This document shows, one piece after another, positions 1 to 64,000 of a DNA stretch of 64,000 bases. The DNA lies in the IMG/VR virus record IMGVR_UViG_3300023181_000025, positions 62,001-126,000 of that record. One strand, 5' to 3'. Positions within the stretch are counted from its first letter, which is position 1, and the number at the start of each line of letters is the position of its first letter. The notes beneath the pieces are model-generated. The model saw only the letters and a list, made by a program, of their open reading frames with translations, made no database searches and was not told where the DNA came from. Position numbers and translations under genes: made by a program.

Positions 1-33
1 CTGCTCTCATCTCACTGGGTAATTGATTTTTAT

Positions 34-441
34 TCATATGACGCCTTGTTCCTGTAAAAATTCTTTGGTTAGTGGAAGGTCTTCAGGATAGATCTCCACC
101 ATTGTCCAGCCATTGGCTTCGCAATATTTTTTCTTTTCCATATCTCTCTCAATCTGAGCATAGAAATTCATTTTATTTCCTTTGTGGAAATGTTTGTTTG
201 GTGTTCTGTGTTGTTCACCCTGAATTTCTATTGCAACCTTATATGTAAGGTTTAAAAGATCAATGGTCATTCGAGTTCCGGCGACAGGAAACTCTTCATA
301 TACAATATGGTTTTTCCAAAATGGGTATAGGAAAAATTTAACTGAATCTTGAAACTTACTGCGGGTTTTCTTATTCCATTTAATTAAATATTTTGAAACG
401 GCCTTTTCTATTTTGTTTCCTTGGGGGGTGTAAAGGATCAC
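34..441 (-). CDS. PD-(D/E)XK / Vsr-DUF559-like endonuclease
   Basis: EE..V....IDL......AIEIQGEQH and RD.EK..YC..NGW..VEI pattern. Confidence 0.7.
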   Translation of the reverse strand: MILYTPQGNKIEKAVSKYLIKWNKKTRSKFQDSVKFFLYPFWKNHIVYEEFPVAGTRMTIDLLNLTYKVAIEIQGEQHRTPNKHFHKGNKMNFYAQIERDMEKKKYCEANGWTMVEIYPEDLPLTKEFLQEQGVI

Positions 442-1631
442 AGATTTTCCTCTTCTTGAATTTCTATTTCTTCGTCAGAAGAAAGATCTATTTCATCGTT
501 TGAAGCAAACTCGTTTAGATATTTTTTAATAGTAGGAAAAATGTCTGGTCTTGCCAAGAATACATTGCACTTGTTTTCTCCATTAACTTTATCTGGAAAA
601 TCAAGTCCTCTTGCTCTCATTTCTTCTACGAAATAAGGCGAAAACTCATTGGCTGCTTTCTTAACCGTTAGAAGCCCATAACTAATAAGCATTCCTCTAA
701 CCTCTAGTTCCGACCAAATGGCAGACCCATTTTTAACTTTATACTTAACTGGATATCTAACAGTCAAGCCAGTAGATTCATTTTCGCTCTTTCTGATCGT
801 TACTTTGCACCAATGGCCAATTGTATTATTGGTTTCAAAATCCAACTTAACTTCTTTTTCTCCATTTTTGGTAATATAGTCAGATTTATTACGAGGCCTA
901 TATTCCATAGAGATATTAGAGAAGTGGATTTGTGCATTCCCCCCTGAACCCCCAACACTAAGCTGGTCTTTAACATCATACTTAGGGGCAATGTGAGCAC
1001 TAACTTGAGCGATTAGAACGAGAACATGGCCGAAAGTGGCAATTGGAAGGCCTACTTGTTTTAAAAGTCTCTTTGTTAAGACTTGTGGTCCGGCAACCTT
1101 AACGCTTTCGTCTCCGTCAAAAGATTTCTTTACGTCCGCCTTTAGAATAAGGCCGTCCATACTATCAATTACAATAAGAAATTTAAAATCTTCCGGATTG
1201 TCTGTAACTAAATCGAAAATTAGTTGAGCAAGACTATCAAAAATATTTGACTTTAGAACTAGGCAGGTGCCTACATCCCATTTCGAGAAGTCTTCGGTAA
1301 ACTTAATTCCACAACGAGCCTTCATCTTTTCTGACAGCCTTCCCTCGGCTTTAATATAAAGAACTTTAGAGCGAGGAACAACTTCTAAAAAGTTCGCAGC
1401 CTCCTCTAGGGTGCTGGCGGATTTGCCGCCTTCAGAACTCCCTGATTTTCTTATGATTCCCGGACCATACCCGCCATCTAACGCGGCGTCTAGCTTAATG
1501 CTTCCACTAGAATACTTATAGGTAAAATCTTGAATTCCATTGTAATGGTCCTCCTTATGCTTTTCTCCATACCTTTCGATAACAGACTTAATCTTTGGTT
1601 TGGATTCTTTTTCTTCTTTAGTTTTTGCCAT
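438..1631 (-). CDS. recA: RecA/UvsX-like recombinase
   Basis: SSGSIKLDAALDGG, Walker A GSSEGGKS, IVIDSM, GGSGGNAQIHFS. Confidence 0.9.
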   Translation of the reverse strand: MAKTKEEKESKPKIKSVIERYGEKHKEDHYNGIQDFTYKYSSGSIKLDAALDGGYGPGIIRKSGSSEGGKSASTLEEAANFLEVVPRSKVLYIKAEGRLSEKMKARCGIKFTEDFSKWDVGTCLVLKSNIFDSLAQLIFDLVTDNPEDFKFLIVIDSMDGLILKADVKKSFDGDESVKVAGPQVLTKRLLKQVGLPIATFGHVLVLIAQVSAHIAPKYDVKDQLSVGGSGGNAQIHFSNISMEYRPRNKSDYITKNGEKEVKLDFETNNTIGHWCKVTIRKSENESTGLTVRYPVKYKVKNGSAIWSELEVRGMLISYGLLTVKKAANEFSPYFVEEMRARGLDFPDKVNGENKCNVFLARPDIFPTIKKYLNEFASNDEIDLSSDEEIEIQEEENL

Positions 1632-1828
1632 GTTATAAATTTTCTTTTCTTATTTTGTAAAACGGGCATTCCTCACAATGCTCTTCATTCAAATCCTCTA
1701 TATTCCTATAGAAGCACAAGTATGCCATATGGAGGGTATCTTTGCAACAAGAAAATTCTCCAACCTCAACTTCTTCAAAGCTCCTATATTTACAGGAATG
1801 AAACTTTTCTTTTCCAGATAATTCTTCA

Positions 1829-2929
1829 TTAGCCATTTTGGGATAATGCACTTTCTACCATTTCTTTTACAAGTTTATCAAAATCATATTCGGGCTTCCA
1901 TCCCATATCTTTTCGAATAAGGTCGCTACTCCCTACGTTCTTAATCGTAGACTCGGAGGGTCGAAAAAACTTAGGATTTATTTTTACAAATATTATTTCT
2001 TCGTTTTCCTCTGATATATATTTTTCATTAATACCTTCCCCAATCCATTTTCCTTTTATACCGGCTATTTCAAAAGCTTTATCTACAAAGTCTTTTATGG
2101 TGTGTGGGACCCCAGACGATAAGACATACTCTTTGATAAAAAGGGAATACGGTTGAGTGAATCCTGCGGATTTTGGAAACTTGCCATACTTTTCTTGATT
2201 TAACATCATCCAGATCCCTACAATAAAATCATTAACATGACTCCAATCTTTTTCTGTGTAGATATATCCTAATTCTATTGGGACTATTGCCACCTTATTC
2301 GTCAAAGATTTCTTTATCTCGGCTGTGCCTCTTGCTATTTTTTGAGTCACAAACTCAATTGAGCGTTTGGGGCTTTCATGGGAGAATAGTATTCCTTGGA
2401 GTGCGTAAAGATCGTATGCTTCTCGATAAATCTTTATGATGTGATGGGAGGCAATTTTGCTTGCACCGTAAGGGGAACGCGCGCTCTTTGGGTGCTCTTC
2501 GTCCTGTGGAACATATTCTACGTCAGATATTTCCTCACTGCTTCCGGCATTGAAAAATCTGCAATGCCTGCAATGTTTTCTTATTGCTTCTAAGCATCTA
2601 ATTACGCCCGTTGCGTTTATATCAAAGGTTAATTCAGGAATATCCCAAGAAGATGAAACAAAGCTTTGGGCAGCAAAATTAATAAAATAGTCTGGCTTTA
2701 TATCCATAACTATTTTTTCCAATGAATGGCTATCCGATAAGTCGGCTGTAATTAATTTAAAATTAGGATTGTCTAAAGCATCTTTTAAGTCGTTTAGGTT
2801 TTGATGCGAAGTGCGTCTTACCACGCCATAAACGTCTAGATTTTCTTTACTTAAAAGAAAATCAATCATTGACGAACCATCAAGACCATTGGCTCCCGTG
2901 CAAATTACTTTTTTCTTAATTGGTTTCAT
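1829..2929 (-). CDS. gmd: GDP-mannose 4,6-dehydratase
   Basis: TGANGLDGS, NFAAQSFV.SSW, SPYGASK, HESPKR..EFVTQKI, KDWSH, KFFRPSE. Confidence 0.92.
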   Translation of the reverse strand: MKPIKKKVICTGANGLDGSSMIDFLLSKENLDVYGVVRRTSHQNLNDLKDALDNPNFKLITADLSDSHSLEKIVMDIKPDYFINFAAQSFVSSSWDIPELTFDINATGVIRCLEAIRKHCRHCRFFNAGSSEEISDVEYVPQDEEHPKSARSPYGASKIASHHIIKIYREAYDLYALQGILFSHESPKRSIEFVTQKIARGTAEIKKSLTNKVAIVPIELGYIYTEKDWSHVNDFIVGIWMMLNQEKYGKFPKSAGFTQPYSLFIKEYVLSSGVPHTIKDFVDKAFEIAGIKGKWIGEGINEKYISEENEEIIFVKINPKFFRPSESTIKNVGSSDLIRKDMGWKPEYDFDKLVKEMVESALSQNG

Positions 2930-3085
2930 TTGAAAATTTCTAATTCCACTATTGAATCTTTGATGCTTTTTATTTTAAGCTTTGACCAAAATGATTTATA
3001 AAAATGAATTTTTAAATCATCCATCTCCTCTTGAGAGAAAAACCTTTCTTCGGTAAAATTTTGAAAAGATTCTTCAAAGACCCCC

Positions 3086-3583
3086 TCAAGGACTGACACT
3101 AAAAGCGATTGATTCATTAAAATCAAATTTAAATTGTGAATTTTCTTTGATAGCTATTTCATCTAATAGTTCTTGGAAATCTGCCGGTCTGTAGCTTGGC
3201 CCCTTTACCCATTTCCCATCATCACGGCGATGCCCGTCAATAAACTTAGATAAATTAGATGATTGACATTCATCATGACCCAGTTGCATGCAAAGTCCCC
3301 AGCCATTAGCTGCGCCATTAACCACATAACTCGTATCAACTAAGCCATCCCAAACTTTATCTAGCTCTACCCTTGCTTCACCTACATCAACAACATCAGT
3401 TATGCTTAAATCATCGTTATATACCATTTTAAGGCCCATCGCCTCTAATGTTTCCAGGGTTTCCTCTAAAATTAGACGGCCATGAAGAACTCTTGCCTCG
3501 GGCGTGGGTATAGTTGGTCTATTATATGTTGTTTGGCCAGCGGCCACCATAAATTGCTTTACATCTTCTTGAATAGAGTTCAT
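3086..3583 (-). CDS. MazG-like (PRA-PH family) NTP pyrophosphohydrolase
   Basis: V.QFM..AGQ, LI.EE..E, D.LVD..YV, SNLSK, DGK.VKGP.Y. Confidence 0.8.
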   Translation of the reverse strand: MNSIQEDVKQFMVAAGQTTYNRPTIPTPEARVLHGRLILEETLETLEAMGLKMVYNDDLSITDVVDVGEARVELDKVWDGLVDTSYVVNGAANGWGLCMQLGHDECQSSNLSKFIDGHRRDDGKWVKGPSYRPADFQELLDEIAIKENSQFKFDFNESIAFSVSP

Positions 3584-3625
3584 AATAAAAATAATATAAC
3601 ATAAATTTTACAGCATGTCAATAAC

Positions 3626-4690
3626 TTATCCTAAATCACCAAAACTATCGAAATCTCCAGCTTCAATTGTGGTATCCATGGCACCTACTTCATACCTGTA
3701 ATTTTCAGTTTCTTGATTTGCTACTTGAATCTTAGAAGTATCGGAAAAAGTTCCAAGCCAGCCCCCAATAGGATTATTTTTTTGGTCAAATATTTTTTTG
3801 AATCCGAGCGATACCAAACGATTATTAGCAAGCCATTCAATATATCCTTTGAGTAAACTAGCATTAAACCCAATTAATTCGCCTTGGGAAAATAAATAAT
3901 CCGCCCAAGCTTTTTCATTTTCAACAGTCAATGCAAACAAATCATATACTTTCTGTTCGTTATCCTTCATTATTTGCTGGAAGCCTTCAAGAGGATCTTG
4001 TTTCCAAAACTTCATAATATTTTGAGTTATAGCAACATGAAGAGCTTCGTCGCGTTCAATTAATTGAATTATTGACCCGTTACCCACTAGTTTGCCGCGA
4101 TATTTAAAATACAGTGTGCAAGCGAACGATATGTAAAACGATAGACTTTCGGTGATGTAGGTCGCCAAAACAGCATCAAAAATTTCTTGCTTAATATTTT
4201 TTGGCTCCCCTAAAAGTTTGTCGTAAGAATTCTTTGCAAATTCCATTCGAGAGACAATTTCTTTATCTTCTAGAATAGAATCAAAAAACTGCTTTGGATT
4301 TTTTGTAATATTTTGCAATACCCATGTATAGGACCGAGAGTGAATAGTCTCGTAAAATGCCCATGTTGCACAACAAATTTCAAGTTCTGGGCTAGTTATA
4401 TAACTAGAAACTTCGTGAATACTTCTTGAAAGCATCGAATCTGTTGATGTTTGCCAACGAAGATTATTCTCGAAAATAAACTTTTCCGTAGAATTAAGAG
4501 ACTCATAATCCATGCGGTCCTTTGTAAGATTTATTTCGTCATGCTTCCAAAAGTTTTTGATTTGCTTATCTGTTAACTCAATAAAAATAGGCCTTTTGAC
4601 TAAATCATACCTTTGTAACCCAAGCGACTCCCCCAAAAACATTGGGTTCGCCATGATATCATAATTTTTTGTGTTTAAAACTGTTTTCAT
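3626..4690 (-). CDS. nrdB: ribonucleotide reductase class Ia beta subunit
   Basis: FW...EI.L.KD, ETIHSRSY, FY.SFAC, IERDEALH, QVANQETE; start moved to ATG 4690 just after nrdA stop. Confidence 0.95.
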   Translation of the reverse strand: MKTVLNTKNYDIMANPMFLGESLGLQRYDLVKRPIFIELTDKQIKNFWKHDEINLTKDRMDYESLNSTEKFIFENNLRWQTSTDSMLSRSIHEVSSYITSPELEICCATWAFYETIHSRSYTWVLQNITKNPKQFFDSILEDKEIVSRMEFAKNSYDKLLGEPKNIKQEIFDAVLATYITESLSFYISFACTLYFKYRGKLVGNGSIIQLIERDEALHVAITQNIMKFWKQDPLEGFQQIMKDNEQKVYDLFALTVENEKAWADYLFSQGELIGFNASLLKGYIEWLANNRLVSLGFKKIFDQKNNPIGGWLGTFSDTSKIQVANQETENYRYEVGAMDTTIEAGDFDSFGDLG

Positions 4691-4692
4691 AT

Positions 4693-6939
4693 TTAAATTG
4701 CACATGCTCCTGAAGCGCATCCGTCATCTTCCTTATTGGACATCCCCTCAGAGTTATGTCCGTCATCTTTTTTGGCGTAATACAGTGTTTTTGCGCCTAG
4801 CTTAAACGATAAAAGAATATCGGAGAGAACTCTTTTTACGGTAAGTTTTTCTTTTGAGTAGAAATGGTCAGCAGAAATAGACATATCACAATATTTTTGA
4901 ATTACTGCATAAATCTTAATAAGATTAGTATTATCAGGCATTTCAAAACAACCTTCATAATTCCAGTTTTTGTTTCCGGGCACAAATTGCTTAATAAGAC
5001 CTTGTTTGGATTCTTTTATTTGGAATCTTGATTGAATTGGTCCGACGCCATTTGTTGAGTTGAGGCAAACAGAAGATGCTTCGCATGGCATCATAGCGGT
5101 TAAGGTCATATTGCGCAAGCCCCAAGTTAGGATTTCTTTCCTGAGCCATTCCCAATCCATAGAAAGCGTCCTGTTGCAAACTTCATCCACAGTTTTTTTA
5201 TAACTGTCGATAGGTAGAATTCCATCGGAATAGCTGCTTTCACTAAATAAGGGTGCTGGACCTCTTTCTTTCGCCAAATTCATAGACGCTTTTAGACAAT
5301 AAAATTGAATCTTCTCCATTAATGCATCTACAAATGCAACAGATTCTGGATCTGAGTATTTTAAGTTATTTTTTGCTAATAAAGCCGCTAAGTTGGTTAT
5401 ACCAATCCCAAGGGATCTTTTATTAACTGCGAAGTTTCTGGCTTGTGGGGCAAAGTAATCTTGAATATCTAAAATATTGTCAAGCTGTCTCACGCTGGTT
5501 TCGCAAATTTCTTCTAATTCCTCATCACTTTTCGCTTCTAAAACATTGATAGCGCAAAGCGTGCAAATTCCAATTTCCCCATCCAAATCATAAAGATTTT
5601 TTGTTGGTGTGATATTCTGCAAAATTTCCTGACACAGATTTGAAAATCCAACCTTTTTCTTCCATGGGCTATGGTTGTTTGCATTATCAATATTTAATAT
5701 ATATATTCTTCCGGTTTCAATTCTTTCCTCGGCTAGGCGAGTAAACAGTTCGTTAGCACTTACTGTTTTTTTCATTTTAATCATTGGGTCGTTTTCGTAA
5801 CGAATATAAAGATCATCGAATTCTGGCAAACCGAAAGCTTCGAATAAGCCTTTTACTTCATTGGGGTTGAAAAGAGTAATGTTTCCGTTCTTAATTAATC
5901 TTTCATAAAAAAGCTTCGAAATCCCTATGCTATAATCCAAGCGCCTTACTCGGTTGGCATCTGTTCCTCTATTATTTTTAAGTTGAAGGATGTCCTCAAT
6001 CTCGTAATGCCAAATTGGGAAGGTTGTGGTGGCACTTCCTCCGCGCGCCCCTTGGAGGGTAGCAATAACGATAGATTCAAATGTTTTCAAATAAGGAATT
6101 ACACCTGTATGTAAAACTTGTCCGCCCCGTATAGGGGAGCCAATTGGGCGCAAACTGCCCGTATCTAGGCCAATTCCATATCCTTTTGAAGTCGCTTGAG
6201 ACGTGAAAACTCGTGATGCGTCAATAGACTCTAAAGTATCCAAAACAGGTAGAAGGCAACAAGACGCATATGATCTTGTATTTGTTCTAAGTTTTGACAT
6301 TAATGGAGAGGGCAAACTTATTTTTCTCTTTGTATAGGAATCATAGGCTCTTTTCACATAAAAAACTCTTTTTTCCGGACTTTCATTAATATGACCGGCC
6401 ATTGCCATTAACATGTATGCAAATGAAGGCGTTTCAAATGATTCTCCTGTTGATTTATTATTATAAAGGTATTTTTCCTTTAATTGTTTAACTGCCGCAG
6501 AATCTAATTGAAGATCTCTATCGTGGTGGATCTTTTCATTCAGTTTGTTAATTTCCTTTTGAGAAAAAACTTTTAAAATTTCTGGATCATAAATACCAAG
6601 ATCAATATTCTTTTTTATAAAATCATATAAATGTGGCGGATTTTTTCCTCCCCAAACCTCTTTTCTTAAAGAAAAGATCATTAATCTACCCGCGACTAGG
6701 CTATAATTGGGAGATGTTTCTGAAAATAAATCGCTGGCAGCGTCTATTATCGAACTATGGATGTCCTGGGAATTAATTTTCTTCGATAGACTCATATTGG
6801 CGTTAATAGCTATTAAATTAGCATCAACTCCACTAACCCCCTCTGTTGCCCAATTTATAACTTTATTTATTTTTTCAACGTCGAACAATTCTTGCGAGCC
6901 GTCTCGTTTTATTACTTTCACCTCTTCATTAATACTCAT
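4693..6939 (-). CDS. nrdA: ribonucleotide reductase class Ia alpha subunit with ATP cone
   Basis: VIKRDG ATP cone, ASCCL, SNLCQEI, KTLYY, C-terminal C..GAC. Confidence 0.96.
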   Translation of the reverse strand: MSINEEVKVIKRDGSQELFDVEKINKVINWATEGVSGVDANLIAINANMSLSKKINSQDIHSSIIDAASDLFSETSPNYSLVAGRLMIFSLRKEVWGGKNPPHLYDFIKKNIDLGIYDPEILKVFSQKEINKLNEKIHHDRDLQLDSAAVKQLKEKYLYNNKSTGESFETPSFAYMLMAMAGHINESPEKRVFYVKRAYDSYTKRKISLPSPLMSKLRTNTRSYASCCLLPVLDTLESIDASRVFTSQATSKGYGIGLDTGSLRPIGSPIRGGQVLHTGVIPYLKTFESIVIATLQGARGGSATTTFPIWHYEIEDILQLKNNRGTDANRVRRLDYSIGISKLFYERLIKNGNITLFNPNEVKGLFEAFGLPEFDDLYIRYENDPMIKMKKTVSANELFTRLAEERIETGRIYILNIDNANNHSPWKKKVGFSNLCQEILQNITPTKNLYDLDGEIGICTLCAINVLEAKSDEELEEICETSVRQLDNILDIQDYFAPQARNFAVNKRSLGIGITNLAALLAKNNLKYSDPESVAFVDALMEKIQFYCLKASMNLAKERGPAPLFSESSYSDGILPIDSYKKTVDEVCNRTLSMDWEWLRKEILTWGLRNMTLTAMMPCEASSVCLNSTNGVGPIQSRFQIKESKQGLIKQFVPGNKNWNYEGCFEMPDNTNLIKIYAVIQKYCDMSISADHFYSKEKLTVKRVLSDILLSFKLGAKTLYYAKKDDGHNSEGMSNKEDDGCASGACAI

Positions 6940-7262
6940 TATTTCTTTCCCTTTTTATCAAAAAATTGTTTTTCTGCCCTTTGTGTAATTACGTCCTTAG
7001 CTCCTTCTTTTTCCGTTCTAGCCTCGCTAAATTCCTTGCTTATTTTCCAAGCCTCTCCATAAGTTTTGACATTTTTTGTCTTATTTAAAAAGGATTTTTG
7101 AGAGAATGCATCAACTTTCCCATCCACGGAAGCGGTGGGGACCGTAAAAACTCTATTCCATTTAATTCCATCTTGATAGTATTCATGGACATCGTTCATG
7201 CCCTGAAAAACCTCAACCACCTCTTCACCGTCTTTCGGATTCGCGTATATATATAATCCCAT
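6939..7262 (-). CDS. FmdB-like small regulatory protein
   Basis: M.LY.Y..P..E..EV.Q.MND.H...W.RVF.VP pattern. Confidence 0.5.
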   Translation of the reverse strand: MGLYIYANPKDGEEVVEVFQGMNDVHEYYQDGIKWNRVFTVPTASVDGKVDAFSQKSFLNKTKNVKTYGEAWKISKEFSEARTEKEGAKDVITQRAEKQFFDKKGKK

Positions 7263-7369
7263 TTTTAAATTCCTTTTACCGTTGGAAACCTATTTACACT
7301 AAAAAAATCTCCCCATCAAAAGTTATAAATCTTTTACTTTCAAGAGTAATTTTTATAAGTAATTGATTA

Positions 7370-8440
7370 TTAAGCTAGATTTTCCAATATAATTTTTGCG
7401 GTATTTTCATAAGTCCAGCTTTTTAATTTCACGCCCTCATGATTATACTTACGTCCTGTTTTAGCGGCAACCAACATTGCATCAATCAAGTCAGAATCTT
7501 TGAAATCGTGCCATTCCCCTTGATTTATATCCTCTCCCTCAATGAAGAACCTATCATCAACAGCATCAACCATTCCATTTGGTTCTATTAAAATTGAATT
7601 GCTTGAATTGCAATAATCCTTGTGAGCGTGAGCGTTTAAAACAATTGCTTGTTTCCCGAGGCAGAGACTTTGGAAAAGTGGAAGATTAAACCCTTCGCCA
7701 CCGCTCATACCTGTTAACTCGATATCTGTATTATTCAATACTAAATTATATTCTGAATTAGTGCTAGAATATGGTAAAATATTGACATTCCAAGGGAGCC
7801 TTTTATCAGGGAGGGAATTAATAATCATGCTTGATTGCTCCTCATTAGACATGAATGCATTATGAATGGAGCAGTCAAGTCTGTATCTTGGATCGCCGCC
7901 GAAAACTTTTACCCAAGCCTTAATAACGCGGATCGTATTTTTTCTTTGTTCTAATTTTCCCTTTAGGCCGAAGGTGAGAACCTCTTTTTCGTCTTCACGC
8001 TTTTCTATCTCAAAAAAAGATTCACTATCAAATCCAAGCGGCGCGTATATTGATTGTATATTATGGTCAAGAAAAACTGATTGAGTGTATCTATTAGATA
8101 CGAAAACCTTATCTTGCTGAGATAAAATATTTTTTTCATAATTGGTAAGCCTATTAGTTTCATGATAAGTAAATAAGCTTGGATTTCTGCCAACTGAATC
8201 CTCCGAACCTCTTATATGAAAGTATTTTAATGTCGGATTATTTCTGTTATAATATTCCTTTGAATATCTTAAGCTATTTTTTATAATTTCTATATCAGAA
8301 TCCTTAAGTTCAAAACATTCCAAACCAATTCCATTTATTGGAAAAAGGCACACATCTGTCATTTTGGTTATTTCTTTAAAAATATTATAACCTGACTGCC
8401 CTATGCTTGTTAAATTAAAAGGTGCTTGAAAATTTATCAT
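7370..8440 (-). CDS. glycosyltransferase family 4 (GT-B)
   Basis: GKLE.RKN, S.GEGFNLP..Q.L..GK. Confidence 0.8.
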   Translation of the reverse strand: MINFQAPFNLTSIGQSGYNIFKEITKMTDVCLFPINGIGLECFELKDSDIEIIKNSLRYSKEYYNRNNPTLKYFHIRGSEDSVGRNPSLFTYHETNRLTNYEKNILSQQDKVFVSNRYTQSVFLDHNIQSIYAPLGFDSESFFEIEKREDEKEVLTFGLKGKLEQRKNTIRVIKAWVKVFGGDPRYRLDCSIHNAFMSNEEQSSMIINSLPDKRLPWNVNILPYSSTNSEYNLVLNNTDIELTGMSGGEGFNLPLFQSLCLGKQAIVLNAHAHKDYCNSSNSILIEPNGMVDAVDDRFFIEGEDINQGEWHDFKDSDLIDAMLVAAKTGRKYNHEGVKLKSWTYENTAKIILENLA

Positions 8441-8486
8441 ACTTATGGTCCGCCAAATTCAATTAAGAATTAGGACGGATTAATTT

Positions 8487-8873
8487 TTAGAAAAGAGGAT
8501 CTTCTTCGTCCTCTTCAACGGGGGATGGCTTGCTAGATTTAGCTTTTGGCTCAGAAGTTGCCTGTGATGACTTATCGCCCTTTGGCGGCAAGTCAATTCG
8601 GGAAACCTTGATATAAACCTTAGATTGCTTTTGTCCATCCTTTTCCCAAGTGTCTTGGACGAGTTCCCCCGTTACAATTGCAAAATCCCCTTTGGATGCA
8701 TATTTCTCAAGGACTTCCGCAGTTTTCTCCCAAGCCTCAACTTGAAAGAAGCTCGCTCCCGCATCTTTTCCGAACTTATCAACTGCGATAGAGCCTGTCG
8801 CCTTTTTCTTACCGCCCACATCAGAAACTTTAAAATCTTGAGACCATCTTCCTGTTAAATTTACTATGTTCAT
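8487..8873 (-). CDS. ssb: single-stranded DNA-binding protein
   Basis: MN.V.L.GR, F..V.AW.KTAE, KG....V.G.L....W..DG, acidic tail ending DPLF. Confidence 0.92.
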   Translation of the reverse strand: MNIVNLTGRWSQDFKVSDVGGKKKATGSIAVDKFGKDAGASFFQVEAWEKTAEVLEKYASKGDFAIVTGELVQDTWEKDGQKQSKVYIKVSRIDLPPKGDKSSQATSEPKAKSSKPSPVEEDEEDPLF

Positions 8874-9191
8874 TTTATTTTTTTATTAATACTATTCAAT
8901 AGAGAGTATACCGACTCAAAGAAATAAATCAAGCATAAAGTTGCGCAAATCCCAAAAAAGATTTCGATTGACCGACAAAACAATATATTAACCCAAAACA
9001 CGAAGCAGAATGCGCATTTCGTAGCAACATATATAAACGCCTTGGCAATTGGGTGACCCATTCTACTGCGAAGTATTAATTTAATTCCTTCTGTTTTGAT
9101 TATCGCTTCCCTGATCGGCCTGCCAATACTTGTGCGATTTAGTAGTATCCAGAGGAAATAGGGAAATAATAGTTCTGCGTTCATTTTTTTC

Positions 9192-9219
9192 TTGACAACT
9201 AAAAATCGTTCGTTATAAT
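9192..9219 (+). promoter_or_regulatory. sigma70-type promoter
   Basis: TTGACA-16 nt-TATAAT. Confidence 0.7.
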
Positions 9220-9384
9220 ATACTCTTACTCGCTTCGCTCGTAATTTATAGGATTTAAATTTATAAATAAATATTAAATTAAAAGCGAAGCTTTTCAGAA
9301 CTAATCGAGCTTGCGAGGTTAGTTCTGTAATCTTAAAACGATATATTAGACCTTACCTCTCTTCGTTCGTTAAGGTCTTTTTCT

Positions 9385-9413
9385 ATTATAAGCATGCCCT
9401 TTCGTTTTGTCAA
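9385..9413 (-). promoter_or_regulatory. sigma70-type promoter facing the previous one
   Basis: perfect TTGACA-17 nt-TATAAT on minus strand. Confidence 0.75.
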
Positions 9414-9428
9414 GAAAATAATTTCAGA

Positions 9429-9457
9429 TTGACAATTCTCATTATTTTTGGTATCTT
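9429..9457 (+). promoter_or_regulatory. sigma70-type promoter of sigma-factor gene (near-leaderless)
   Basis: TTGACA-17 nt-TATCTT, ATG 8 nt after the -10 box. Confidence 0.65.
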
Positions 9458-9465
9458 AATACTTT

Positions 9466-9972
9466 ATGAACGAAACCGAAAAAACCTTACTGAAGCGTTA
9501 TCTAGAAACGGGGGTAATGGACGAGAGACTATTACTTATAAACAAAGGAATTCTTGACTTCATATACCAGAAGTATTTTCTTTCATTTTCTTTTATAAAA
9601 GACGATCTTATGCAAGAGGGCCTTCTTGGGCTTCTCGAAGCCTTTAATAGATTTGATGAAAGTCGCGAGGGAGGATTTTTTAATTATAAAAAGCTTTGGG
9701 TTAGAAAAAAGATGCAAGTTCTAGCTTATAAGCAAAGCAGGATTAATTCTTTCAGCGATCTAAAAATTTCAGAACCAATCTCATTTTGGGGAAGTTCTTG
9801 CTATAGATTAGAAAGAATTCAAAATGTTATTGACTTAGTTGAATCTTGCGATAAAATATCAATTCACGATAAAATTGAAATCGCCGAAGCCATAAAAGGT
9901 AATAGGCCCGGCTTCAAGAACAGCAAAACCTTTGCGAAGTTAAGAAAATTAGTAAGTTATGACAAAATTTAA
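9466..9972 (+). CDS. phage sigma factor (sigma70 region 2)
   Basis: DDLMQEGLLGLLEAFNRFD.SR...F..Y...WVR. Confidence 0.8.
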   Translation: MNETEKTLLKRYLETGVMDERLLLINKGILDFIYQKYFLSFSFIKDDLMQEGLLGLLEAFNRFDESREGGFFNYKKLWVRKKMQVLAYKQSRINSFSDLKISEPISFWGSSCYRLERIQNVIDLVESCDKISIHDKIEIAEAIKGNRPGFKNSKTFAKLRKLVSYDKI

Positions 9973-9984
9973 ATCATATTGGAA

Positions 9985-10548
9985 ATGGGAACAAGAATAA
10001 TTGGAATTTCAGGAAATGCACGGAGCGGCAAAGATTCTTTGGCAATCTGTATACAAAAAGACCTTCAAAAAGATGGATTAACTTCACGGATTATTAGTTT
10101 AGCCGCGCCACTTAAAGAAGTGGTAAAACCCTTTGTTTACGAAAACTTTGGCATAGATCTTGACAACTGCACAGACAATGAGAAATTACTACTAAGGCCC
10201 TTAATGGTCGCATTTGGACAAGCAAAGAGAAATTTCACACAAGGCCGATATTTTATTGATATTTTAGACGAAAAGATTCGTAATTCGAATTATGATTTTA
10301 TTATAGTTCCAGATATAAGATTCGCGGACTTCGGGTTTGACGAGTTAGATTGGTTAATGCAGAAAAGTGGAGTTCTTTGGTATGTTGAAAAAACTTTGGA
10401 AAATGGAGAAATCTTAGGTCCGCCCAATGAGGACGAGGCAAGAAATAACCCAATTTTGAAATCTAACGCTCATTTTAAATTAGTATGGCCCGACAAATTA
10501 TCTGAGGAAGAAAGATTTAATTTTTATATATATGGGAAAGCTAAATAA
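9985..10548 (+). CDS. deoxynucleoside monophosphate kinase
   Basis: IIGISGNARSGKD, LA.PLK, K...RPL, VPDIRF. Confidence 0.8.
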   Translation: MGTRIIGISGNARSGKDSLAICIQKDLQKDGLTSRIISLAAPLKEVVKPFVYENFGIDLDNCTDNEKLLLRPLMVAFGQAKRNFTQGRYFIDILDEKIRNSNYDFIIVPDIRFADFGFDELDWLMQKSGVLWYVEKTLENGEILGPPNEDEARNNPILKSNAHFKLVWPDKLSEEERFNFYIYGKAK

Positions 10549-11068
10549 CACAAAATCATATTTGGTTGGGGCCATCCAGTATGAAAATGGACAGGCTTGG
10601 AGATCTGATTTTACAGACAAGCTTAATTCCATAGGGGTGAGGGTTTTGAACCCATATAATAATATATTTGTAAATAGCCCGGCTGAAGATATCACAGCCC
10701 ATGAGGATTTATATAAGTTGATGGATAGCGGTCAATTTGATAAGGTTCGTCAACATATGAAATTAATACGGAATTTGGATTTATCAGCCGTTGATAGAAG
10801 TGATTTCATTGTGGCTTATATTAATCCAAAAGTTCCCACAATAGGCTCCATAGAAGAGTTAACAGTAGCTTCAGCAATTAAGCGCGCCACCTTTATCATT
10901 ATTGAAGGTGGAATAAAAAAATGCCCCTTTTGGCTTCTTGCGATGTTTCCAACAAAGTATTTTTATAATTCATTTGGGGAAGCTTGGGAAACTATTTCAA
11001 AAATTGATTCGGGGGAAATAGAAATTGATTCCGATAGATGGAGATTATTGGTCGAGCACTTGAGATGA
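10532..11068 (+). CDS. nucleoside 2-deoxyribosyltransferase-like protein
   Basis: YL.GAI, WR, V.NP, DL..VD.SD.IVA, TIGS.EEL. Confidence 0.7.
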   Translation: MGKLNNTKSYLVGAIQYENGQAWRSDFTDKLNSIGVRVLNPYNNIFVNSPAEDITAHEDLYKLMDSGQFDKVRQHMKLIRNLDLSAVDRSDFIVAYINPKVPTIGSIEELTVASAIKRATFIIIEGGIKKCPFWLLAMFPTKYFYNSFGEAWETISKIDSGEIEIDSDRWRLLVEHLR

Positions 11069-11116
11069 CCAAAAAATAGTGTAAATAATAAAGCAAAACA
11101 TAACAAAATAAAATAT

Positions 11117-11575
11117 ATGAAAATTGAATTCACGCAGGACTTCGAAGTAAAAGTCCAAAAAGATGGGGAAGAAACTAAAGTAAAAACTTTTGAAGGGGAT
11201 AAAAAATATTCCATCGAAAGCTTCAGAAATGCCGGTAATATTGTCGAGATTTCTTTTAAAGATGGATCTAGGATAAATAGATTGGCCGCTGGTTTAGTTA
11301 AAAGCGTCGAGCAATCGAAAGCTGAAATCAAGGAAGATCAAGAGTCCCAAGAAGAGCTAGATAAAATTAACAAAGAAATCGCGGACAGGGAGTTTGCAGA
11401 AATTAAGCAAAGAGAAGAAGATGAGGCCCGTGCTGTTAAAGAGCAAGAAGATGCTCTTCTGGCAGAACAAGAGAGAGAGGAACTGGCAGCAAAAATTGCC
11501 GAAGAAAATGCCAAAGAAGAGGAAAAAGAAGCCAAAAAGACAAAGAAAAAGTCAGACAAAGTCGATAAAGACTAA
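11117..11575 (+). CDS. hypothetical protein with charged coiled-coil tail
   Basis: E/K/A-rich C-terminus; preceded by AGTGTAA motif. Confidence 0.6.
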   Translation: MKIEFTQDFEVKVQKDGEETKVKTFEGDKKYSIESFRNAGNIVEISFKDGSRINRLAAGLVKSVEQSKAEIKEDQESQEELDKINKEIADREFAEIKQREEDEARAVKEQEDALLAEQEREELAAKIAEENAKEEEKEAKKTKKKSDKVDKD

Positions 11576-11864
11576 TTTCTCTCCCCTTCCATAAGAAATC
11601 GCGAAAGATTGAAATAATTTTAATATAATTAAATCCTTGGTTATAGCCGGACGATAAAGTTGGGTGTAATTAGAAGTTTCGCAATTTTTCAAAAAATCTA
11701 ATTGTTTTTTAAGGATTTCCCTTGCGGGAAATCTTTTTTTTGCGTATGCGAGCCATTCATCGAATTTATCTTCTTGACTTTTTATGGAAAATTGATAAAG
11801 TGCAATCCACGCAAGTAATTCTTCTGAGTTACAATTTGCTTCAAATATTTTCTCAACACTTTCC

Positions 11865-13370
11865 ATGACTAAAGATTTTTACGAACACAAGACAGTTACA
11901 CAAAAACAATTAGATTTTTGGTTCCTGAAGAGAAAAAACGTTCTTTTTATATCCGAGTTCGGGGTCGGGAAAACGACCATTGTAAAAAATTATTTTGAGA
12001 GCATGGGTCTAAACTATGCTATATTCAGCGGTGCCACACTGGACCCTTGGGTAGATCTAATTGGGATTCCAAAACTAGTTGAGAAAGAATTTTCGAGGAA
12101 AGACGAAAAAGGCAAAGAAATTAAATATATTGATAAAGTATTAGAATTTGCGCGTCCGCAGAATCTAAGTGAAGATATCGAAGCGATTTTCATTGATGAA
12201 TTTAATAGATCACACCCGAAAGTAAGAAATGCGGTAATGGAATTAATGCAGTTTAAAACAATTAATGGCAGAAAATTTCCCAACCTCAAGGTCATATGGG
12301 GCGCGATAAATCCAGACAACTCTGATAATTCTTATGATATTGATGTTGTGGACCCTGCACAATTAGATAGATTCCACGTTATTATTAATTTGGCTAATCA
12401 AATTAACGTAGAGGTTTTCACAAAAAAATATAATAAGGCAATTGCAGAGTCTTGTCACAATTGGTATAATAAATTAGACCAATCGTTTAAAAGCTTTGTT
12501 AGCCCGCGTCGTTTAGATTATGCTGTGGAGCACTATTTACAAGGTGGAGATATAAGAGAGATTTTACCGCATAAGGGTTTAAATATTGTGGATTTGGTAA
12601 AACAATGGCGCACAAGCAATGATTTTGACAAATTTAAAACTCTAATATCTGCGGGTGACGAGGATCAAATTAAAATATTTCTAGGTAATCAAGAGTCTTA
12701 TCAATCTGTGCTAAAGGATTGCTTAGGGAGTAACGAATATTGTAATATACTAATAAAATATGCCCTACCCGAACAAATATTGGCGCTTGCAGAAAGTGAA
12801 CCGAAAACGGCTAATTTAATTTACAAAGCCGCCCAAACAAGAAAGGATTTATACGAAAGCTTGAACGAACATAAGAAGGCATCGGGATCTTACCCCGATT
12901 GGTTTTCTAGTTCTTCTGGAGCGGTTTTAAATGCCAAGGTTTGTTTGGATTGTTTTGAAGAGCAGATCAATATTTATCCCCTTAATCTTGGATGGCAAAC
13001 GGAAGTAAATGATATAGCTGGGTTAGTTAATTCAAGGGCACTTTCGGAAATACTTGATGATATTAAATCTCCTTCCGAGGTTTCAATTGTTTCAATTAAT
13101 GAAGATTCGGCCATTAATTTTCTTCGTTTTTGTAAGAAATTTTCAGATGCTTTTGGAATTTCTAAAATATATGAAGATGATACCAACTCAAAGAAAATAG
13201 TATCTAATAAGTTTAAATCCCTTTATTATAGTTCTCTTTACACCTTTTATTTAAAGGATGCAAATTTCTTAGGAGTTGAGTATGAGGTTCCGGGAGTAAT
13301 AAAGCTTATCAATTCGTTTAGTGGCCCGAAAAAATTAGTTAAAGGCAAATTTCTTCAAGAAGATCTATGA
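11865..13370 (+). CDS. MoxR-like AAA+ ATPase
   Basis: FGVGKT, DL.GIP, IFIDEFNR, GAINP, DPAQLDRF, SPRR. Confidence 0.88.
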   Translation: MTKDFYEHKTVTQKQLDFWFLKRKNVLFISEFGVGKTTIVKNYFESMGLNYAIFSGATLDPWVDLIGIPKLVEKEFSRKDEKGKEIKYIDKVLEFARPQNLSEDIEAIFIDEFNRSHPKVRNAVMELMQFKTINGRKFPNLKVIWGAINPDNSDNSYDIDVVDPAQLDRFHVIINLANQINVEVFTKKYNKAIAESCHNWYNKLDQSFKSFVSPRRLDYAVEHYLQGGDIREILPHKGLNIVDLVKQWRTSNDFDKFKTLISAGDEDQIKIFLGNQESYQSVLKDCLGSNEYCNILIKYALPEQILALAESEPKTANLIYKAAQTRKDLYESLNEHKKASGSYPDWFSSSSGAVLNAKVCLDCFEEQINIYPLNLGWQTEVNDIAGLVNSRALSEILDDIKSPSEVSIVSINEDSAINFLRFCKKFSDAFGISKIYEDDTNSKKIVSNKFKSLYYSSLYTFYLKDANFLGVEYEVPGVIKLINSFSGPKKLVKGKFLQEDL

Positions 13371-14539
13371 CTGATTCTGAAAGAAATAAAAGATTCGATA
13401 TAATTAAGTATCAATTGATGGAGTTTTCTGAGTGTTTTTATGAACTTGGGAAAATAGGAGACCCTATTTGGGACGACTCAATTCCAACTGCCCAGATAGA
13501 GTTTACTCGCGATGGAAGGAGACTTGCATTTAGATGGAGCACAATTGATTTTGACAAGCATGATGACTATACAATTATGGCTACTTTATGCCATGAAATG
13601 TGTCATATTATTTTGCAACATGGCAAAAGAGGCTTGAAGCTCACAGACCATCGGAAGGCGAATATAATGATGGATGTATATGTAAATCATTTAATGGTTG
13701 ACGGGTTTGGAATGAACAGGTCATTGATTAATAACTGGAAAGACTGGTGTTGGCGCGATACCGTTTTTAATATAAATATAGAACATAAGCCATCTTTTGA
13801 ATATTATTATAATATTGAAGATGAGTTTATTGTTCCCGGCTTTAGCACCAGAGATGGCCATTCGTTTCTTATCGCGCCCGATTCTGAGATTAAAGATGCT
13901 ATAGAGGATGCCGCAACTGTGTTTTTTGATGCTCTCCCAAGCGGATACGGGGATGAGGCCAAAGAGATATGTTCCGATTTTGAAACAAAAAAATCAATTA
14001 AGAGAAAATTTGAACATCTAGTGAAGGGATTGGTTTCCTCAATAAAAGAAAAAGATGAATCGTTATTTGAATCTTGGGGGCAGTTAGACAGAAGGCTTTG
14101 CGATTTTACAACCGATATACCCGGATCAATAATTATAGATAGTCATATTGCTCCAAGAAAATATCGTTGTTATTTTTATGTAGATAATAGCGGATCGTGT
14201 GCTAATTGGGCAAAGAAATTTTGTAATGTTTCCGCATCCCTTGATGAAAAGTTATTTGAGGTGAAGCTTTTTAGTTTCGATACCAAAGTGTATGAAGTTG
14301 AAAAACAAAATAATTTATACCGTCTATATGGTGGAGGAGGAACGAGCTTTGAGGTGGTTGTAAATCATTTGCAATCGCAAGAAGAAAAAGCGGACATTGT
14401 AATTGTTTTGACCGATGGTTTTGGCGAACAGGTTTTTCCAAAGAATAAGAAAATTTGGAATTGGTTATTAACAGAATGCGGGACAGCCAGCTCTCTAGAT
14501 AGGGCTGGCAATATTTATAGATTATCTCAGTATGAATAA
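13367..14539 (+). CDS. metallopeptidase-vWA protein (DUF2201-like), AAA partner
   Basis: HEMCH zinc motif; MIDAS DNSGS, GGGTSF, TDG. Confidence 0.85.
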   Translation: MTDSERNKRFDIIKYQLMEFSECFYELGKIGDPIWDDSIPTAQIEFTRDGRRLAFRWSTIDFDKHDDYTIMATLCHEMCHIILQHGKRGLKLTDHRKANIMMDVYVNHLMVDGFGMNRSLINNWKDWCWRDTVFNINIEHKPSFEYYYNIEDEFIVPGFSTRDGHSFLIAPDSEIKDAIEDAATVFFDALPSGYGDEAKEICSDFETKKSIKRKFEHLVKGLVSSIKEKDESLFESWGQLDRRLCDFTTDIPGSIIIDSHIAPRKYRCYFYVDNSGSCANWAKKFCNVSASLDEKLFEVKLFSFDTKVYEVEKQNNLYRLYGGGGTSFEVVVNHLQSQEEKADIVIVLTDGFGEQVFPKNKKIWNWLLTECGTASSLDRAGNIYRLSQYE

Positions 14540-15230
14540 AATAAATGCTATATATTTTTCCTGTGAGAGGGATGCGGATATGCTAGAGAACTCAATCGAC
14601 TCGTTGCGATTAAATTATCCAATTAATAGGATCATTGTTGCAAACGATTTAAACGATCCAATCTTAAGAAAAATTCCCGGAGTGGAAATTATAAATAAAA
14701 AGAAATCTAGCGAAAAACTCTATGGACTTGAAAATATTGGTGAGATGCTTTCTTTTTTTAAATTCGCATCGAATGATTGCGATTATATACAAAAGATTGA
14801 CAGCGATACATTGGTTTGCTCAGATTTAGCTTATAGAAATCTGGAAGAGGGAAAGTGGGACGCATACGGGTCTTTTCCTATGGCAATTCCCGAAATGATC
14901 CCCCCAAGGCATTTCGCGGGACCGTCCTATTTTCTTAGGTCTTCTTTAGCGGCGAAATTATTTGACTTTGGATTCCCAAAAACGGTTCATGATTGGGCTT
15001 GGATGAAATACCCCGAGGACATGGTAATAAGTGATATTTGCAATCATCTCACTCAAAACATTCAAGTTGATGGAACCGCCATGCATAAGGCCGGAAAGTA
15101 TTTATTCGATACATACTTGACAAAAATAGCGGGTTGTGATAAAAGTGAAATTACAAAATACGGATTTGCTCATTGTCGGACTAACCCCTATGTTTTGCGG
15201 TATATTAAGGAAAAGATTTATGTAAAATAA
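14532..15230 (+). CDS. putative GT-A glycosyltransferase
   Basis: KIDSD DxD motif, G..YFL, PED. Confidence 0.55.
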   Translation: MNKINAIYFSCERDADMLENSIDSLRLNYPINRIIVANDLNDPILRKIPGVEIINKKKSSEKLYGLENIGEMLSFFKFASNDCDYIQKIDSDTLVCSDLAYRNLEEGKWDAYGSFPMAIPEMIPPRHFAGPSYFLRSSLAAKLFDFGFPKTVHDWAWMKYPEDMVISDICNHLTQNIQVDGTAMHKAGKYLFDTYLTKIAGCDKSEITKYGFAHCRTNPYVLRYIKEKIYVK

Positions 15231-15687
15231 TAACTTTTGCTATTGAATATGGAGGATTAGTTTGTATTTAGCTTAGAGAAAAATTAAAATATGAAAACAA
15301 AAAAACTGGAATTATCAAATGAAGAAGCAAAGCTACTAAATAATATTTTAGTAGAACATTGTATGAGTGTGGTAGAATTGCTAAATACGTGTAAAACAAA
15401 ACAAGATCACGACAACACGTTGAAGATTATTCAGTCGTCTGTCTTTTCTCAGCAAACTCTTTTCGCCCAAGTGGTTTCTAGAGAATATGAATTTGGAGAG
15501 GGATTTTTAGATTTTCTAAATGCCATTATAGAAGCGGCTATTGAATATCTTAAGGAAATCAAGGAAAAAACAAATGATATTCTTCAAAACGTCACATTGA
15601 GCACAAACATTGATTTGCTTGAGGGCATCATAAAAAAAATTCCAGAAAAGAGCTTGATTATTACCTGATCACAGATATCATATTTTT

Positions 15688-16188
15688 ATGAGCACTTTTA
15701 AAAATAGACAAAATAAATGTTTCGATACGGTTTGTGGCCAAAAAATTTGGAAGTCTCGAAATGTAGCGGTTGCGACTTGTATCTTGCGCCCAAAGCCCCA
15801 AGAAGACTCAAAATTACAAATTCTTGCCATCGAAAGAGGCCCCGCCGTAACCGACACAGGTAAATTTTGTTTTCCCTGTGGGTATCTAGATTGGGATGAA
15901 ACCGTTGAACAAGGGGCGCTTAGAGAAGTTTTTGAAGAATCCAACATTTCACTTTCCGAAGAAGATTTAGAGTTTCAATATGTAAACAGTGACCCAAATT
16001 CCGAACTTCAGAATGTTACCATGCATTTTATTGCATACGCTCTTGACGGGGAAGAAATCTCTGGCAAGAATGCAGAAGAAGGTGAGATTACCAGTGTTAG
16101 GTGGGTTGATATCGAAAATATCAAAGATTATATTTGGGCTTTTAATCATGATAAAATTGCACTAAATTACTTACGCCATGTCCTTTGA
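15688..16188 (+). CDS. Nudix hydrolase
   Basis: GYLDWDETVEQGALREVFEESNI Nudix box. Confidence 0.92.
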   Translation: MSTFKNRQNKCFDTVCGQKIWKSRNVAVATCILRPKPQEDSKLQILAIERGPAVTDTGKFCFPCGYLDWDETVEQGALREVFEESNISLSEEDLEFQYVNSDPNSELQNVTMHFIAYALDGEEISGKNAEEGEITSVRWVDIENIKDYIWAFNHDKIALNYLRHVL

Positions 16189-16371
16189 TATAAAAATTAT
16201 TAATTACTTAGAAAGGCTCGCGGGTTTGAAGGCTAAAATAAATACGCGTTATTATGGTTCAGTAGAAGCTATTACTGAAAAAGGCGAAAAAGTTATTGTC
16301 CCAGATAATAATTTTGAATATTTGTCAGAAAGTAATTCCCATAGTAATAATACTGGTGTAAAATAAAAAGT

Positions 16372-16487
16372 ATGAGCGTATGTAATTCCAAATTTACCCA
16401 TAAGACAGGAGCGAGTAATCGTTATCTGGGGTAAGATTTGTATTTATATACTTCTCTTTTAAACCCCACTTTAAAGTGGGTTTTTTT
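16372..16487 (+). promoter_or_regulatory. attenuator-like unit: 20-aa leader ORF (16372-16434) + intrinsic terminator
   Basis: MSVCNSKFTHKTGASNRYLG*; CCCACT-ttaa-AGTGGG-T7; leader end TGGGGT complements ACCCCA in terminator arm. Confidence 0.5.
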
Positions 16488-16559
16488 GTTCTTTGACATT
16501 AAATATTTTATTTATCTTGACAGATAGAGTGTATTATCATACACTCATGCCAAGATTAA

Positions 16560-16631
16560 CTTGACTTAGCTGAGATGGATTAGCATGAATTTGAAACATT
16601 CACTAGGGAGGATCGTTACCTCCAGTCAAGG
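16560..16631 (+). tRNA. tRNA-Phe(GAA)
   Basis: acceptor CTTGACT/AGTCAAG, loop TTGAAAC. Confidence 0.85.
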
Positions 16632-16638
16632 CTTAAAT

Positions 16639-16711
16639 TGCGTATTGGTAGATTGGTTTCATACAGGAATCTGCAAAATTTCAGAAATGGGTTCGATTCC
16701 CATATACGCAT
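16639..16711 (+). tRNA. tRNA-Cys(GCA)
   Basis: TGCGTAT/ATACGCA, loop CTGCAAA, TTCGATT. Confidence 0.9.
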
Positions 16712-17056
16712 CTTATGATTGAGGAATGGAAAAGAGTCTTAACCAAGGTAACTGTTTTTCCATTGGCAACAATTGATTCAGTATTTTTTATCTTAAAAGA
16801 TTCTCAAAAAACTATTGACTTTATTACTACTTGTAGTAAAACAGGGGTGCAACCAATAAAAACATTGGTAAGCCTTAAAAACTTATTAAAATATGAATAT
16901 CGAAGACGCATTGAAAGTTTTATTGACTCCGGACGGTAAAGGGGCCAAAAGAAAAGCAGTGATCTTATCAGAACTTTGTGTTACAGCAAATGCTAATTTA
17001 GTTCGTGATATCATTGAAAAAATGTTGAAGAATAAGAAATTAGTGTAAATATATCT

Positions 17057-17128
17057 GGGTTGATAGCTTAATCGGTAAAGCCTTCGATTGTGAATCGAAC
17101 CTCGGGAGATCGTAGCTCCCTCAACCCT
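17057..17128 (+). tRNA. tRNA-His(GTG)
   Basis: GGGTTGA/TCAACCC, TTCGA-TTGTGAA-TCGAA; no encoded G-1. Confidence 0.85.
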
Positions 17129-17133
17129 CAGCA

Positions 17134-17736
17134 ATGTTTTACGATTTTATAGAAGCAGGATTATATCAGTTTGAGTCGCTGTCAAAAAGGGGCGACCTGC
17201 AAAAGGGTATTGTTATTGAACCGATAACTGATATTATAAACAAAACAGAAGTAGGAAAATATGTTTTCAAAGAGAACTCTGCAATTGACGGAGAAAGCCG
17301 CATAGATCATAGATTTTATGTTGACGATGAATTGAGAATAAAATATGATCTCCCTTCTTGGATTTGTAGTTTGTCGTCTTTTACTCAAGTTCATCCTCTG
17401 GTTGAAAAAGAATTTAATCAAAGGGGCATTTTTCTTTCGGAGATTAAATTGAGGCAAGTGGATGTTGTTACTTGGGAAATTATATTTCAAAAATACAATG
17501 TTGTTGGAGTAAATGTATTGAAATTAAATAGTTTTAAAAGAGATTGTAAGATTCTTGAATTATTTCTTGACCAAGCAGAAAAGACAGCCATAGTTCTTCC
17601 GGAGAAGATAATTTATCATACTCTTTACGAAAAGGATATTAATTACGTCGAAAGCTCATACAAGAGACTAAAGGAACTAGGTTATAAGATAGAAATAATA
17701 GGGATAGAAACGATCGCAACCAAAAATGAAAATTAA
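17134..17736 (+). CDS. FkbM-like methyltransferase (divergent)
   Basis: YDFIE.G, GIVIEP, V..LK.....DC.IL. Confidence 0.5.
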   Translation: MFYDFIEAGLYQFESLSKRGDLQKGIVIEPITDIINKTEVGKYVFKENSAIDGESRIDHRFYVDDELRIKYDLPSWICSLSSFTQVHPLVEKEFNQRGIFLSEIKLRQVDVVTWEIIFQKYNVVGVNVLKLNSFKRDCKILELFLDQAEKTAIVLPEKIIYHTLYEKDINYVESSYKRLKELGYKIEIIGIETIATKNEN

Positions 17737-18412
17737 ATACTATACAGTAGGTGGGGCGATAAGGGACGAACTACTTGGAGTTAAAAGTAAAGATATTGAT
17801 TTTGCAGTAGAGGCTTCAAGCTATGAAGCGATGAGAGAGGATCTAATTTCCAAAGGTATTGAGATTTTTCAGGAGCGTCCCGATTTTTTTGCAATTAGAG
17901 GAAAGCATCCGAAATTGGGCGCGGTTGATTATACATTGTGTAGAAAAGAAGGATTTTATTCTGATGGACGTAGACCAGACAGTGTTACGATCTGTTCAAT
18001 TGAAGAAGAGCTTTCCAGAAGGGACTTTTCGATCAACTCGATGGCCAAAAATGAAGAAGGAATTTTAATTGACCCATTTGATGGGGCGCGGGATTTAGAA
18101 AATAATCTTTTGAGATGTGTTGGTAGTTCTTACGAAAGATTTTCCGAAGATTCCCTTCGATTAATTAGAGCTATTCGATTTTTCATAACCAGAGGGTTTC
18201 GCCTTCATGAGGACATATGTTATTGTTTGAGAGATGAATTTCTTTTGGAAAAAATTAAAAATATTTCAATTGAAAGAATCTATGAAGAGTTGACAAAGTG
18301 TTTCGCTTATGATAGCTTTGCGACACTTCAGTTTTTCAGAGAATATCGTAAGTTGGAAAAGGTTGTTTTTGAAGACATCGGATTAAAATTGACACCAAAA
18401 ATAATCAAGTAG
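17726..18412 (+). CDS. cca: tRNA nucleotidyltransferase (class II CCA-adding, short form)
   Basis: VGGAIRD.LLG...KDIDF, RRDFSINSMA, DPFDG..DL, EDSLRLIRAIRF, ERIYEEL. Confidence 0.9.
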   Translation: MKIKYYTVGGAIRDELLGVKSKDIDFAVEASSYEAMREDLISKGIEIFQERPDFFAIRGKHPKLGAVDYTLCRKEGFYSDGRRPDSVTICSIEEELSRRDFSINSMAKNEEGILIDPFDGARDLENNLLRCVGSSYERFSEDSLRLIRAIRFFITRGFRLHEDICYCLRDEFLLEKIKNISIERIYEELTKCFAYDSFATLQFFREYRKLEKVVFEDIGLKLTPKIIK

Positions 18413-18417
18413 AATAT

Positions 18418-18489
18418 GCCTTCCTAGCTCAAGTTAGAGCAAGCCCCCGAGGGGGCATAAGGTTTGTGGTTCATGTCCACGGGGAGGCG
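18418..18489 (+). ncRNA. tRNA-like RNA with tetraloop instead of anticodon loop
   Basis: GCCTTCC/GGGAGGC, D-arm GCTC/GAGC, T-arm; GCCCC-CGAG-GGGGC. Confidence 0.7.
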
Positions 18490-18521
18490 CAGAAAATATA
18501 TAAAAATATTATTTTATATAT

Positions 18522-18592
18522 GCCTCAATAATTCAATGGTAGAATTCTAGCTTTGTAATCTAGGAACGAGGGTTCGATTCCCTCTTGAGGCT
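18522..18592 (+). tRNA. tRNA-Thr(TGT)
   Basis: GCCTCAA/TTGAGGC, loop TTTGTAA. Confidence 0.88.
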
Positions 18593-18858
18593 CTTAACTC
18601 TTTAAATATCAACATATTACAACATGATTACATTTTTCCAATTAACATTTGCAGGAATTATTATAATGATGCTGTTTGATATTTTTTGGTTATCAGAATA
18701 TATTTTCAATAAGTCATTTCATAGAGTGGTTTACAATCGTATTTTAAAATTTAATGATAAAGGTTTCTTTGGCCGTTCCCATTCTATTGCATTGTGGACA
18801 TATATTTTGTGCCCGCCGATTTGGATCGCGGCATATTTATTAAATACATATTAAGTTA

Positions 18859-19461
18859 ATGAAAAACATTGCCGTCATAATGACCATGGAAGGCTATAGC
18901 CTTGTCAATTCAGAAGTATTTACTGAAAATAATCCTAATACCCCTGTTTACTATTTGTATGGGGACGCATCCAAAGAAAAAGGCAAAAGAAATATTGATA
19001 GGCTCGTAAAGAAGTGGTGGGAATCCGAAGGTAAAGAATTAGATTTTGAATACGCCTTATTTATGGAATGGGATGTATTGTTTGATGAGAAAATTGAAAA
19101 TATATTTTCAGAAGATTCCGATTTTGAAGTAAAAACTTTAATACAGGATGGGAGTGGCTGGATTGGATTCCGAGACAGAAGAAAAATTTTATCAGAATTT
19201 AAAACTTTAGTAGGAGTTGGCCCGCTTTGTTTGTTTAGAATTAGCCGAAAATGCTTAGAAGTTATTTTTAATCGAAAAAATATTGATGCTTTGTATGCTA
19301 AAGATATGGCGGCGGGCCTTAGATTTGGTTCACTCATTAATAGTTTTAGTTTTCAAATAAAAGAATTGGATAATATTAAAGGTGTTGATTGGGGTGGCGA
19401 AAATAAAGTCGTAAAAGGCAAGGGTGTTTGGCACCCAGTAAAAAATGTAGATTTTAGTTGA
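18859..19461 (+). CDS. putative glycosyltransferase-like protein
   Basis: EWDV motif, C-terminal WHPVK. Confidence 0.4.
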   Translation: MKNIAVIMTMEGYSLVNSEVFTENNPNTPVYYLYGDASKEKGKRNIDRLVKKWWESEGKELDFEYALFMEWDVLFDEKIENIFSEDSDFEVKTLIQDGSGWIGFRDRRKILSEFKTLVGVGPLCLFRISRKCLEVIFNRKNIDALYAKDMAAGLRFGSLINSFSFQIKELDNIKGVDWGGENKVVKGKGVWHPVKNVDFS

Positions 19462-19490
19462 CAATAATCTAAAAATAGTGTAAATTTCAT

Positions 19491-19564
19491 TGCGGGTTAG
19501 ACTGGAGGTGGTTCCAGCCAAGTTTCATAAGCTTAGGAGATCAGTTCGATTCTGATACCCGCAA
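19491..19564 (+). tRNA. tRNA-Met(CAT)
   Basis: TGCGGGT/ACCCGCA, loop TTCATAA. Confidence 0.85.
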
Positions 19565-19637
19565 CTCAAAAACAATTAAAAAGCTAATTGACTGTTAGTA
19601 AATGTATTGTTCTCTTTCGCTAGTCACTAAAGAGTTT

Positions 19638-19708
19638 CGCGCATTCGTCTAATGGTAAGATGCCTCAAAAACATGGGGTGAAAGGTGATTCGATTTCATC
19701 GTGCGCAA
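19638..19708 (+). ncRNA. tRNA-like RNA, 6-nt A-rich loop without U33
   Basis: GCGCAT/GTGCGC, D-arm with TGGTA, TTCGATT; CCTCA-AAAACA-TGGGG. Confidence 0.65.
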
Positions 19709-19714
19709 CATAAT

Positions 19715-19804
19715 TCCCATCGGGCTGGCTAGAGAAGGCTCTCGACTGTTAATCGAGTGGCACCGAATTAAGTAGGTGGCTAGGGGCGGAACCTAGGATG
19801 GGAG
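19715..19804 (+). tRNA. tRNA-Asn(GTT) with long variable arm
   Basis: TCCCATC/GATGGGA, CTCGA-CTGTTAA-TCGAG, atypical T-loop. Confidence 0.75.
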
Positions 19805-19854
19805 CAAATATTTCTTGACTTATCCAATAAATCAGGTAATATACAAAAAGATTA

Positions 19855-19932
19855 GCGGGAATAGCTCAATGTAGAGCGCGACTTGGTTTTAAAAATCCCG
19901 TCGAGGCAGCGGTTCAAACCCGTTTTCCCGCA
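19855..19932 (+). ncRNA. tRNA-like RNA with enlarged anticodon arm
   Basis: GCGGGAA/TTCCCGC, normal D/T arms, CGAC-17 nt-GTCG. Confidence 0.7.
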
Positions 19933-19936
19933 CAAA

Positions 19937-20014
19937 AACTCGGTCGTCTAATAAAAATTAGGGCACCACTCATCGGTAGTGGAAATAAAGGTGAAAGGCC
20001 TTTCCGGGTTGCCA
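19937..20014 (+). tRNA. atypical tRNA-Arg(TCG)-like, CCA encoded
   Basis: AACTCGG/CCGGGTT-G-CCA; CCACT-CATCGGT-AGTGG (A33). Confidence 0.6.
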
Positions 20015-20040
20015 TTTATAATGAATTTATTCATTGTGAC

Positions 20041-20150
20041 GCTGAATGACGGTTCTATTAGATATATTAAAAATAAATTGGCGCTCTGGCCTCTTCGTTT
20101 GCTTACTCATAAAGTATATCTTATACCAGATTCAATATCTGGGTTCAGCA
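20041..20150 (+). ncRNA. tRNA-like RNA with large insert in anticodon arm
   Basis: GCTGAAT/GTTCAGC, T-arm CCAGA-TTCAATA-TCTGG, AGATATA/TATATCT enclosing ~45 nt. Confidence 0.55.
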
Positions 20151-20164
20151 CATTGTAATATAAT

Positions 20165-20236
20165 GGGGGTAGAGCTTGTTAGGAGAAGCACTCGGCTTTT
20201 AACCGATAGAACTGGGTTCGAATCCCAGTGCCCCTA
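20165..20236 (+). tRNA. tRNA-Lys(TTT)
   Basis: loop CTTTTAA, GGTTCGAATCCC. Confidence 0.88.
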
Positions 20237-20251
20237 CATTTAATATTAATA

Positions 20252-20330
20252 GCGAGTATCACATAGAGGTCGATTGTGCCTAACTTCCAATTAGGAATAC
20301 CACGCGTGAGTTCGAATCTCACTACTCGCA
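20252..20330 (+). tRNA. tRNA-Gly(TCC)
   Basis: GCGAGTA/TACTCGC, CCTAA-CTTCCAA-TTAGG. Confidence 0.88.
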
Positions 20331-20549
20331 CATATTTATAATGAAAGAGCCAAATATTATAGTAAGATTGATTCTTTGTTTAATTTCTCCTATAAAATGG
20401 AGAGAAAGGCTGGTTTTAGGCAAGTGTTTTGTTATATTATATAGAGAAAGTAGAAACGATAGTTTGGCCTTCGAGCTAAAAGACAGAATAAATGAGTTGT
20501 GGGAAAAAGAATACGAAAAATGGTGGAAGTTTAAAGCGAAATATTTTTA

Positions 20550-20661
20550 GCCTTCGAAGCAGACGGTTCGATTCCGTCGCCTAGAGATAGGTCCATGGAT
20601 GGTATAAAGCTTACGGTGACATGGTTTGACTCCATATCGGGTTCAATTCCCGACGAAGGCT
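20550..20661 (+). ncRNA. tRNA-like RNA with two T-arm hairpins
   Basis: GCCTTCG/CGAAGGC; GACGG-TTCGATT-CCGTC at D position and TCGGG-TTCAATT-CCCGA at T position. Confidence 0.65.
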
Positions 20662-20669
20662 CAGTAATA

Positions 20670-20761
20670 GGGTAACTAACTCAAGCGGTCTTGAGACTCG
20701 CCTTGAAAGCGATGAGTTCCAGTAAACATTCTGGAATGGGGATCGACACCTCAGTTGCCCG
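20670..20761 (+). tRNA. tRNA-Ser(TGA)
   Basis: loop CTTGAAA, long variable arm, G73. Confidence 0.88.
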
Positions 20762-20862
20762 CTTTTGTGGTTAGGCATTTGTTTCATATTGGTTTGAGGG
20801 TAGTCCCTCCGCAGTCGAAAGCGTTATCATGCCACCTCGCCAATTTATTGGCGAGGGTGAAT

Positions 20863-20947
20863 GGGTTGTAAATCGGACAGGCGTGCCGAGCTTTGTTGCT
20901 AACAAAAGGGACCGGAAACGGTTGGATTTCGAATATTCTGCAACCCG
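20863..20947 (+). tRNA. tRNA-Ser(GCT)
   Basis: loop TTGCTAA, long variable arm ACCG-GAAA-CGGT. Confidence 0.82.
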
Positions 20948-21006
20948 CACGGAAATTTATAAATAAGATTTCCAAAAATTGTCACAGATAAATAAAATAT
21001 TAATTA

Positions 21007-21080
21007 GGGGTCTTAGCTCAATTGGTAGAGCAGTGCGTTTGCAACGCGAAGGTTGTAGGGTTCGAGTCCCTCAGATTCCA
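21007..21080 (+). tRNA. tRNA-Ala(TGC)
   Basis: GGGGTCT start, G3:U70, loop TTTGCAA. Confidence 0.92.
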
Positions 21081-21083
21081 CAT

Positions 21084-21168
21084 GGAGTATTATGTAAACT
21101 GGTGTTTACGGTTGCTTGGAAAGCAACAGGCCGTTAGTTCGGCAAGGGTTCAATTCCTTAATGCTCCG
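21084..21168 (+). tRNA. tRNA-Ser(GGA)
   Basis: GTTGC-TTGGAAA-GCAAC, long variable arm. Confidence 0.88.
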
Positions 21169-21341
21169 CAGAACTAATATTATGAAAACAACTCATCAAT
21201 TCGCCCTCAAGTTAAACGGAAAAAAGCCGGGCCGATAAAATGATTGAATATTTAGATTACTTAATTAAGAGTCAGACAAAAATACCCGTTTCCAATCAAT
21301 GTTTCGCGGTAATAGTTTTTGATAGCATTAAAAATAAATAT

Positions 21342-22118
21342 TTATTTGATTTCCGCTTTTCTAGTGTCTAAACCCTGTTGAAATAGCCTTGATTCAGCCT
21401 CTCGTCTTAACCATAGGCCTTTTAGCTTTTCTCTTGACCACAGCCTTCTCATGCTCAATATGTCACTAGGAACATTTTCCACTTTATCATTAGCGATATT
21501 ATACTTAATCCATCTCATTTCTTTTCGCGAATCCGTATTAGCTAGCGATGGGCCTCGATTAAAAACTAGCGAGGTTAAAGCTCCGTTAGAATGCGGATGC
21601 AATGTTGTGGGGGCAAGAGAGAACGCATCTTTTGTTTGCTTGGTGAAAACCGGCATGGTATAATTAGTAAATACTTTTTCGGCTTGATTGTAATCAAACC
21701 TTAATAAATTTCTAACCTTTGGAAGGCCATTATAATATGCGTTTTTCCCGGTCATTCCAGACACAGACTGCATCAATTGTATTTCTTTTTCTGTTGCTAC
21801 GCCTGTAAAAGCTTTACGTATTTGATCTTTAGTCATCATCCCTAAGTCATTCCCAATGCATACAGTTACTCCCGATGAGGTTGTTTGCCAAGCAGGAACC
21901 GTTGGTCTGGTTAGATACTTGTCATAGTATTCTCTAGTTCCAGATTCATAATAAATTATCAAATCAACGCTTTTTTGAGAAACTGGGAGCGATAAACCTT
22001 CGCTAATAACGTCATTAGGGCCAGCAAATGCCAGCCCCATAAACGCTACTAATAATAGTAATGTTTTTTTAATTAATTTCAAAGTATCCCACATTTTCCA
22101 TTTTGAATTTAGAAGCAC
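21342..22118 (-). CDS. lysozyme-fold endolysin with signal peptide (true start probably ~22071-22094)
   Basis: LIIYYESG, SGVT..IG.DLG, AL.SLVFNRG, GL..RREAE..LF; KKTLLLLVAFMGLAFA. Confidence 0.8.
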   Translation of the reverse strand: MLLNSKWKMWDTLKLIKKTLLLLVAFMGLAFAGPNDVISEGLSLPVSQKSVDLIIYYESGTREYYDKYLTRPTVPAWQTTSSGVTVCIGNDLGMMTKDQIRKAFTGVATEKEIQLMQSVSGMTGKNAYYNGLPKVRNLLRFDYNQAEKVFTNYTMPVFTKQTKDAFSLAPTTLHPHSNGALTSLVFNRGPSLANTDSRKEMRWIKYNIANDKVENVPSDILSMRRLWSREKLKGLWLRREAESRLFQQGLDTRKAEIK

Positions 22119-23007
22119 TATAGTTATTTTTTGTTTTTAGAAGTATTTTCAAACCCTTTCTTTCCCAATACCTTAAATAATTAGAAAGCGTGGAATTTTC
22201 AGGATAATTGCCAAATTTTGCCTTTATAAAAGATTTAACGTTTATTATATAATATAATTTGTTTTCATAGTTTACAACATACCTAGGTCCATATTTGCAT
22301 TTTAACTTTTTTATAGAATTTATTCTTTTTTGCTTTGATTCTTCAGTATGATTTCTGCCATAAAATGGATTATTTTTACCTTCATAAATCCCAAGCTTTT
22401 TTTCGCGCATTATTATTTTGTCTTTTTTTGTATGTTTATAGCCCTTTGCCGGAGGAGTCACTTCCCCGGATTTAATTTTTTCTACATATTTAATTAGACT
22501 TTGTCGGCTTTTTTCTTTTGATTCTGGAGTTATTTTAGATAAATTATTTATGCTGGTCGCTATAGCCTTTTTACTGTTTTCACCGGTGTAAAAAGCTTTG
22601 AGTTTAAGTGATATTTTTTCTTTTGTAGAGACGCTTCTATGCTTTTCGAATAACTTAAAATCAGTTGGATCATTAAGAATATTGAAACCAAAATCTGGGA
22701 AAGAAGATTGGTAGAAATCTATCCAAAATTTTTCCATTTTAAGTAGATTCTCATATGTATAATTTTTTGCCCATTCTAATATTTCGATTATAAATTCTTC
22801 ATGTCCGAATTTATTCCAATAGTTTTGAAGATGTGCGTTGCCATGTAACTTTTTATTTAGTTGCTGAATATGCTCTTTTAACCTCCTAGATACATTAACT
22901 GAACTTCCTATATAAATTTTACCCGTAGGTATATGAGTTATTGAATAAATAGCCTTTTCATTTTTGTTGTATAACCCATAGCTTTTTATTAATTCTGTAG
23001 CTGTCAT
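22069..23007 (-). CDS. GIY-YIG homing endonuclease with NUMOD3-like repeats
   Basis: AIYSI....GKIYIGSS...RRL.EH; GYKHT, NPFYGRNHTEESK. Confidence 0.9.
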   Translation of the reverse strand: MTATELIKSYGLYNKNEKAIYSITHIPTGKIYIGSSVNVSRRLKEHIQQLNKKLHGNAHLQNYWNKFGHEEFIIEILEWAKNYTYENLLKMEKFWIDFYQSSFPDFGFNILNDPTDFKLFEKHRSVSTKEKISLKLKAFYTGENSKKAIATSINNLSKITPESKEKSRQSLIKYVEKIKSGEVTPPAKGYKHTKKDKIIMREKKLGIYEGKNNPFYGRNHTEESKQKRINSIKKLKCKYGPRYVVNYENKLYYIINVKSFIKAKFGNYPENSTLSNYLRYWERKGLKILLKTKNNYSASKFKMENVGYFEIN

Positions 23008-23411
23008 TTAGAAGCAAGAATTATAATAGAAAAAAGAACTAAGAAAAAAGAAAGAGTCCACCTAGTCTTTTCTTTTACGGAAAATTCATCCCAGCCTATG
23101 TTCATCATTGAACCGAAAAATATTCCAATAGTTTTTGGAAACACCACCCTTTTAACAACCCAAACAAGCGCCGACGCCACGGCAACATGAAGAGAAAGAG
23201 AGGCAATATCCACAAGTGTATAAGCTTCAGCAAGCCCAAACGCACCGTCTACCCATTTCGCCAAGAGTAAAACAAGGTAGAAAAATACCACACTCCCACC
23301 GGCGACAGCTAAGTCTTTAACAACCCCGTTTTGTTTCCCCTTTGTTTCAACAGCTACTTCGATCTTTTTTTCGACCTTTGCTTCTTCTTTTTTTTCTTCT
23401 AGAGTTTCCAT
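23004..23411 (-). CDS. membrane protein, holin candidate
   Basis: three hydrophobic segments, upstream of endolysin, preceded by AGTGTAA. Confidence 0.5.
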   Translation of the reverse strand: METLEEKKEEAKVEKKIEVAVETKGKQNGVVKDLAVAGGSVVFFYLVLLLAKWVDGAFGLAEAYTLVDIASLSLHVAVASALVWVVKRVVFPKTIGIFFGSMMNIGWDEFSVKEKTRWTLSFFLVLFSIIILASK

Positions 23412-23471
23412 AGTAAATTTATTTACACTAAAAATCTTGACATACTAGAAAAAGTTGATATATTCTTGCCC

Positions 23472-23831
23472 ATGATCTCTCCACTTAAACTTTATTTTTT
23501 AGTAATGTATAATCTTTCCGGCATTCAAAAGGGTATTCAGGCCGGTCATAGCGGATTAGAATATGCCAAAAAATATGGCGATACTCCTTTATATAAAGAA
23601 TTTATAGATAACCATAAAACATTCATTCTTTTAGACGGCGGCGGCTCAGAAGATATGGAGCAATATTTAAAATACATCGAAAGTTTGGGTGTTAATTATG
23701 CGGAGTTTCGAGAGCCCGACCTGAATAATTCAGTTTCCGCCATTGCATTTATCGTATCTGATGAGGAGAGGGAGAGTCCAGACAGTAAAATAGGTTTGTT
23801 CTTAAGTCATTTTAATTTTGCCCGCAATTAA
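23472..23831 (+). CDS. peptidyl-tRNA hydrolase Pth2-like protein
   Basis: LY.LV..NLSG.QKGIQAGH, FREPDLNN.V.AIA. Confidence 0.65.
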   Translation: MISPLKLYFLVMYNLSGIQKGIQAGHSGLEYAKKYGDTPLYKEFIDNHKTFILLDGGGSEDMEQYLKYIESLGVNYAEFREPDLNNSVSAIAFIVSDEERESPDSKIGLFLSHFNFARN

Positions 23832-23874
23832 TTACTGGAAACTTTAAAATTTTAGTGTAATATTAGCATACTAT

Positions 23875-23946
23875 GCGGGATTAACTCAGTGGTAGAGTGA
23901 CTCTTTTACAAGGAGTAGGTCGCAGGTTCGAACCCTGCATCTCGCA
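23875..23946 (+). tRNA. tRNA-Val(TAC)
   Basis: ACTCT-TTTACAA-GGAGT, canonical arms. Confidence 0.92.
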
Positions 23947-23951
23947 CATTA

Positions 23952-24022
23952 GGAACGTTTATATATGGGTATTGTAATAGCCTGTCGAGTTAGAGAAAGA
24001 GGTTCGGGTCTCCTACGTTCCG
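23952..24022 (+). tRNA. tRNA-Asp(GTC)
   Basis: GGAACGT/ACGTTCC-G, loop CTGTCGA; weak D and T arms. Confidence 0.7.
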
Positions 24023-24027
24023 CAACA

Positions 24028-24055
24028 AAAAGCCACTAATTACTTGGTGGCTTTT
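24028..24055. terminator. bidirectional intrinsic terminator
   Basis: AAAAGCCAC...GTGGCTTTT between convergent units. Confidence 0.75.
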
Positions 24056-24061
24056 AATGTT

Positions 24062-26209
24062 TTACAAGCTTTCTAGAAAGCTCCCCACCATTGGTGAGTA
24101 AGATGCATAGCCAGCTACATTAGGGTGTAGCCCATCTGAAGCATAATAACTGGCAATATTATAAGGATTCCATCCACTTTTTCGGTTTAAGTCCAAAACA
24201 GGAATTGAATAAGTCGCACAAGTTTGAATTATGGCATCCACAAATTGGCGTAGTGTGGCTCCATTACCGTTTACTGCCGATACACCTGCTCCGCTTCCGC
24301 CTGTAGCTGCCGCAGAGCGAGGGAGAGGCGTAGTAAATGCGACCCTTACTGTTGGTTTTTCTGTTAAAATAGCCTCTATCAGTCCCCTAACATCTCCATA
24401 GAAGGTTCCGGGACCGTTGTAAACACCATAACTAGCTGCTGGGCTAGCGGCATCGCCAAATGCCCCCAATGGCCTATTAAATCCCCAATCGTTTGTGCCT
24501 AACGCAACTACAGCCAAGTCTACTCCGGCTGCACCGGCTGTTGTAGCTACAGATGTAGGTGCAGATGTGATTCCAACGGCTGTTCCGGTAGATATAGAAA
24601 TATTTAAAGAGGAATCATTTACTAGTGCCGTTGTTGATGTAAGGGTAACCGTATCGCCAGACCCACCCACCGTAAATCTTGAAGTTATAGATGAATTAGC
24701 GGCCAATGCTGCTCGAACTTGCGCCATCCAAACTGATGGAGATCCAGTAGAAACTGCCACTGATACTGTCACTGGGGAAACAGGGATTTGAGAGCTAGTC
24801 ACCACAACAGAAGCATTTCCTGCGCTTGATACCGTCCCAATTCCAGTTGCGGTTGTAACTTGTAAAGTTCCCGATAGCGAGCCGGGTGTAATTGCTCCAA
24901 TTTTATGTCCCATTGATGATCCAGAAGTTCCGCTATCTAAGATCATAGAGCCTTCAAGATATCTTGTGGCCGCTTCTTTCCAACCTTCGGCATCGGTTAT
25001 ACTATCACCAATAAAGCCAAGACCTTTACCTTTCCAACGCTTGTTTATTGCGCCGGTAACTCCGAAATTACTAAAGAATAAAGGAAGAGTAGATCCATTA
25101 TAGACCCCCAATCTTTCGGCAACACTATTTAATACAGTCATTCTTGCATAAGCGGCCAAAGATGGAACAGTATATGGGGTATTACCCAATATAGATCCAG
25201 CTTGAGAAGTAGCCAGCCTATTAAAATTTAAATCATAGTAGACAATGCCAAACCCTGCTCCCGCAGCAGTTCCTTCACTCAATATAATTTGCTCTCCCGG
25301 AATAACGGGCATATAATTTGAAATAGAAAAAGAAGAACCGGCTGCTATCGTTCCCCCAGTGCTTAAGGTGAACCCAGAGATTATTCCAAATTTATTAAAT
25401 ATATTAGAAAAACCTCCTATTTCTCTAATTGCCTTTATATTTTGATCTCGATCTGACTGACTATCTATTAATTTAAATGAGGGTATAATTGAGGGTAATG
25501 TAGAACCATCTCCCACATACCAGCCTCTTATATTAACTCCTGCCGTTCCAATAGTAGAGCGCATAAAAAACGCTCCCGCTGGAACTGAAATAGGAGTATT
25601 GGCTGCAAAAGCAGCTATAGAAGATATAAATACTTTATTTGAATCATAAAATGCAGTTCCGCGAGTGGCATCGCTGAAAAATGCTTTGTTTGATATTACA
25701 GTCCCTCCCGGAGTAACGGGGATATAATCCGTTGATTGATATCCTGCGATTGTTTCCGTTGTTCCATTAGATTGTCTTATAAGAGTATTTTGCAATACTC
25801 TTGTTTCATCAAATCGGTTTTTTCCGACTGGAAAGGAGCGATTATCTATATCGGCTGAGGCCGCGACGATCAATGACGAAGATACGCCAGACTGGAACAG
25901 CCAAGCGGTTCCATTATCAATTAAATATCCATTTGATGTGACCGTAACTGCTGCGTCTGGATCAGTAAGTGTTCCGGTAACAGTTATATAATACCATCTT
26001 CCAGAGGTTCCCGGAGCAGGAATAGCTTGCCCAAGCGCCGTTATTTGGCCTTGGTATTTATTTGGGTCTAACCCTGAAAGTGCAGCACTTTGAATTGAGG
26101 AGATCGACGCAACCAACTCATTAAAATTGCTATTTGCTTTAGAAAAAGAATTTCTAATTGTGTCTCCGGTTCCATCATTCGCGGAAGCTCCTATATTAAT
26201 TGTTTGCAT
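24062..26209 (-). CDS. tail fibre/spike-like protein with SGNH (GDSL) esterase domain
   Basis: N-terminal INIG..ANDGTGD.IR..F.K.N.NF.EL; FIGDSIT, LGTND, DGLHPN..G. Confidence 0.8.
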   Translation of the reverse strand: MQTINIGASANDGTGDTIRNSFSKANSNFNELVASISSIQSAALSGLDPNKYQGQITALGQAIPAPGTSGRWYYITVTGTLTDPDAAVTVTSNGYLIDNGTAWLFQSGVSSSLIVAASADIDNRSFPVGKNRFDETRVLQNTLIRQSNGTTETIAGYQSTDYIPVTPGGTVISNKAFFSDATRGTAFYDSNKVFISSIAAFAANTPISVPAGAFFMRSTIGTAGVNIRGWYVGDGSTLPSIIPSFKLIDSQSDRDQNIKAIREIGGFSNIFNKFGIISGFTLSTGGTIAAGSSFSISNYMPVIPGEQIILSEGTAAGAGFGIVYYDLNFNRLATSQAGSILGNTPYTVPSLAAYARMTVLNSVAERLGVYNGSTLPLFFSNFGVTGAINKRWKGKGLGFIGDSITDAEGWKEAATRYLEGSMILDSGTSGSSMGHKIGAITPGSLSGTLQVTTATGIGTVSSAGNASVVVTSSQIPVSPVTVSVAVSTGSPSVWMAQVRAALAANSSITSRFTVGGSGDTVTLTSTTALVNDSSLNISISTGTAVGITSAPTSVATTAGAAGVDLAVVALGTNDWGFNRPLGAFGDAASPAASYGVYNGPGTFYGDVRGLIEAILTEKPTVRVAFTTPLPRSAAATGGSGAGVSAVNGNGATLRQFVDAIIQTCATYSIPVLDLNRKSGWNPYNIASYYASDGLHPNVAGYASYSPMVGSFLESL

Positions 26210-26224
26210 ATTAAATTATTTTTA

Positions 26225-26569
26225 TTAAGCCGCACTGGCTAAGATTGAGTTATTGTCGGCTGTGTATCGAGTTGTATCGGCTGTCCAGAAAGTAGTTATA
26301 ATAATAGGGTTACTTATTATTCCGTTTCCATCAACAACCGTTATTAAATCCCCCGACTTAATGGTATAAGGAATAACAAAGGTAGAATTAGTTGCGCCAA
26401 CAACATTAATTCCATTTATTTGCCATTGGTATGTGGAATTTCCACCAGAAACGGTTAATAATTCTCCCGGATTTGGATTTCCCGATATTGACAAAGGAAT
26501 TCCCGCTCCACCGCCCAAGTTAATTTTTACGGGGAAAATTGAAATTCTTAATTTACTTGTGCCAATCAT
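26225..26569 (-). CDS. virion-associated Ig-like protein
   Basis: YQWQ.NG..V.GAT.STF; TAD repeats. Confidence 0.5.
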   Translation of the reverse strand: MIGTSKLRISIFPVKINLGGGAGIPLSISGNPNPGELLTVSGGNSTYQWQINGINVVGATNSTFVIPYTIKSGDLITVVDGNGIISNPIIITTFWTADTTRYTADNNSILASAA

Positions 26570-26571
26570 CG

Positions 26572-26832
26572 TTATGCTTTATATGCAATAGCAACCCCAG
26601 AAGATAGAGTTATAGACAAAATTCTATATAAAGTAATTAAATCCCCGGCTTGGACTGTTTGTCCATTTAGATTTCCCTCAATTCTGTCTTCGCAAACCAT
26701 TGTTTGAATGTCGATATCAGAAACCGCCTTTAAAGCGAAATATGGACCGTTATGCTGGGCGGTATCCGTAATTATAACGGCCCCCTCAGCACCCAAAAGG
26801 ATCCCGGAATTGTTACTTGATGCGCTAATCAT
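26572..26832 (-). CDS. small putative virion protein
   Basis: C-terminal ITLSSG.AIAY; first gene after AGTGTAA motif. Confidence 0.5.
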   Translation of the reverse strand: MISASSNNSGILLGAEGAVIITDTAQHNGPYFALKAVSDIDIQTMVCEDRIEGNLNGQTVQAGDLITLYRILSITLSSGVAIAYKA

Positions 26833-26936
26833 ATCACTATTTACACTTTTTTGGTTGACTTTTTCTGAAAATGGTGTAGTTTTTCGACAAATGATAAATT
26901 TCTTGCTATTTTTTGAACCTGTGCTAAAATATTAAT

Positions 26937-27551
26937 ATGAAAGGTAAAATCCTAAAGCTCAATAAATACTATTTCCCCGTTTCAGTTTCTGATTATAAAG
27001 AAATTATAAAAAATATATTTAGCGAGGCAGTATACCCTATTGATATTGTATACGAATTAAACGAAGACGGATCTCCAAATATGGAGGAAATCGCCTATTT
27101 TCAACCAATTAAGACTTGGGATGAATGGTCTAAGTTAGAAATCCGCGATTTCGATGAGTCCATTAAAGGCGTCAAAGGTTCTTATAGAATGCCGTCTGTT
27201 GTAATTTGCGCTGACTACAGCAAGATTAAATGGAACAAAGTGGTCTTTCCGACGAAACAAAATATTTGGCAAAGAGACAACTATATTTGCCAATATACTG
27301 GAAAAAAATTAAATAAAGAAACCGTTACTGTTGACCATATTGTCCCAAAATCAAGGGGCGGAAAAGATTGTTGGTTTAATCTTGTTGCGGCGGACAGAGA
27401 AGTCAATAGGGTTAAAGCCGACAGAACTCCAGAGGAATGCGGACTTAAATTAATTAGACAGCCTTTTATTCCAAAAACAAACGCACTTTCTCTCACTTTT
27501 TTAGAAGCTCGTCCAGAATGGACCAAATTTATTCCAGAAAAAACAATGTAA
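26937..27551 (+). CDS. HNH endonuclease (McrA-like)
   Basis: NI..RD.Y.CQYTG, TVDHIVPKSRGG...W.NLV, N..KADRTPEE. Confidence 0.9.
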   Translation: MKGKILKLNKYYFPVSVSDYKEIIKNIFSEAVYPIDIVYELNEDGSPNMEEIAYFQPIKTWDEWSKLEIRDFDESIKGVKGSYRMPSVVICADYSKIKWNKVVFPTKQNIWQRDNYICQYTGKKLNKETVTVDHIVPKSRGGKDCWFNLVAADREVNRVKADRTPEECGLKLIRQPFIPKTNALSLTFLEARPEWTKFIPEKTM

Positions 27552-27558
27552 AGAAATT

Positions 27559-28194
27559 ATGAAAAAAGATTATACACATATAGCAATGGTAATTGATAGA
27601 AGCGGGTCTATGACCAGAGCGTGGAGCGATGTTTTAGGAGGTTACACACAATATATTGAAGACCAAAAGAAACAGGCGGGTAAATGTTCGCTAACAACTA
27701 CCGTTTTTGATACATCTATTGATGTAATTGAAGACTTTACAGATATTCAAGATGTTAATGTCGAATTAAACGCATTCCCTAGGGGCGGAACGGCTTTGTT
27801 GGACGCAATAGGAGTGACTATTTCTTCAGTTGGTAAAAAATTATCAAATCTGCCTGAAGAGGAAAGACCAGAAAAGGTTCTAATAATTGTTCAAACAGAT
27901 GGTCTGGAAAATGCAAGCAAAGAATACAGGGCTTATAGAATTAAAGAAATGATTAAAGAACAGGAAACAAAGTATAACTGGGAATTTTCTTTCATCGGAG
28001 CTTCATTAGAATCAGTTAATGCCGCAGAATCTTGGGGATTCAATAAAGATAATTCAGCCGTTTACTCCACCTCTAATTCGTTTGAAACGATGAGCCTCTT
28101 AAGTGAAAAAACATCAAATTATCGCTCAATGGAATGTTTGGAAAAATCATTCGCATATTCTACTGAAGAAAGATCTAAATTAGTTGAAAAATGA
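27559..28194 (+). CDS. vWA-domain protein
   Basis: DRSGSM, PRGGTALLDAIG, TDGLENASKEY. Confidence 0.88.
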   Translation: MKKDYTHIAMVIDRSGSMTRAWSDVLGGYTQYIEDQKKQAGKCSLTTTVFDTSIDVIEDFTDIQDVNVELNAFPRGGTALLDAIGVTISSVGKKLSNLPEEERPEKVLIIVQTDGLENASKEYRAYRIKEMIKEQETKYNWEFSFIGASLESVNAAESWGFNKDNSAVYSTSNSFETMSLLSEKTSNYRSMECLEKSFAYSTEERSKLVEK

Positions 28195-28437
28195 TTACAG
28201 TAAAAGAATTAATAAAAAAACTAGAAAATGAAGACCAGGAACGCGTCATTATTATGTCTCGCGATCCAGAAGGAAACAGCTACTCGCCTTTTGAAAATTT
28301 TTGGACAGGGGCTTATTCTGAAGAAGGTAGGGAAGCTGGCCTTGATCAATTAACTCAAGAGGATGAAGATTATGGATTCACGGAAGATGATATACTAGAA
28401 GGAACCCCGGCTTTAATTCTTCAACCGTCCTATTAAT

Positions 28438-28875
28438 ATGATTAAGAAAATTTTAAATTATGTAAGTTTTGTGTTATTTTTCTGGAAATTTAATGATGGT
28501 TTATCGCCTTCATTTAAACAGATGGGGATGTTTTCAGATTGTCAGGCTTCTCGCGAGAAGGTAGATCGTGTTTATTCGCGAAATTCGGGAGCAACGACTT
28601 TTTTATCAACTTATTCTGCGTGGTTGGCTGGAAGAGGCTTCAAGGTTGGGTTCTTTACCTCTCCCTATGGGAAGATGAAGTATTTCTCTGGTGTCGCTAA
28701 TATTAAAAATATTAAATCAGCGGGAGCATATGTTTTCCATACGCGGAAAATGGACGAAAAGGCGAAAGGATTGTCATTAGACTATATTATTGTTGACAAT
28801 ACTGAGGTAGACATCCCACTTATTTTAACTCTTAATGGCGCGGGCAAGAAATTGATTCGTATTGATACAATTTAA
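28438..28875 (+). CDS. short terminase-ATPase-like protein
   Basis: SRNSGATT (cf. gp17 SRQ.GKT), KGLSLDYIIVD. Confidence 0.4.
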   Translation: MIKKILNYVSFVLFFWKFNDGLSPSFKQMGMFSDCQASREKVDRVYSRNSGATTFLSTYSAWLAGRGFKVGFFTSPYGKMKYFSGVANIKNIKSAGAYVFHTRKMDEKAKGLSLDYIIVDNTEVDIPLILTLNGAGKKLIRIDTI

Positions 28876-28892
28876 GTGTAATTATAATTACT

Positions 28893-29060
28893 ATGATCAC
28901 TTCGATTCTTACCCTATTAGTTGTTTTCCTTTTACTTTATTTAGTATATTGGTGTGTTGGAAAGTTTATAAGTGGCACGCCATATCAAGTTGTGGGAATT
29001 ATATTGGCGATTGTTTTTATAATTTATGCCCTTAATTCTTTTGGAATAGCACTGCCGTAA
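28893..29060 (+). CDS. 55-aa two-helix membrane protein (absent from ORF track)
   Basis: MITSILTLLVVFLLLYLVYW...IILAIVFIIYAL; preceded by AGTGTAA. Confidence 0.7.
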   Translation: MITSILTLLVVFLLLYLVYWCVGKFISGTPYQVVGIILAIVFIIYALNSFGIALP

Positions 29061-29114
29061 AAATGCGGAGATTTATTTCTTCCCAAATACAAAAAATTGT
29101 GTAATAATACAAAC

Positions 29115-29244
29115 ATGAACTTAAGACAGTTACAACCGATTATTCTTCGCGAGTGGTATCCACTCGTTAAGGCGGTAATGTAAATATTTTTAGTTTAATT
29201 AAAATTTATATTAACCGCTTTTCTGTAAAGATTAGCGGTTTTTT
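29115..29244 (+). promoter_or_regulatory. attenuator-like unit: 22-aa leader ORF (29115-29183) + intrinsic terminator
   Basis: MNLRQLQPIILREWYPLVKAVM*; AACCGCT...AGCGGTT-TTTT; leader AAGGCGGTAA complements TTAACCGCTT. Confidence 0.55.
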
Positions 29245-29369
29245 GTTGGGTTTTTACAAGTTGCACCCGAAGCAATAAGCAGTCGCGGGAATGCGAGTTT
29301 GGTTCTAAAAGGGAACGGAAGGTTAAAGAAAATTATTGATAGGTTTAATACCCTGTCAATAAACATAAT

Positions 29370-29440
29370 ACGGTTATAGTTCAATGGTAGAACGACTGTC
29401 TCCAAAATAGTATATCAGGGTTCGATTCCTTGTAGCCGTG
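29370..29440 (+). tRNA. tRNA-Trp(CCA)
   Basis: ACGGTTA/TAGCCGT, loop CTCCAAA. Confidence 0.9.
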
Positions 29441-29591
29441 CATATATAAAATATTTTCAAGAAAAAAATTGACAAATTGTAATGTTTCAAGTATAGTATT
29501 TTTATGAATGAAGAACAAGCATACGAAAAGATACAGGATTTGATTGAACTAGCTAAGGAACTTATTGATTCCGGGCATTATACCTTCGAGG

Positions 29592-29671
29592 AAGTTGTTA
29601 ATGAGCTTTCTTGTTTGGAGTAACGCTAGACTATAGGCTTAGAAATTGCGGGTTTGAGTCCCGTCAACTTA
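29592..29671 (+). pseudogene. degenerate tRNA overlapping the end of a 39-aa ORF (29504-29623)
   Basis: AAGTTG/CAACTT, T-arm GCGGG-TTTGAGT-CCCGT. Confidence 0.35.
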
Positions 29672-29677
29672 ACATAA

Positions 29678-29749
29678 CGGAAATGGGCAGGCTGGGTATG
29701 CGACTTGTTTGGGGCAAGAACGAGATGATTTCGATTATCATATTTCCGA
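29678..29749 (+). tRNA. tRNA-Pro(TGG)
   Basis: CGGAAAT/ATTTCCG, loop TTTGGGG. Confidence 0.85.
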
Positions 29750-29752
29750 CAG

Positions 29753-29838
29753 TAGCTAGTAGCATAAAAGGGTAATGCGACTTACTTCGAAGATCTCGGG
29801 TAAGTGGATGAAGGAATTAATGCTACCTTCCTAGCTTG
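29753..29838 (+). ncRNA. tRNA-like RNA with extended anticodon arm and enlarged T-loop
   Basis: AGCTAG/CTAGCT, GCAT/ATGC, ACTTAC-14 nt-GTAAGT, GAAGG-11 nt-CCTTC. Confidence 0.6.
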
Positions 29839-29898
29839 TGTTTTTGATAGAAAACAACTTGACGAATCCAATAAATTCGCTAAGATGGTTTCAACAAA

Positions 29899-29972
29899 GC
29901 GCCGTTAGCTCAGCGGTTAGAGCGGTCCGACTCTAAATTGGATTGTCGGGGTTTCGAATACCTCACGGCGCA
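29899..29972 (+). tRNA. amber suppressor tRNA (anticodon CTA)
   Basis: GCGCCGT/ACGGCGC, canonical D/T arms, TCCGA-CTCTAAA-TTGGA. Confidence 0.88.
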
Positions 29973-30185
29973 CTTTTGACTTAAAAGAAAACATGGTGAC
30001 TAAATGATTATTGTCATGGTTAAGCTAGAAAATACTGCTAGCAGATTATTTAGAGTGATGCGATAGCTTAGCAAGCTGAGATTATTCAAGGGTTGACAAC
30101 AGTTGCCTGATAATCTCAAATATCTAAAGAAAGTTAAAATATTTTCACTTTTTTCTTCCAAAATCTAAACTTTTAGTGTAAATAT

Positions 30186-30362
30186 ATGAAGCCAAAAATG
30201 ATTACAAGAGTTACAGCAACAGAATTTGAAACCGATGATGGAGTTATCCATGATATTCCGTTTGAATTAGATGAAGTTCCAACAGTTGAGGATTTTCAAC
30301 GAATCTATGACGAATGGTTCAGATTATTTCAACAGAAAGGATTGATAGACAAAAATGGATAA
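30186..30362 (+). CDS. 58-aa acidic protein at IS left end (absent from ORF track)
   Basis: MKPKMITRVTATEFETDDG...; stop overlaps tnpA start. Confidence 0.6.
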   Translation: MKPKMITRVTATEFETDDGVIHDIPFELDEVPTVEDFQRIYDEWFRLFQQKGLIDKNG

Positions 30363-30987
30363 AAAGATTCTATCAATTAGTGATGCTGCATCTATCTTAG
30401 GCGTTTCTGATGAAACTCTTAGAAATTGGGAAAGAGAAGGCAAAGTGATCCCATTTCATACGGAAGGTGGCCATAGACGCTATTATAGAACCGATATTGA
30501 GAAGTTGGCAGGAATCTATGTAGAAACTGTTAAAGAGTCTAGTGGTAAGCGTGTGGGTATCTATTGCCGTGTTAGCTCACATGAGCAGAAGACCAAAGGT
30601 GATTTAGAAAGACAGGTTGGCAGAATGACTACAGAGGCACTAAAACGTGGTTATTCTATTGTTGCGGTTTTTGATGAGGTAGGTTCAGGAATGAACGACA
30701 ATAGGAAGAAATTACAGAAACTTTTTGAATTGGTTGAGAAGAAAGAAATTGATGTAGTCTTAATCGAACATAAAGATAGATTGTCAAGGTTTTGTTTTAA
30801 TTATCTATTATCTTATTTTAATTCCTATGGGGTTAGAATTGAAAAAGTTGAAGAGGTAATGAGTAAGAGTTTCGAGAATGAACTCGTAGAAGATATTTTG
30901 TCTTTGATGGCTAGTTTTTCTGCTAAAATCTATGGACGTAGAAGTTCGCAGAATCGAAAGAAGAAAGAAAAGGAGGAACCAGAATGA
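30355..30987 (+). CDS. tnpA: IS607 serine-recombinase transposase
   Basis: MerR HTH (TLRNWE.EGK, GGHRRY), YCRVSS..QK.DL.RQ, KDRLSRF, ELVED, FSAKIYGRRS. Confidence 0.95.
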   Translation: MDKKILSISDAASILGVSDETLRNWEREGKVIPFHTEGGHRRYYRTDIEKLAGIYVETVKESSGKRVGIYCRVSSHEQKTKGDLERQVGRMTTEALKRGYSIVAVFDEVGSGMNDNRKKLQKLFELVEKKEIDVVLIEHKDRLSRFCFNYLLSYFNSYGVRIEKVEEVMSKSFENELVEDILSLMASFSAKIYGRRSSQNRKKKEKEEPE

Positions 30988-31691
30988 GACAGGAAATTTT
31001 ATATGGCGACTGTTTAGAGCTATTAAAAAACATTCCTGATAAATCAATTGATTTCATTTGTATTGACCCGCCATACGGTTTAACCGCTCCGAAATGGGAT
31101 TCTATTGTTTCTTTTGATTTTTTATGGGCTGAATTTAATAGAATTGGCAAAAATGGATATGTCGCGGCTATATTTGGCTGTCAACCATTCACTACGAAAG
31201 TTATTTGCTCTAATATAGAACAATTTAAATATTGTTGGTATTGGAATAAAAACCAAGGAACAAATTTCTTTCATGCCAAGAGAATGCCAATTAGAAAAGT
31301 TGAAGAAATATCTATTTTTGGCGGCAAAACATATAATCCACAAATTACGGATGGGCATATTCCTACCAATTCTGCTAAAGGCTGCTCCAACGGAAAAGCA
31401 TATCATGGAACCAATACGCGAAATTACGAAGGTGGGAAAACAACGCGATTTCCTGACAATATTTTAAATTTTAAATGCGTGGATAATTATTCGAGAGTTC
31501 ATTCCAGTCAAAAACCAGTTGAGCTTTTGGAGTATCTTATCAATACATATACTAATGAGAATGATGTTGTTTTGGATAGCTTTGCTGGTTCAGGCTCAAC
31601 TTTAGTAGCGGCAAAAAATCTCAATCGTCAATTCATAGGTATCGAAAAAGAAAAAGAATATTATTATATTTGTTTAGAAAGATTGAAATGA
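30984..31691 (+). CDS. N6-adenine/N4-cytosine DNA methyltransferase (beta class)
   Basis: DPPY precedes H..QKP..LL and VLDSFAGSGST. Confidence 0.92.
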   Translation: MRQEILYGDCLELLKNIPDKSIDFICIDPPYGLTAPKWDSIVSFDFLWAEFNRIGKNGYVAAIFGCQPFTTKVICSNIEQFKYCWYWNKNQGTNFFHAKRMPIRKVEEISIFGGKTYNPQITDGHIPTNSAKGCSNGKAYHGTNTRNYEGGKTTRFPDNILNFKCVDNYSRVHSSQKPVELLEYLINTYTNENDVVLDSFAGSGSTLVAAKNLNRQFIGIEKEKEYYYICLERLK

Positions 31692-32908
31692 TTTTACGCG
31701 CATACAAAACCGAGATTAGTGTTAATAACAAGCAACAAACCTTGTTATTGCAACATATCGGTTGTGCAAGATGGGCATATAATTGGGCATTAGCTAAAAA
31801 GAAAGAACAATTCGATAAAAAAGAAAAGATTCCTAATGCTATTGAACTTCATAGGGAATTAAACAAGTTAAAACAGTCGGAAGTTCCTTGGATGTATAAT
31901 TCAAGTAAGACTTCTCCACAAAATGCACTTAGAGATTGCGATAAGGCATTTCAAAATTTTTTCGCTCGTTGTAAGAGAAAAGTCAAAGGCAAGAAAGGAT
32001 TTCCTAAATTTAAATCCAAAAAGAACGAAAAACAGTCGTTTAGATTAGACGGAGCAATTTCAGTAGAGTCTGATTGTATTAAATTGCCACGAATCGGTAA
32101 ACTTAGATTAGCCGAGAAAGATTATATTCCCACTGATTGTAAAATACTATCTGCTACCGTCTCTAAACGAGCGGACAAATGGTTTATATCTATTCAAGTA
32201 GAAACGCCTGACAGAGAGCATCTTGACGCTAAGAACGAGGTAGTAGGAATTGATTTGGGAATTAAAACTTTGGCTACTTGTTCTGATGGAGCCATTTATG
32301 AAAATCCAAAAGCCTTAAAGAAAAATCTTAAAAGACTAAAACGTAAACAAAAACAATTAAGCAGAAAGAACAAGGGAATCAAAAACTATGGAAAAGTAAA
32401 ACAAAAATTAGCAAAATTACATTATCACATATCAAACATTCGTAAAGATTGCTTACATAAAATCACTTCTAAAATTATAGACGAAAACCAAGTCGTAGTT
32501 TTGGAAGATTTGAAAGTAAGCAATATGATGAAAAATCACTGTTTGGCGCAAGCTATCAGTGATGTTGGATTATTTGAATTTCGTCGTCAGATAGAATATA
32601 AAGCAAAATGGAATGGAAGAAAAGTTATCTTCGCGGATACCTTCTTTGCTTCCAGTAAGACTTGTAGCTGTTGCGGATGGAAAAATTCAGATTTGAAGTT
32701 GACAGATAGAATATTTGACTGTAAGATGTGTGATAATAAAATGGATAGAGATTTAAATGCAAGTTTGAATCTAAAACAAATTTATAGGGAAAGTTCTTCC
32801 CGAATTGACGCTTCTGGAGATGGGAGTTCATCAAACGCAAGTTTGGTTAGCCCGTCGTTGAACGAAGAATTTAACAAAAAATCGAGAGTTTATGTCCTAA
32901 AAAGATGA
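31688..32908 (+). CDS. tnpB: RNA-guided endonuclease TnpB
   Basis: RuvC GIDLG / VLEDL / DRDLNA intact; SSKTCSCCG...C..C zinc ribbon. Confidence 0.95.
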   Translation: MILRAYKTEISVNNKQQTLLLQHIGCARWAYNWALAKKKEQFDKKEKIPNAIELHRELNKLKQSEVPWMYNSSKTSPQNALRDCDKAFQNFFARCKRKVKGKKGFPKFKSKKNEKQSFRLDGAISVESDCIKLPRIGKLRLAEKDYIPTDCKILSATVSKRADKWFISIQVETPDREHLDAKNEVVGIDLGIKTLATCSDGAIYENPKALKKNLKRLKRKQKQLSRKNKGIKNYGKVKQKLAKLHYHISNIRKDCLHKITSKIIDENQVVVLEDLKVSNMMKNHCLAQAISDVGLFEFRRQIEYKAKWNGRKVIFADTFFASSKTCSCCGWKNSDLKLTDRIFDCKMCDNKMDRDLNASLNLKQIYRESSSRIDASGDGSSSNASLVSPSLNEEFNKKSRVYVLKR

Positions 32909-33147
32909 CTTTAGATTTTTGTAAGTTTAAAAGAACGGTGTTAAGTAAATTTTCTTGAGAATCGTTTAAGTTAAAATTTTATAAAAACATGAAGAAGAAA
33001 ACGGTAATTATAACTGATCCAAAAGAAATTACCCGCATTTGTTTAAATCAGCCAGCGGTTTCTGGTGAACGAATGAAGCAATCAATAATTTCACAAAACA
33101 AAAAAAATAAAATGAATACACATACGTAGGTTGAATTAAAAGAAGCA

Positions 33148-33681
33148 ATGGCCAATACGAAACAGACTGCAACACAATCTGTTTTAGAGCATGGAGAAAG
33201 TGTTTGGAAATACACCCAAAGAATCTTAAAACAAGATTTCGAAGGGATGAAAATTCCAAATTGGCTAAAAGATAATTTTGGAGAGATTATTAGCAATCTT
33301 CATTATCCAAAAACTATACAGGAGTATAACGAACTTCACGATTGCGGGAAACCGTATTGTCTTGAAGTTGATTCTGATGGCAAGAGGCATTTTCCAAATC
33401 ACGCCGAGGTTTCAAAGCGAGTTTATTTAAACTTGCCGGGAGCTAACAGTATAGTCGGCAACCTAATTGGTTTGGATATGATTTTTCATACATTTACTGC
33501 CGAAGAAATTACGGCGCTCAACCTATCAAAGCGAGACTCTTATACCTTGTTGGTAACAGCCTTGTCAGAAATACACAGTAACGCGGAAATGTTTGGAGGA
33601 ATTGAAAGTGTTTCTTTCAAACAAAAATGGAAAAAGCTTGATCGGCGCGGCAATATGATTATGAAGGGAGGCGCAGAATGA
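33148..33681 (+). CDS. HD-domain phosphohydrolase
   Basis: VLEHG, LHDCGKP, HFPNHAEVS. Confidence 0.7.
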   Translation: MANTKQTATQSVLEHGESVWKYTQRILKQDFEGMKIPNWLKDNFGEIISNLHYPKTIQEYNELHDCGKPYCLEVDSDGKRHFPNHAEVSKRVYLNLPGANSIVGNLIGLDMIFHTFTAEEITALNLSKRDSYTLLVTALSEIHSNAEMFGGIESVSFKQKWKKLDRRGNMIMKGGAE

Positions 33682-33992
33682 AAAGATATATGTATGTTGC
33701 CGTAAGGCAAGATATAAGCGGACCCCAGCAAGTAGTTCAGGCATGTCACGCGGCGATTGAAGCTAGTTGGACATATCATTTTGATGGATTTGAACACCCG
33801 TCTGTGATAGTTTTAGGAATGAAAAGCGAAAAAGATCTTAATAAGTTCACGAAATATCTTGACACTTTGGAGTTTGTCCATTATGACGAATTTCGTGAAC
33901 CGGATAGAGATAATGAACTGACAGCAGTTGCAACTGTTGCTATCGGAGAAGAATATAAACACTTATTTAAAAAATATCAATTGTTAAAGTAA
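33678..33992 (+). CDS. second Pth2-like protein
   Basis: MYVAVRQDIS..QQVVQACHA, FREPD..NELTAVA. Confidence 0.7.
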   Translation: MKRYMYVAVRQDISGPQQVVQACHAAIEASWTYHFDGFEHPSVIVLGMKSEKDLNKFTKYLDTLEFVHYDEFREPDRDNELTAVATVAIGEEYKHLFKKYQLLK

Positions 33993-34053
33993 ATATTTTT
34001 GGTTATTTTGACTTATAAAATGACCGGCCCTAATGAAAAGTTAAGGCGTCAAT

Positions 34054-34125
34054 GCTGCCGTCTTCTACTGGCTAGGAAAGCAGGCTTTCAACCTGAAAAA
34101 GGCGGATCGTAACCGCTCGGCAGCA
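34054..34125 (+). tRNA. tRNA-Glu(TTC)
   Basis: GCTGCCG/CGGCAGC, loop CTTTCAA. Confidence 0.88.
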
Positions 34126-34127
34126 CT

Positions 34128-34199
34128 TTTAATGTAATATAAGATAGCATCCCCTGCAATTGTGGCGGGGTTGTTCTGGTTCAAATCCAGACATTAAAT
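34128..34199 (+). ncRNA. tRNA-like RNA with non-canonical anticodon loop
   Basis: TTTAATG/CATTAAA, TCTGG-TTCAAAT-CCAGA, CCTGC-AATTGTG-GCGGG. Confidence 0.6.
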
Positions 34200-34204
34200 C
34201 ATTA

Positions 34205-34291
34205 GCGTTGGTTGGGGATATTGGTAGTCCTCGCGGAGCTGTAACCTCCGAAACTAATAATTCATTGGACGTTCGATTCGTCTCCAGCGCA
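34205..34291 (+). tRNA. tRNA-Tyr(GTA)
   Basis: CGGAG-CTGTAAC-CTCCG, long variable region. Confidence 0.88.
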
Positions 34292-34294
34292 CTG

Positions 34295-34540
34295 GTAATT
34301 TTAAGGAGGTTGGCTTAGAAGTAGCAATCCTTTAAAAAGTAGAATCTATTCTCCGAATGACCGTAGTAACAACTTGAAGAGAAAATAGAGTTGCGAACGC
34401 TAAACGTAAGCTAGGACTAGGGAGGTAAATCAATATGAGGTTGTAAGAACCTATGAATTGACATAGGCATATCGTGCGGCACTCCGTAATTGGTAAGGCT
34501 GCAAACCGTTCTTTTGGTGTAAAAACATACTTTTAATTAC
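34295..34540 (+). ncRNA. 23S rRNA GTPase-centre (H43/H44, uL11-binding) mimic with ~170-nt insert
   Basis: GGAGGTTGGCTTAGAAGTAGCAATCCTTTAAAAAGT ... GTGTAAAAACATACT, closed by GTAATT/AATTAC. Confidence 0.75.
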
Positions 34541-34572
34541 AAATTGAAACAATAAAATTTATTGTTTCAAAA

Positions 34573-34645
34573 GGCTCGTTGGTGAAATTGGATATCACTC
34601 CAGATTACGACTCTGAGGTTCCTGATTCGAGTTCAGGGCGGGCTA
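34573..34645 (+). tRNA. tRNA-Arg(ACG)
   Basis: loop TTACGAC. Confidence 0.88.
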
Positions 34646-34848
34646 CATGAATAACATTCCAAGAAGAAATGATATGAGCCAATGGGTTGAGGCTGAGGGA
34701 TTGATTTTTGATGCCCTTGTAGGGGTTGAATCTATGGGCGCAGACCCATTGCTGACAGATGCGGTTGTTTTGCTTGAGAAAGCGAGAAGTAAAGTGGCGG
34801 ATTATGTTGACAAGATGAATGAAATATTGTAACTTATAAAGAACATTA

Positions 34849-34922
34849 GCCGTGTTAGCTCAATTGGATAGAGCAGGAGGTTTCTACCCTCAAGGTTATG
34901 GGTTCGAGTCCCTTATGCGGCA
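34849..34922 (+). tRNA. tRNA-Arg(TCT)
   Basis: loop TTTCTAC, canonical arms. Confidence 0.9.
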
Positions 34923-34974
34923 CTTTAAAACATTTTTCTGAGTTCGAATCTCAGGTTGTCTATAGGAATAAAAA

Positions 34975-35256
34975 ATGAAATTACCAGTTCTATATGATGA
35001 GATTCCACCAAAAGAACGGTGGAAAGTTAGAGAAGAATATATCAAAGTTCAAGACGGTCTATGTCAACATTGCAAAAACCCCTTAGTGGGACTAGCTTCG
35101 ACAGAAGTAATGAGTAAAAAAATAAATTTAAACTTATTTCCTGAAGCATTTCTAGATCATCCAATCCATCTTCATCATTGCCATAAAACAGGCTTGACTA
35201 TTGGGGCTGTTCATGCTAGATGTAATGCAGTTTTGTTTCAGTATTATGGAGAATAA
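34975..35256 (+). CDS. endonuclease VII/HNH-like small nuclease
   Basis: Q.GLC.HC, HLHHCH.TG...G.VH.RCN. Confidence 0.7.
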   Translation: MKLPVLYDEIPPKERWKVREEYIKVQDGLCQHCKNPLVGLASTEVMSKKINLNLFPEAFLDHPIHLHHCHKTGLTIGAVHARCNAVLFQYYGE

Positions 35257-35682
35257 AAAAATAGATAACTTTCCTTTTGTTCCTGTTTTCTTTACGGAGG
35301 AAGAGGCAGAATTAGTTGATTGGGATGCAGTTTTTTCTGACGGTTTATTTGATGCACTTCAAACCAACAAAAATTTCAATAAAGATTTTGGAGGCAACTT
35401 TGTTGATAAAAATATGAAAATTTGTGGAAAAATAAGCGCACAAAAGACTAAAAAAAGATTTGAAAAAGGTTAATTACATACAGTGTCATCTCCAGAAGGG
35501 CGATAAACATCACATGGCGTGGATTCCTGAAAAGTTTGCCGTTATTGGAAAATTTATTAAAATTCATGAGGATGATGGTTGGGAAGTAAAAGGTGATGGC
35601 GGCGGAGGCAAAATAACCGCTAAAGAAGCCGATGAACTTTCCCAACTTTATAAGAAAACAAGAAAAGCTTCCGATATTTAAT

Positions 35683-36087
35683 ATGAACGAAAAAACTAAA
35701 CTATATTGCTTTCAAAAGGAAATAGTAGAACTAATAAATTCAAATAAAGACTCCCGAATTTTGGTTCTTATGGCTAGAGGCGGCGGGAAATCATTTTTAT
35801 TTGATTGGCTGACGCCAATAAAGGCAAGGAAGGAAAACGGCATTAGTCGATTTGCAAAATTCAACGGGACAACATTTATTGATGAAGTTGTTGATGAATA
35901 TTTACCTGAGAACCCGGTAGTTGTTTTTTCTTCTTATAGCGAATTATTGGATTATGGAGAATTTGATTTGATAATTAAGTTTGATATTAATAGGATATCA
36001 AGGGAATTATTTAACTTTTACGACAAAGATTTGGTAAAGTTTGTTCCCGAAGATGTTTATAGAAGAGATTTTTTGTGTAGAAAATAA
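35683..36087 (+). CDS. short terminase/SF2-ATPase-like protein
   Basis: LY.FQ.EI, MARGGGKS, FIDE. Confidence 0.45.
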   Translation: MNEKTKLYCFQKEIVELINSNKDSRILVLMARGGGKSFLFDWLTPIKARKENGISRFAKFNGTTFIDEVVDEYLPENPVVVFSSYSELLDYGEFDLIIKFDINRISRELFNFYDKDLVKFVPEDVYRRDFLCRK

Positions 36088-36092
36088 AATTT

Positions 36093-36186
36093 GATATCCA
36101 TTAGTAATAATGCCGAGCGGTGCGGAGGACGCTCTATTGCGTCGGAACCTGAAGAACAATAAACCGGCAAAATCTCAGGGGATATT
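36093..36186 (+). ncRNA. structured RNA with glycine-aptamer-like motifs
   Basis: GATATCC/GGATATT; GCGGAGGA, CCTGAAGAACAA, AAATCTCAGG. Confidence 0.35.
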
Positions 36187-36193
36187 TTTTAAA

Positions 36194-36269
36194 TGTGGAA
36201 TAGCTTAGCCCGGTTAAAGCCCGCGACTGATAATTGCGAGATCGTTCGGTTCAAATCCGACTTCCACAA
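36194..36269 (+). tRNA. tRNA-Ile(GAT)
   Basis: CGCGA-CTGATAA-TTGCG. Confidence 0.88.
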
Positions 36270-36270
36270 C

Positions 36271-36341
36271 TGCCCTTTAGTTTAATGGTAAAACTACACG
36301 TTTTGAGCGTGTCTTTCTCGGTTCGAGTCCGGGCGGGGCTT
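36271..36341 (+). tRNA. tRNA-Gln(TTG)
   Basis: ACACG-TTTTGAG-CGTGT. Confidence 0.88.
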
Positions 36342-36434
36342 CATAAATAAATAACCCGAGCGAGGGCTGATATCCAAGATGCCGAATCTCTACCTGTGCC
36401 AACGGGTAAGTTCTAAATTCAGAATTTATTTATA

Positions 36435-36506
36435 GTTCTTCTCGTCTAAAGCTTAGGACGGCTCCCGCGTCAGGGGGTTATTGTGGCTCGCGCCCACAGA
36501 GGAACG
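36435..36506 (+). ncRNA. tRNA-like RNA with ambiguous anticodon and atypical T-loop
   Basis: GTTCTTC/GAGGAAC, GTCT/GGAC, TGTGG-CTCGCGC-CCACA. Confidence 0.6.
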
Positions 36507-36510
36507 CTTA

Positions 36511-36710
36511 ATGGTGCGGCGCTGAAGGAAGCGCGACGAAGTTTGTAAGTCAGTCATGGAAAGGCGCGCTGGTCATTCAATAATAGAGTTGGGAAACCTT
36601 AATCGGTCTGAAGCCCGAACGCTCCACGTAGCCCATGCGGGGTCGTGTCTAAACCTCATCCGTCAGGATAAGTTACTGACCCCATAGCCGGTATCAAGCC
36701 CGGCCACCAT
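36511..36710 (+). ncRNA. ~200-nt tRNA-like (YrlA-type architecture) RNA
   Basis: ATGGTG/CACCAT, GCGC-TGAAGGAA-GCGC, GTCAGT/ACTGAC enclosing ~120 nt, GCCGG-TATCAAG-CCCGGC. Confidence 0.65.
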
Positions 36711-37273
36711 TTATTTTTCTTGACATTTAATGAGATTTTCTTTAACCTACGTCTCATGAAGAAGCCAAAAACATTAACTCCACCCCCGGTTGATACGCGG
36801 AAAGAATTGTTTGTTGAAACACAGTCTCGTTGTGAAAAAGATTATCATTCTGGAGAACAGTTTGGAAGCTGGGAGACAATATATGACTCTTTAGTAAAAA
36901 GAGTCTCCCGGAATTCTTCATTTTTAAACAAATGGTCTTTCGAGGCATTTAAGGTTCCGGACGAAGTCTATAATGCGCAAAGTGTATATGTGATTTATGT
37001 CATTTATAGTTCTGGAGATTCGTTTGGAAATTCTTCTGGGAATTTAGCGGTTGCATTTATTACAGAAATGCCCGACGAGGCTTTAGAATGTAAGAAAGCC
37101 CTTGAAGAACAAGGCTCTGACTGCAATTATGATTGCGAAACGAATCCTCGCCCTCTCCCGTGGGATAAAAACTTCCGTCATCATCCAAAAAGCGTGCGAT
37201 CAGGATTCGCCCCATGGTTTGGTTATTTCGAACACATTGAAAGTGTAGAAATTGGATTTTTCCCAATCATAGG

Positions 37274-38173
37274 ATGAAAATAAACTATATTTTTCATAAA
37301 TTCCTAGGAGACCCCGTGGGATTTAATAGTTTAAATTCTAATGTTTTAGTCTACGAAGAATCGGAATTTTGCGATGAGAAAGATTTAGTTTTTGGCCCTA
37401 TTTTTCCTCGGGGATCAATCGCATTTATAAATAGTTTAAAATTTAGTTTGCGCGCCAAAGGTTGGCCGGACCTTATTTGGCCCTTCAATCAAAATGCGGC
37501 ATTATTTAATTACAGCAGTTGGAAGTGGTGGCATGAAGATTTACACAAGACTGTTTGGTTTGATGATATGCTGAATTTTGATGCCAAGTTTGAGATGCGT
37601 GTGGCCCAAGAATCAGATGGTGCAAAAGCAAAACCGATATGGGAGCCCGATACTTTTTCTTTTTTCAAGTTAGATTGGACTGACAAGATAAGGCCGAAGC
37701 ATTTGATTTCTAATTCTGGAGAAAATCTTAATTGGCCACTTTGGATAAGGTCAAATTCTGGAAATAAGTTATTTTCTGGTGGTGTATTTACCCGCGAAAG
37801 GTTTTTAAAGGAATATGAATATTTACTTCAAAATAATCTAACAGATATTGAATTAGTAATGGCTAAACCAAAATCAATTGGCCGGGAATGGAGATTAGTT
37901 TTCGTTGGTAATCAATATGTCACTGGATCTCAATATATGAATAAAGGAGTCATTGACTTGTCTACTGTCCCGCATGAAGTTTCAGAATGGGGTCATAATT
38001 GGGCCACAAAATGGGGTCATAATTGGGGAGGAAATTTTGTTCTTGACGTTTGCGAATCGCTGGGGTATAAAGTAGTTGAAATAAACTGTCTTTCTAGTTC
38101 TGGACTATATATGTGTGATATGCGGAAATTTATGACGGCCGTTAAAGAACAAATAGAAAAAGATATTTATTGA
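37274..38173 (+). CDS. ATP-grasp protein (R2K/DUF4343-like)
   Basis: IRSNSG.K.FSGG, K.I..EWR, GSQY, FVLDV, VVEIN...SSGLY. Confidence 0.75.
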   Translation: MKINYIFHKFLGDPVGFNSLNSNVLVYEESEFCDEKDLVFGPIFPRGSIAFINSLKFSLRAKGWPDLIWPFNQNAALFNYSSWKWWHEDLHKTVWFDDMLNFDAKFEMRVAQESDGAKAKPIWEPDTFSFFKLDWTDKIRPKHLISNSGENLNWPLWIRSNSGNKLFSGGVFTRERFLKEYEYLLQNNLTDIELVMAKPKSIGREWRLVFVGNQYVTGSQYMNKGVIDLSTVPHEVSEWGHNWATKWGHNWGGNFVLDVCESLGYKVVEINCLSSSGLYMCDMRKFMTAVKEQIEKDIY

Positions 38174-39162
38174 TCTTTAAAAATCTCTGTTTTTGGGAAT
38201 ATTCTTTTATTAAGCTTTGCTTTTATTGCTATAAATTTTTGATATTTCCTAAGAAGACCTAAACTGTCTTTTTCATAATTTGAATAAATGTAGTCACCAA
38301 ATTTAGACACCCTTGATTTTCCTGAAATTATAATTTTACTATAGCTCCCTCTTTCGGAAAAAACTCTTTTTATTTTCCAGTTTATTTTTAAATTTCTTAA
38401 CAGATTTTCAAAGCATCCCCAGTCTTGATTGTAAGACGAGCAAATTGAAAATGTATAGTTAGATGTTTTTTCGTTTATATAAAAACAACCATCTCCATCT
38501 ATAACGCCCAAAATAAAAGCTCGTTTAAAATTATCTGGAACAGCATTGTATATTTTATCTGCACCCAACTCTTTATTGCAATAATTCATTTCTTCTAAAA
38601 AAGATTTGAAATATAAATTATTCGTATATAAGGAAGTTCGGGCTTTCCCCTTTTCAGGAAATGAAACAGAAGAACCCCAATTTCCAGTTTTCTGAAAAAC
38701 AGGAACAAAATATTTGTCATCTGGAGAAGTAGTAATAAAATAAATTGAATTTTTAGTTTTCGATACGTGCCCATCGCTCCATAACAAACCTAATATATAT
38801 GCATGTATTTCTGAATTTATATTTTTAAATTGTTCATGACAAACCTTATAATTTATTTCGTTCTTAATATGGCATGATGATGAAATTGCAGATTTGGTTT
38901 CGGCAGTAATTTTAAGTTTTAATTTCGAGGCGATAAAATTTACTTGATTTTTTGTAATATTATATTTATCTACGCACCAATTGACACCGTATAAAGGGTA
39001 ATTAATCTTTATCTGATCTTGAATAATACCCGGTATTTCCTTCCTTTTTGGTTTACAATTTAAACAAAACTTTCGGCTTGATAAGCAAATATTTTTTCCG
39101 CTTTCAACAAAATTTACATCGAAACCTAAATTGCATTTTTTACAAATAATTTGTTTTTTCAT
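38167..39162 (-). CDS. free-standing LAGLIDADG homing endonuclease
   Basis: YILGLLWSDG and FILGVIDGDG. Confidence 0.88.
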   Translation of the reverse strand: MKKQIICKKCNLGFDVNFVESGKNICLSSRKFCLNCKPKRKEIPGIIQDQIKINYPLYGVNWCVDKYNITKNQVNFIASKLKLKITAETKSAISSSCHIKNEINYKVCHEQFKNINSEIHAYILGLLWSDGHVSKTKNSIYFITTSPDDKYFVPVFQKTGNWGSSVSFPEKGKARTSLYTNNLYFKSFLEEMNYCNKELGADKIYNAVPDNFKRAFILGVIDGDGCFYINEKTSNYTFSICSSYNQDWGCFENLLRNLKINWKIKRVFSERGSYSKIIISGKSRVSKFGDYIYSNYEKDSLGLLRKYQKFIAIKAKLNKRIFPKTEIFKDQ

Positions 39163-39237
39163 ATGGAATTGTTACACTAAAAAACAAGAAAGCGTGAAAA
39201 CTATTGACAAAAATGAAAAAAATGATAGACTTTTAAT

Positions 39238-40239
39238 ATGAAGTTACAGAAATATATCAACCACATAGCTCTTGTAGTGGATTCAAGCGCCTCTATGGGA
39301 AGACTTAAAAATCAAGTCACCAAGGTCTTGGACACTCTTATTGCAAGATTGGTAAATCGCTCAAAAACTTTAGACCAAGAAACTAGAATTTCAATTTACC
39401 TATTTAATAGCGAGGTCGAATGTATCGTTTTTGATAGAGATGTGTTAAGAATGCCGTCAATTAGTGAATATTATAATCCTGCGGGAATGACTGCATTAAT
39501 TGACGGGACATTATTGGCAATTAATGATTTAAGAAAAATGCCAGAACTTTATGGAGACCATTCAAATTTGATATATTGTATCAGTGATGGGGAAAATAAT
39601 ATTTCAAACAACAAATCGAGCTTACTCGCAAAAACTATCGCGAGCTTACCGGATAATTATACCTTGGCAGCGTTCGCTCCTGATGCAATCGCCGTTTCAG
39701 AATATAAGAAGTTTGGATTTCCTGCCCAAAACATAAGTATTTGGGATATAAATAATGATAAAGGTATCTTTGAGGTTGGCGAACAACTAGCCAATTCTAC
39801 GGATGTTTACATGGATAATCGCTCCAATGGGGTTCGCGGCACAAAGAACTTGTTTGAAATCAAAACTAATATTTCTCAAACAAAAATTAAATCATCCCTT
39901 GAAGAAATAAACCCCAACAAATATCAAGTTTTAACGGTTCGAAAGGACGGCCCAATCAAAGAATTTGCGGAAAGCTGGACCAAAGAAAGGTATCGCTTGG
40001 GAAGCGGATATTATCAACTTGGTAAAAGGGAAACGGTTCAGGCTAATAAGAATATACTGGTTAAAGATAAAAAGAATGGCCGTGTTTATGGTGGAGATTC
40101 CGCTAGACAGCTTTTGGGCCTTCCCAATCACGAAGTAAAGGTTGCCCCGGCTCAATTAGATGGATATGATATTTTTATTCAATCCAATGCAGTAAATAGG
40201 CGCTTGGTAGCAGGAACCCAATTAATTATCTTAAGCTAA
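39238..40239 (+). CDS. vWA-domain protein
   Basis: VVDSSASM, GMTALIDG, SDGENN. Confidence 0.8.
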   Translation: MKLQKYINHIALVVDSSASMGRLKNQVTKVLDTLIARLVNRSKTLDQETRISIYLFNSEVECIVFDRDVLRMPSISEYYNPAGMTALIDGTLLAINDLRKMPELYGDHSNLIYCISDGENNISNNKSSLLAKTIASLPDNYTLAAFAPDAIAVSEYKKFGFPAQNISIWDINNDKGIFEVGEQLANSTDVYMDNRSNGVRGTKNLFEIKTNISQTKIKSSLEEINPNKYQVLTVRKDGPIKEFAESWTKERYRLGSGYYQLGKRETVQANKNILVKDKKNGRVYGGDSARQLLGLPNHEVKVAPAQLDGYDIFIQSNAVNRRLVAGTQLIILS

Positions 40240-40251
40240 TAATAATAAATT

Positions 40252-40839
40252 ATGTTTCAAATTAAAAGTCCAGAAGAATATGGGTATGTTTTAAAAAACA
40301 ATATATGCTTATTTCAAAAAGGGCCATTGTCACAATGGTGGGGAGGCTTTAAGGGGCAAGATTCTACGTTTAAATGTTCTTCTGCCCTAATTGCCGCCCA
40401 TAGAGACTCTGAAGCCGGACATTATCTTGATGTAAGTTTTGAACCATTAACTTTTAACTGTTGCGAACAATGGATGATGGCAAATAAAGCCACTTTCTTT
40501 GATGATCTTGAAAGTTTTCATAAAATTATGGCGACGACAAATCCTAGTGAACAAAAAACCTTAGGAAGGGCAATAAGAAACTATAACGAAAAAAAGTGGG
40601 AAAATGTCAGATATGATATTGTTCTGAGAGGGAATAAAATAAAGTTTGAGCAAAATCCGGACCTTAAGGAATTCCTTCAACAATTTTCGAAACATACTAT
40701 TTTTGCGGAAGCGGCCCCGTGGGACAAAATCTGGGGAATTGGATTAGGTCCAGAAGATTCAAAGTCTCTTGATATATATAAATGGCAAGGTCTAAATCTT
40801 TTGGGAGAAGTTATTAGAGAGGTAAGACAAAAGAGATGA
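40252..40839 (+). CDS. NADAR (YbiA-like) hydrolase
   Basis: EQWMMA.KA..F.D, K.LGR.I, KFEQN, EAAPWDKIWGIG, G.NLLG. Confidence 0.9.
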   Translation: MFQIKSPEEYGYVLKNNICLFQKGPLSQWWGGFKGQDSTFKCSSALIAAHRDSEAGHYLDVSFEPLTFNCCEQWMMANKATFFDDLESFHKIMATTNPSEQKTLGRAIRNYNEKKWENVRYDIVLRGNKIKFEQNPDLKEFLQQFSKHTIFAEAAPWDKIWGIGLGPEDSKSLDIYKWQGLNLLGEVIREVRQKR

Positions 40840-41300
40840 GCAATATAATTAATAATTGTCTTGTAGAGACATATAAACATACACAAGCAGTCCGGCGATT
40901 TATGAATTTATTTATTCATGATCTTATTAATAGAAGTGAACACCATGATGATACTAAATTTGTTGAACCGGAATTAACCCCTTTTGCGGAACTTACCGCT
41001 GAATTATCAGGAGTTGAATATGGAAGCCCAGAATATGCCGCTCAACTTGAAAAGTTGAAGCCATGTCTTGAACACCATTATAGTAAAAACCGCCATCATA
41101 CAGAGTTTTTCGAAGACGGTATAAATGGAATGACATTGGTTGATCTTATTGAAATGATAAGTGACTGGCGCGCTGCCACCGAAAGAAACAAAGCAGGAAA
41201 TATCCGAAAATCATTAGATATTAATGCCAATAAATATGGTATGACACTACAGTTAAAGAAGATTTTTGAAAACACAATCAGGGAATATTTTAAAGACTAA
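40836..41300 (+). CDS. HD-like protein (DUF5662-like)
   Basis: HDDTK, HHY..NRHH.E, M.LVDLIEM..DW.AA. Confidence 0.7.
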   Translation: MSNIINNCLVETYKHTQAVRRFMNLFIHDLINRSEHHDDTKFVEPELTPFAELTAELSGVEYGSPEYAAQLEKLKPCLEHHYSKNRHHTEFFEDGINGMTLVDLIEMISDWRAATERNKAGNIRKSLDINANKYGMTLQLKKIFENTIREYFKD

Positions 41301-41941
41301 TGACTGGATTAGTAATAGCAGTTAATAAGGGAGGGATTCCATACGCAGAAGACTCCCTTGCCGTTCTTCAGGACTTTTTTGATTATAATAACACTGAATT
41401 AGTTATTGTAACCGAAGACTTGCCACAAAATAAATATGGCGCGCATCCGAGTTGGCTTAAGATGTTTTGCCATGATATTATTGAGGATGATATGGTTTTA
41501 TGCTGGGATCTTGATCTTTTGCCCATAAAACGCTATAAGATTGAAGAGTTTATACAAGACCGTGGAAAGCTAAATATAGGAATTGAGACCGGCCTTCTTT
41601 ACGGCTTTGGTATGGAAAATTTTGGACCTAAATTTAAGTATAACTGTGGATTTATGGGTGTTCCTGTTTATCTTAAACAGGCATTTTTGGATATTTATGA
41701 AAAGCGTGGAATGGAAACTCATAGGTCTGCATGGGAGCAGCTTTATGTGAACGACTTTATTGTAGATGAAAATATTGACATAAATATTATCCGCCCCGAA
41801 TACAATTGTTCTTTAAATAATAAAAAGGAATTTCTACCCCACACTAGAAATTCCCACTACACATTTGGGGAGATGAATGTTGACGTTAGGGCGCAAATGA
41901 TAAAACAACACAAAATTAATTATTTCTCACAATATGAATAA
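41300..41941 (+). CDS. GT-A glycosyltransferase
   Basis: WLK, WDLD, NCGFM, EQ...N. Confidence 0.6.
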   Translation: MTGLVIAVNKGGIPYAEDSLAVLQDFFDYNNTELVIVTEDLPQNKYGAHPSWLKMFCHDIIEDDMVLCWDLDLLPIKRYKIEEFIQDRGKLNIGIETGLLYGFGMENFGPKFKYNCGFMGVPVYLKQAFLDIYEKRGMETHRSAWEQLYVNDFIVDENIDINIIRPEYNCSLNNKKEFLPHTRNSHYTFGEMNVDVRAQMIKQHKINYFSQYE

Positions 41942-42864
41942 AAAAGATTTTAAATATAATACTGCGGAATATTTTATTGCAGAGGCTTCCGAAAAAATGG
42001 AGCAAGCTCTTCACTGCGTAAAGTCAGTCCGTAAGGAAATTGGTCAAATACAACCAGTTAGTAAAATTGTTCTAGGGGGAGGATCTTTTCTAGGGCCGGA
42101 ACCAAGAATTAAATATAATTTTAATACTGTTAGTTTAGAATCCTTTTTTAATCCCAAACCAACTTATAGTTCATGGGAACCAAAATTTGACCCCCTACTC
42201 TCATCTCACATTGCAACGGTGGTTAATAATTCTTTAGCGTTTGCTGCCGAAGCAGAAAAAGAAATAGAAGTTTGGCACAAAGAAAATATTGAGGCTATTG
42301 AAAATAATAAGAAGGTCGCCGAACAAATTAAGGACTTTATTAGTAGTGTTGGTATCCCTTCTACATATACCGCCAATGAAGTAGTAAGAGGGAAAAGCAA
42401 ATCCATAGCTAAAATGTCCGGGTATGTTGATGATATTTCTAGGAATTGTATAATTGAGGATAATTATGAATACGCCAAGCGTATTATGGTAGAATTTAGA
42501 AAAAGAGTAGCGGATTGGGAGAAAAATATACTTGGAGTAGCTAAAGCTCAGAAAGACTTAAAAGAAAAAGAAGACAAAAAGATAAGACTTATCGCCCGCG
42601 CCATGGAGATTTATAGAGAAAATAGGCTTACTGAAAAATATTCTACCAACGATGAACTGGTTCGTATCGCTACCGAAGCGGAGAAAGAAAAATGGGTAAA
42701 GGAAAATTATCCAGATGGAGAAATTGTTGACCAAAAAGCTTGCCAAGATTGTAGCACTTGGGTAGTTGGGGAAAGGCGTTGTGAGTGTGGAAATAGAAGG
42801 CTAGAAATCCAGATAGAAGGAAATATTCTTGATGGGTTTGCTGGATATGTAGAGGCATATTAAT

Positions 42865-43404
42865 ATGGATAACATACAATACAGAAAAGATTTACCCGCG
42901 CTTTTGCCTTTTGAGAGCGTTGGGGTGGAATTGGGAGTTTTTGAGGGAACTTATTCGCAAGAACTTTGGTCTTCTGAAAAATTTAAGGAATTGCATTTAG
43001 TAGATCCTTTTGAGGGTAAAATTGGTTCTGGAGATAAGGACGGCCTTAATTATAAAAATTTAAAAGGGGATTATTTATATAAAATTAATAAAGCCAATTT
43101 TTCTGAATTCAATAACGTTCACATTCATAGGCAAAAATCCATTCCGTTCCTTAAGGAAACGGCGGACGATGTATTTAATTTTGTTTATATAGACACTACC
43201 CATGTATATAAAGATACGCTAGATGAACTAAAAGAATCGTTTAGGACCATTAAAAATGGGGGAATACTTGCGGGACACGATCTTAATTTAGATGGTTCTG
43301 GGGTTAAAATGGCCCTTGCTGATTTTTGCGCCGAGTATAAACAAAAATTTTCCGTAGTGTATGGGGATAAGCTTCATTCATTTTATATTAAGGTCAATAA
43401 ATGA
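42865..43404 (+). CDS. class I SAM methyltransferase (Methyltransf_24-like)
   Basis: GVELGVFEG, FVYID..H.Y, GG.LAGHD. Confidence 0.85.
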   Translation: MDNIQYRKDLPALLPFESVGVELGVFEGTYSQELWSSEKFKELHLVDPFEGKIGSGDKDGLNYKNLKGDYLYKINKANFSEFNNVHIHRQKSIPFLKETADDVFNFVYIDTTHVYKDTLDELKESFRTIKNGGILAGHDLNLDGSGVKMALADFCAEYKQKFSVVYGDKLHSFYIKVNK

Positions 43405-43449
43405 TATTTTGATTGACGGAAGAGATTGTTATGGTATGATAAAGCTGTC

Positions 43450-43992
43450 ATGAGTTGGTTTCCAATTAATACTCAATATAATAGAGGCATTCCTATTAAT
43501 TCCCATCCCGGAGCTTTCGGATGCGCGCGTAAATATAATTTCCATGAAGGGATCGACCTTTACGGAAAAGAAGGGAATCTAGTATATTGTATTAATGATG
43601 GCATAGTAGTCGCAAATAGAGGGTTTACAGGGCCTTCCGTTGGTTATGATTGGTGGCTTGATACTGATGCTATATTGGTGAAATCTGAAACGGAATATTT
43701 TGTTTATGGCGAGCTTAAAAGCAATTTAAAAGTTGGAGACAAAATAAGGTCGGGAGGTGTTATTGGTCATTTGGTTCCAGTTCTTTCCGAAGAGAAGATA
43801 CGCGCCGATATCCCACGACACTCGAATGTAATGTTACACCTTGAGAAATATTCGCTTGACTATCGGCCAGAAATGGGTTGGAGTAGTTGGAATGAGAGAG
43901 AAAATCGGCCATCATATTTACTTGATCCGACTAATGACCTTATTGAAATTTTAAAGAAGGCATACAGAAAAGTAGAATTATTGACTTTATGA
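43450..43992 (+). CDS. M23-family peptidase
   Basis: FG..R....HEGIDL, MLHLE, DPT. Confidence 0.8.
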   Translation: MSWFPINTQYNRGIPINSHPGAFGCARKYNFHEGIDLYGKEGNLVYCINDGIVVANRGFTGPSVGYDWWLDTDAILVKSETEYFVYGELKSNLKVGDKIRSGGVIGHLVPVLSEEKIRADIPRHSNVMLHLEKYSLDYRPEMGWSSWNERENRPSYLLDPTNDLIEILKKAYRKVELLTL

Positions 43993-44307
43993 ATAAATAT
44001 ATATGTGAATGCTTGGTTGACCCGGTAACGGGAAAATCTTTTGAAATAGAAATTCCCCAAAACACTTCGATAGAAGAAATTAAACAATCGGGTCGCGAAT
44101 CCGGAGAAAGATTTCGATTGGGCTTGTTTCCTACAGAGCAAGAAAAAATTGTGATGGAAGAACTTTATGAATCTGCGGAATCATTGAGAAGTTCTCTGAC
44201 AGAAGAACAAAAACAGGCTGTAAGAGTTCTTCTGGAAAAACAAGAACCCATGCAATTTCGTGGCTCCATGAATTATGTTGCTTTTGTGAAAAGCATAGGA
44301 GAAGAAG

Positions 44308-44937
44308 ATGATTGAAACTATTAAAAATATGTTAGTAAATAAAAAATCAAAATTCAGCGTTTCAAAACCCTTGTTATGGGGCAATATTGAATCGACTGCG
44401 TTAGTCAGTTCAGGAGATCAAAATCTTATTGATCGCGTAAAAAAGAAAACCGGCTGGAGCCAAATCAAAACAGAAAAAAATGTAGCCGAATATCGAAAAT
44501 TTCTTTATCTTGCGACGATTAACGACAATGTAGTTCCCGCAAAAGATGTGGATGAAGTTTGGCATGAACATTTGTTGTTTACTCGGGATTATAACGCTTT
44601 TTGCAATAACGTGCTTGGAAAGCAAATTCATCACGAGCCTGAAGTTCCCAATAAGCCAAATAAATTTAAAGACGATTATAAAAAGACCGGCCTTTCCTAC
44701 CAAAAAGAGTTTGGAGAAACTCCTGAATTTGCAGGCGTTTGGGATTTTATTGCGGGGTTTGCAGTAAGCGAATCTTTTCATAGCTGTCCCTCAAGCCATT
44801 CTCATCACGATACCTCCCCAAGTTACGATAGCTCTCCATCACACTCTTGTTCGTCTGCGCACTCTTGTAGCTCAGTTTCATCTTGTTCAAGCGGTAGCTC
44901 ATGTGGCGGAAGTAGTTGCGGAGGCGGCGGAGATTAA
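44308..44937 (+). CDS. glycine-rich-domain protein with Ser/Cys/Gly tail
   Basis: EY.KFL.L, VD.VWH.HLL.T..Y..FC, HH.P; tail SSCGGSSCGGGGD. Confidence 0.75.
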   Translation: MIETIKNMLVNKKSKFSVSKPLLWGNIESTALVSSGDQNLIDRVKKKTGWSQIKTEKNVAEYRKFLYLATINDNVVPAKDVDEVWHEHLLFTRDYNAFCNNVLGKQIHHEPEVPNKPNKFKDDYKKTGLSYQKEFGETPEFAGVWDFIAGFAVSESFHSCPSSHSHHDTSPSYDSSPSHSCSSAHSCSSVSSCSSGSSCGGSSCGGGGD

Positions 44938-45763
44938 TATGGAAAGTCCTTATAAAGTTCCGCCTTTCAATCCTCCACCAAATGGTTGCGTAACTTATAT
45001 ATGGTGGAGTTGGCATCCAAGGTATCCTTATTGGTCGCAATCTTGTTGGGAAGCGGCTTCCATTGAGGAAGCTCAAGAATGGCTGGTAGACCCTAGAACC
45101 AAACTGAAATATTATCATAATAAACTTATTGAACATAACAGTATTACTTTAGTTGAGGTGCAAGATGAACCTTGTAAAGAAATGGAAATTTGGTGGGATA
45201 TATTTAATCAGGATAAAAGCAATGGAATTATTTGAATGCGAAAAGTGCAATACCAAATATTTTCGATTTAAAACTGCGCCAGCTTACTGGGTCGAATTAA
45301 AATCTGGTAAATATGCCTGTAAGAATTGCAAAGACAGTATCAACATAATTCATTGGAATTTTAAAAATAAAAAAGTATGAAAATAACCACCAAAAAAGTA
45401 GTTGAGGTTTCTGACTGGGATAGTCTTGTTGAAGAAACTTACGGGCGTCGATATAGTTTTCAGCAACAGAACGGCTGTCAGGACCGAGGGATATATAAAT
45501 TAGTTGTTCCAACGGAAAAAGCCCATGATTGTGAGCGTGAAACGATTAAAGAAAAAGTAAATGGTCCAGAAGAGGGCGTAAGTTTTGCGGCATGGCTTGC
45601 TCGTGACCCCAAGCAAAAATTAGATGGCCAAACCTATGACTATCAATTGAGTTTGTGGTGGGAGCGGAATTTCTATCCATCTATCGAAATGGTAGCAAAC
45701 GATCTACATGCCAAGGGGCTAATTGAAGCAGGCGAATATATAATCAATATAGATTGGTGAATT

Positions 45764-46423
45764 ATGAAAGTATTAATAACTAGCGGAGGCTGCAAAGCTC
45801 CAATTGATGAAATTCGTCACATAGGTAATTTTTCCAGTGGCAGGTATGGCTCGGAAATTATGGAGGAATTCACTAGTCAACCAAATGTTGAAATTGTATT
45901 TTTTCATGAACGAGGAACGAATCAATCCCAATATGGCCCCGGTGATATTGAATTATTTGGAAATTCTAAATTAAAATTTATCGAATATAAGTATTACGGA
46001 GATTATCTTAAAGTTAAAGATATTATTAAAGAATGGCAACCAGATATTATCATTTCCGTTGCCGCGATTTCTGATTATATTCCAGTCAAAACTGAAGGGA
46101 AGATTAGTTCAGATTCGGATGAAATTACAATTGTATGTAAGAAGTCTGAAAAAGTTATTAAAAGTTTTCGTGAACTCGCTCCCGGCGCTTATATAGTTGG
46201 CTTTAAATGTTTAGTTGGCCCGACAAAGGAAGAGAAAGATAGAGCAATTGAAAAGGTTTTTGATTCTAAAGTTAATATGGTGGTTTATAATGATCTTTTG
46301 GAATTGAGGAAGGGATATTCTGCCAGACAAATAATCAGAAATATAAAAAATGAAAAAAATTCTTTCCCCTTGTATGCTGAGAGAGCAAAAGATTTAGTGG
46401 ATTTAATTTTAGCAGACAGATAA
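45764..46423 (+). CDS. coaB: phosphopantothenate-cysteine ligase (CoaB/DFP domain)
   Basis: VLITSGG...PID.IR.I.NFSSG.YG, AAISDY, VGFK, VVYNDL. Confidence 0.82.
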   Translation: MKVLITSGGCKAPIDEIRHIGNFSSGRYGSEIMEEFTSQPNVEIVFFHERGTNQSQYGPGDIELFGNSKLKFIEYKYYGDYLKVKDIIKEWQPDIIISVAAISDYIPVKTEGKISSDSDEITIVCKKSEKVIKSFRELAPGAYIVGFKCLVGPTKEEKDRAIEKVFDSKVNMVVYNDLLELRKGYSARQIIRNIKNEKNSFPLYAERAKDLVDLILADR

Positions 46424-46424
46424 T

Positions 46425-46925
46425 ATGGAACACGAAATAAAGTTTAGGGTTTGGCATAAAGAAATGCAAAGATTTCTTTCTACCGATGAATGGGCGTTAG
46501 GTATGGAAGGCGTTCTTCGATACTTAGATGTCGGCGAAGGAAAATTAATTCCTGTTAACCAAAATTTGTATGAAATTTCAAGGTATACTGGCTATATAGA
46601 TAAAAACAATATTGATATTTATGAGGGTGATATTGTAAAGACTTACGATAGTTATATCTTCAAAGGATTTAATGAAGATTGGGCGGAACATGAATGCGCT
46701 ACTATTAAATTTTTTAATGCGGGGTTTCAAGTTTGTGAATGGTATAAAGGGTCTAGAAACTTTAAAAATTATAAATTTATATGTGATTGCTGTCCCTGCG
46801 GGCTTGAAATAATCGGTAATAAATTTGAAAACCCCGAAATGGTGCTTAAACCTGATAAACCGGAAAGGGACAAAGAGATTGAAGAAATTGCGAAAAGAAT
46901 CGTTTATGGAGATAAGTCCCCTTAA
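46425..46925 (+). CDS. YopX-family protein
   Basis: IKFRVW, YTG..DKN...IYEGDIV, EIIGN.FENPE. Confidence 0.88.
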   Translation: MEHEIKFRVWHKEMQRFLSTDEWALGMEGVLRYLDVGEGKLIPVNQNLYEISRYTGYIDKNNIDIYEGDIVKTYDSYIFKGFNEDWAEHECATIKFFNAGFQVCEWYKGSRNFKNYKFICDCCPCGLEIIGNKFENPEMVLKPDKPERDKEIEEIAKRIVYGDKSP

Positions 46926-47204
46926 ATTCATAGAAATACTCCGTAATGCTCGCCCGGATAATGAACATTATTATTTAAATGGTGGGTGCTGGGAGTTATT
47001 TTGTATTTTGAAAAGAGTATGGCCCCAATCAAAGCCTTACCATACATGGATAGAGATTTGCGGGCATGTGGCGACAGAGATAGATGGAAGACTCTATGAT
47101 ATTCGTGGTAGGATAAAAAAACCAAGCCTATACGAAAAGATGACAAATCAAACATGGCCCGCCATTAAAGGAAATCATCGGTGGCATAAAAGTTATAAAA
47201 ATTT

Positions 47205-47326
47205 ATGAATATTTTATTATAGGGGTAAGCGGGTCAGTCGCCACGCCTCTTCAAGAAGAGATTACGGCGGAATTGTATAGGCAAGGTCATGAGGTTAGAA
47301 TAGAAGACATAATTTCATTAATTTGA
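47205..47326 (+). pseudogene. frameshifted, truncated CoaC/flavoprotein fragment
   Basis: removing an extra TA gives MNILLGVSGSVAT...ELYRQGHEVRI. Confidence 0.6.
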
Positions 47327-47460
47327 GAATTTTATAAATTTTTCTGTATTCATTGAATTACTTACACTGGAAATGTTAAATCACCCTACAAAAAAATAAC
47401 ATTGACAAAACAAGAAAATAAGCCATTCTGACTGTAGAAACAAAATTTAAACGATATTAT

Positions 47461-47994
47461 ATGTTCGATAAAATAATTAATCACACCAAAAGTATTTCTG
47501 AAGATTGGCTAATGACCAGCGCGGAAAGGTTTTTCACCATTGGGCTGCTTGAAACGTTGCGTCCCAAAAGAGCCTTGGAAATAGGTTGCCGCTTTGGTGG
47601 ATTTACCCGCCATCTTAGCAGATTTTGCGAACAGGTTGATACGGTTGATATGGACCCCATGATTTATGAATCATGCAATGATCTACAAAACGTAAGTCCA
47701 TTCAATATCATGAGCGACAGCTTCTTTTGCGTTAATGAACAAAATTATTATGATTTTTGTTTAATTGATGGAGATCATAGTCGTGACGGAGCGCGGAAAG
47801 ATTTAATTAATGCTTCTAAGATTTGTGAAATTATAATTTTTCACGATACGATGAATCCAGAATGTCGAAGTGGCTACGAGGATGCTCTTAATTTGATTGG
47901 GAGAGAAAATTTGGAATATATTAATCTTGATATTGTCTTAAATAGCGGAATATGGGGCGGCCTAGGAATGGTCGTAACTAAATCAAACAAATAA
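47461..47994 (+). CDS. class I SAM methyltransferase
   Basis: LEIGC..GG, LIDGDHS..G...D, HD. Confidence 0.85.
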   Translation: MFDKIINHTKSISEDWLMTSAERFFTIGLLETLRPKRALEIGCRFGGFTRHLSRFCEQVDTVDMDPMIYESCNDLQNVSPFNIMSDSFFCVNEQNYYDFCLIDGDHSRDGARKDLINASKICEIIIFHDTMNPECRSGYEDALNLIGRENLEYINLDIVLNSGIWGGLGMVVTKSNK

Positions 47995-47995
47995 A

Positions 47996-48373
47996 ATGAA
48001 TAAATTAATATTAATTATTGTTCTGGTGCTTTCGTCTTGCGCGGCAGCAGTAGAGAAAAAAGTTGAGTCAATTTCAAAAACTCAAACTGGCAAGGCTTCT
48101 TGGTATTCTACAAGCTGCAATGGAGGAAGTAGAACGGCAAGTGGAATTAAACTGAAAAACCATGAAATGACTGCCGCACATAAAACCTTACCTTTTGGTA
48201 GTAAGGTGAGGGTAACGAATTTAAATAATGGAAAATCAGAAATTGTTAAAATTATTGATCGCGGACCTTATGTGAAGGGTCGAGTAATTGATGTCAGTGT
48301 GGGCGCGGCAGAATCTCTTGGCTTTAAAGGAAAAGGCGTAACGAATGTTAAACTAGAAGTTTTAAATGATTAA
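47996..48373 (+). CDS. rlpA: RlpA-family lytic transglycosylase lipoprotein
   Basis: lipobox LSSC, G.ASWY, TAAHKTLPFG..VRVTN, DRGPY..GR.ID. Confidence 0.9.
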   Translation: MNKLILIIVLVLSSCAAAVEKKVESISKTQTGKASWYSTSCNGGSRTASGIKLKNHEMTAAHKTLPFGSKVRVTNLNNGKSEIVKIIDRGPYVKGRVIDVSVGAAESLGFKGKGVTNVKLEVLND

Positions 48374-48375
48374 AT

Positions 48376-49263
48376 ATGAATAAATTAGATGAACAATACC
48401 AAAGACTTATTTCCCAAATTTTGCTTGAGGGAAGTGAATCTAATGACCGAACGGGGGTTGGAACATTATCTATTGCTGGCGCGCAAATCCGCCATAATAT
48501 GGCGGAAGGCTTTCCGCTTTTGACCGTTAGAAAGGTTCCGTATAGATCTGTTCGAGTAGAATTGGAAGGATTTATTAATGGTATTAATTCTAAAAAATGG
48601 TATCAAGACCGCAATTGTAGCTATTGGAAATCTTGGTGTAACCCACAAAAAGTGCCCTATGGAACCGATGAAGAAACAAAAACTAAAATGTTGGCGGAAG
48701 ATGATTTAGGAATCATTTATGGTAATAATTGGAGAGGTTTCCATGATCCAACGGGGGTGTCTGATGACCCATTTTGCGGCGTCGAAAGCCTTCATGTAGA
48801 TCAGCTTTCTGATTTAGTTAAGACTCTTAAAGCCGACCCAAATAGTCGCCGCATGATGGTTTATGCGTGGAACCCTCTCGCCTTGGATCATGCAGCACTT
48901 CCAGCCTGCCACGACAGTTTTCAAGTAACCGTTACAGAGAACAAACTAAACTTAATTTTTAGAATGCGTTCCTCAGATGCAGTCTTAGGTCTTCCAAGCA
49001 ATTTAGCCTCTTACGGAACACTTCTTCATTTACTCGCAAAAGAAAGCGGATTCCAAGAAGGTTACTTGGTAGCACACCTTGGGGACATTCATATTTATAA
49101 AAACGCCCTTGACGCCGCCCAAGAGTATTTAAAAAGAGAGCCGTTTGAATTGCCGAGAATTTTTACTGAAGGATTCACCAGTATTTTTGACTGGACGCAC
49201 GATCAAACGAAAGCGGTTGACTATAAGGCTCACGATAGAATTAAAGTGGAGGTAGCAGTATGA
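48376..49263 (+). CDS. thyA: thymidylate synthase
   Basis: DRTGVGT, GFPLLT, SRR, ALPACH, RSSD..LG.P.N, D.HIY. Confidence 0.95.
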   Translation: MNKLDEQYQRLISQILLEGSESNDRTGVGTLSIAGAQIRHNMAEGFPLLTVRKVPYRSVRVELEGFINGINSKKWYQDRNCSYWKSWCNPQKVPYGTDEETKTKMLAEDDLGIIYGNNWRGFHDPTGVSDDPFCGVESLHVDQLSDLVKTLKADPNSRRMMVYAWNPLALDHAALPACHDSFQVTVTENKLNLIFRMRSSDAVLGLPSNLASYGTLLHLLAKESGFQEGYLVAHLGDIHIYKNALDAAQEYLKREPFELPRIFTEGFTSIFDWTHDQTKAVDYKAHDRIKVEVAV

Positions 49264-49413
49264 TAGCCACAATAAGAATTAATATGGACGGATATAATTC
49301 CTCGGAAGAGGAAAGGGAAGCCATTAAAATATTTATTGAAGAGCAATTGGATTTTTCTGCTTGCAGTGTCGAGGTAATAGATGTTAAAGTTTCTGAGGAC
49401 GAAATCTATTAAA

Positions 49414-50532
49414 ATGAACTTCATATATAAAAGAGCAAAATCGGGAAAAATCCAAATTTGGGATTGTGTGGTCGCGGGTAATGAATTAAGAACAATCGAG
49501 GGGCTTTTAGGGGGAGCCCTTACGACCTCCGAACCGACAATATGTAAACCCAAAAATATTGGAAAGAAAAACGAAACAAGCGCGGAACAGCAAGCCACCA
49601 TTGAAGCTACCGCCCGTCGCGAGAAAAAGCTTAAGAGTGGGGGATACCATGAAAGCATTGATGAAGTTGATAATCATAAGTATTTTGAGCCAATGCTGGC
49701 AAAAAAGCTTAATGATGAAAAGCATAAGCTAGCGTTTCCGTGTTGGGTTAGTATAAAATTAAATGGAAACCGATGCGTATTAAAGAAAGATGGCGCGTTC
49801 ACACGAAAAGGCGAACGCTATATGACAATTCCACATATTGAAGAGTCATTTAAAGAATTTTTTAATATTTTTCCTGATGCGGTTTTAGACGGAGAGCTTT
49901 TCAACGAAGATCTTAAAGAAAGGCTCAATAATCTTAATAGCATCATTCGCCGGACTACAAATATAACTCCGGAACACCTTAAAAAAAGCGAGGAAATGGT
50001 TAAGTTTTATATTTATGACGGTCTTGGCTTTGGAGCAGATTTATTTCATTATGGAGCAAAACTAGATCAAATACGAAATTTAGCAGGAGAGAACCCTTAC
50101 TTTAGAGAGGTCGAAACCTATCGGGTAAGTGACCTTGATCATATTTATCATTATTACAATAAGTTTATTGAGAGGAATCACGAAGGCGCTATTGTAAGGT
50201 CTTACCATTGTCCTTATAAACATGGCCGCTCATCTGACCTTCTTAAAGTTAAGCCGGAAAATTCTTCCGAGGGCCGGATAACTGCTATTTACGAAGGGAA
50301 AGGAAATTGGGCTGGAGTAGCAAAAACAGCAACATTAGAATGGATTGATGCGGAAGAGGTAACGAGGGTTTTTGATGCAACTTTTAAAGGCTCCCTTGCA
50401 GAGTGTAAGGAAATTCTGGAAAATCCAACTAAGTGGCTTGACAAAGAAGTCACATTCCTTTACAACTCTTTAACCGGACTAGGAGTTCCTAACTTTGCCC
50501 GTATTGACGTGAACAACTGTTTTAAATCTTAA
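49414..50532 (+). CDS. ATP-dependent DNA ligase
   Basis: PMLA, KLNG.R, LDGEL, EG.IVR, RS..LLKVK. Confidence 0.9.
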   Translation: MNFIYKRAKSGKIQIWDCVVAGNELRTIEGLLGGALTTSEPTICKPKNIGKKNETSAEQQATIEATARREKKLKSGGYHESIDEVDNHKYFEPMLAKKLNDEKHKLAFPCWVSIKLNGNRCVLKKDGAFTRKGERYMTIPHIEESFKEFFNIFPDAVLDGELFNEDLKERLNNLNSIIRRTTNITPEHLKKSEEMVKFYIYDGLGFGADLFHYGAKLDQIRNLAGENPYFREVETYRVSDLDHIYHYYNKFIERNHEGAIVRSYHCPYKHGRSSDLLKVKPENSSEGRITAIYEGKGNWAGVAKTATLEWIDAEEVTRVFDATFKGSLAECKEILENPTKWLDKEVTFLYNSLTGLGVPNFARIDVNNCFKS

Positions 50533-50543
50533 CCAATAAAAAC

Positions 50544-51008
50544 ATTAATATTTTTGCTATAGACAATTGCCCCGTGCAAGCAGCGAAACATCATGTTGAC
50601 AAACATTGTGTGAAGCAAATTCTAGAAACGGCGCAGATTTTATGCGCTGCTTTTCATTTGCAGGGAATCGGTGCTCCATATAAACTAACTCATCGGAATC
50701 ATCCAGTTAGCCTTTGGGCGCGAAAATCAAAAGGAAATTTTCTCTGGTCACTGAAGCTGGGCAAGGCTTTATGTGCAGAATACTCTGAACGATACGGGAA
50801 AACTCATAAAACAGAAGATATTCTTAATTGGATTGCGATTAATATGAACAGGCTCGCTTTTGATGAACTTGAACAAACAGCGTTTGCTCAAGCAATGCCC
50901 GAAGAGTTTCGTAACTCCGACCCTATTAAGGCATACAGAAACTATTATAAGGAAGGAAAGAAACACCTTCATCAGTGGAAACAAAATAAACCTTCGTGGA
51001 TTGGATGA
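50544..51008 (+). CDS. pyrimidine-dimer DNA glycosylase-like protein (probable ATT start)
   Basis: (I)NIF.ID..P..AA..H.DKH..K.ILE.AQ.L, TH.NHP...W, QAMP, AYR.YY. Confidence 0.82.
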   Translation: MNIFAIDNCPVQAAKHHVDKHCVKQILETAQILCAAFHLQGIGAPYKLTHRNHPVSLWARKSKGNFLWSLKLGKALCAEYSERYGKTHKTEDILNWIAINMNRLAFDELEQTAFAQAMPEEFRNSDPIKAYRNYYKEGKKHLHQWKQNKPSWIG

Positions 51009-51564
51009 AAAATATCATATCTAAAATATCAGAATTTCTTAATCGCCCGGACCCTGTTTGGGAGCCAATAGAATATAAATATATTCGCAGCGGTTGGGAA
51101 TGGGACGGAGCGCCGGATATTGAATTTTTTTATATTTGGGCGGTTAAAGAAAGAGAATTAAATTCAGGTAAGGAACGTTGGGTTAGGGAAAAGCTACTTA
51201 GCTTTGAGCATGATTTAAGAAGAAAAAGATTGAAAATACAATAAATTTATGAACCTGCAAGAATATATAATTACCAATTGGGCAACCCTTTCAAAATCAA
51301 ATTTTAATGATGATGAGGTTGTTATTTTTAAATGTGATGAAGATTATGATGGTGGATGGGGTCATCATACCTATGCTGGATGGGGAGTAGATCAACACGG
51401 CAATACTGTTTACTGTTACAGTTCTGGTTGTTCTTGTAATGGTTCCGCTTATGTGGAATCCATAAAAGATGTTAAAGTTCTAATTGCTGATAAAGATATT
51501 TCTGAGGTAGAGAGCGCGGATATTAATTTTGAAAGTTTGGTGGTGAATTTTTACGATTATTGAT

Positions 51565-52308
51565 ATGACTAAAGTGGTTAATAGACACCACAACATTCCC
51601 TTTGATTTCTATATTGGGAGAGGAAGCTTTGTAGGAAACAGTTGGAGTCACGATCCACGATACGCCAAAGATCATTTTTTATGTAAAAGTAGAGAAGACT
51701 CAATTAAAGAGTATGGCACGTGGCTAAGACAGGCGTGCGCCTATGAGGAAGAGTTTTGCATTAACGTATTAAAATTAAAAGGGAAAACGCTAGGGTGCTC
51801 GTGTAAGCCTCTAGCTTGCCATGGAGACGTGTTGGCAGAATTTATTGATAGTTATGATTTTTTTCCAGTTAATGAGGGTCGTGACCATATTAATATTTAT
51901 TCTAAATCAAATCAGGAATTAGGTAGATTATTGAGCAATTTTGCGCACACTCCATTTGAGTGTGAAGGATTGAAATTCGCTTCTGTGGAGGGTTATTGGT
52001 ATTGGCTTAAAACCGGACGAAAACATGATGAACTTAGAAATTTCTGGGGAATTGATGCCAAAACTCGCGGAAAGGAATTAGAGGTAATTGAAGTCGAAAA
52101 TTTTAACGAATTGATTCTTGAGGCTATTAGATGTAAATTACGCCAAAATAAAAAGATTCAAAAGCTACTTAAGGATTCCACTTTAGCCTTGACTCATTAT
52201 TACTATTTCGGCAATATTAATGAGCCAAAGATTGTTCGGTTAAATAAATATAATTGGATAGTCGATGAGATTGAAAGAATTAGAAATATCTTACATAAAC
52301 ACACATGA
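51565..52308 (+). CDS. DUF4326 + NADAR-like fusion
   Basis: YIGRGS..GN, LGC.CKP..CHGDVL; then INIYSKS..ELGR.LSNFAH, SVEGYW. Confidence 0.7.
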   Translation: MTKVVNRHHNIPFDFYIGRGSFVGNSWSHDPRYAKDHFLCKSREDSIKEYGTWLRQACAYEEEFCINVLKLKGKTLGCSCKPLACHGDVLAEFIDSYDFFPVNEGRDHINIYSKSNQELGRLLSNFAHTPFECEGLKFASVEGYWYWLKTGRKHDELRNFWGIDAKTRGKELEVIEVENFNELILEAIRCKLRQNKKIQKLLKDSTLALTHYYYFGNINEPKIVRLNKYNWIVDEIERIRNILHKHT

Positions 52309-52610
52309 AAACTCCAGAAGAATTTACCGAATCAGAAGAACATCTACCGGATTTTCTTAGGGATTTTCATAGTCAAAAGGACATCTTTAAAACTATTCAT
52401 TGGTTGTATAGCGGCAAAGACCACGCGAAAGAGATCAGTTGGATTGACGGGCATTGTTATACCATTGATTGGTTTCTTTGGTTTATGGCAAAACATGGTT
52501 ATACCCTTCAAAAATCTCGCAAAAGTAAAGTTTCGTGACCTATATGAGACAATTGAGAAAAGAAAAGACGAAGAAACTAAAGCGTTTAAGAGTATATTAA
52601 ACAAAACAAA

Positions 52611-53093
52611 ATGAAAAGTATAACAGGAGTAGCATGCGTTGACATGAACCATTTTTATGCTGAAAAGGAAGGCGGGCCGCTACCTTGGCCTTCTATTCAA
52701 GCAGATCTTCAGTGGTTCAAATTTTTAACCAATGGAGGGATCGTTGTAGTGGGAGACAATACATACCAAGAGTTGCAAAAACTACCTCCATTGAAAAATC
52801 GGGAAATTTGGCCAGTTGGGAAAAACCATGAACTCAAATGTGTTTCAGACGTTCTTATTAAGTATTCGCAAGAAGAGTCTCGGCCACTCTTTGTGGGCGG
52901 TGGCGGAAGACTTTGGAAGGAATTTTCTGAATGGTATGATTGTTTTTATGTAACTGTTTTAAAAAAGAATTACGTCCATGACGGACGAAGGTTAAATGTT
53001 TATGGAGATTGTCATGAAGTTTTAGAAAAAGAAAATTATACTATATTTAGAGTATCTAATAAAAGCCCAATCCCAATTCAAGTAATCGCTTGA
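52611..53093 (+). CDS. dihydrofolate reductase (divergent)
   Basis: LPW....DL.WFK..T, PL.NR, VGGG. Confidence 0.8.
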   Translation: MKSITGVACVDMNHFYAEKEGGPLPWPSIQADLQWFKFLTNGGIVVVGDNTYQELQKLPPLKNREIWPVGKNHELKCVSDVLIKYSQEESRPLFVGGGGRLWKEFSEWYDCFYVTVLKKNYVHDGRRLNVYGDCHEVLEKENYTIFRVSNKSPIPIQVIA

Positions 53094-53411
53094 CAAAAAT
53101 AGTCTTAAATGATAAAACAAATAATCATGAATGCAAAGTATTTTCCTCTTTTACTAATTGGTTTTATGGCGGGATGTCTAAACGAACCATCTCCCCAAAA
53201 GAAACCCGTGGGCTATAGTTCAAAAAGCTCTAAAGACGCCCTTGTTGAAATTCTTATCCCTCCGGGAGATCCACTTGATCGTCCCGAAGGATCAATATTT
53301 TTTACCCCAATGACGGTTCCAGATGTTATTTCTTTACCTCCAATTACAGATTCTGATTTTTGTCCAAAAAAATAAATTGACATTCAAATACAAATATACT
53401 ACAAAAGAACA

Positions 53412-54200
53412 ATGAAAACACTACTACTCGCCGCTTCCCTCCTAACATCTAATGCCTTTTCCCAAAATGCAGTTATTCTTAATGATGCTGTAACATATGG
53501 CGGCCATAGCGATGGAGGGGTATACGTTAAAGGGAATTGGTATGGGACCAATTATGAAGCCAACCAACACTCTATTGGACTTATTTCGATTTTTCTTGGG
53601 GGAAACAATCTAACCTCTAATTTTCTAAGAGCAAATAATGGGGCCTCTGAAATTGTAGGGACTAAAGGAACTTTTTATGGTCCGCAAATGGATTTTGAAG
53701 AACCTGATTTTGATTACTTTGCCGGGCTTTCTAACTCATATACTTTGCTAGGGGGAGGATCGGCTAACCTTAGCGCAATGAACAATGTCACACTTGCTCT
53801 AAATGGACCCCTTACAATTTATAAGATTCAATCGTCCCAATTGTCTGGGATGAAAACACTTGACTTTACTGGTCAAGGAGGGGTGGTTGTATTTAATGTT
53901 ACCGGAAATCTTTCCAGTTGGGGCTGGTCAGTAAATTATGATCCTTCCAAGATTGTGTGGAACTTTATTGATGCAACTACAATTAATATTGATCAAAGGC
54001 AATTTACCGGATCTTTAATCGCTCCAAATGCAAACGTCACCCAAAGCCAAAATATTAATGGAACCCTTATTGCTTCTGATTGGCAGGTAAATAATTCTGT
54101 AGAACTTCATAGTTACCCCCTTCCTTCGGTCCCCGAACCTTCGGTTTTTGGATTGGCTATTGTTGGCGGCTTGGTTACTTGTGGAAAGCGTAGGCGGTAA
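53412..54200 (+). CDS. choice-of-anchor A domain protein with PEP-CTERM sorting signal
   Basis: signal peptide; VVFNV.G, IVWNF..AT, GSLIAPNA, INGTLIA, ELH; VPEPS-TM-KRRR. Confidence 0.85.
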   Translation: MKTLLLAASLLTSNAFSQNAVILNDAVTYGGHSDGGVYVKGNWYGTNYEANQHSIGLISIFLGGNNLTSNFLRANNGASEIVGTKGTFYGPQMDFEEPDFDYFAGLSNSYTLLGGGSANLSAMNNVTLALNGPLTIYKIQSSQLSGMKTLDFTGQGGVVVFNVTGNLSSWGWSVNYDPSKIVWNFIDATTINIDQRQFTGSLIAPNANVTQSQNINGTLIASDWQVNNSVELHSYPLPSVPEPSVFGLAIVGGLVTCGKRRR

Positions 54201-54414
54201 TATGATAGAATATTATACAGACGGGACGGCGTGGGTTGCCTGCACAAAAGAACGCCCTCAATTAGCAAGAACCGTAAGGATCGACCAAATTGTTTGCCGG
54301 GTTTATCATCCCGAAGCCGTTGATTTAGATGATGGAAGCGAAGTATACGAAGGTGACAGTCATTATAGATGTCCAAATTGTAAAAAAGATTGGTGGGTAG
54401 AAAGGGATGGCTAA

Positions 54415-54918
54415 ATGAGATTTAATAATGAAGTGTCGCATAAAAGACTTTTAGAGGTTTTAGATTATAATAAGAATACCGGATATTTTTATTGGAAAGT
54501 GTTTAGAAATCAAAAGTCTCGAATTGGGGATAAAGCTGGGTTATTAAGTAGCGAAGGATATATAAGAATAAAAATTGATGGTGTTTCTTATTCTGCGCAT
54601 AGATTGGCTTGGTTGTATATTTATGAAAAGTGGCCAGAACATATTCTAGACCATAAAAATAACATAAGAACAGACAATAGAATTAAAAATCTTAGAGAAG
54701 CCGATTTTTCAAAAAATACTTGTAATTCTAATATTCGATCAGATTCTTCTTCCGGTTTTAAAGGAATAAATTGGGACAAAGACTCAGGAAAATGGAGGGC
54801 GAGGATTTGGTTACAGGGGAAGGCGATATGGTCAAAAAGATTTGATATTTTAGAGGAGGCCAAAATAGAGATAGAAAAACAAAGGAAAATTTTACACAAG
54901 GAATTCGCAAAATCATGA
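54415..54918 (+). CDS. HNH (+AP2) homing endonuclease
   Basis: AHRLAWLY, DHKN...DNR..NLREA, SG.KG, KWRA.I. Confidence 0.9.
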   Translation: MRFNNEVSHKRLLEVLDYNKNTGYFYWKVFRNQKSRIGDKAGLLSSEGYIRIKIDGVSYSAHRLAWLYIYEKWPEHILDHKNNIRTDNRIKNLREADFSKNTCNSNIRSDSSSGFKGINWDKDSGKWRARIWLQGKAIWSKRFDILEEAKIEIEKQRKILHKEFAKS

Positions 54919-55403
54919 TAGTGGCATTTACCGGCCATCGGCCAAACAAACTCTACAAGGCTTACGAAAAAGAAGGGATAATTTTAATTCGAGATGTTTT
55001 TATCGAAGATCTAAAAACACTTAAGCCAGATAAAATAATATCTGGAATGGCCCTTGGCGCAGATACCGCAGGAGCGGCAGCGGCAATTAAAATGGGAATC
55101 CCTCTAGCGGCGTATGTCCCTTTTATTGGACAGGAAAAATTGTGGCCTCAAAAATCTCAAGATACTTTCAATAAAATATTGGACAAAGCTTCAGAGGTTG
55201 TTATTGTTTCCGAGGGTGGATATTCTCCAGCAAAAATGCAAATCAGAAACATTAAAATGACGGACGATTGTGATGTCTTATTGGCGCTTTGGAACGGAAG
55301 CTCGGGAGGAACGGCAAATTGTGTAAAATATGCAGAAAAAGTCGGCAAAACTATTGTTAATTGTTGGGAACAATATCAAATTCACTTAATAAGTCACCAA
55401 TAA
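54915..55403 (+). CDS. SLOG/YspA-family protein
   Basis: AFTGHRP, SGMALG.D, RN..M.D, GGTAN.V.YA. Confidence 0.88.
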   Translation: MIVAFTGHRPNKLYKAYEKEGIILIRDVFIEDLKTLKPDKIISGMALGADTAGAAAAIKMGIPLAAYVPFIGQEKLWPQKSQDTFNKILDKASEVVIVSEGGYSPAKMQIRNIKMTDDCDVLLALWNGSSGGTANCVKYAEKVGKTIVNCWEQYQIHLISHQ

Positions 55404-55461
55404 AAAAATAAACATTTTGAAGTTGCGGAAATTATAAGAGTCTTTGTTGATAAAAATATTT

Positions 55462-56475
55462 ATGAAATTATTAACACGCGACCAGTTTAGAGAAGGGTGT
55501 CTTGAAAGAGACAGTCATAAGTGCGTTATTTGTGGAGAAACGAAAAATCTTTCTGTCCATCATATTATAGAGCGGCGGTTATTCTCTGATGGCGGATACT
55601 ATCTTTCTAATGGATCTACACTTTGTGAGCCTCATCATATTCAGGCGGAAAAAACAGAGTTAAGTTGCGAAATAATTAGAGAGGCTTGTAATATTACGAA
55701 AATATGCTTGCCTGAAGATTATTACCCCGACCATCAATACACGAAATGGGGAGACGTTATATTGCCAAATAAACAGCGCATGAAAGGACCGCTTTTTTAC
55801 GATGAAAGCGTTCAAAAGATTCTTAAAGATCATTTTTCGCTTTATACGGATTACGTTAAGTATCCTAGATCATGGCATCTTTTATGGAGTCAAGGGAAAA
55901 CAAAGGATGACCGGGTTCTTCCCGATTGCTCTCAATTTGAAGGTAAGGAAATTGTTGTAACCGAGAAACTTGACGGGGAAAATACAAGTATCTACCACGA
56001 TTATATTCATGCCCGTTCTATTGACGGTCGAAACCATTGGAGCCGTGATTGGGTAAAAAATCTACAGGCTAGGGTTGGGTATCAGCTTGATCCCGGCTGG
56101 AGGATTTGCGGCGAAAATCTTTTTGCCAAACATTCCATTGGTTATGATAATCTGAAATCGTTTTTTTATGTGTTTAGCATCTGGAACGACAGGAATGAAT
56201 GCCTTAGTTGGGATGAAACGGTCGAGTATTGCTCTATATTAGAGCTTCAACACGTCCCGGTGCTATACCGGGGACTATGGGACGAAAGAAAGGTCAAAGC
56301 CCTTTATGATGAATCTAAACGCGAAACGATGGAGGGATATGTTGTAAGAATCGCGGACGGATTCAAATATGGAGAATTTAATAAATCATTGGCTAAGTTT
56401 GTGCGCAAGGACCACATAAACCCAGATAGCCATCATTGGTTCTTCACGGCTAGTGAAAAAAACAAATTACAATAA
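55462..56475 (+). CDS. HNH-fused RNA ligase
   Basis: RD..CVIC...HHI.ER; KYPR..HL, TEKLDGEN, GEN..AKHSI, EG.V.R. Confidence 0.88.
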   Translation: MKLLTRDQFREGCLERDSHKCVICGETKNLSVHHIIERRLFSDGGYYLSNGSTLCEPHHIQAEKTELSCEIIREACNITKICLPEDYYPDHQYTKWGDVILPNKQRMKGPLFYDESVQKILKDHFSLYTDYVKYPRSWHLLWSQGKTKDDRVLPDCSQFEGKEIVVTEKLDGENTSIYHDYIHARSIDGRNHWSRDWVKNLQARVGYQLDPGWRICGENLFAKHSIGYDNLKSFFYVFSIWNDRNECLSWDETVEYCSILELQHVPVLYRGLWDERKVKALYDESKRETMEGYVVRIADGFKYGEFNKSLAKFVRKDHINPDSHHWFFTASEKNKLQ

Positions 56476-56871
56476 TGTATTAATATGAAATTAGAAGAAT
56501 TAATTAAATTTGCGCCGCAAGAAAAACAAAAGGCCCTTCAAAAGGAATTGGATGAGCTTTACGATCGCGATTTTAAACTAAACTGTTTGGAAAATGGAGG
56601 GGTAGATAATTGGCAGTGGTATTCGGAGAGTCTTGAAGAATACTGGGAAAGCAAAAAGGGGGAAGAAAATTGAAACTTAAAAATATAAATAAACTTAGCA
56701 AAATTGGGGTAAGTAATTTTTTATTTGAATTATTTGATGGATTAATTAATGCCCGTCAATCAATGGACGAGGATTCAATGAAAGATCTGGCGAAAATAAT
56801 GATTGCTAATTTGGATGACTTGGATGAAGATGACTTCTTTGGAACCGAGGGTTGGAGACATACTATTTTAG

Positions 56872-57906
56872 GTGAAGACTGATTTGTCATATAGGTGGAT
56901 AGAGACATGCCCACGCCGTGAAATTACTTATGGAGAGCCCGAATGGGTTGGTAACCATAAGGTTGAATTTCATGACCGCATGTCTCACTATTTTCCGGCC
57001 AAGGGCGTTCTTTTTTTAAAGGATGCTTTTTTGTATGGGTCTCAGGGCGTGGTTAGATCGAAAGAGGGGAAATCAAAGTCTTTTTTGCCTATTTTATGGC
57101 CATCTCAATATGAAACCAAATTTAAATATTTTGAAAAGCCCCACAATACTGAGAGCCTCTCAGGAAATGTAGCGGCTATTTTTTCGCCTTGGGCGCAAAC
57201 AAACTATTGTCATTTTGTGTTGGATTGTTTAAGTCGCCTTAAAACATTAAGAGATGCGGGATTCGATGACAAAGATATAAGTAAATATATACTTCCAATC
57301 CCGCCATCAGGTTTCTGCAATGAACTGGTGAGAAGGACAGATATTGATCAATCAAAAATTATATGGGCCAAGGACCACGATTTATTTGTATGTGAGAATT
57401 TAATAGTCCCGTCTTATCCCGGATCGGCAAGAACATATGATGACACTATTAAATATATTCACTCGTTACGAGAAAATAATTTTGACTTAAACAAAAAAAG
57501 GAGAATTTATATTGAGAGAGGCAAGAGCAAAAGAAAAATACTTAACAATTCTCAAATCTATGACGTGTTGGACAAATACAATTTCGAGATTTTTGACGAA
57601 CGAAGTTTTGAAAAGGCGGACAAAATTTTTGCTGAAGCTAATTTAATTGTTGGGGCGCATGGAGCAGGTATGGCCAATCTGATTTTTTGTCAGCCACATA
57701 CTAAAGTTTTTGAGATTATGCCTTCATCTTGGCCAACTCCATTTTTCTTTTCTCTTTCAAAAGTTTTGAATTTAGATTATAGTTGCATGTTGGGAATAAG
57801 CGAAGGAAATATTTTCAACGATGTCAATAGCTGTAATGCCAATATGACTATTGAGATTCCCGTTTTCGAGAAGCAAATAGAGCGATTAGTCTTGACAAGT
57901 GAATAA
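56872..57906 (+). CDS. glycosyltransferase family 61
   Basis: NY.HF, IYI.R....R...N, F..A..IVGAHGAGMAN..FC. Confidence 0.85.
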   Translation: MKTDLSYRWIETCPRREITYGEPEWVGNHKVEFHDRMSHYFPAKGVLFLKDAFLYGSQGVVRSKEGKSKSFLPILWPSQYETKFKYFEKPHNTESLSGNVAAIFSPWAQTNYCHFVLDCLSRLKTLRDAGFDDKDISKYILPIPPSGFCNELVRRTDIDQSKIIWAKDHDLFVCENLIVPSYPGSARTYDDTIKYIHSLRENNFDLNKKRRIYIERGKSKRKILNNSQIYDVLDKYNFEIFDERSFEKADKIFAEANLIVGAHGAGMANLIFCQPHTKVFEIMPSSWPTPFFFSLSKVLNLDYSCMLGISEGNIFNDVNSCNANMTIEIPVFEKQIERLVLTSE

Positions 57907-57926
57907 AGTTTGGTAAAGTCTTCGTT

Positions 57927-59279
57927 ATGAAGCTATCAAAATCAAAAGATCATGACGTTAATTACCTAGCTGCGGTAATTGAAATTGAATCAATTCAAGA
58001 ACACCCAAACGCTGAAAAGCTCCAAATTATTGAGGTTTTTGGAGGAAATGTAATTATTGGAAAAGGTAGTTATTCAGTGGGGCAAAAGGTAGTTTATTTC
58101 CCGATTGAAACAAGCATTGAGCCTGAGTTCCTTAGTTGGGCGAATCTCTTTAGCGACCCAAACCTAAACAAGGACGAAAAGAGCAAGGGTTTCTTTGAAG
58201 CGAAGGGAACTAGAGTAAAACCAATTCGTTTGCGCGGAATCCCCAGCGAAGGGTTCGTTTATCCCGTCGATAAACTTGCTGAATTTTATGGAGCTAAAGA
58301 AAGTGATTTTAAAGTTGGCGAAACCTTTGACGAGGTTGGCGGCAAATCTTTGGTAAAGAAATGGGTCAGAAACACAACTGTTTCCCAAGTTCAAAGTGTA
58401 AAAGTAAAACTTCCTAAGTGGCTGGAAAAATTTCCCCGTCCCATTAGAAAATTTATTGGACAGAAGCTTTATAATCGCAAGGATGAGGGTGTAAAAGCTT
58501 CTATTGTTCCGGGACAATTTCAATTCCATTATTCTACGCCTCAGCTCTCTAGAACTTTCTTTGTATTGTCGCCGGAGGATGAAATTACAGCGTCTTGGAA
58601 ACTACACGGAACTTCTGCCGTTTTCTGCAATATTCTTGCCTATGAAAAACAGGGAATTATCGAAAAAGTGTTTAAGCGCAGTAAAAAGAAGGGGTATAAG
58701 TTCTTTTATGCTTCAAGGTCTGTCTTAAAGACTCGCAAGGACGAAACTTGGACAGATGATGTTTGGGGAAAGCATGCAAAAGAAGTTTACGAACGCGGCA
58801 TTCCTGAAGGAATTACAATCTTTGGAGAGCTGGTTGGCTACTCTTCGGCTCAAAAGCAAATTCAAAAAAAATATGATTACGGTTGCTCGGTTGGCCAAAG
58901 TGAATTGTATGTTTATCGTATCACTCATACGGATAAATTCAGTCAAGTCAGAGAACTTTCTTTTCCTGAAATTCAGGAATTTTGCGAAACCTTTGACTTA
59001 AAAACGGTCCCAGTTATTTACCAAGGAAAAGCAAAAGATTTGTTCCCGGAAATTCCAATTGACGAGAACTGGAGCAAAGCATTCGTTGAAAAACTTTCAG
59101 AAAATTACCTTGAAAAGGATTGCGAATTCTGCAAGAATAAAGTTCCAGCAGAAGGGGTTGTTGTAAAAATTGACAGTAAAGAAAATAAGCCCGTCTTTAA
59201 ACACAAAAGTGTCGCCTTTAAATTTCTTGAGAGCAAAGAAAGAGATAGCGGAGAAAGTAACATCGAAGAAGAATCATGA
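57927..59279 (+). CDS. RNA ligase with N-terminal OB domain (DRB0094-like)
   Basis: HPNA.KL, VVYF, IRLRG..SEG, KLHGTS, GELVG, EGVV. Confidence 0.85.
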   Translation: MKLSKSKDHDVNYLAAVIEIESIQEHPNAEKLQIIEVFGGNVIIGKGSYSVGQKVVYFPIETSIEPEFLSWANLFSDPNLNKDEKSKGFFEAKGTRVKPIRLRGIPSEGFVYPVDKLAEFYGAKESDFKVGETFDEVGGKSLVKKWVRNTTVSQVQSVKVKLPKWLEKFPRPIRKFIGQKLYNRKDEGVKASIVPGQFQFHYSTPQLSRTFFVLSPEDEITASWKLHGTSAVFCNILAYEKQGIIEKVFKRSKKKGYKFFYASRSVLKTRKDETWTDDVWGKHAKEVYERGIPEGITIFGELVGYSSAQKQIQKKYDYGCSVGQSELYVYRITHTDKFSQVRELSFPEIQEFCETFDLKTVPVIYQGKAKDLFPEIPIDENWSKAFVEKLSENYLEKDCEFCKNKVPAEGVVVKIDSKENKPVFKHKSVAFKFLESKERDSGESNIEEES

Positions 59280-60237
59280 ATACAAATTCACAATTAAAAG
59301 AATATCCCCTAGAGAGCGCAAGAAGCAAAGAGGCAGTATTCTTGACATACGAAAAATTCGGAGAAGCTTGGGATAAGGCAGCTAAAGAAAACAATGATCG
59401 CGGCGAATTAAGCATTGATGATTATTACGATATGTGCGAAAAATACACGGAAATATATGGGGAGCCAAACTCCGATGATAGCGAAGAGTTCGAAAAATTC
59501 GCCAAGGGATACCAATTAGGCTTTAAGTTAGGCCATGAAGTAGCAAAATATAAATACGAATAAACCCTTGGAAAAAGAAATACTTAAATTAACATCAGAA
59601 GAGGCGCGAAATATAATTTATAATCAAAATAAAGATTATAAGGAAATTAAGGTGGAAATTTACGAAAAGAATAGGTGGTTGATTTATTTTGAAAAAATTA
59701 TGCAGCGCATTTCTGACAATAAGTTTTTTAGTTTTTGTTATTCCGAAGGATCGGGCTGGCAAGGAGAGAAAAATGCTTATGAAGGAGAAGATTTTATCGA
59801 AGCTAAAGAGGTTTTTGAAAAGCGAATTACCACTTACGAATAATATTAATAATAATGAATGCACCAACAAAATTAAAACAAGCTATTCTTCTTGATGCAA
59901 AAGAAGGCTACGATCATTTAGATTTTTCTCAGTATAATCTTGAAGACCCCGGAGGCATCGAAGAATGCTGGGAAAAGTTTAATTGGGATATTCAAGACTG
60001 TAAAGAAGAGTTTCGTGGGGGCTCAGACAAAACCAACATACCTACGCCATACAGTCGTTATTATGAATCAAAATCTGTTGCAACTAAGATGAGCGATGGA
60101 TCATGGGTTGGATGGACTTATTGGTATGGCGGCGGAAAACACGGACAACCTGAAGCGGTTGAATGGGTTGATGACGCCTATTATTTAGACTGTAAAGAAG
60201 AAGAAAAAGTAGTAACGGTTAGAACATTTACAAAGCA

Positions 60238-60729
60238 ATGATACAGCACGGAGCTTCTTTTATCCACCCTCCTTTAGGGATTCACCCAACCGATTCAGAC
60301 AAATTTAAGATTTTCTTAGCTGGAAGTATCGAAATGGGGGCGGCAGAAGATTGGCAATCGAAGGTTACTTGGGACGTTCGTGACTTTAGAGATAAAGTCA
60401 TTTTTATGAATCCTCGTCGCCCAGACTGGGACAATACATGGCAGCAAAGCATAACCGACCCAAACTTTAAAGAGCAAGTGAATTGGGAACTTGACATGCT
60501 TGCATCAAGTGATATGGTCGTTTTCTACTTTGATCCCAATACGCTTTCTCCGATTTCCCTTTTGGAATTAGGTCTTTACGCCGCAACGAAGAAAAAGGTT
60601 TTAGTTTGTTGCCCAAAAGGGTATTGGAGGCGAGGGAATATTGAGGTTATTTGTGATAAATATGGAATTCCATTATTTGAAAGCTATGAAGAATGGATCG
60701 AAGAAATTAAAAAGAATATTATATGGTAA
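60238..60729 (+). CDS. nucleoside 2-deoxyribosyltransferase-like protein
   Basis: FLAGSIEMG.A.DWQ, NPRR, QV.WE, SPISLLELG. Confidence 0.88.
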   Translation: MIQHGASFIHPPLGIHPTDSDKFKIFLAGSIEMGAAEDWQSKVTWDVRDFRDKVIFMNPRRPDWDNTWQQSITDPNFKEQVNWELDMLASSDMVVFYFDPNTLSPISLLELGLYAATKKKVLVCCPKGYWRRGNIEVICDKYGIPLFESYEEWIEEIKKNIIW

Positions 60730-61000
60730 TACCAAAAGAAGTTTGGATTAATTATATGTAGGTAAAACTTTTTTCGAGACTGGAGAGTATCCAATAAATT
60801 TAACCACCCATAATCCAGCATTAAGAGAAGAATTAATTGATATAAAAATTAATCCGCAAAGTTATAATAGAAAAGATTTAGAAGCACGAATTTATGAAGA
60901 ACTTGATAGTCTTCATAAGACTATAGACAAATCAACTATTAATTTTAAATATAATTGGGACTTAGCCGCAGATATAATTACACAAGCAAGAAAACTATAA
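60723..61000 (+). pseudogene. frameshifted ~91-aa gene
   Basis: ATG 60723 hits TAG 60759; open start-less frame 60752-61000; one extra TA separates them. Confidence 0.55.
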
Positions 61001-61637
61001 CATGTCAATTAACAATACTTACTATACCGTGGCCGGAATTCGTTTTAATTCGGTCGAAGAGTTCAAGGGATATCTAAAGCCAAGACTTTTTACTGACACC
61101 TCGGAAGAATATTATAATCTTTATGTCGAACCATTTGACGACAATGGATATAATGAAAAAATTACAAAAACGGAAAGTGGGCTCCATGTAATTATGGATG
61201 GCTTTAACGGAAGTTATGTAATTGTGGGAAAAATACTTAAGAAAAGCTTATACAGCCTTGAAATGACATCCTTTGCGGATATTCAGGCTGAAGTAGACTG
61301 GGGCGATTTGGAGGACAAGATCTATATGTATTTTGGAAACCACGGGAAAATGTTGGATATTCACATTGGAGGGCACCTGCATTAAATATGATTAGTCGAA
61401 TTATTTCATTCCATAGTCTTGATTGGGAAGGGGGACTTGTTGAGGACACGTCTGCCTTCAATAGTATTTCAGAAGTTGGTGGACAGGATGAACCGGACAA
61501 CTATTTAATTTTTGACGAAAATGGGAGCTGTGAACAAATCGAAAATTGTCTAGAGAAAATTGAAGAATTGGTAAAATATGGCCAATTTGATATTGACATT
61601 GTTCGCGAAATCATATTAAATGAGGTCTTCAAACAAT

Positions 61638-62057
61638 ATGAATAAACCACCTGATATTATCATAACTACCGCCGCTTCGGGCGCGGGAAAATCGACTTTT
61701 TCTAAATTGCTATGCGACAATCAGTTGGGCTGGGTGTCAGTGGAGGCCGATTCATTTTTTTACGATTCCCAAGGAAATTACAATTTCGATGCGTCGAAAC
61801 TTGGGCTAGCCCACAAAAGTTGCCAAGATCAATTCTTAAGATATCTTAAGGAACCATCCGTAAAGACTATTATTGTGGCCAATACAAATACCAAACCCGC
61901 AGACTATAAGTTCTATGAGGACGCGGCAAATAAGTTGGGGTGCCGGATTTTCCACATTATCATTCAAAATCGCCACGGAAATGAAAATGTCCACAATGTC
62001 CCATTTCAGACTCTTGATAGACAAAAAGACAATATTTTAAATAACATTAAGCTATGA
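61638..62057 (+). CDS. AAA_33/polynucleotide-kinase-like P-loop protein
   Basis: ASGAGKST, EAD.FF, V.NTN, N.HNVP. Confidence 0.8.
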   Translation: MNKPPDIIITTAASGAGKSTFSKLLCDNQLGWVSVEADSFFYDSQGNYNFDASKLGLAHKSCQDQFLRYLKEPSVKTIIVANTNTKPADYKFYEDAANKLGCRIFHIIIQNRHGNENVHNVPFQTLDRQKDNILNNIKL

Positions 62058-62249
62058 AAGTTTACAAATTAGAGGTTTACGTGATGGATGTTTACGACGA
62101 AGGGGAAAAGACGATCGTTCAGTGCATTGAAGACAGCGATTATTTTTCTTGCTATGTAAAAGATGTAAAATCTGTAGACGCGGGAGAGTGGAGCGATGAC
62201 CATCCATTAAATAGAATAGAAACCTCAGCGAAAGAACTAGAAAAGCTAT

Positions 62250-62489
62250 TTATTCTTGATTAATTTTATTTTCTTCTTGAATATCTTGCTTACACTCCAC
62301 CTTTGCGGCCTGATAAGTTCCCCAATGTCCGGTTACGATTGAATAAACAGAGATAAAAACCAACACAGGGACAGAATCCTTTAGCCAAACACAAATTGGA
62401 ATAGATAAAATTAGCCATATAATAGTTAACCAGCCATTTATTCGGCGCATTAATATTGGGCTATCAATCAATTCTAACAATTTTCTCAC
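62250..62489 (-). CDS. small two-helix membrane protein
   Basis: two hydrophobic segments; TGTGTAA motif upstream. Confidence 0.6.
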   Translation of the reverse strand: MRKLLELIDSPILMRRINGWLTIIWLILSIPICVWLKDSVPVLVFISVYSIVTGHWGTYQAAKVECKQDIQEENKINQE

Positions 62490-63023
62490 AACTTATATTA
62501 CACACAAAAATAAACATATGGAAGACATTCACGGATTAATTGCAGGAAATATCAAAACAACCAATTATGAAGAATTTTTGGAAATTATTAAATTAATAAA
62601 CAAGGATTATGGACAACTTCAAAAAGAAGGGAAGTTCACCCATACATATTTTAAAGATACTCTTACTGATTGGGAAACAGTCAGGGGTTGGAAACATAAG
62701 GAAGAGGATGCAAAGGAACTCCGACATGTGCTTAGAACTGAGTGGTATATAGGGGGAGTAAGCGGGGGGAGCTGTTGGGATGATGGGTCAGAAAACAATC
62801 ATTACAGTGTTGTTTCGGATTCTTCTCCAGAAGAATTAACTATTCTAGATGCGATTTTACTGAAATTTTGCCCCTCTATTAATTTTCTTGAATACAAGAT
62901 TTTAACTAACAAACTAGTTGAATACAAAACAAGGTCAGAAAATGAATATTATGGAAATTCTTCAAATTACGCAAGTTACACTGTAGTTGTGGAGGATTTA
63001 TTTAACTACATTAAAGAAAAAGG

Positions 63024-63419
63024 ATGGCTCGCGTAATAGTAATAATAGGACTGCCGGGTAGTGGAAAAAGCTTTTTAAGTCGTCAAATACTAAAAGAGAA
63101 TCCGGGATTTGAGATATTAGATGACCCGACACAAAAAGAGTCGCATATTTTAATTAATCTTTTAGAGAACGGTAAAAATCTAATAGTTTGTGATCCTCAT
63201 TTATGCAATCCCGCCAATAGAAAGCTGGCGGAATCAATTTTTGCGGATTGGGGATATGAAGTTAGCCGGATTTTCTTTGAAAACAATGTTGAAAAATGTA
63301 AAAACAACATTAAGTTTCGCAATGACGAAAGAATTATTGACAGGTTTGAAACTTTCCAATACGTTGTTCCTGAATGGGCGGAACCTTTGAAAATTTGGCA
63401 AAACGAAGAAAAATTATGA
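63024..63419 (+). CDS. second AAA_33/kinase-like P-loop protein
   Basis: IIGLPGSGKS, LDD, C..N...R. Confidence 0.7.
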   Translation: MARVIVIIGLPGSGKSFLSRQILKENPGFEILDDPTQKESHILINLLENGKNLIVCDPHLCNPANRKLAESIFADWGYEVSRIFFENNVEKCKNNIKFRNDERIIDRFETFQYVVPEWAEPLKIWQNEEKL

Positions 63420-64000
63420 ATAACTCGGAATACAAAAAATATTGCACAGGTTTTCCATATCTTTTGGTTTTAAATAGTAAGAGAGGCTATATTTATTATT
63501 TAATTAATTCGGAAGCAGATTTTAAAACTTCTTGCGAAAGGGTATTTAATTTTAATTTTGATTTTTACCCATCTGAAAAGAATAGGCTTTATTATGAGGC
63601 ACTCGTAGAAAAATATAAAAAAGAAAGCGAAGCTCTGCAATCAGTTGCCAATTCAATTTATGATGAAGAGGTTAAAAGGGCTCTTGGGGTTGAAATAAAA
63701 CTTATTAATTCAAATAATTATCTTTACGATGCAGAAAATTATTTAGATGAGATAAACGAAATAAAAGAATTATCTACCAAAAGAGATATAGAGAAAATAG
63801 TGGATTATGTTTTGTTTAGGCAGGATTATCAATACGAAAATATTCAAAGAGAAGAATTCTCATGAATGTAACGTCAAGACCTAAAGTAATTCAGTTGATT
63901 TCAACAAAAAATAAATCTAAGACAAGCCATAAAAATTCCAAAAAAATTCATTTTCAAAGACGTTTTCGCGACCGAGTCGGGTGGATTCTAAACGATAATT

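What the first reader, a model, noticed from the sequence alone, without database searches (positions are those of the whole stretch)
7294..62504. Recurrent (A/T/G)GTGTAA motif: candidate phage late promoter
Seen in intergenic or gene-end positions, correctly oriented, 5-35 nt upstream of a start: minus strand 7294, 23423, 26841, 39172, 62498; plus strand 11078, 16355, 17042, 19477, 23854, 28875, 29098, 30175. It heads the lysis and tail operons, the isolated minus-strand genes, tRNAs and both selfish elements. Known analogy: T4 gp55 reads the single box TATAAATA. Inference: recognised by a phage sigma factor, possibly 9466-9972 or one outside the window.
Basis: partly seen in the sequence, partly recalled or inferred. 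Interest (0 to 1): 0.6.

Follow-up and report, generated by a model that had tools for sequence, protein, structure and literature searches.

The report
Phage-specific GTGTAA promoter box
The recurring GTGTAA word is very likely the core of a promoter class that this uncultivated 211-kb phage and its relatives use, probably with a phage-made sigma factor, to switch on structural genes, tRNAs and homing-endonuclease genes, often so close to the ATG that the mRNA has no leader.

Summary
The motif is real and non-random. All 13 listed sites exist. AGTGTAAWTA occurs 7 times in the window against 0.39 expected. Genome-wide, 14 of 31 AGTGTAA lie within 40 nt sense-upstream of a start, against a 3.9% background.

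It is more than a single box. The full element is TTCnCA, 13 nt, A(G/C)TGTAA, then 8-9 nt to the ATG or the tRNA 5' end. A second class has a 20-31 nt leader that often carries an SD-like word.

In eight related metagenomic loci, analysed without this genome, GTGTA and TGTAA are by far the most enriched words upstream of genes (33 and 39 of 71 regions; 1.3 and 3.1 expected). They sit at orthologous positions while the flanks diverge.

A separate TTGACA-17-TAnnnT class, also leaderless, heads the small early-looking genes and the sigma gene at 9466-9972.

Two phage sigma-like proteins exist. The better candidate reader lies outside the window (genome 10857-11543). It is conserved wherever the box is, and the one phage that uses CTGTAA carries the only R-to-E change in its otherwise invariant LIRNNY helix.

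No RNA data exist, so transcription starts and timing are inferred. The closest known analogue is phiEco32 gp36 (AATGTA box), not T4 gp55.

The parts
7291..7300 (-). Box AGTGTAAATA, with no clear -35-like element. It lies 31 nt before the ATG of the 107-aa ORF 6939-7262, which is followed by nrdA (4693-6939) and nrdB (3626-4720).
11078..11087 (+). Box AGTGTAAATA, 32 nt before the ATG of ORF 11117-11575. The related contig L013 has its only GTGTAA in the syntenic gap.
16336..16364 (+). Bipartite site: TTCCCA, 13 nt, GGTGTAAAAT. It overlaps the end of ORF 16178-16366. Only a 20-aa ORF follows, and tRNA-Phe starts at 16560.
17042..17051 (+). Box AGTGTAAATA. The tRNA-His 5' end at 17057 is 8 nt after GTGTAA.
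19458..19486 (+). TTGACA, 13 nt, AGTGTAAATT. The tRNA-Met 5' end at 19491 is 7 nt after GTGTAA.
23420..23429 (-). Box AGTGTAAATA, 11 nt before the ATG of ORF 23004-23411, which is followed by the GIY-YIG endonuclease gene 22069-23007. It is divergent from a TTGACA promoter on the + strand.
23854..23863 (+). Box AGTGTAATAT, 14 nt before tRNA-Val (23875).
26838..26847 (-). Box AGTGTAAATA, exactly 8 nt before the ATG of 26572-26832, so a leaderless geometry. The operon continues with 26225-26569 and the 715-aa gene 24062-26209, which has a gp9/10-like N-terminus and an SGNH esterase domain.
28875..28884 (+). Box AGTGTAATTA, 11 nt before the ATG of the 55-aa two-TM (holin-like) ORF 28893-29060.
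29080..29107 (+). Bipartite site: TTCCCA, 12 nt, TGTGTAATAA. A 22-aa ORF follows, and tRNA-Trp starts at 29370.
30175..30184 (+). Box AGTGTAAATA with a weak upstream TTCCAA. It heads the 58-aa ORF 30186-30362 and the IS607-like tnpA (30355-30987), the methyltransferase (30984-31691) and tnpB (31670-32908).
39169..39198 (-). Bipartite site: TTCACG, 14 nt, AGTGTAACAA, 9 nt before the ATG of the LAGLIDADG homing-endonuclease gene 38167-39162. It is divergent from a TTGACA promoter.
62495..62523 (-). TTCCAT, 13 nt, TGTGTAATAT, before the small ORF 62250-62489.
9466..9972 (+). Sigma-like protein P0001 (168 aa). It has a sigma region 1.2-2 domain, a disordered linker and a three-helix C-terminal domain.
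9429..9457 (+). Class A (sigma-70-type) promoter TTGACA-17-TATCTT, with the ATG of the sigma gene 8 nt after the second hexamer. This is the other promoter class, shown for contrast.

Best explanation
GTGTAA is the core of the -10-region element of a phage-specific promoter class.

What is shown:
- The full element is TTCnC(A), 13 nt, A(G/C)TGTAA(A/T)(T)A.
- The word is strongly over-represented, oriented with the genes, and sits 8-9 nt before ATGs or 7-14 nt before tRNA 5' ends.
- The same word sits at orthologous gene fronts in eight related loci.

What is inferred:
- Host RNA polymerase core carrying a phage-encoded sigma-70-family protein binds the element and starts transcription about 8-9 nt after the box. 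The start is therefore often on the A of the ATG (leaderless mRNA) or at the first base of a tRNA.
- Sites without the upstream hexamer carry a near-perfect extended box (W-AGTGTAAATA). Sites with the hexamer tolerate a looser box, as expected if both halves add to binding by a single factor.
- The class drives the virion genes, a tail-fibre-like operon, tRNAs, the nrd operon and several homing-endonuclease / IS genes.
- A separate TTGACA-17-TAnnnT class, presumably read by the host primary sigma, drives the small early-looking genes and the sigma gene at 9466-9972.
- The most likely reader is the 228-aa Zn-ribbon sigma P0192, encoded outside the window (genome 10857-11543).

My probabilities: promoter element about 0.85; read by a phage sigma about 0.7; that sigma being P0192 about 0.55.
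For: Enrichment and orientation:
-, as given in the observation check.

Geometry:
- In 50 sites from nine genomes, the gap from TGTAA to the ATG is exactly 8 nt in 15 sites and 9 nt in 7 sites.
- Sites with gaps of 18 nt or more carry an SD-like word in 11 of 19 cases, against 6 of 31 for short gaps (Fisher p = 0.012).
- tRNA-His, tRNA-Met and tRNA-Val begin 8, 7 and 14 nt after the box.

Second half-site:
- In relatives, 26 of 36 sites have TTCnC(A/G), 22 of them at exactly 13 nt.
- A two-block matrix trained only on relatives finds 11 sites in this genome, against 0.25 (maximum 1) in 20 Markov shuffles.

Conservation:
- In 71 upstream regions of eight related loci (proteins 39-69% identical; this genome excluded), GTGTA is in 33 (1.3 expected, 2e-38) and TGTAA in 39 (3.1 expected). 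These are the top two of all 5-mers.
- Six orthologous gene fronts keep the box while the flanks differ.
- Several sites follow a hairpin plus T-run.

Gene content:
- Sites head the portal, protease/scaffold, connector, major tail, chaperone and tape-measure genes.

Two promoter classes:
- 44 TTGAC sites lie 34-37 nt before ATGs, with A at -11 and T at -7. They are mostly in 126-211 kb and before the sigma gene.

The sigma P0192:
- It has at least 120 homologues and keeps its place next to phoH, the ERCC4 nuclease gene and the terminase gene in relatives, including a Tara ocean contig. Those loci also carry GTGTAA 8-12 nt before ATGs.
- The AF2 model shows a sigma2-like domain, a Zn ribbon and a sigma4-like domain. 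All top Foldseek hits are sigma factors.
- The phage of L025/L035 uses CTGTAA or CTGTAT at 11 upstream sites and GTGTAA at none. Its sigma P0197 is the only one of 120 with LIRNNY changed to LVEENY.
Against: - No transcript data exist. No RNA run holds this phage, and the DNA runs are identical copies. The start site, strand use and timing are therefore inferred from geometry alone.
- The covariation is a single evolutionary event.
- P0192 sits in an operon that itself carries class-B boxes (genome 7747 and 10171). Something else must make the first copies.
- About half of the window's sites lack a convincing upstream hexamer.
- P0192 scores below Pfam's cut-off for Sigma70_r2 (21 bits against 24) and has no significant sequence match in the PDB.
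- The host is unknown, so a host alternative sigma cannot be excluded.
- Gene starts come from a crude caller of my own.
Confidence: 0.72

Rival explanations
1. The box is read by the small sigma encoded in the window (9466-9972, P0001). P0001 would act either alone or as the first step of a cascade that later hands over to P0192.
For: - P0001 is a genuine sigma region 1.2-2 protein. The family profile matches SigA/RpoS region 2 in the PDB at E = 2e-17, and all top Foldseek hits are sigma factors.
- It sits behind a TTGACA-17-TATCTT leaderless promoter, so it should be made early.
- Its small three-helix C-terminal domain would fit the sites that lack an upstream hexamer.
- Its only close relative, P0002 (36% identity), lies on a contig whose single GTGTAA is at the syntenic gene front.
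- It would solve the problem of who first transcribes the P0192 operon.
Against: - The family is thin. Only three hits fall below E = 1e-10 among 1.8 billion representatives, whereas the box is conserved over a wide clade that always carries P0192.
- Loci of more distant P0001-like proteins show no GTGTAA excess.
- Its region 2 is closest to primary sigmas, which read TAnnnT-type boxes.
- No covariation evidence could be gathered for it.
Confidence: 0.2
2. The box is a host-type promoter read by a host sigma, either the primary sigma acting on an unusual extended -10 element or an alternative sigma. No phage factor would be needed.
For: - The upstream hexamer TTCACA differs from TTGACA at one base. 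The distance from that hexamer to TAA is 16-17 nt, the standard sigma-70 spacing.
- Two sites (19458, and genome 171514) carry TTGAC(A/T) itself.
- The host is unknown.
Against: - The same genome holds a distinct, well-populated TTGACA/TAnnnT class, so two specificities are in play.
- The third base of the upstream hexamer is C in essentially all bipartite sites.
- The TG lies directly against TAA rather than one base away, and relatives have no conserved T at -7.
- The box is kept in phages from leaf litter, other soils and the ocean, whose hosts are unlikely to share an alternative sigma. All of them carry P0192.
- The G-to-C switch in one phage tracks a change in that phage's own sigma.
Confidence: 0.08
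3. The word is an RNA-level signal (a processing or translation signal), or a by-product of Val-stop (GTG TAA) gene ends in AT-rich spacers.
For: At several sites the TAA is the stop codon of the upstream gene, for example window 17046-17048 and genome 16296-16298.
Against: - It occurs before tRNAs as well as ORFs, so it is not a translation signal.
- A second conserved DNA word sits at a fixed 13 nt upstream, which an RNA cleavage site would not need.
- Most sites are not at gene ends.
- The enrichment beats all same-composition words.
Confidence: 0.03

Closest known systems
phiEco32 gp36 sigma and its middle/late promoters (AATGTA centred at -11.5, plus a -35-region contact); PMC12276001
   Same: - Both are small phage-encoded two-domain sigma proteins. 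gp36 has a sigma2-like N-terminal domain, a linker and a compact sigma4-like C-terminal domain.
- The core word is nearly the same: A(G/C/A)TGTA here against AATGTA there. One internal site of this genome reads AATGTAA.
- The position is nearly the same, if the ATG is +1.
- An upstream contact also matters in both.
- Early genes are read by the host sigma and later genes by the phage sigma.
   Different: - There is no detectable sequence homology. hhalign gives probability 0.2% for the P0192 family and 0.3% for the P0001 family.
- P0192 carries a four-Cys Zn ribbon between its two domains.
- The upstream element here is a clear TTCnCA hexamer at a fixed spacing.
- No gp79-like cofactor was sought.
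- The phage is a roughly 200-kb siphovirus-like genome, not a 77-kb podovirus.
T4 gp55 late promoters (TATAAATA)
   Same: - The extended box TGTAAATA differs from TATAAATA by one base.
- The distance to the inferred start is similar.
- Many sites have no upstream hexamer.
- It heads virion genes and homing-endonuclease genes.
   Different: - The upstream TTCnCA element is present in many sites.
- Neither sigma is gp55-like.
- The invariant part is GTGTAA, not the A/T run.
- TATAAATA itself shows no comparable enrichment: 14 of its 54 genome-wide copies are intergenic or partly so, against 18 of 31 for AGTGTAA.
- Dependence on gp33 or a sliding clamp is unknown.
Sigma cascades of Bacillus phage SPO1 (gp28, gp33/34), from my own knowledge
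   Same: Phage sigma factors replace the host sigma and read bipartite promoters of new sequence. Two sigma genes in one phage suggest a possible cascade.
   Different: The consensus sequences and the sigma families are different. A cascade here is only a hypothesis.

Membership tests
T4 gp55-type late promoter system | A single -10-region box TATAAATA with no -35 element. | tested here: not met
   The conserved core is GTGTAA. A TTCnC(A) hexamer lies at 12-14 nt in 26 of 36 sites in relatives, and 11 bipartite sites are found in this genome.
T4 gp55-type late promoter system | The sigma is a gp55 homologue. | tested here: not met
   hhalign of the P0001 family against T4 gp55 gives probability 1.8%. 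P0192 gave no match in a tblastn search of the phage collection.
T4 gp55-type late promoter system | Activation needs gp33 and the sliding clamp loaded on replicating DNA. | not tested
   No search for gp33 or gp45 analogues was made.
phiEco32 gp36-type promoter/sigma pair | The -10-region word is AATGTA, centred near -11.5. | tested here: inconclusive
   A(G/C/A)TGTA is present. Its centre would be about -12.5 if the ATG is +1, but no start site has been mapped.
phiEco32 gp36-type promoter/sigma pair | A small sigma with a sigma2-like N-terminal domain, a linker and a sigma4-like C-terminal domain. | tested here: met
   AF2 models of P0192 and P0001 show this layout. The Foldseek neighbours are sigma factors.
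phiEco32 gp36-type promoter/sigma pair | Sequence homology to gp36. | tested here: not met
   hhalign probabilities are 0.2% and 0.3%.
Sigma-70 family (Pfam Sigma70_r2) | A region 2 domain. | tested here: met
   - P0001 scores 22.3 bits against a cut-off of 24, but its family profile matches SigA at E = 2e-17.
- P0192 scores 21 bits. Many of its homologues carry a precomputed PF04542 hit, and its fold neighbours are sigma factors.
Canonical sigma-70 / extended -10 promoter | TAnnnT with A at -11 and T at -7, and, for the extended form, TG one base upstream of the hexamer. | tested here: not met
   The TG abuts TAA. The bases after TGTAA vary among relatives, with no fixed T at -7. A separate class in the same genome does meet this rule.

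The most novel reading that the evidence does not exclude
A globally distributed, wholly uncultivated clade of roughly 170-210-kb siphovirus-like phages may run a two-sigma cascade on an almost leaderless genome.

- Host sigma would read the TTGACA promoters and make the mini-sigma P0001.
- P0001 would open the box-only AGTGTAAATA sites, which head tRNAs, the nrd operon, endonuclease genes and the P0192 operon.
- The Zn-ribbon sigma P0192 would then read the bipartite TTCnCA-13-GTGTAA sites of the virion genes and its own operon.
- Arg73 of the LIRNNY helix would contact the G before TGTAA. Its change to Glu in one phage would re-specify the whole promoter set to CTGTAA.
Probability: 0.2. Interest if true: 0.7.

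Novelty: new variant of a known kind. Interest (0 to 1): 0.58.

Why it matters
Phage-encoded sigma factors with their own promoters are a classic theme, but only a handful of pairs are known, and all come from cultured phages. This finding adds several things:

- A promoter consensus and a candidate sigma family (Zn-ribbon type, at least 120 members in soil, freshwater and ocean metagenomes) can be read from sequence alone for a clade with no cultured member.
- That gives a way to split such genomes into expression classes and to correct gene starts, because many ATGs sit exactly 8-9 nt after the box.
- The natural G-to-C box switch, paired with an R-to-E change in the sigma, offers a directly testable residue-base contact.
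- The pervasive leaderless layout of both promoter classes is unusual for a large phage. It says something about the unknown host's translation, where Shine-Dalgarno use is weak.

Tried and rejected
- Near and distant DNA searches, and tblastn of UvsX-like, both sigma proteins and a Tara relative, against 50,697 phage records found nothing useful. There was no cultured relative, only cyanophage nrdA at 65-72%.
- An IMG/VR scan with the 372-aa probe protein found nothing. The word-based search with P0001 found only the protein itself.
- Loci of distant P0001-like proteins (L015-L019) show no GTGTAA excess, so they say nothing about the box.
- RNA evidence is absent. The three public runs that hold the phage are leaf-litter DNA, and their contigs are identical to the window apart from one A>G, so they give no start sites and no footprint.
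- My first single-block matrix drifted into AT-rich sequence and was dropped. I replaced it with a two-block matrix trained on relatives.
- A Bacteroidota-type promoter (TAnnTTTG) shows no sense bias: 18 sense against 24 antisense.
- Host identification through the IS607-like TnpB failed. The 88-89% identical copies lie on 1.5-3-kb contigs binned to unrelated MAGs (Lishizhenia, Woesearchaeota, Marmoricola), so the result is uninformative.
- The record behind L020 (195 kb) is not held, so a whole-genome test in a relative was not possible.
- gp55 and gp36 homology tests were negative.
- The CTGTAA before the 374-aa capsid-position gene (genome 20230) is the conserved C-terminus (…LEL-stop) of the preceding gene. 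I did not count it as a promoter.


Full report
**Setting.** The window is bases 62,001-126,000 of a 211,168-bp IMG/VR virus record, which CheckV rates 100% complete. It has about 36% G+C and 20 tRNA genes. No cultured phage resembles it at DNA level, nor in the proteins tried. The public runs that hold it are leaf-litter metagenomes. My own ORF caller gives about 354 genes.
- Genome 7.7-46 kb is the virion module. It holds the large terminase (13560-16298) and a 1,950-aa tape measure (27347-33199), in typical siphovirus gene order.
- Genome 46-70 kb, on the minus strand, holds replication genes. These include a DnaE-type polymerase, SSB and nrdAB.
- Genome 126-211 kb holds small plus-strand genes of unknown function.

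- All 13 listed sites exist.
- DGTGTAA occurs 35 times in the window against 16.4 +/- 4.4 in shuffles.
- AGTGTAAWTA occurs 7 times against 0.39.
- Genome-wide, 14 of 31 AGTGTAA lie within 40 nt sense-upstream of a gene or tRNA start. The background for all 7-mers is 3.9%, giving a binomial p of 2.6e-12. This is the highest count among the 210 words of the same composition.
- The only other non-AT-run words with comparable scores are TTGACA-type words and the start context TAATATG.

**Anatomy of the element.**
- Aligned sites read W5-AGTGTAA-(A/T)TA.
- In orthologous regions of relatives the invariant part is TGTAA, preceded by G (or C, rarely A or T) and then mostly A.
- A second word, TTCnC(A/G), lies upstream at a fixed distance. 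In relatives 26 of 36 sites have it, 22 of them exactly 13 nt before the A of AGTGTAA.
- The spacing from that hexamer to TAA is 16-17 nt, which is the sigma-70 holoenzyme geometry.
- A two-block matrix built from relatives alone finds 11 such sites in this genome, against 0.25 in Markov shuffles.
- In the window, sites 16355, 19477, 29098 and 39172 have a good upstream block (the one at 19477 is TTGACA), and 30175 and 62498 a weaker one. Sites 7294, 11078, 17042, 23423, 23854 and 26841 have none, and 28875 only a weak TTCGTA at 13 nt, and most of these carry the most complete extended box. This trade-off is what one expects if both halves add to the binding of one factor.

**Distance to the gene.**
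- Over 50 sites from nine genomes, the gap between TGTAA and the ATG is exactly 8 nt in 15 cases and 9 nt in 7.
- tRNA-His, tRNA-Met and tRNA-Val start 8, 7 and 14 nt after the box.
- A second group has gaps of 20-32 nt. It more often carries AGG, GGA or GAG before the ATG: 11 of 19 against 6 of 31 for short gaps (p = 0.012).
- From this I infer that transcription starts about 8-9 nt after the box. The tight group would therefore be leaderless, and the long group would need its own ribosome-binding sequence.
- This is inference. No RNA run holds the phage, and the DNA runs are identical copies.

**Conservation.**
- A 372-aa protein (probably the major tail protein by position; no family hit) has relatives at 57-64% identity on contigs of up to 195 kb.
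- Six such loci, plus two more distant ones found through the sigma protein (39-44% identity, one from Tara Oceans), are syntenic with the virion module.
- I took only the tool's gene calls for these eight loci and left this genome out. Among all 5-mers in the 40 nt before the 71 genes that have an upstream gap, the two most enriched are GTGTA (33 regions, 1.3 expected, 2e-38) and TGTAA (39 regions, 3.1 expected, 3e-34).
- The box recurs before the portal, protease/scaffold, first connector, major tail, chaperone and tape-measure genes, while the flanking sequence diverges.
- Several sites sit directly after a GC hairpin plus T-run. This is the usual terminator-promoter junction after a highly expressed gene.
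- A 6-kb contig that encodes the closest relative of the window's sigma has its only GTGTAA in the gap syntenic to window 11078.

**A second promoter class.**
- TTGACA is strongly sense-biased before genes, 51 against 7.
- Forty-four TTGAC sites lie 34-37 nt before an ATG. Aligned on the ATG, they show A at -11, T at -7 and a pyrimidine at -1.
- The gap between the TAnnnT hexamer and the ATG is 6-8 nt in 25 of 48 cases.
- The tool's independent consensus scan of genome 186-206 kb finds 92 sigma-70-type sites against 56.7 +/- 8.4 in shuffles.
- This class dominates the 126-211 kb region and precedes the sigma gene at 9466. The GTGTAA class dominates the virion module. The window has both.
- Shine-Dalgarno use is weak overall.
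- A Bacteroidota-type TAnnTTTG motif is not enriched. The host remains unknown.

**Who reads the box.** No phage RNA polymerase was seen among the large proteins scanned. Two sigma-like genes exist.
- P0001 (window 9466-9972, 168 aa):
  - Its family profile matches region 1.2-2 of primary sigmas at E = 2e-17.
  - Its AF2 model shows a sigma2 domain, a disordered linker and a three-helix C-terminal domain.
  - Its close relatives are few.
- P0192 (genome 10857-11543, outside the window, 228 aa):
  - It has at least 120 homologues at 36-69% identity. Some are named 'sigma-24 family' by JGI.
  - Its model shows a sigma2-like domain, a four-Cys ribbon and a sigma4-like domain. Its Foldseek neighbours are SigB, SigD, ECF and primary sigmas.
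  - It keeps its place between phoH and the ERCC4 nuclease and terminase genes in every relative sampled. Those relatives use the box.
- The helix PWLNRIISNQIKNLIRNNY is almost invariant across the P0192 family. The single exception among 120 is P0197, which reads LVEENY.
- P0197 belongs to the one phage (L025/L035) whose promoters read TTCCCA-13-nCTGTAA. It has ten CTGTAA sites, one CTGTAT and one TTGTAA, and no GTGTAA box before a gene.
- This is one evolutionary event. Even so, an Arg-to-Glu change paired with a G-to-C change is what a direct contact would predict.
- P0192's operon itself carries class-B boxes: TTCTCT-13-TATGTAA at genome 7747, and TTCTCA-13-AGTGTAT at 10171. That implies autoregulation and leaves open who makes the first copies. 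P0001, which is made from a TTGACA promoter, could do so.

**Comparison with known systems.**
An upstream hexamer is present, and neither sigma is gp55-like.
- A closer analogue is phiEco32. Its 214-aa sigma gp36 has a sigma2-like N-terminal domain and a compact sigma4-like C-terminal domain. It reads AATGTA centred at -11.5 and also needs a -35-region contact (PMC12276001).
- One internal site of this genome reads AATGTAA.
- Sequence homology to gp36 is not detectable. I therefore claim resemblance in mechanism, not family membership.
- Full-text searches found no paper describing this box. That is weak evidence of novelty.

**What the class drives.**
- In the window:
  - a tail-fibre-like operon, whose 715-aa protein has a gp9/10-like N-terminus and an SGNH esterase domain;
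  - three tRNAs directly, and probably two tRNA clusters;
  - the nrdAB operon;
  - a 55-aa two-TM ORF;
  - the gene pair ending in a GIY-YIG endonuclease;
  - a LAGLIDADG endonuclease;
  - an IS607-like tnpA-methylase-tnpB unit.
- An HTH-HNH gene at genome 188147-188788 has a bipartite site as well.
- Selfish genes borrowing the phage's own promoter is familiar from T4 (my own knowledge).
- 'Late' is plausible for the virion genes. It is not shown, and it is unlikely to describe the whole class.

**Verdict.** The motif is a real, conserved promoter-like element that is bipartite in many of its copies. It is most likely read by a phage sigma factor, probably the one outside the window. 

Noticed in passing
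whole genome; in the window for example 9429-9468, 29469-29506, 57892-57929: Pervasive leaderless layout of the sigma-70-type promoters. Forty-four TTGAC sites lie 34-37 nt before an ATG, with TAnnnT ending 6-8 nt before it. Shine-Dalgarno use is weak throughout the genome.
   Followed up: yes
window 29899-29973: A tRNA with anticodon CUA (amber suppressor; ARAGORN labels it 'Pyl'). TAG is the rarest stop: 17 of 354 genes end in it, and none of the 33 genes in the virion module. No in-frame TAG interruptions were looked for.
   Followed up: partly
window 21083-21168 and 19855-19932: Rfam calls a tRNA-Sec-like gene (52 bits against a gathering score of 47) and a further 78-nt tRNA. ARAGORN did not list either.
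   Followed up: no
window 30355-32908: An IS607-like unit inside the phage: serine-recombinase tnpA, a DNA methyltransferase and tnpB. TnpB copies 88-89% identical lie on 1.5-3-kb contigs binned to unrelated MAGs. They are probably mis-binned phage or mobile DNA.
   Followed up: partly
window 9184-9466: A 280-bp gene-free gap holds three consensus-grade sigma-70 promoters: TTGACA-17-TATAAT on the + strand at 9192, TTGACA-17-TATAAT on the - strand at 9385-9413, and the sigma gene's own promoter. The product of the 9192 promoter is unknown and may be a small RNA.
   Followed up: no
genome 19047 (outside the window); L020:4910, L024:3956, L025:4894, L027:4767: A conserved bipartite box lies inside the 490-518-aa protease/scaffold-position gene, 8-11 nt before an in-frame ATG. 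It would give a nested 183-196-aa C-terminal product, a nested scaffold-like arrangement.
   Followed up: partly
genome 13560-16298 (outside the window); L022:1-2177, L035:12699-15371: The large terminase is 890-912 aa in this genome and in two relatives, whose products carry the Pfam family Intein_splicing. Other relatives have 608-630 aa. This suggests an intein in the terminase gene.
   Followed up: no
window 13367-14539, 22069-23007, 26937-27551, 38167-39162: There are four free-standing homing-endonuclease-type genes of three families (HNH, GIY-YIG, LAGLIDADG) within 26 kb, interleaved with the tRNA genes.
   Followed up: partly
genome 42186-42200 (outside the window): A palindrome, TTGACAAATTGTCAA, forms two overlapping opposed -35 boxes before gene 42222-43985. 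It looks like an operator.
   Followed up: no
genome 52691-55273 (outside the window): The replicative polymerase is a DnaE-type Pol III alpha (PF07733, E = 7e-61).
   Followed up: no

What the first reader, a model, noticed from the sequence alone, without database searches (positions are those of the whole stretch)
16355..16487. Second, sequence-unrelated attenuator-like unit at the start of the tRNA island
Seen: same architecture as 29098-29244: GGTGTAA, a 20-codon diverse leader, and terminator CCCACT/AGTGGG-T7, with leader end TGGGGT complementary to ACCCCA of the terminator arm. Two independent copies, both heading tRNA blocks, argue against chance. Caveat: TTGACA boxes just downstream (about 16493 and 16517) could transcribe the tRNAs independently.
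Basis: partly seen in the sequence, partly recalled or inferred. Interest (0 to 1): 0.65.

Follow-up and report, generated by a model that had tools for sequence, protein, structure and literature searches.

The report
Attenuator-like switch before phage tRNA genes
In front of the first tRNA genes of an uncultivated 211-kb leaf-litter phage lies a small module (promoter-like motif, 20-codon reading frame inside a long RNA hairpin, alternative pairing, terminator) that looks like a ribosome-sensing transcription attenuator; if it works that way, it would be the first such switch known to gate tRNA genes, but only computer evidence exists.

Summary
Two readings need correcting. GGTGTAA is not a ribosome-binding site. 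This genome has no Shine-Dalgarno signal, and GTGTAA is the core of an intergenic promoter-like motif (wwwTA-GTGTAA-ATA). That motif sits 8-12 nt before the ATG of real genes and 7-14 nt before three tRNAs.

The mini-ORF (16372-16434) therefore starts about 0-3 nt from a predicted transcription start. It lies wholly inside a strong hairpin (16374-16454, -25 kcal/mol, z -4.2). The hairpin's 3' arm can instead pair with the terminator's 5' arm (-9.8 kcal/mol; shuffle p 0.002-0.018).

With a modelled ribosome stalled at codons 4-10, the terminator is lost. With no ribosome, or one at the stop codon, the terminator forms. The sequence-unrelated unit at 29080-29246 repeats every element, and no usable promoter lies between it and tRNA-Trp.

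Best reading (confidence about 0.45): a ribosome-mediated attenuator gating read-through into tRNA genes. Rivals are a tiny autonomous gene or small RNA with a constitutive terminator, and a plain terminator. The phage has no relatives and no RNA data, so function is untested. It meets the thresholds of no Rfam leader family and has no codon runs.

The parts
16336..16364 (+). Promoter-like element of unit 1: TTCCCA (16336-16341), then GTGTAA core (16356-16361) with TAAAAT (16359-16364). The predicted start of transcription is about 0-3 nt before the ATG at 16372. It lies in the 3' end of the 62-aa ORF 16178-16366.
   Evidence: One search lists TTCCCA-N17-TAAAAT. Searches show GTGTAA as the core of an intergenic motif wwwTA-GTGTAA-ATA (TAGTGTA: 9 of 12 copies intergenic). 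One search shows GTGTAA-N(8-12)-ATG before real genes of 55-609 codons. Unit 1 deviates from the consensus just upstream (TG instead of TA), so it may be a weak copy.
16372..16434 (+). Mini-ORF of 20 codons plus TAA (MSVCNSKFTHKTGASNRYLG). It contains single Cys (codon 4), Phe (codon 8) and His (codon 10) codons in the 5' arm of the hairpin.
   Evidence: The start context scores at the median of real gene starts and at the 94.5th percentile of other ATGs. Translation itself is not shown.
16374..16454 (+). Long hairpin (regions 1:2) enclosing the whole mini-ORF, including the UG of the AUG and the stop codon.
   Evidence: -25.1 kcal/mol, z -4.22, with 1 of 200 shuffles as good. Searches show it as part of the minimum-energy fold of the full unit.
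16427..16468 (+). Alternative (antiterminator, 2:3) structure. UGGGGUAAGA (16427-16436) pairs with UCUU (16455-16458) and ACCCCA (16463-16468) around a small inner hairpin. It removes four bases of the terminator's 5' arm.
   Evidence: It is the minimum-energy fold whenever codons 4-10 are masked by a ribosome. Pairing gains -9.8 kcal/mol, with shuffle p 0.002-0.018.
16465..16487 (+). Intrinsic terminator (3:4): CCCACT-TTAA-AGTGGG followed by T7. It lies 30 nt after the mini-ORF stop and 98 nt after the stop of the last longer ORF.
   Evidence: (-7.6 kcal/mol). The same 22-mer serves as a plain gene-end terminator in 11 unrelated viral contigs.
16517..16545 (+). Independent promoter for the tRNA block: TTGACA-N17-TACACT, overlapping a GTG-TATTAT element at 16529-16537. 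The upstream TTGACA at 16493 has no -10 partner.
   Evidence: TTGACA is three-fold enriched in intergenic DNA (49 of 140 copies in 12% of the genome).
16560..16712 (+). tRNA-Phe(GAA) at 16560-16632 and tRNA-Cys(GCA) at 16639-16712, the first genes of the tRNA island and the putative regulated genes.
29080..29108 (+). Companion unit 2, promoter-like element: TTCCCA (29080-29085), GTGTAA (29099-29104), TGT-AATAAT.
   Evidence: (extended -10 flagged).
29115..29183 (+). Companion unit 2, mini-ORF of 22 codons plus TAA (MNLRQLQPIILREWYPLVKAVM). It has one Trp codon (14) and two Pro codons (8, 16).
   Evidence: The start context is at the 79th percentile of real starts.
29116..29197 (+). Companion unit 2, long hairpin (1:2) enclosing the mini-ORF.
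   Evidence: -26.6 kcal/mol, z -4.62, with 0 of 200 shuffles as good.
29169..29221 (+). Companion unit 2, antiterminator. AAGGCGGUAAUGUAAAU pairs with AUUUAUAUUAACCGCUU and takes up the terminator's 5' arm.
   Evidence: the most structured GC-corrected 85-nt window of the whole + strand; pairing gains -10.5 kcal/mol, p 0.0025-0.024. At equilibrium the terminator conformation is still slightly favoured.
29214..29246 (+). Companion unit 2, intrinsic terminator ACCGCTTTTCTGTAAAGATTAGCGGT plus T-run, 31 nt after the mini-ORF stop. tRNA-Trp follows at 29370 with no usable promoter in between.
   Evidence: (-10.8 kcal/mol).

Best explanation
Unit 1 (16336-16487), like its companion at 29080-29246, is most likely a ribosome-mediated transcription attenuator placed before tRNA genes.

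Proposed mechanism:

- Transcripts enter the unit from the upstream operon (9466-16366) or from the unit's own GTGTAA-type promoter. That promoter would start the RNA 0-3 nt before the AUG.
- If no ribosome is on the RNA, the long hairpin (16374-16454) forms, buries the AUG, and leaves the terminator (16465-16487) free to form. Transcription stops, giving an RNA of about 115-125 nt.
- If a ribosome runs through to the stop codon (16432-16434), it covers UGGGGUAAGA. The terminator again forms.
- If a ribosome is held up within codons 4-10 (the 5' arm, which carries the single Cys, Phe and His codons), the 3' arm is free. It pairs with ACCCCA of the terminator arm. RNA polymerase then reads on into tRNA-Phe and tRNA-Cys.

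The switch would thus raise phage tRNA synthesis when translation is slowed by lack of charged tRNA.

What is shown: every sequence element, the energies, and their statistical rarity. What is inferred: translation of the mini-ORF, the transcription start, termination efficiency, and any response to tRNA supply.
For: - The canonical parts are present in two units unrelated in sequence apart from a shared promoter-like motif.
- Both hairpins are strongly non-random: z -4.2 and -4.6, ranking 47th and 1st of 14,073 windows.
- Both have an antiterminator worth -9.8 and -10.5 kcal/mol. This is about equal to or more than the terminators themselves (-7.6 and -10.8). Shuffle p is 0.002-0.024.
- Ribosome-mask folding of unit 1 gives the textbook truth table. 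The terminator forms with no ribosome or with a ribosome at the stop codon, and the antiterminator forms with a ribosome at codons 4, 8 or 10.
- In both units the stop codon lies inside the antiterminator's 5' arm.
- Mini-ORF start contexts score like those of real genes. GTGTAA-N10-ATG is the spacing used by real genes of 55-609 codons.
- Gene-end terminators in this genome lie 18-42 nt after a stop codon. These two lie 98 and 154 nt after the last longer ORF.
- No usable promoter lies between the unit 2 terminator and tRNA-Trp, so that tRNA must be made by read-through.
- Among the sub-threshold Rfam resemblances are leader-type attenuators. Unit 1 hits Phe_leader at 24.0 bits and L10_leader at 19.6; unit 2's only hit is L10_leader at 22.2.
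- Each leader holds codons for the tRNAs that follow it and not for those of the other unit: Cys, Phe and His against Trp and Pro. By my own arithmetic this has a chance of about 0.01-0.001. It is a post hoc observation.
Against: - There is no run or cluster of regulatory codons, which is the defining sensor of classical leader attenuators. Conditioned on the leaders' diverse composition, the match of codons to downstream tRNAs is not significant (about 0.13 by my arithmetic).
- tRNA-Phe and tRNA-Cys have a good promoter of their own 30 nt after the terminator, so read-through adds little there.
- In unit 2 the terminator conformation stays the equilibrium minimum in every ribosome state. The argument there needs co-transcriptional kinetics.
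- Unit 1's promoter motif deviates from the consensus.
- The terminator stem is short (6 bp).
- The stop-to-terminator distance of the mini-ORFs (30 and 31 nt) is exactly that of ordinary genes, which fits a plain tiny gene equally well.
- There is no RNA evidence, no sequence variation in other samples, and no relatives for covariation.
- No comparable unit was seen in two other phage tRNA islands.
Confidence: 0.45

Rival explanations
1. The unit is an autonomous tiny gene. A GTGTAA-type promoter drives a nearly leaderless 20-codon (22-codon in unit 2) peptide gene, or a structured small RNA of about 120 nt, ended by an ordinary constitutive terminator. It sits next to tRNA genes simply because the tRNA island is a mosaic of small transcription units. 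The hairpin stabilises the RNA or is the functional part of a small RNA.
For: - The promoter-to-ATG spacing is identical to that of real genes.
- The stop-to-terminator distance of 30-31 nt falls within the 18-42 nt of ordinary genes.
- The start contexts are gene-like.
- The layout (5' hairpin, AU-rich linker, terminator hairpin, U-tail) is that of many bacterial small RNAs. Sub-threshold Rfam hits to sRNA terminator ends (sroH and others) appear.
- A separate promoter follows unit 1.
- From my own knowledge, the tRNA regions of T4 and T5 also hold small ORFs and stable RNAs of unknown function.
Against: - It does not explain why both units carry a statistically unusual pairing between the hairpin's 3' arm and the terminator's 5' arm.
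- It does not explain why the stop codon sits inside that arm in both units.
- It does not explain why tRNA-Trp has no promoter after the unit 2 terminator.
- A hairpin that buries the AUG is odd for a gene meant to be translated efficiently.
Confidence: 0.3
2. The unit is a plain operon-end terminator followed by a promoter. The terminator merely ends the 9466-16366 operon, the hairpin is a 3'-end protecting or processing structure, and the mini-ORF and the 6-bp complementarity are chance.
For: - A 20-codon ATG ORF in about 100 nt of this composition is not rare (about 0.3-0.4 by my arithmetic).
- The same 22-nt terminator is a plain gene-end terminator in 11 unrelated phage contigs.
- The terminator-then-promoter order is standard.
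Against: - Two units share five independent features. These are the motif, the ATG at N10, the ORF inside the hairpin, the alternative pairing and the terminator.
- Clean terminators elsewhere in the genome follow their gene within 18-42 nt, without such hairpins.
- The hairpins and alternative pairings are significant against shuffles.
Confidence: 0.15
3. The unit is a factor-dependent switch. The hairpin is bound by a protein (for example a ribosomal protein, as in the L10 leader, or a phage RNA-binding protein). Alternatively, RNA polymerase is modified by a phage antitermination factor. Either way, read-through into the tRNAs would be set by that factor or by infection stage, not by a translating ribosome.
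For: - Both units give their full-length sub-threshold Rfam match to L10_leader (19.6 and 22.2 bits).
- The two promoter classes (TTGACA type and GTGTAA type) suggest a temporal programme.
Against: - Scores are far below the gathering score of 44.
- The alignment shown rests on the A/U-rich stretch and the terminator.
- No shared hairpin sequence exists that one protein could recognise.
- No candidate factor was identified.
Confidence: 0.1

Closest known systems
Leader-peptide (ribosome-mediated) transcription attenuators of amino-acid operons: trpL, pheL (Rfam RF01859), hisL, thrL, leuL
   Same: A short ORF directly after the promoter. An anti-antiterminator (1:2), antiterminator (2:3) and intrinsic terminator (3:4) that exclude one another. 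The stop codon is placed so that a terminating ribosome blocks the antiterminator. Default termination without translation. Unit 1 aligns end to end with the Phe_leader model.
   Different: No run of regulatory codons. The genes behind it are tRNAs, not biosynthetic enzymes. The leader is nearly leaderless in a genome without Shine-Dalgarno sites. It is phage-borne. Scores are far below Rfam thresholds (24 against 55; Trp_leader 14 against 41). Unit 1 has a second promoter after the terminator.
pheM-pheST attenuator of E. coli (leader peptide controlling phenylalanyl-tRNA synthetase; cited from my own knowledge)
   Same: A leader-peptide attenuator that regulates a component of the translation apparatus according to the supply of a charged tRNA.
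   Different: It has a Phe-rich leader, and the target is a synthetase, not a tRNA gene. It is bacterial, not viral.
L10 leader (Rfam RF00557), attenuation by L10(L12)4 in Bacillus subtilis (PMC4538822)
   Same: Leader with anti-antiterminator, antiterminator and terminator. It is the only Rfam family that both units match over its full length.
   Different: It is protein-mediated and needs no leader peptide. Scores of 19.6 and 22.2 are against a threshold of 44. The protein-binding kink-turn was not examined, and the aligned parts are mostly the terminator.
Attenuator-derived small RNA and peptide, rnTrpL / peTrpL of Sinorhizobium meliloti (PMC7968998, PMC7298713)
   Same: A terminated leader transcript of about 110 nt and its leader peptide that persist and act in trans. 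This shows that the attenuator and small-gene readings need not exclude each other.
   Different: No sequence relation, and no evidence here for any trans target.
T-box riboswitches
   Same: Transcription attenuation that senses tRNA charging.
   Different: There the RNA senses uncharged tRNA directly, with a leader of about 200-300 nt, a specifier loop and a T-box sequence. There is no match here, and the units are too short.

Membership tests
Leader-peptide transcription attenuator (trp/phe/his type) | Short ORF in the leader that is translated | tested here: inconclusive
   ORFs of 20 and 22 codons are present. Start contexts and promoter spacing are like those of real genes. Translation itself cannot be tested, because no RNA or ribosome data exist.
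Leader-peptide transcription attenuator (trp/phe/his type) | Run or cluster of regulatory codons cognate to the regulated function | tested here: not met
   Leader 1 has single Cys, Phe and His codons. Leader 2 has one Trp and two separated Pro codons. There are no tandem codons.
Leader-peptide transcription attenuator (trp/phe/his type) | Mutually exclusive 1:2, 2:3 and 3:4 structures with ribosome-dependent choice | tested here: met
   Met in silico only. Unit 1 shows it at equilibrium. Unit 2 shows it only with kinetic (co-transcriptional) reasoning.
Leader-peptide transcription attenuator (trp/phe/his type) | Intrinsic terminator between the leader and the regulated genes, which depend on read-through | tested here: inconclusive
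   A terminator is present in both units. Unit 2 has no usable promoter before tRNA-Trp. Unit 1 has TTGACA-N17-TACACT before tRNA-Phe.
Rfam Phe_leader RF01859 / Trp_leader RF00513 | Covariance-model score at or above the gathering score | tested here: not met
   Phe_leader scores 24.0 bits against 55. Trp_leader scores 14.1 bits against 41.
Rfam L10_leader RF00557 | Covariance-model score at or above the gathering score (44) | tested here: not met
   Scores are 19.6 bits for unit 1 and 22.2 bits for unit 2.
T-box riboswitch | Match to the T-box model, with specifier and T-box sequence | tested here: not met
   No T-box match at E up to 10.
Intrinsic (Rho-independent) terminator | G+C-rich stem-loop directly followed by a U-tract | tested here: met
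   A 6-bp stem with 4 G-C pairs, a 4-nt loop and T7. Termination efficiency was not testable.
   Only 20 of 147 long ORFs have GGAG, GAGG or AGGA upstream, and G is depleted at -1 to -25. GTGTAA also precedes tRNAs.

The most novel reading that the evidence does not exclude
A phage regulates its own tRNA genes by leader-peptide attenuation. A nearly leaderless 20-22-codon ORF of mixed codons acts as a sensor of how fast host ribosomes can decode. When charged tRNAs run short, ribosome stalling opens the terminator and boosts synthesis of the phage tRNAs just downstream (Phe and Cys after unit 1; Trp after unit 2). Shortage could arise from codon-usage mismatch, host shut-off or tRNA-targeting defence. 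This would be a feedback loop on tRNA genes themselves, which to my knowledge has not been described in phages or bacteria.
Probability: 0.35. Interest if true: 0.8.

Novelty: new variant of a known kind. Interest (0 to 1): 0.6.

Why it matters
Phage tRNA genes are thought to compensate for codon-usage mismatch and for host defences that deplete tRNAs. How their expression is controlled is almost unknown.

A ribosome-sensing attenuator in front of tRNA genes would give a direct feedback from decoding speed to tRNA supply. It would extend a textbook mechanism in three ways: to a new class of target, to a leaderless and Shine-Dalgarno-free setting, and to leaders without codon runs.

The hypothesis is directly testable with two short synthetic constructs. 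The analysis also defines a promoter-like motif (TAGTGTAAATA) and a nearly leaderless gene organisation for a deeply novel 211-kb phage lineage.

Tried and rejected
Searches that led nowhere:

- DNA similarity to known phages, near and distant: no match.
- Related loci in IMG/VR by the NUDIX protein and the CCA enzyme: none.
- The 200-aa downstream neighbour is an orphan among 5.8 billion proteins.
- The CCA enzyme has many relatives at 63% identity or less. Their contexts (L002-L007) are not syntenic and lack the motif or comparable units.
- Sequencing runs: only three leaf-litter DNA runs and no RNA. The other two samples carry identical sequence over the unit, so there is no variation to exploit.
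- Exact-pattern scans: the tRNA-Phe 20-mer is found only in the phage's own contig.
- The terminator 22-mer is found in 11 unrelated contigs, where it is a plain gene-end terminator. This is convergence, not homology.

Ideas rejected:

- Shine-Dalgarno reading of GGTGTAA.
- A repeated or mobile element such as a MITE: both units are single-copy.
- A known RNA family: nothing reaches a gathering score.
- A link to TAG recoding by the suppressor tRNA: no sign of recoding.

Other results:

- My first control over other terminators used a flawed statistic for cases with no arm pairing, and I do not rely on it.
- PHROG scans of large genes behind GTGTAA motifs gave nothing, so the temporal class of that promoter type is unknown.
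- Host inference through the TnpB gene gave only short, probably mis-binned MAG contigs.
- The correspondence between leader codons and downstream tRNAs gives p about 0.001-0.01 or about 0.13, depending on what is conditioned on. I treat it as suggestive only.

Full report
**Setting.** The window is bases 62001-126000 of a 211,168-bp IMG/VR virus record with 37.5% G+C. It was assembled from a leaf-litter metagenome and appears in three such samples with identical sequence. It has no DNA match among 50,697 deposited phages. Its proteins are remote from known ones. A + strand gene cluster (9466-16366) runs into the finding. It includes an AAA ATPase, a VWA/metallopeptidase protein, a NUDIX hydrolase at 15688-16188, and a 62-aa ORF at 16178-16366 that overlaps the NUDIX stop. 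From 16560 to 36342 there are at least 20 tRNA genes, interspersed with small ORFs, a CCA-adding enzyme and an insertion element.

**The observation.** These are GGTGTAA at 16355-16361, a 20-codon ATG ORF at 16372-16434, the terminator CCCACT-TTAA-AGTGGG-T7 at 16465-16487, TGGGGT (16427-16432) complementary to ACCCCA (16463-16468), and TTGACA at 16493 and 16517. Only the second TTGACA has a -10 partner, TACACT at 17 nt.

**What GGTGTAA is.**

- The genome shows no Shine-Dalgarno signal. Only 20 of 147 long ORFs have GGAG, GAGG or AGGA upstream, and positions -1 to -25 are A-rich and G-poor.
- GTGTAA is the core of an intergenic motif, roughly wwwTA-GTGTAA-ATA. TAGTGTA is intergenic in 9 of 12 copies, although intergenic DNA is only 12% of the genome.
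- The motif lies 8-12 nt before the ATG of real genes of 609, 490, 174, 135, 105, 86 and 55 codons. The count is 9 of 22 intergenic copies, against 6 of 59 copies inside coding DNA.
- It also lies 7, 8 and 14 nt before tRNA-Met, tRNA-His and tRNA-Val. At tRNA-Met it sits at the correct distance from a TTGACA box.
- A signal that precedes tRNAs cannot be a translation signal. I read it as the -10 region of a promoter class. This is an inference, since there is no transcript mapping.
- Both units have GTGTAA-N10-ATG, preceded by TTCCCA. The predicted RNA would therefore start 0-3 nt before the AUG. Nearly leaderless messages seem to be normal for this phage.
- The mini-ORF start contexts score like real starts. 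Unit 1 is at the median, and unit 2 at the 79th percentile.

**RNA structure.**

- The whole mini-ORF of unit 1 lies in a hairpin at 16374-16454, of -25.1 kcal/mol and z -4.2. In unit 2 the hairpin is at 29116-29197, of -26.6 kcal/mol and z -4.6.
- After correction for G+C, these regions rank about 47th and 1st of 14,073 windows on the + strand.
- In each unit the hairpin's 3' arm can instead pair with the 5' arm of the terminator. In unit 1, 16427-16436 pairs with 16455-16468 and gains -9.8 kcal/mol. In unit 2, 29169-29185 pairs with 29205-29221 and gains -10.5 kcal/mol.
- Between 0.2% and 2.4% of dinucleotide shuffles reach these values. The terminators themselves are worth -7.6 and -10.8 kcal/mol.
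- I folded unit 1 with a 30-nt ribosome footprint. The terminator forms when no ribosome is present or when one stands at the stop codon. The antiterminator forms, and the terminator is lost, when the ribosome stands at codon 4, 8 or 10.
- In unit 2 the terminator conformation remains slightly more stable at equilibrium. The antiterminator is complete before the terminator's 3' arm is transcribed, so the case there rests on kinetics.
- In both units the stop codon lies inside the antiterminator's 5' arm. That is the geometry of the trp-type attenuators.

**Context.**

- Clean gene-end terminators in this genome follow a stop codon by 18-42 nt. The two unit terminators lie 98 and 154 nt after the last longer ORF, but 30 and 31 nt after the mini-ORF stops.
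- After unit 1 there is a good promoter, TTGACA-N17-TACACT, with an overlapping GTG-TATTAT, 15-30 nt before tRNA-Phe.
- After unit 2 I find no usable promoter in the 125 nt before tRNA-Trp, so that tRNA must be made by read-through.
- Leader 1 contains Cys, Phe and His codons, and the next tRNAs are Phe, Cys and His. Leader 2 contains Trp and Pro codons, and the next tRNAs are Trp and Pro. Neither leader has the other's codons.
- By my own arithmetic, this has a chance of about 0.001-0.01 if one conditions on codon frequencies. It is about 0.13 if one conditions on the leaders' diverse composition. It is a post hoc observation, so I call it suggestive only.

**Comparison with known families.**

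- Nothing reaches an Rfam gathering score.
- Below threshold, unit 1 aligns end to end with Phe_leader (24.0 bits against 55, E 0.04 in a 201-nt search) and with L10_leader (19.6 against 44). Unit 2's only match is L10_leader (22.2). Unit 1's best sub-threshold hits (sroH 28.4 bits, RefA9 25.5) cover only the terminator hairpin.
- The full-length matches are to attenuator leaders, which fits the shared shape of a long hairpin plus a terminator. They do not show membership.
- The defining sensor of classical leaders, a run of regulatory codons, is absent.
- No T-box match was found.
- Two literature searches found no report of leader-peptide attenuation of phage tRNA genes. The library is incomplete, so this is weak evidence of novelty.

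**Verdict.** The best-supported reading is a ribosome-mediated attenuator gating read-through into tRNA genes, at about 0.45.

- The main rival, at about 0.30, is an autonomous tiny gene or small RNA with a constitutive terminator. Promoter spacing and stop-to-terminator distance fit it equally well. It does not explain the alternative pairings or the promoterless tRNA-Trp.
- A plain terminator with chance features stands at about 0.15.
- A factor-dependent switch stands at about 0.10.
- The first two readings may both hold, as in the Sinorhizobium trpL attenuator, whose terminated RNA and peptide act in trans (PMC7968998, PMC7298713).

**Limits.**

- There are no RNA runs and no sequence variants.
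- There are no relatives close enough for covariation. The downstream neighbour is an orphan, the best CCA enzyme relative is 63% identical, and its contexts are not syntenic. The tRNA-Phe 20-mer occurs only in the phage's own contig.
- The 22-nt terminator recurs in 11 unrelated viral contigs as a plain gene-end terminator, which is convergence.
- All statements about function are therefore inference from sequence and folding.

Noticed in passing
Whole genome. In the window, for example 7299(-), 11079, 17043, 19478, 23428(-), 23855, 26846(-), 28876, 30176, 34517: Intergenic motif wwwTA-GTGTAA-ATA (about 18 good copies) lies 8-12 nt before the ATG of many real genes and 7-14 nt before three tRNAs. 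Together with the absence of Shine-Dalgarno sites, this suggests a promoter class that produces nearly leaderless mRNAs. TTGACA boxes form a second, sometimes combined, class.
   Followed up: partly
window 30355-32908: IS607-type insertion element inside the tRNA island. It comprises a MerR-HTH serine recombinase (210 aa), an N6/N4 DNA methylase (235 aa) and a TnpB (412 aa; OrfB_IS605 plus Cas12f1-like TNB domains). The TnpB is 88-89% identical to short MAG contigs labelled Lishizhenia, Woesearchaeota and Marmoricola, which are probably mis-binned.
   Followed up: partly
window 29899-29973: tRNA with anticodon CTA (amber suppressor; ARAGORN calls it 'Pyl'), with its own TTGACG promoter. There is no sign of TAG recoding: TAG ends only 7 of 166 long ORFs, and frame coverage is about the same under code 11.
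   Followed up: partly
window 18418-18489: G+C-rich 72-nt cloverleaf-like structure just before tRNA-Thr. It has an 8-bp acceptor-like stem, D-like and T-like arms, and a 4-nt 'anticodon' loop. The 116-nt stretch 18410-18525 that contains it folds at -40 kcal/mol (z -3.45). It was not called as a tRNA by ARAGORN or Rfam, and may be a tRNA-like RNA or a tRNA pseudogene.
   Followed up: partly
window about 29640-29677, 34140-34200, 34930-34960: Stretches with T-arm-like sequences (for example GGTTCAAATCC, GAGTTCGAATCTCAGG) that no tool called as tRNAs. They may be degenerate or unusual tRNA genes. Rfam also finds two tRNAs that ARAGORN misses (19855-19932, and 21083-21168 scored as tRNA-Sec-like).
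   Followed up: no
window 29359-29332, minus strand: One of the three best sigma-70-type matches in an 18-kb scan (TTGACA-N16-AATAAT, 11 of 12). It lies on the minus strand between unit 2 and tRNA-Trp and points back into unit 2. An antisense transcript across the unit is possible.
   Followed up: no
genome 3-134 and the last 132 nt (outside the window): 132-bp direct terminal repeat (99.2% identical), although the record is classed as 'linear'. This is consistent with a complete genome.
   Followed up: partly
window 34517-34572: A GTGTAA motif followed by a 27-nt A/U-rich hairpin (TTGAAACAATAAAATTTATTGTTTCAA) directly before tRNA-Arg(ACG). This is another structured leader in front of a tRNA, without a U-tract.
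   Followed up: no
window 24028-24055: Hairpin AAAAGCCACTAATTACTTGGTGGCTTTT lies between convergent genes (after tRNA-Val on the + strand, and at the end of the 715-aa gene on the minus strand). It looks like a two-way terminator.
   Followed up: no

What the first reader, a model, noticed from the sequence alone, without database searches (positions are those of the whole stretch)
18418..36710. About nine tRNA-shaped RNAs with intact top halves but replaced anticodon arms
Seen: units at 18418, 19638, 19855, 20041, 20550, 29753, 34128, 36435 and 36511 keep a paired acceptor stem and T-arm (usually a D-arm too). Their anticodon arms are a tetraloop, a 6-nt loop, a 14-17-nt extension, a 45-120-nt insert or a loop lacking U33. 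Damage is concentrated in the decoding arm while stems stay paired, unlike random decay. Known: RNase P and CCA enzymes read the top half, whereas anticodon nucleases (PrrC, RloC, VapC, colicin-type) cut the loop. Inference: non-decoding tRNA mimics that act as decoys or inhibitors of tRNA-targeting defences or uncharged-tRNA sensors, or tRNA scaffolds displaying cargo RNA. Together with the rRNA mimic, CCA enzyme, Pth2-like proteins and RNA ligases they may form a translation-mimicry module, the best candidate for an undescribed system here.
Basis: partly seen in the sequence, partly recalled or inferred. Interest (0 to 1): 0.85.

Follow-up and report, generated by a model that had tools for sequence, protein, structure and literature searches.

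The report
Non-decoding tRNA look-alikes in phage array
A giant phage's tRNA gene cluster holds about seven extra tRNA-shaped genes whose anticodon arms cannot read codons; similar elements recur in other phages, so they may be working RNAs rather than dead genes, but this window alone cannot prove it.

Summary
The window comes from a 211-kb uncultivated jumbo phage. It carries 18 canonical tRNAs and at least five divergent decoders (Asn, Asp, three Ser), all on the + strand.

Seven of the nine reported units are real and far above chance: 18418, 19638, 19855, 20041, 20550, 34128 and 36435. Each keeps a 7-bp acceptor stem stacked on a 5-bp T stem. Each has an anticodon arm that cannot decode: a tetraloop, two 6-nt loops, a 9-position helix, a loop with A33/U37, or a 75-80-nt replacement body. 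Unit 29753 is weak and 36511 is unsupported.

No orthologues exist in the searched collections, so covariation could not be tested on these units. Indirect evidence favours maintained structure: all stems are paired, the folds are as stable as or more stable than real tRNAs, and GC reaches 0.60 in a 0.36 genome. T4 rnaC has the same top-half-plus-cargo build. Capped-anticodon cloverleaves recur in unrelated phage contigs, one family with compensatory changes in all four stems.

Against this, the designs are heterogeneous and tRNA fragments lie nearby, so decay remains a serious rival. An anticodon-nuclease decoy role is disfavoured.

The parts
18418..18490 (+). u18418: a perfect cloverleaf whose anticodon arm is a 5-bp GC stem capped by the tetraloop CGAG. 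The D loop is 6 nt (AAGUUA, no GG), the T loop is UUCAUGU (no A58) and the variable region is 8 nt. It starts 6 nt after the CCA-enzyme stop codon.
   Evidence: MFE cloverleaf of -34.8 kcal/mol, z = -4.07. ARAGORN ps85 calls it tRNA-???. A strict cloverleaf descriptor gives 2 hits in 1.68 Mb of shuffled sequence. GC is 0.60. The best resemblance is to tRNA-Arg(CCG) of L033-L035, identity 0.74.
19638..19709 (+). u19638: a cloverleaf with the 6-nt anticodon loop AAAACA. The D loop (AAUGGUA) and T loop (UUCGAUU) are canonical. One acceptor pair is mismatched.
   Evidence: It keeps every tRNA signature except loop length, so it is the unit that most resembles a recent pseudogene.
19855..19933 (+). 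u19855: tRNA-like, with an anticodon helix lengthened to 9 positions (CGAC / UU-CC / GGU) that carries the 7-nt loop UUUAAAA (U33, UAA, A37). The D loop is AAUGUA. It is the only Leu-anticodon element in the array.
   Evidence: Rfam RF00005 scores 49.5 bits. ARAGORN ps85 calls it 'Leu(taa)', 79 nt. z = -2.86. A promoter-like site lies at 19815-19842.
19937..20014 (+).
   Evidence: ARAGORN ps85 calls it 'Arg(tcg)'. z = -1.33.
20041..20150 (+). u20041: acceptor stem GCUGAAU/GUUCAGC and T arm CCAGA-UUCAAUA-UCUGG around an AU-rich body of about 75 nt. There is no D arm.
   Evidence: Top-half scan. MFE z = -2.71. T-arm scan. GC is 0.35.
20550..20661 (+). u20550: a perfect acceptor stem GCCUUCG/CGAAGGC and T arm UCGGG-UUCAAUU-CCCGA around three hairpins. 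One of the hairpins is a second T-arm-like hairpin, GACGG-UUCGAUU-CCGUC. The unit starts at the stop codon of a 69-aa ORF.
   Evidence: (z = -2.88).
29602..29673 (+). A probable tRNA relic. The T arm GCGGG-UUUGAGU-CCCGU is intact, the acceptor has 2 mismatches, and the element overlaps the end of a small ORF.
   Evidence: ARAGORN ps85 calls it 'Tyr(ata)'. z = -1.47.
29753..29838 (+). It is not confirmed as tRNA-like.
   Evidence: No cloverleaf MFE and z = -1.71. ARAGORN makes no call at ps85.
34128..34200 (+). u34128: an AU-rich 7-bp acceptor stem and canonical T arm UCUGG-UUCAAAU-CCAGA. The anticodon loop is AAUUGUG (A33, U37) and the D stem is weak. It lies 1 nt after tRNA-Glu and 4 nt before tRNA-Tyr.
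   Evidence: (z = -2.72).
34938..34954 (+). An orphan T-arm hairpin, CUGAG-UUCGAAU-CUCAG, after tRNA-Arg(UCU). It is a tRNA 3' fragment.
36435..36507 (+). u36435: a perfect cloverleaf with anticodon arm CUCCC-GCGUCA-GGGGG (6-nt loop). The D loop has no GG and the T loop is CUCGCGC.
   Evidence: GC is 0.60.
36511..36712 (+). It is not supported as a tRNA-like RNA.
   Evidence: z = -0.61. ARAGORN calls it only in intron mode at ps85. Rfam has no hit at E <= 10.
17726..18412 (+). A minimal 228-aa CCA-adding enzyme, directly upstream of u18418. It holds the head domain and only part of the RNA-binding region.
   Evidence: Pfam PF01743, E = 9.9e-23. More than 1000 phage or metagenome homologues are listed at 189-246 aa. 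No tRNA or unit in the array encodes CCA.

Best explanation
The core units (18418, 19855, 34128, 36435, 20041, 20550, and less surely 19638) are tRNA-derived genes that have lost decoding. Their fold appears to be maintained.

Proposed course of events:
1. They are transcribed with the neighbouring tRNAs.
2. They are cut out by RNase P and 3' trimming, because the 12-bp acceptor/T-arm stack is intact.
3. They receive CCA from the phage's own minimal CCA-adding enzyme.
4. They accumulate as compact tRNA-shaped RNAs that cannot pair with a codon.

If they act in trans, they would engage proteins that read the acceptor end or T arm, not the anticodon. Units 20041 and 20550 are of the T4 rnaC type, a top half carrying a foreign body.

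What is shown: the sequences, folds, enrichment, strand, tight spacing, absence of encoded CCA, and the adjacent CCA-enzyme gene. What is inferred: transcription, processing, CCA addition, stability and any trans function.
For: - The units are far above chance and strand-specific.
- Stems are 20-21 of 21 paired in the five cloverleaf units. Fold z-scores run from -1.8 to -4.1, against -1.0 to -2.3 for the phage's own tRNAs.
- GC is 0.51-0.60 in 18418, 19855, 20550 and 36435. The genome is 0.36 and the array spacers are 0.15-0.30, so these units have not relaxed toward background composition.
- None is a recent duplicate of another tRNA in the window.
- T4 rnaC, a stable RNA in the T4 tRNA cluster, has the same top-half-plus-body architecture (it is expressed and of unknown function according to PMC9697503).
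- In 11 other phage arrays, sub-threshold tRNA-like calls number 59 on the array strand and 4 on the opposite strand. Calls with odd-length loops number 9 versus 0.
- Searching IMG/VR by D-arm sequence alone gave shortened anticodon arms in 13 of 59 frames with the 6-nt D loop. The control with a GG D loop gave 0 of 112 (Fisher 4e-7).
- One capped family (L207, L252, L310) has compensatory changes in 7 of 22 pairs spread over all four stems.
- A 6-nt-loop family shared by L005 and L010 has 4 of 5 anticodon-stem pairs compensated.
- A 79-nt family has 5 covarying pairs.
Against: - No homologue of any window unit was found: 87 related loci by blastn, a covariance model from the L005/L010 family, and protein searches that show no close relative of this phage. 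Selection on these particular units is therefore untested.
- The stem-integrity argument is weakened by ascertainment. Units with broken stems would not have been noticed.
- The seven units share no common design.
- Relics at 29602 and 34938 show that decay products persist in this array.
- Unit 19638 differs from a good tRNA by essentially one loop nucleotide.
- Elbow nucleotides are missing in four units.
- In the only syntenic relative (L003), no counterpart of u18418 lies between the CCA gene and tRNA-Thr.
Confidence: 0.45

Rival explanations
1. The units are pseudogenes: leftovers of tRNA gene birth and death in an array churned by homing endonucleases and an insertion element. They have no function and simply have not yet been deleted.
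For: - The array shows a continuum from canonical tRNAs, through slightly odd decoders and well-folded non-decoders, to weak elements (19937, 29602, 29753) and a bare T-arm fragment at 34938.
- The lesions are heterogeneous.
- Unit 19638 is one nucleotide away from a normal loop.
- GIY-YIG, HNH and LAGLIDADG endonuclease genes and an IS607-like element lie inside or next to the array. T4 SegB is reported to cut within tRNA genes (PMC8421152). That paper also counts 3 of 26 array tRNAs as pseudogenes.
- No counterpart is found at syntenic sites in L003.
Against: - All stems are paired, yet several independent changes have accumulated in the loops of 18418 and 36435.
- GC of 0.60 persists in an AT-rich genome.
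- The folds are more stable than real tRNAs.
- There are no recent paralogues.
- The same architecture recurs with covariation in other phages. In some contigs it is the only tRNA-like gene in the fetched stretch.
Confidence: 0.35
2. Some units still decode. Unit 19855 would be the phage's tRNA-Leu(UAA) and 34128 a second tRNA-Gln(UUG), both tolerated despite odd anticodon arms.
For: - Once the sub-threshold Asn, Asp and Ser genes are counted, Leu is the only amino acid without a tRNA, and 19855 carries UAA in a U33...A37 loop with an A73 discriminator.
- Rfam scores 19855 as a tRNA at 49.5 bits.
- Short, type-I-shaped 'Leu' tRNAs occur in other arrays.
Against: - A 9-position anticodon helix would put the anticodon about four base pairs too far from the elbow. 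This follows from established tRNA geometry.
- Unit 19855 does not align with the short Leu tRNAs of other arrays and looks more like the Lys/Val type.
- Unit 34128 has A33 and U37 and a weak D stem.
Confidence: 0.12
3. The units are decoys or inhibitors of anticodon nucleases (PrrC, RloC, VapC, colicin-type).
For: - The window encodes two RNA-ligase family proteins and a CCA enzyme, which fits a phage that faces tRNA damage.
- Phage tRNAs are proposed to evade such nucleases through anticodon-loop changes (PMC10264068).
- The loop of 19855 (UUUUAAAA) resembles a tRNA-Lys loop.
Against: - These nucleases recognise the anticodon loop, which is absent, shortened or displaced in the units.
- The published evasion strategy keeps decoding intact, unlike here.
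- No common loop motif is shared by the units.
Confidence: 0.07
4. The units are purely cis-acting punctuation. They are kept only so that RNase P and 3' processing can separate neighbouring tRNAs and small mRNAs in the polycistronic transcripts.
For: - Spacing is tight: 34128 lies 1 nt after tRNA-Glu and 4 nt before tRNA-Tyr.
- Unit 18418 follows the CCA-enzyme ORF by 6 nt, and 20550 starts at an ORF stop codon.
- The acceptor/T stack, the minimal RNase P substrate, is the most constant feature.
Against: - This role does not explain why the D and anticodon stems stay perfectly paired and GC-rich.
- Solitary capped units in other phages have no neighbouring tRNAs to punctuate.
Confidence: 0.15

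Closest known systems
Phage T4 species 1 RNA (rnaC), and rnaD: small stable RNAs in the T4 tRNA cluster
   Same: They lie in the tRNA cluster on the tRNA strand, 1-6 nt from their neighbours, beside a GIY-YIG homing endonuclease gene. rnaC folds as a 7-position acceptor-like stem plus a canonical T arm (CCGGG-UUCGAAU-CCCGG) around a roughly 100-nt non-tRNA body. This is the architecture of u20041 and u20550.
   Different: There is no sequence similarity. The rnaC acceptor has two central U-U mismatches, whereas the window units are fully paired. T4 has no cloverleaf with a capped anticodon arm. The T4 RNAs are shown to be expressed (PMC9697503), and the window units are not.
tRNA pseudogenes and tRNA gene fragments in phage and bacterial tRNA arrays
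   Same: They are sub-threshold or 'undetermined' calls inside arrays with altered anticodon loops. Fragments are present alongside them (PMC8421152).
   Different: The core units keep all stems paired, stay GC-rich, and fold better than the real tRNAs.
Bacillus cereus tRNA-Other (a functional pseudo-tRNA) and other non-translating tRNAs
   Same: It is a tRNA-shaped RNA that does not work in translation yet has a cellular role (PMC3399842).
   Different: It is chromosomal and a single gene, and it still has a 7-nt anticodon loop. No homology was tested.
tRNA-like domains of tmRNA and YrlA (bacterial Y RNA)
   Same: They have an acceptor/T-arm top half without a decoding anticodon arm and are processed by tRNA enzymes (PMC3985003).
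   Different: The ARAGORN tmRNA search and the Rfam tmRNA and Y-RNA models give no hit in the window. The units lack G3-U70, a tag reading frame and a Ro-binding stem.
Phage tRNAs with anticodon-loop mutations that evade host tRNases
   Same: They are phage-encoded and their changes concentrate in the anticodon loop (PMC10264068).
   Different: Those tRNAs keep a 7-nt loop and still decode. The units here cannot.
Engineered tRNA scaffolds, and viral tRNA-like leaders such as the MHV68 tRNA-miRNA RNAs (comparison made from general knowledge)
   Same: A tRNA top half is used to obtain processing and stability for an inserted RNA.
   Different: Those are synthetic or eukaryotic-viral systems. No cargo function is known here.

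Membership tests
Canonical decoding tRNA | A 5-bp anticodon stem with a 7-nt loop, U33 and a purine at position 37 | tested here: not met
   18418 has a tetraloop. 19638 and 36435 have 6-nt loops. 34128 has A33 and U37. 19855 has a 9-position helix. 20041 and 20550 have no anticodon arm.
Canonical decoding tRNA | Detection by ARAGORN at default settings, or by Rfam RF00005 at the gathering score | tested here: not met
   ARAGORN at default calls none of the units. Only 19855 passes RF00005, at 49.5 bits.
Canonical decoding tRNA | Elbow nucleotides G18, G19, T54, Psi55, C56 and A58 | tested here: inconclusive
   GG is absent in 18418, 19855, 34128 and 36435. A58 is absent in 18418 and 36435, and T54 in 36435. 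However, 27 apparently normal phage tRNAs carry the same GG-less 6-nt D loop.
Minimal substrate for RNase P or the CCA-adding enzyme (acceptor/T-arm minihelix) | A 7-bp acceptor stem directly stacked on a 5-bp T stem with a 7-nt loop, plus a discriminator base | tested here: met
   Met by 18418, 19855, 20041, 20550, 34128 and 36435. Unit 19638 has 6 of 7 acceptor pairs. Actual cleavage or CCA addition is not testable with these tools.
T4 rnaC-type top-half RNA | Location in the tRNA cluster on the tRNA strand, next to a tRNA | tested here: met
T4 rnaC-type top-half RNA | An acceptor-like closing stem and a canonical T arm around a long non-tRNA body | tested here: met
   Met by u20041 and u20550, compared with rnaC.
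T4 rnaC-type top-half RNA | Sequence homology to rnaC or rnaD, or the CGRUU/UUYCG acceptor motif | tested here: not met
   blastn gives only chance-level matches. The motif scan finds nothing in the window.
T4 rnaC-type top-half RNA | Accumulation as a stable processed RNA during infection | not testable with these tools
   The phage is uncultivated and no transcript data are available.
tmRNA | ARAGORN or Rfam RF00023 detection, G3-U70, and a tag reading frame | tested here: not met
   ARAGORN calls no tmRNA. The only RF00023 match at E <= 10 is a 12-bit hit on tRNA-Met, with none on any unit. No unit has G3-U70 (sequences).
Capped-anticodon cloverleaf class seen in other phage contigs (not a named family) | Four paired stems, a 6-nt GG-less D loop, and an anticodon stem closed by a 4-6-nt loop | tested here: met
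   u18418 meets all three features. u36435 has an 8-nt D loop. Comparators are L207, L252, L310, L307, L240, L189 and L299. Homology is not shown; the resemblance is structural only.
tRNA pseudogene | Substitutions that break stems as often as they change loops, with composition drifting to the genome background | tested here: not met
   Not met by the core units. Met or nearly met by 29602, 19937 and 34938. This test is biased, because the units were found through their stems.

The most novel reading that the evidence does not exclude
Large phages carry an undescribed class of non-decoding cloverleaf RNAs with capped or replaced anticodon arms and often a GG-less 6-nt D loop. They would be matured and CCA-tailed like tRNAs by a phage-encoded minimal CCA enzyme. 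They would act in trans on proteins that read the tRNA acceptor end, for example host toxins that modify or cut the 3' end, or tRNA processing and charging enzymes. The window's units 18418 and 36435 would be members of this class.
Probability: 0.2. Interest if true: 0.8.

Novelty: new variant of a known kind. Interest (0 to 1): 0.55.

Why it matters
Phage tRNA clusters are usually read as codon-supply or anti-defence kits, and odd members are dismissed as pseudogenes. The only classical examples of non-tRNA RNAs in such clusters, T4 rnaC and rnaD, still have no known function after fifty years. If the capped and cargo-bearing units are maintained RNAs, they widen that puzzle into a class that can be studied by comparative genomics and simple biochemistry (RNase P, CCA addition, charging, toxin protection). 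They may also point to a way phages interfere with proteins that handle tRNA ends. If they are relics, they document rapid tRNA gene turnover in arrays rich in homing endonucleases.

Tried and rejected
- Orthologue search. The CCA enzyme as a query in IMG/VR found only the source contig. The array protein 18859-19461 has one 48% relative, on a 1.5-kb contig. The best CCA-enzyme relative is 63% identical. GenBank phages have nothing close.
- blastn of all units against 87 related loci matched only tRNA-Ser(GGA).
- A covariance model from the L005/L010 6-nt-loop family picks up ordinary tRNAs but not u36435 or u18418.
- Rfam at E <= 10 gives no family for any unit except tRNA for 19855.
- The tmRNA reading of 36511 was rejected.
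- The intron reading of 20550, 36511 and 34128 was rejected. ARAGORN's intron mode also fires in ORFs, and bacterial tRNA introns are large group I introns (general knowledge).
- Recent intragenomic duplication was rejected.
- 'Loss of G18G19 marks non-decoders' was rejected after 27 normal-looking phage tRNAs were found with the same D loop.
- Promoter and terminator scans are not above shuffled expectation overall.
- PDB sequence searches of four neighbouring unknown proteins gave nothing useful.
- The XacN1 homologue of 33148-33681 is not in a tRNA array.

Full report
**Source and setting.** The window matches IMGVR_UViG_3300023181_000025, a 211-kb viral contig. ARAGORN finds 18 tRNAs between 16560 and 36342, all on the + strand. 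They are interspersed with small ORFs and several notable genes:
- a 228-aa CCA-adding enzyme (17726-18412);
- GIY-YIG, HNH and LAGLIDADG homing endonucleases;
- an IS607-like element (resolvase, methylase, TnpB);
- a weak Pth2-like protein and a Nudix protein;
- further downstream, two RNA-ligase family proteins and a NADAR protein.

The minimum-energy folds of 18418, 19638, 19855, 34128 and 36435 are cloverleaves. Units 20041 and 20550 fold as an acceptor stem plus T arm around a large body. Unit 19855 has a 9-position helix (4 bp, a UU/CC internal loop, 3 bp) that ends in a normal-looking loop, UUUAAAA. Unit 29753 does not fold as a tRNA and is never called. Unit 36511 has a tRNA-like frame but z = -0.61, and it is called only in an intron mode that also fires inside ORFs. 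So seven of nine units stand.

**What else is in the array.** Five sub-threshold elements look like working decoders: Asn(GUU) at 19715, Ser(UGA) at 20670, Ser(GCU) at 20863, Ser(GGA) at 21083 and Asp(GUC) at 23952. They supply exactly the amino acids missing from the default set, which leaves only Leu. The only Leu-anticodon element is u19855.

There are also weaker elements (19937, 29602) and a bare T-arm fragment at 34938. The array therefore shows a continuum from canonical genes to fragments.

**How intact is the top half?** The acceptor/T stack of 12 bp is intact in six units and is 11 bp in 19638. Elbow nucleotides are not uniformly kept. G18G19 are absent in 18418, 19855, 34128 and 36435. 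A58 is absent in 18418 and 36435, and T54 in 36435.

I first took this as damage. A search of IMG/VR with only the D-arm sequences of u18418 and u19855 changed that view. It returned 59 distinct tRNA-like frames, and 27 of them have normal anticodon loops (Asp, His, Trp, Met, Thr, Ile). The 6-nt GG-less D loop is therefore a normal trait of many phage tRNAs.

**Tests of decay versus maintenance within the window.**
- The units are not recent copies of other tRNAs in the window.
- Stems are 20-21 of 21 paired.
- Fold z-scores (-1.8 to -4.1) equal or exceed those of the phage's real tRNAs (-1.0 to -2.3).
- GC is 0.60 in 18418 and 36435 and 0.51-0.53 in 19855 and 20550. The genome is 0.36 and the spacers are 0.15-0.30.

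These points argue against long neutral decay. They are weakened by ascertainment, since elements with broken stems would not have been seen. Recent origin would also explain the composition.

**Comparative evidence.** No orthologues exist in the collections searched. The nearest CCA enzyme is 63% identical. An array protein has a single 48% relative. blastn and a covariance model find no counterpart of any unit. In the one syntenic fragment (L003), the spacer between the CCA gene and tRNA-Thr holds no tRNA-like fold. However, even the shared tRNAs are only 63-71% identical at that distance.

- In 11 other arrays, sub-threshold calls are 59 on the array strand and 4 opposite. Odd-loop calls are 9 versus 0.
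- L005 and L010 share a 6-nt-loop cloverleaf in which 4 of 5 anticodon-stem pairs are compensated.
- A 79-nt family in six loci has five covarying pairs and a conserved non-tRNA core.
- An acceptor/D/T scaffold (AGUCAGG...CCUGACUAC) recurs 2-4 times per array in L058, L067, L070 and L072, with 40-90-nt variable inserts.
- Among D-arm-ascertained frames, anticodon arms shorter than normal occur in 13 of 59 with the 6-nt D loop. The GG-type D-arm control gives 0 of 112 (Fisher 4e-7).
- One capped family (L207, L252, L310) shows compensatory changes in 7 of 22 pairs across all four stems.
- Several capped units are the only tRNA-like gene in the fetched stretch.

**Known precedent.** In T4, rnaD and rnaC follow tRNA-Arg by 1 and 6 nt, beside the GIY-YIG gene segB. 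rnaC folds as a 7-position acceptor-like stem and a canonical T arm around a roughly 100-nt body, with z = -4.57. It is expressed late and its function is still unknown (PMC9697503). Units 20041 and 20550 share this build but have no sequence similarity to it.

**Mechanism.** My best reading, at 0.45 confidence, is that the core units are maintained, non-decoding tRNA derivatives. They would be released and CCA-tailed like tRNAs and would be able to engage only those proteins that read the acceptor/T end. The phage CCA enzyme has a head domain and only part of the usual RNA-binding region. By inference, that could make it indifferent to the tRNA elbow.

Plain pseudogenes remain a strong rival at 0.35. 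The designs are heterogeneous, relics are present, and 19638 is one nucleotide from normal. Decoding by 19855 or 34128 is possible but geometrically unlikely. A decoy role against anticodon nucleases is disfavoured, because those enzymes read the loop that is missing. The published phage strategy keeps decoding intact (PMC10264068). A purely cis punctuation role explains the acceptor/T stack but not the other paired stems.

**Verdict.** The non-decoding inference is supported. The decoy and 'module' claims are unproven. The units are best filed as a new variant of a known but unexplained kind, namely tRNA-cluster tRNA-like RNAs and pseudo-tRNAs. Interest is moderate to high, mainly because the same architecture turns out to be widespread in phage contigs.

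Noticed in passing
window 19715-19805; L005:837-929, L010:7722-7810, L043:3062-3148: A tRNA with a GUU (Asn) anticodon but a long, type-II-style variable arm recurs in four phage arrays. The loop CUGUUAA is invariant and the anticodon stem covaries. Its charging identity (Asn or Ser/Leu-like) is an open question.
   Followed up: partly
window 20670-20762, 20863-20948, 21083-21169, 23952-24023: These look like working tRNA-Ser(UGA), Ser(GCU), Ser(GGA) and Asp(GUC) genes that ARAGORN misses at default settings. Counting them and the Asn element, the array covers every amino acid except Leu.
   Followed up: partly
window 29899-29973: An amber-suppressor-type tRNA (anticodon CUA), which ARAGORN labels 'Pyl'. 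ORFs in the window are not visibly interrupted by TAG, so its role is unclear.
   Followed up: no
window 30355-32908: An IS607-like element sits inside the tRNA region: a serine resolvase with a MerR-type HTH (30355-30987), a DNA methylase (30984-31691) and a TnpB/OrfB_IS605 protein (31670-32908). A guide-like RNA would be expected near its 3' end.
   Followed up: no
window 22069-23007 (-), 26937-27551 (+), 38167-39162 (-), 54415-54918 (+): Four homing-endonuclease-type genes (GIY-YIG, HNH, LAGLIDADG, HNH-AP2) lie in or near the tRNA array. This mirrors segB in the T4 tRNA cluster.
   Followed up: partly
window 17726-18412: The CCA-adding enzyme is only 228 aa. More than 1000 phage or metagenome homologues are listed at 189-246 aa (all but one within 222-246 aa), so this is a distinct minimal form that appears to lack most of the body and tail regions of cellular enzymes.
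   Followed up: partly
L058:6120-9277, L067:406-1278, L070:6639-9277, L072:680-3318: A repeated tRNA-like scaffold occurs 2-4 times per array with different 40-90-nt inserts between its halves. The constant parts are AGUCAGG-UG-GCGGAAUGGUAGACGC at the 5' side and ACAGGUUCGAAUCCUGU-CCUGACU-ACA at the 3' side. The same acceptor sequence also appears on capped units in L207, L252, L270 and L307.
   Followed up: partly
L005:3804-3877, L010:8879-8949; L089:1909-2047 (T4 rnaC): The L005/L010 6-nt-loop cloverleaf has two central U-U mismatches in its acceptor stem (CGG-UU-GK / MC-UU-CCG). T4 rnaC has the same pattern (CGA-UU-CG / CG-UU-UCG). This may be a shared recognition motif.
   Followed up: partly
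L010:11909-12243, L043:1293-1680, L043:3622-4026: Related phage arrays carry tmRNA genes, and one carries a GOLLD RNA. The window has neither.
   Followed up: no
window 34293-34572 and 36343-36434: These are unassigned intergenic stretches inside the array (280 and 92 nt, GC 0.35-0.38) with no ORF and no Rfam match. They could hold further RNAs or fully decayed tRNA genes.
   Followed up: no
control loci L316, L351, L383, L389, L423, L315: Several otherwise normal phage tRNAs (Ile GAU, Asn GUU, Trp CCA) have C33 instead of the near-universal U33. This fits reports of anticodon-loop variation in phage tRNAs.
   Followed up: no
window 55444-56475, 57927-59279, 40252-40839, 15688-16188: Two RNA-ligase family proteins, a NADAR-domain protein and a Nudix hydrolase accompany the array. 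This fits an RNA and tRNA repair or detoxification toolkit.
   Followed up: no
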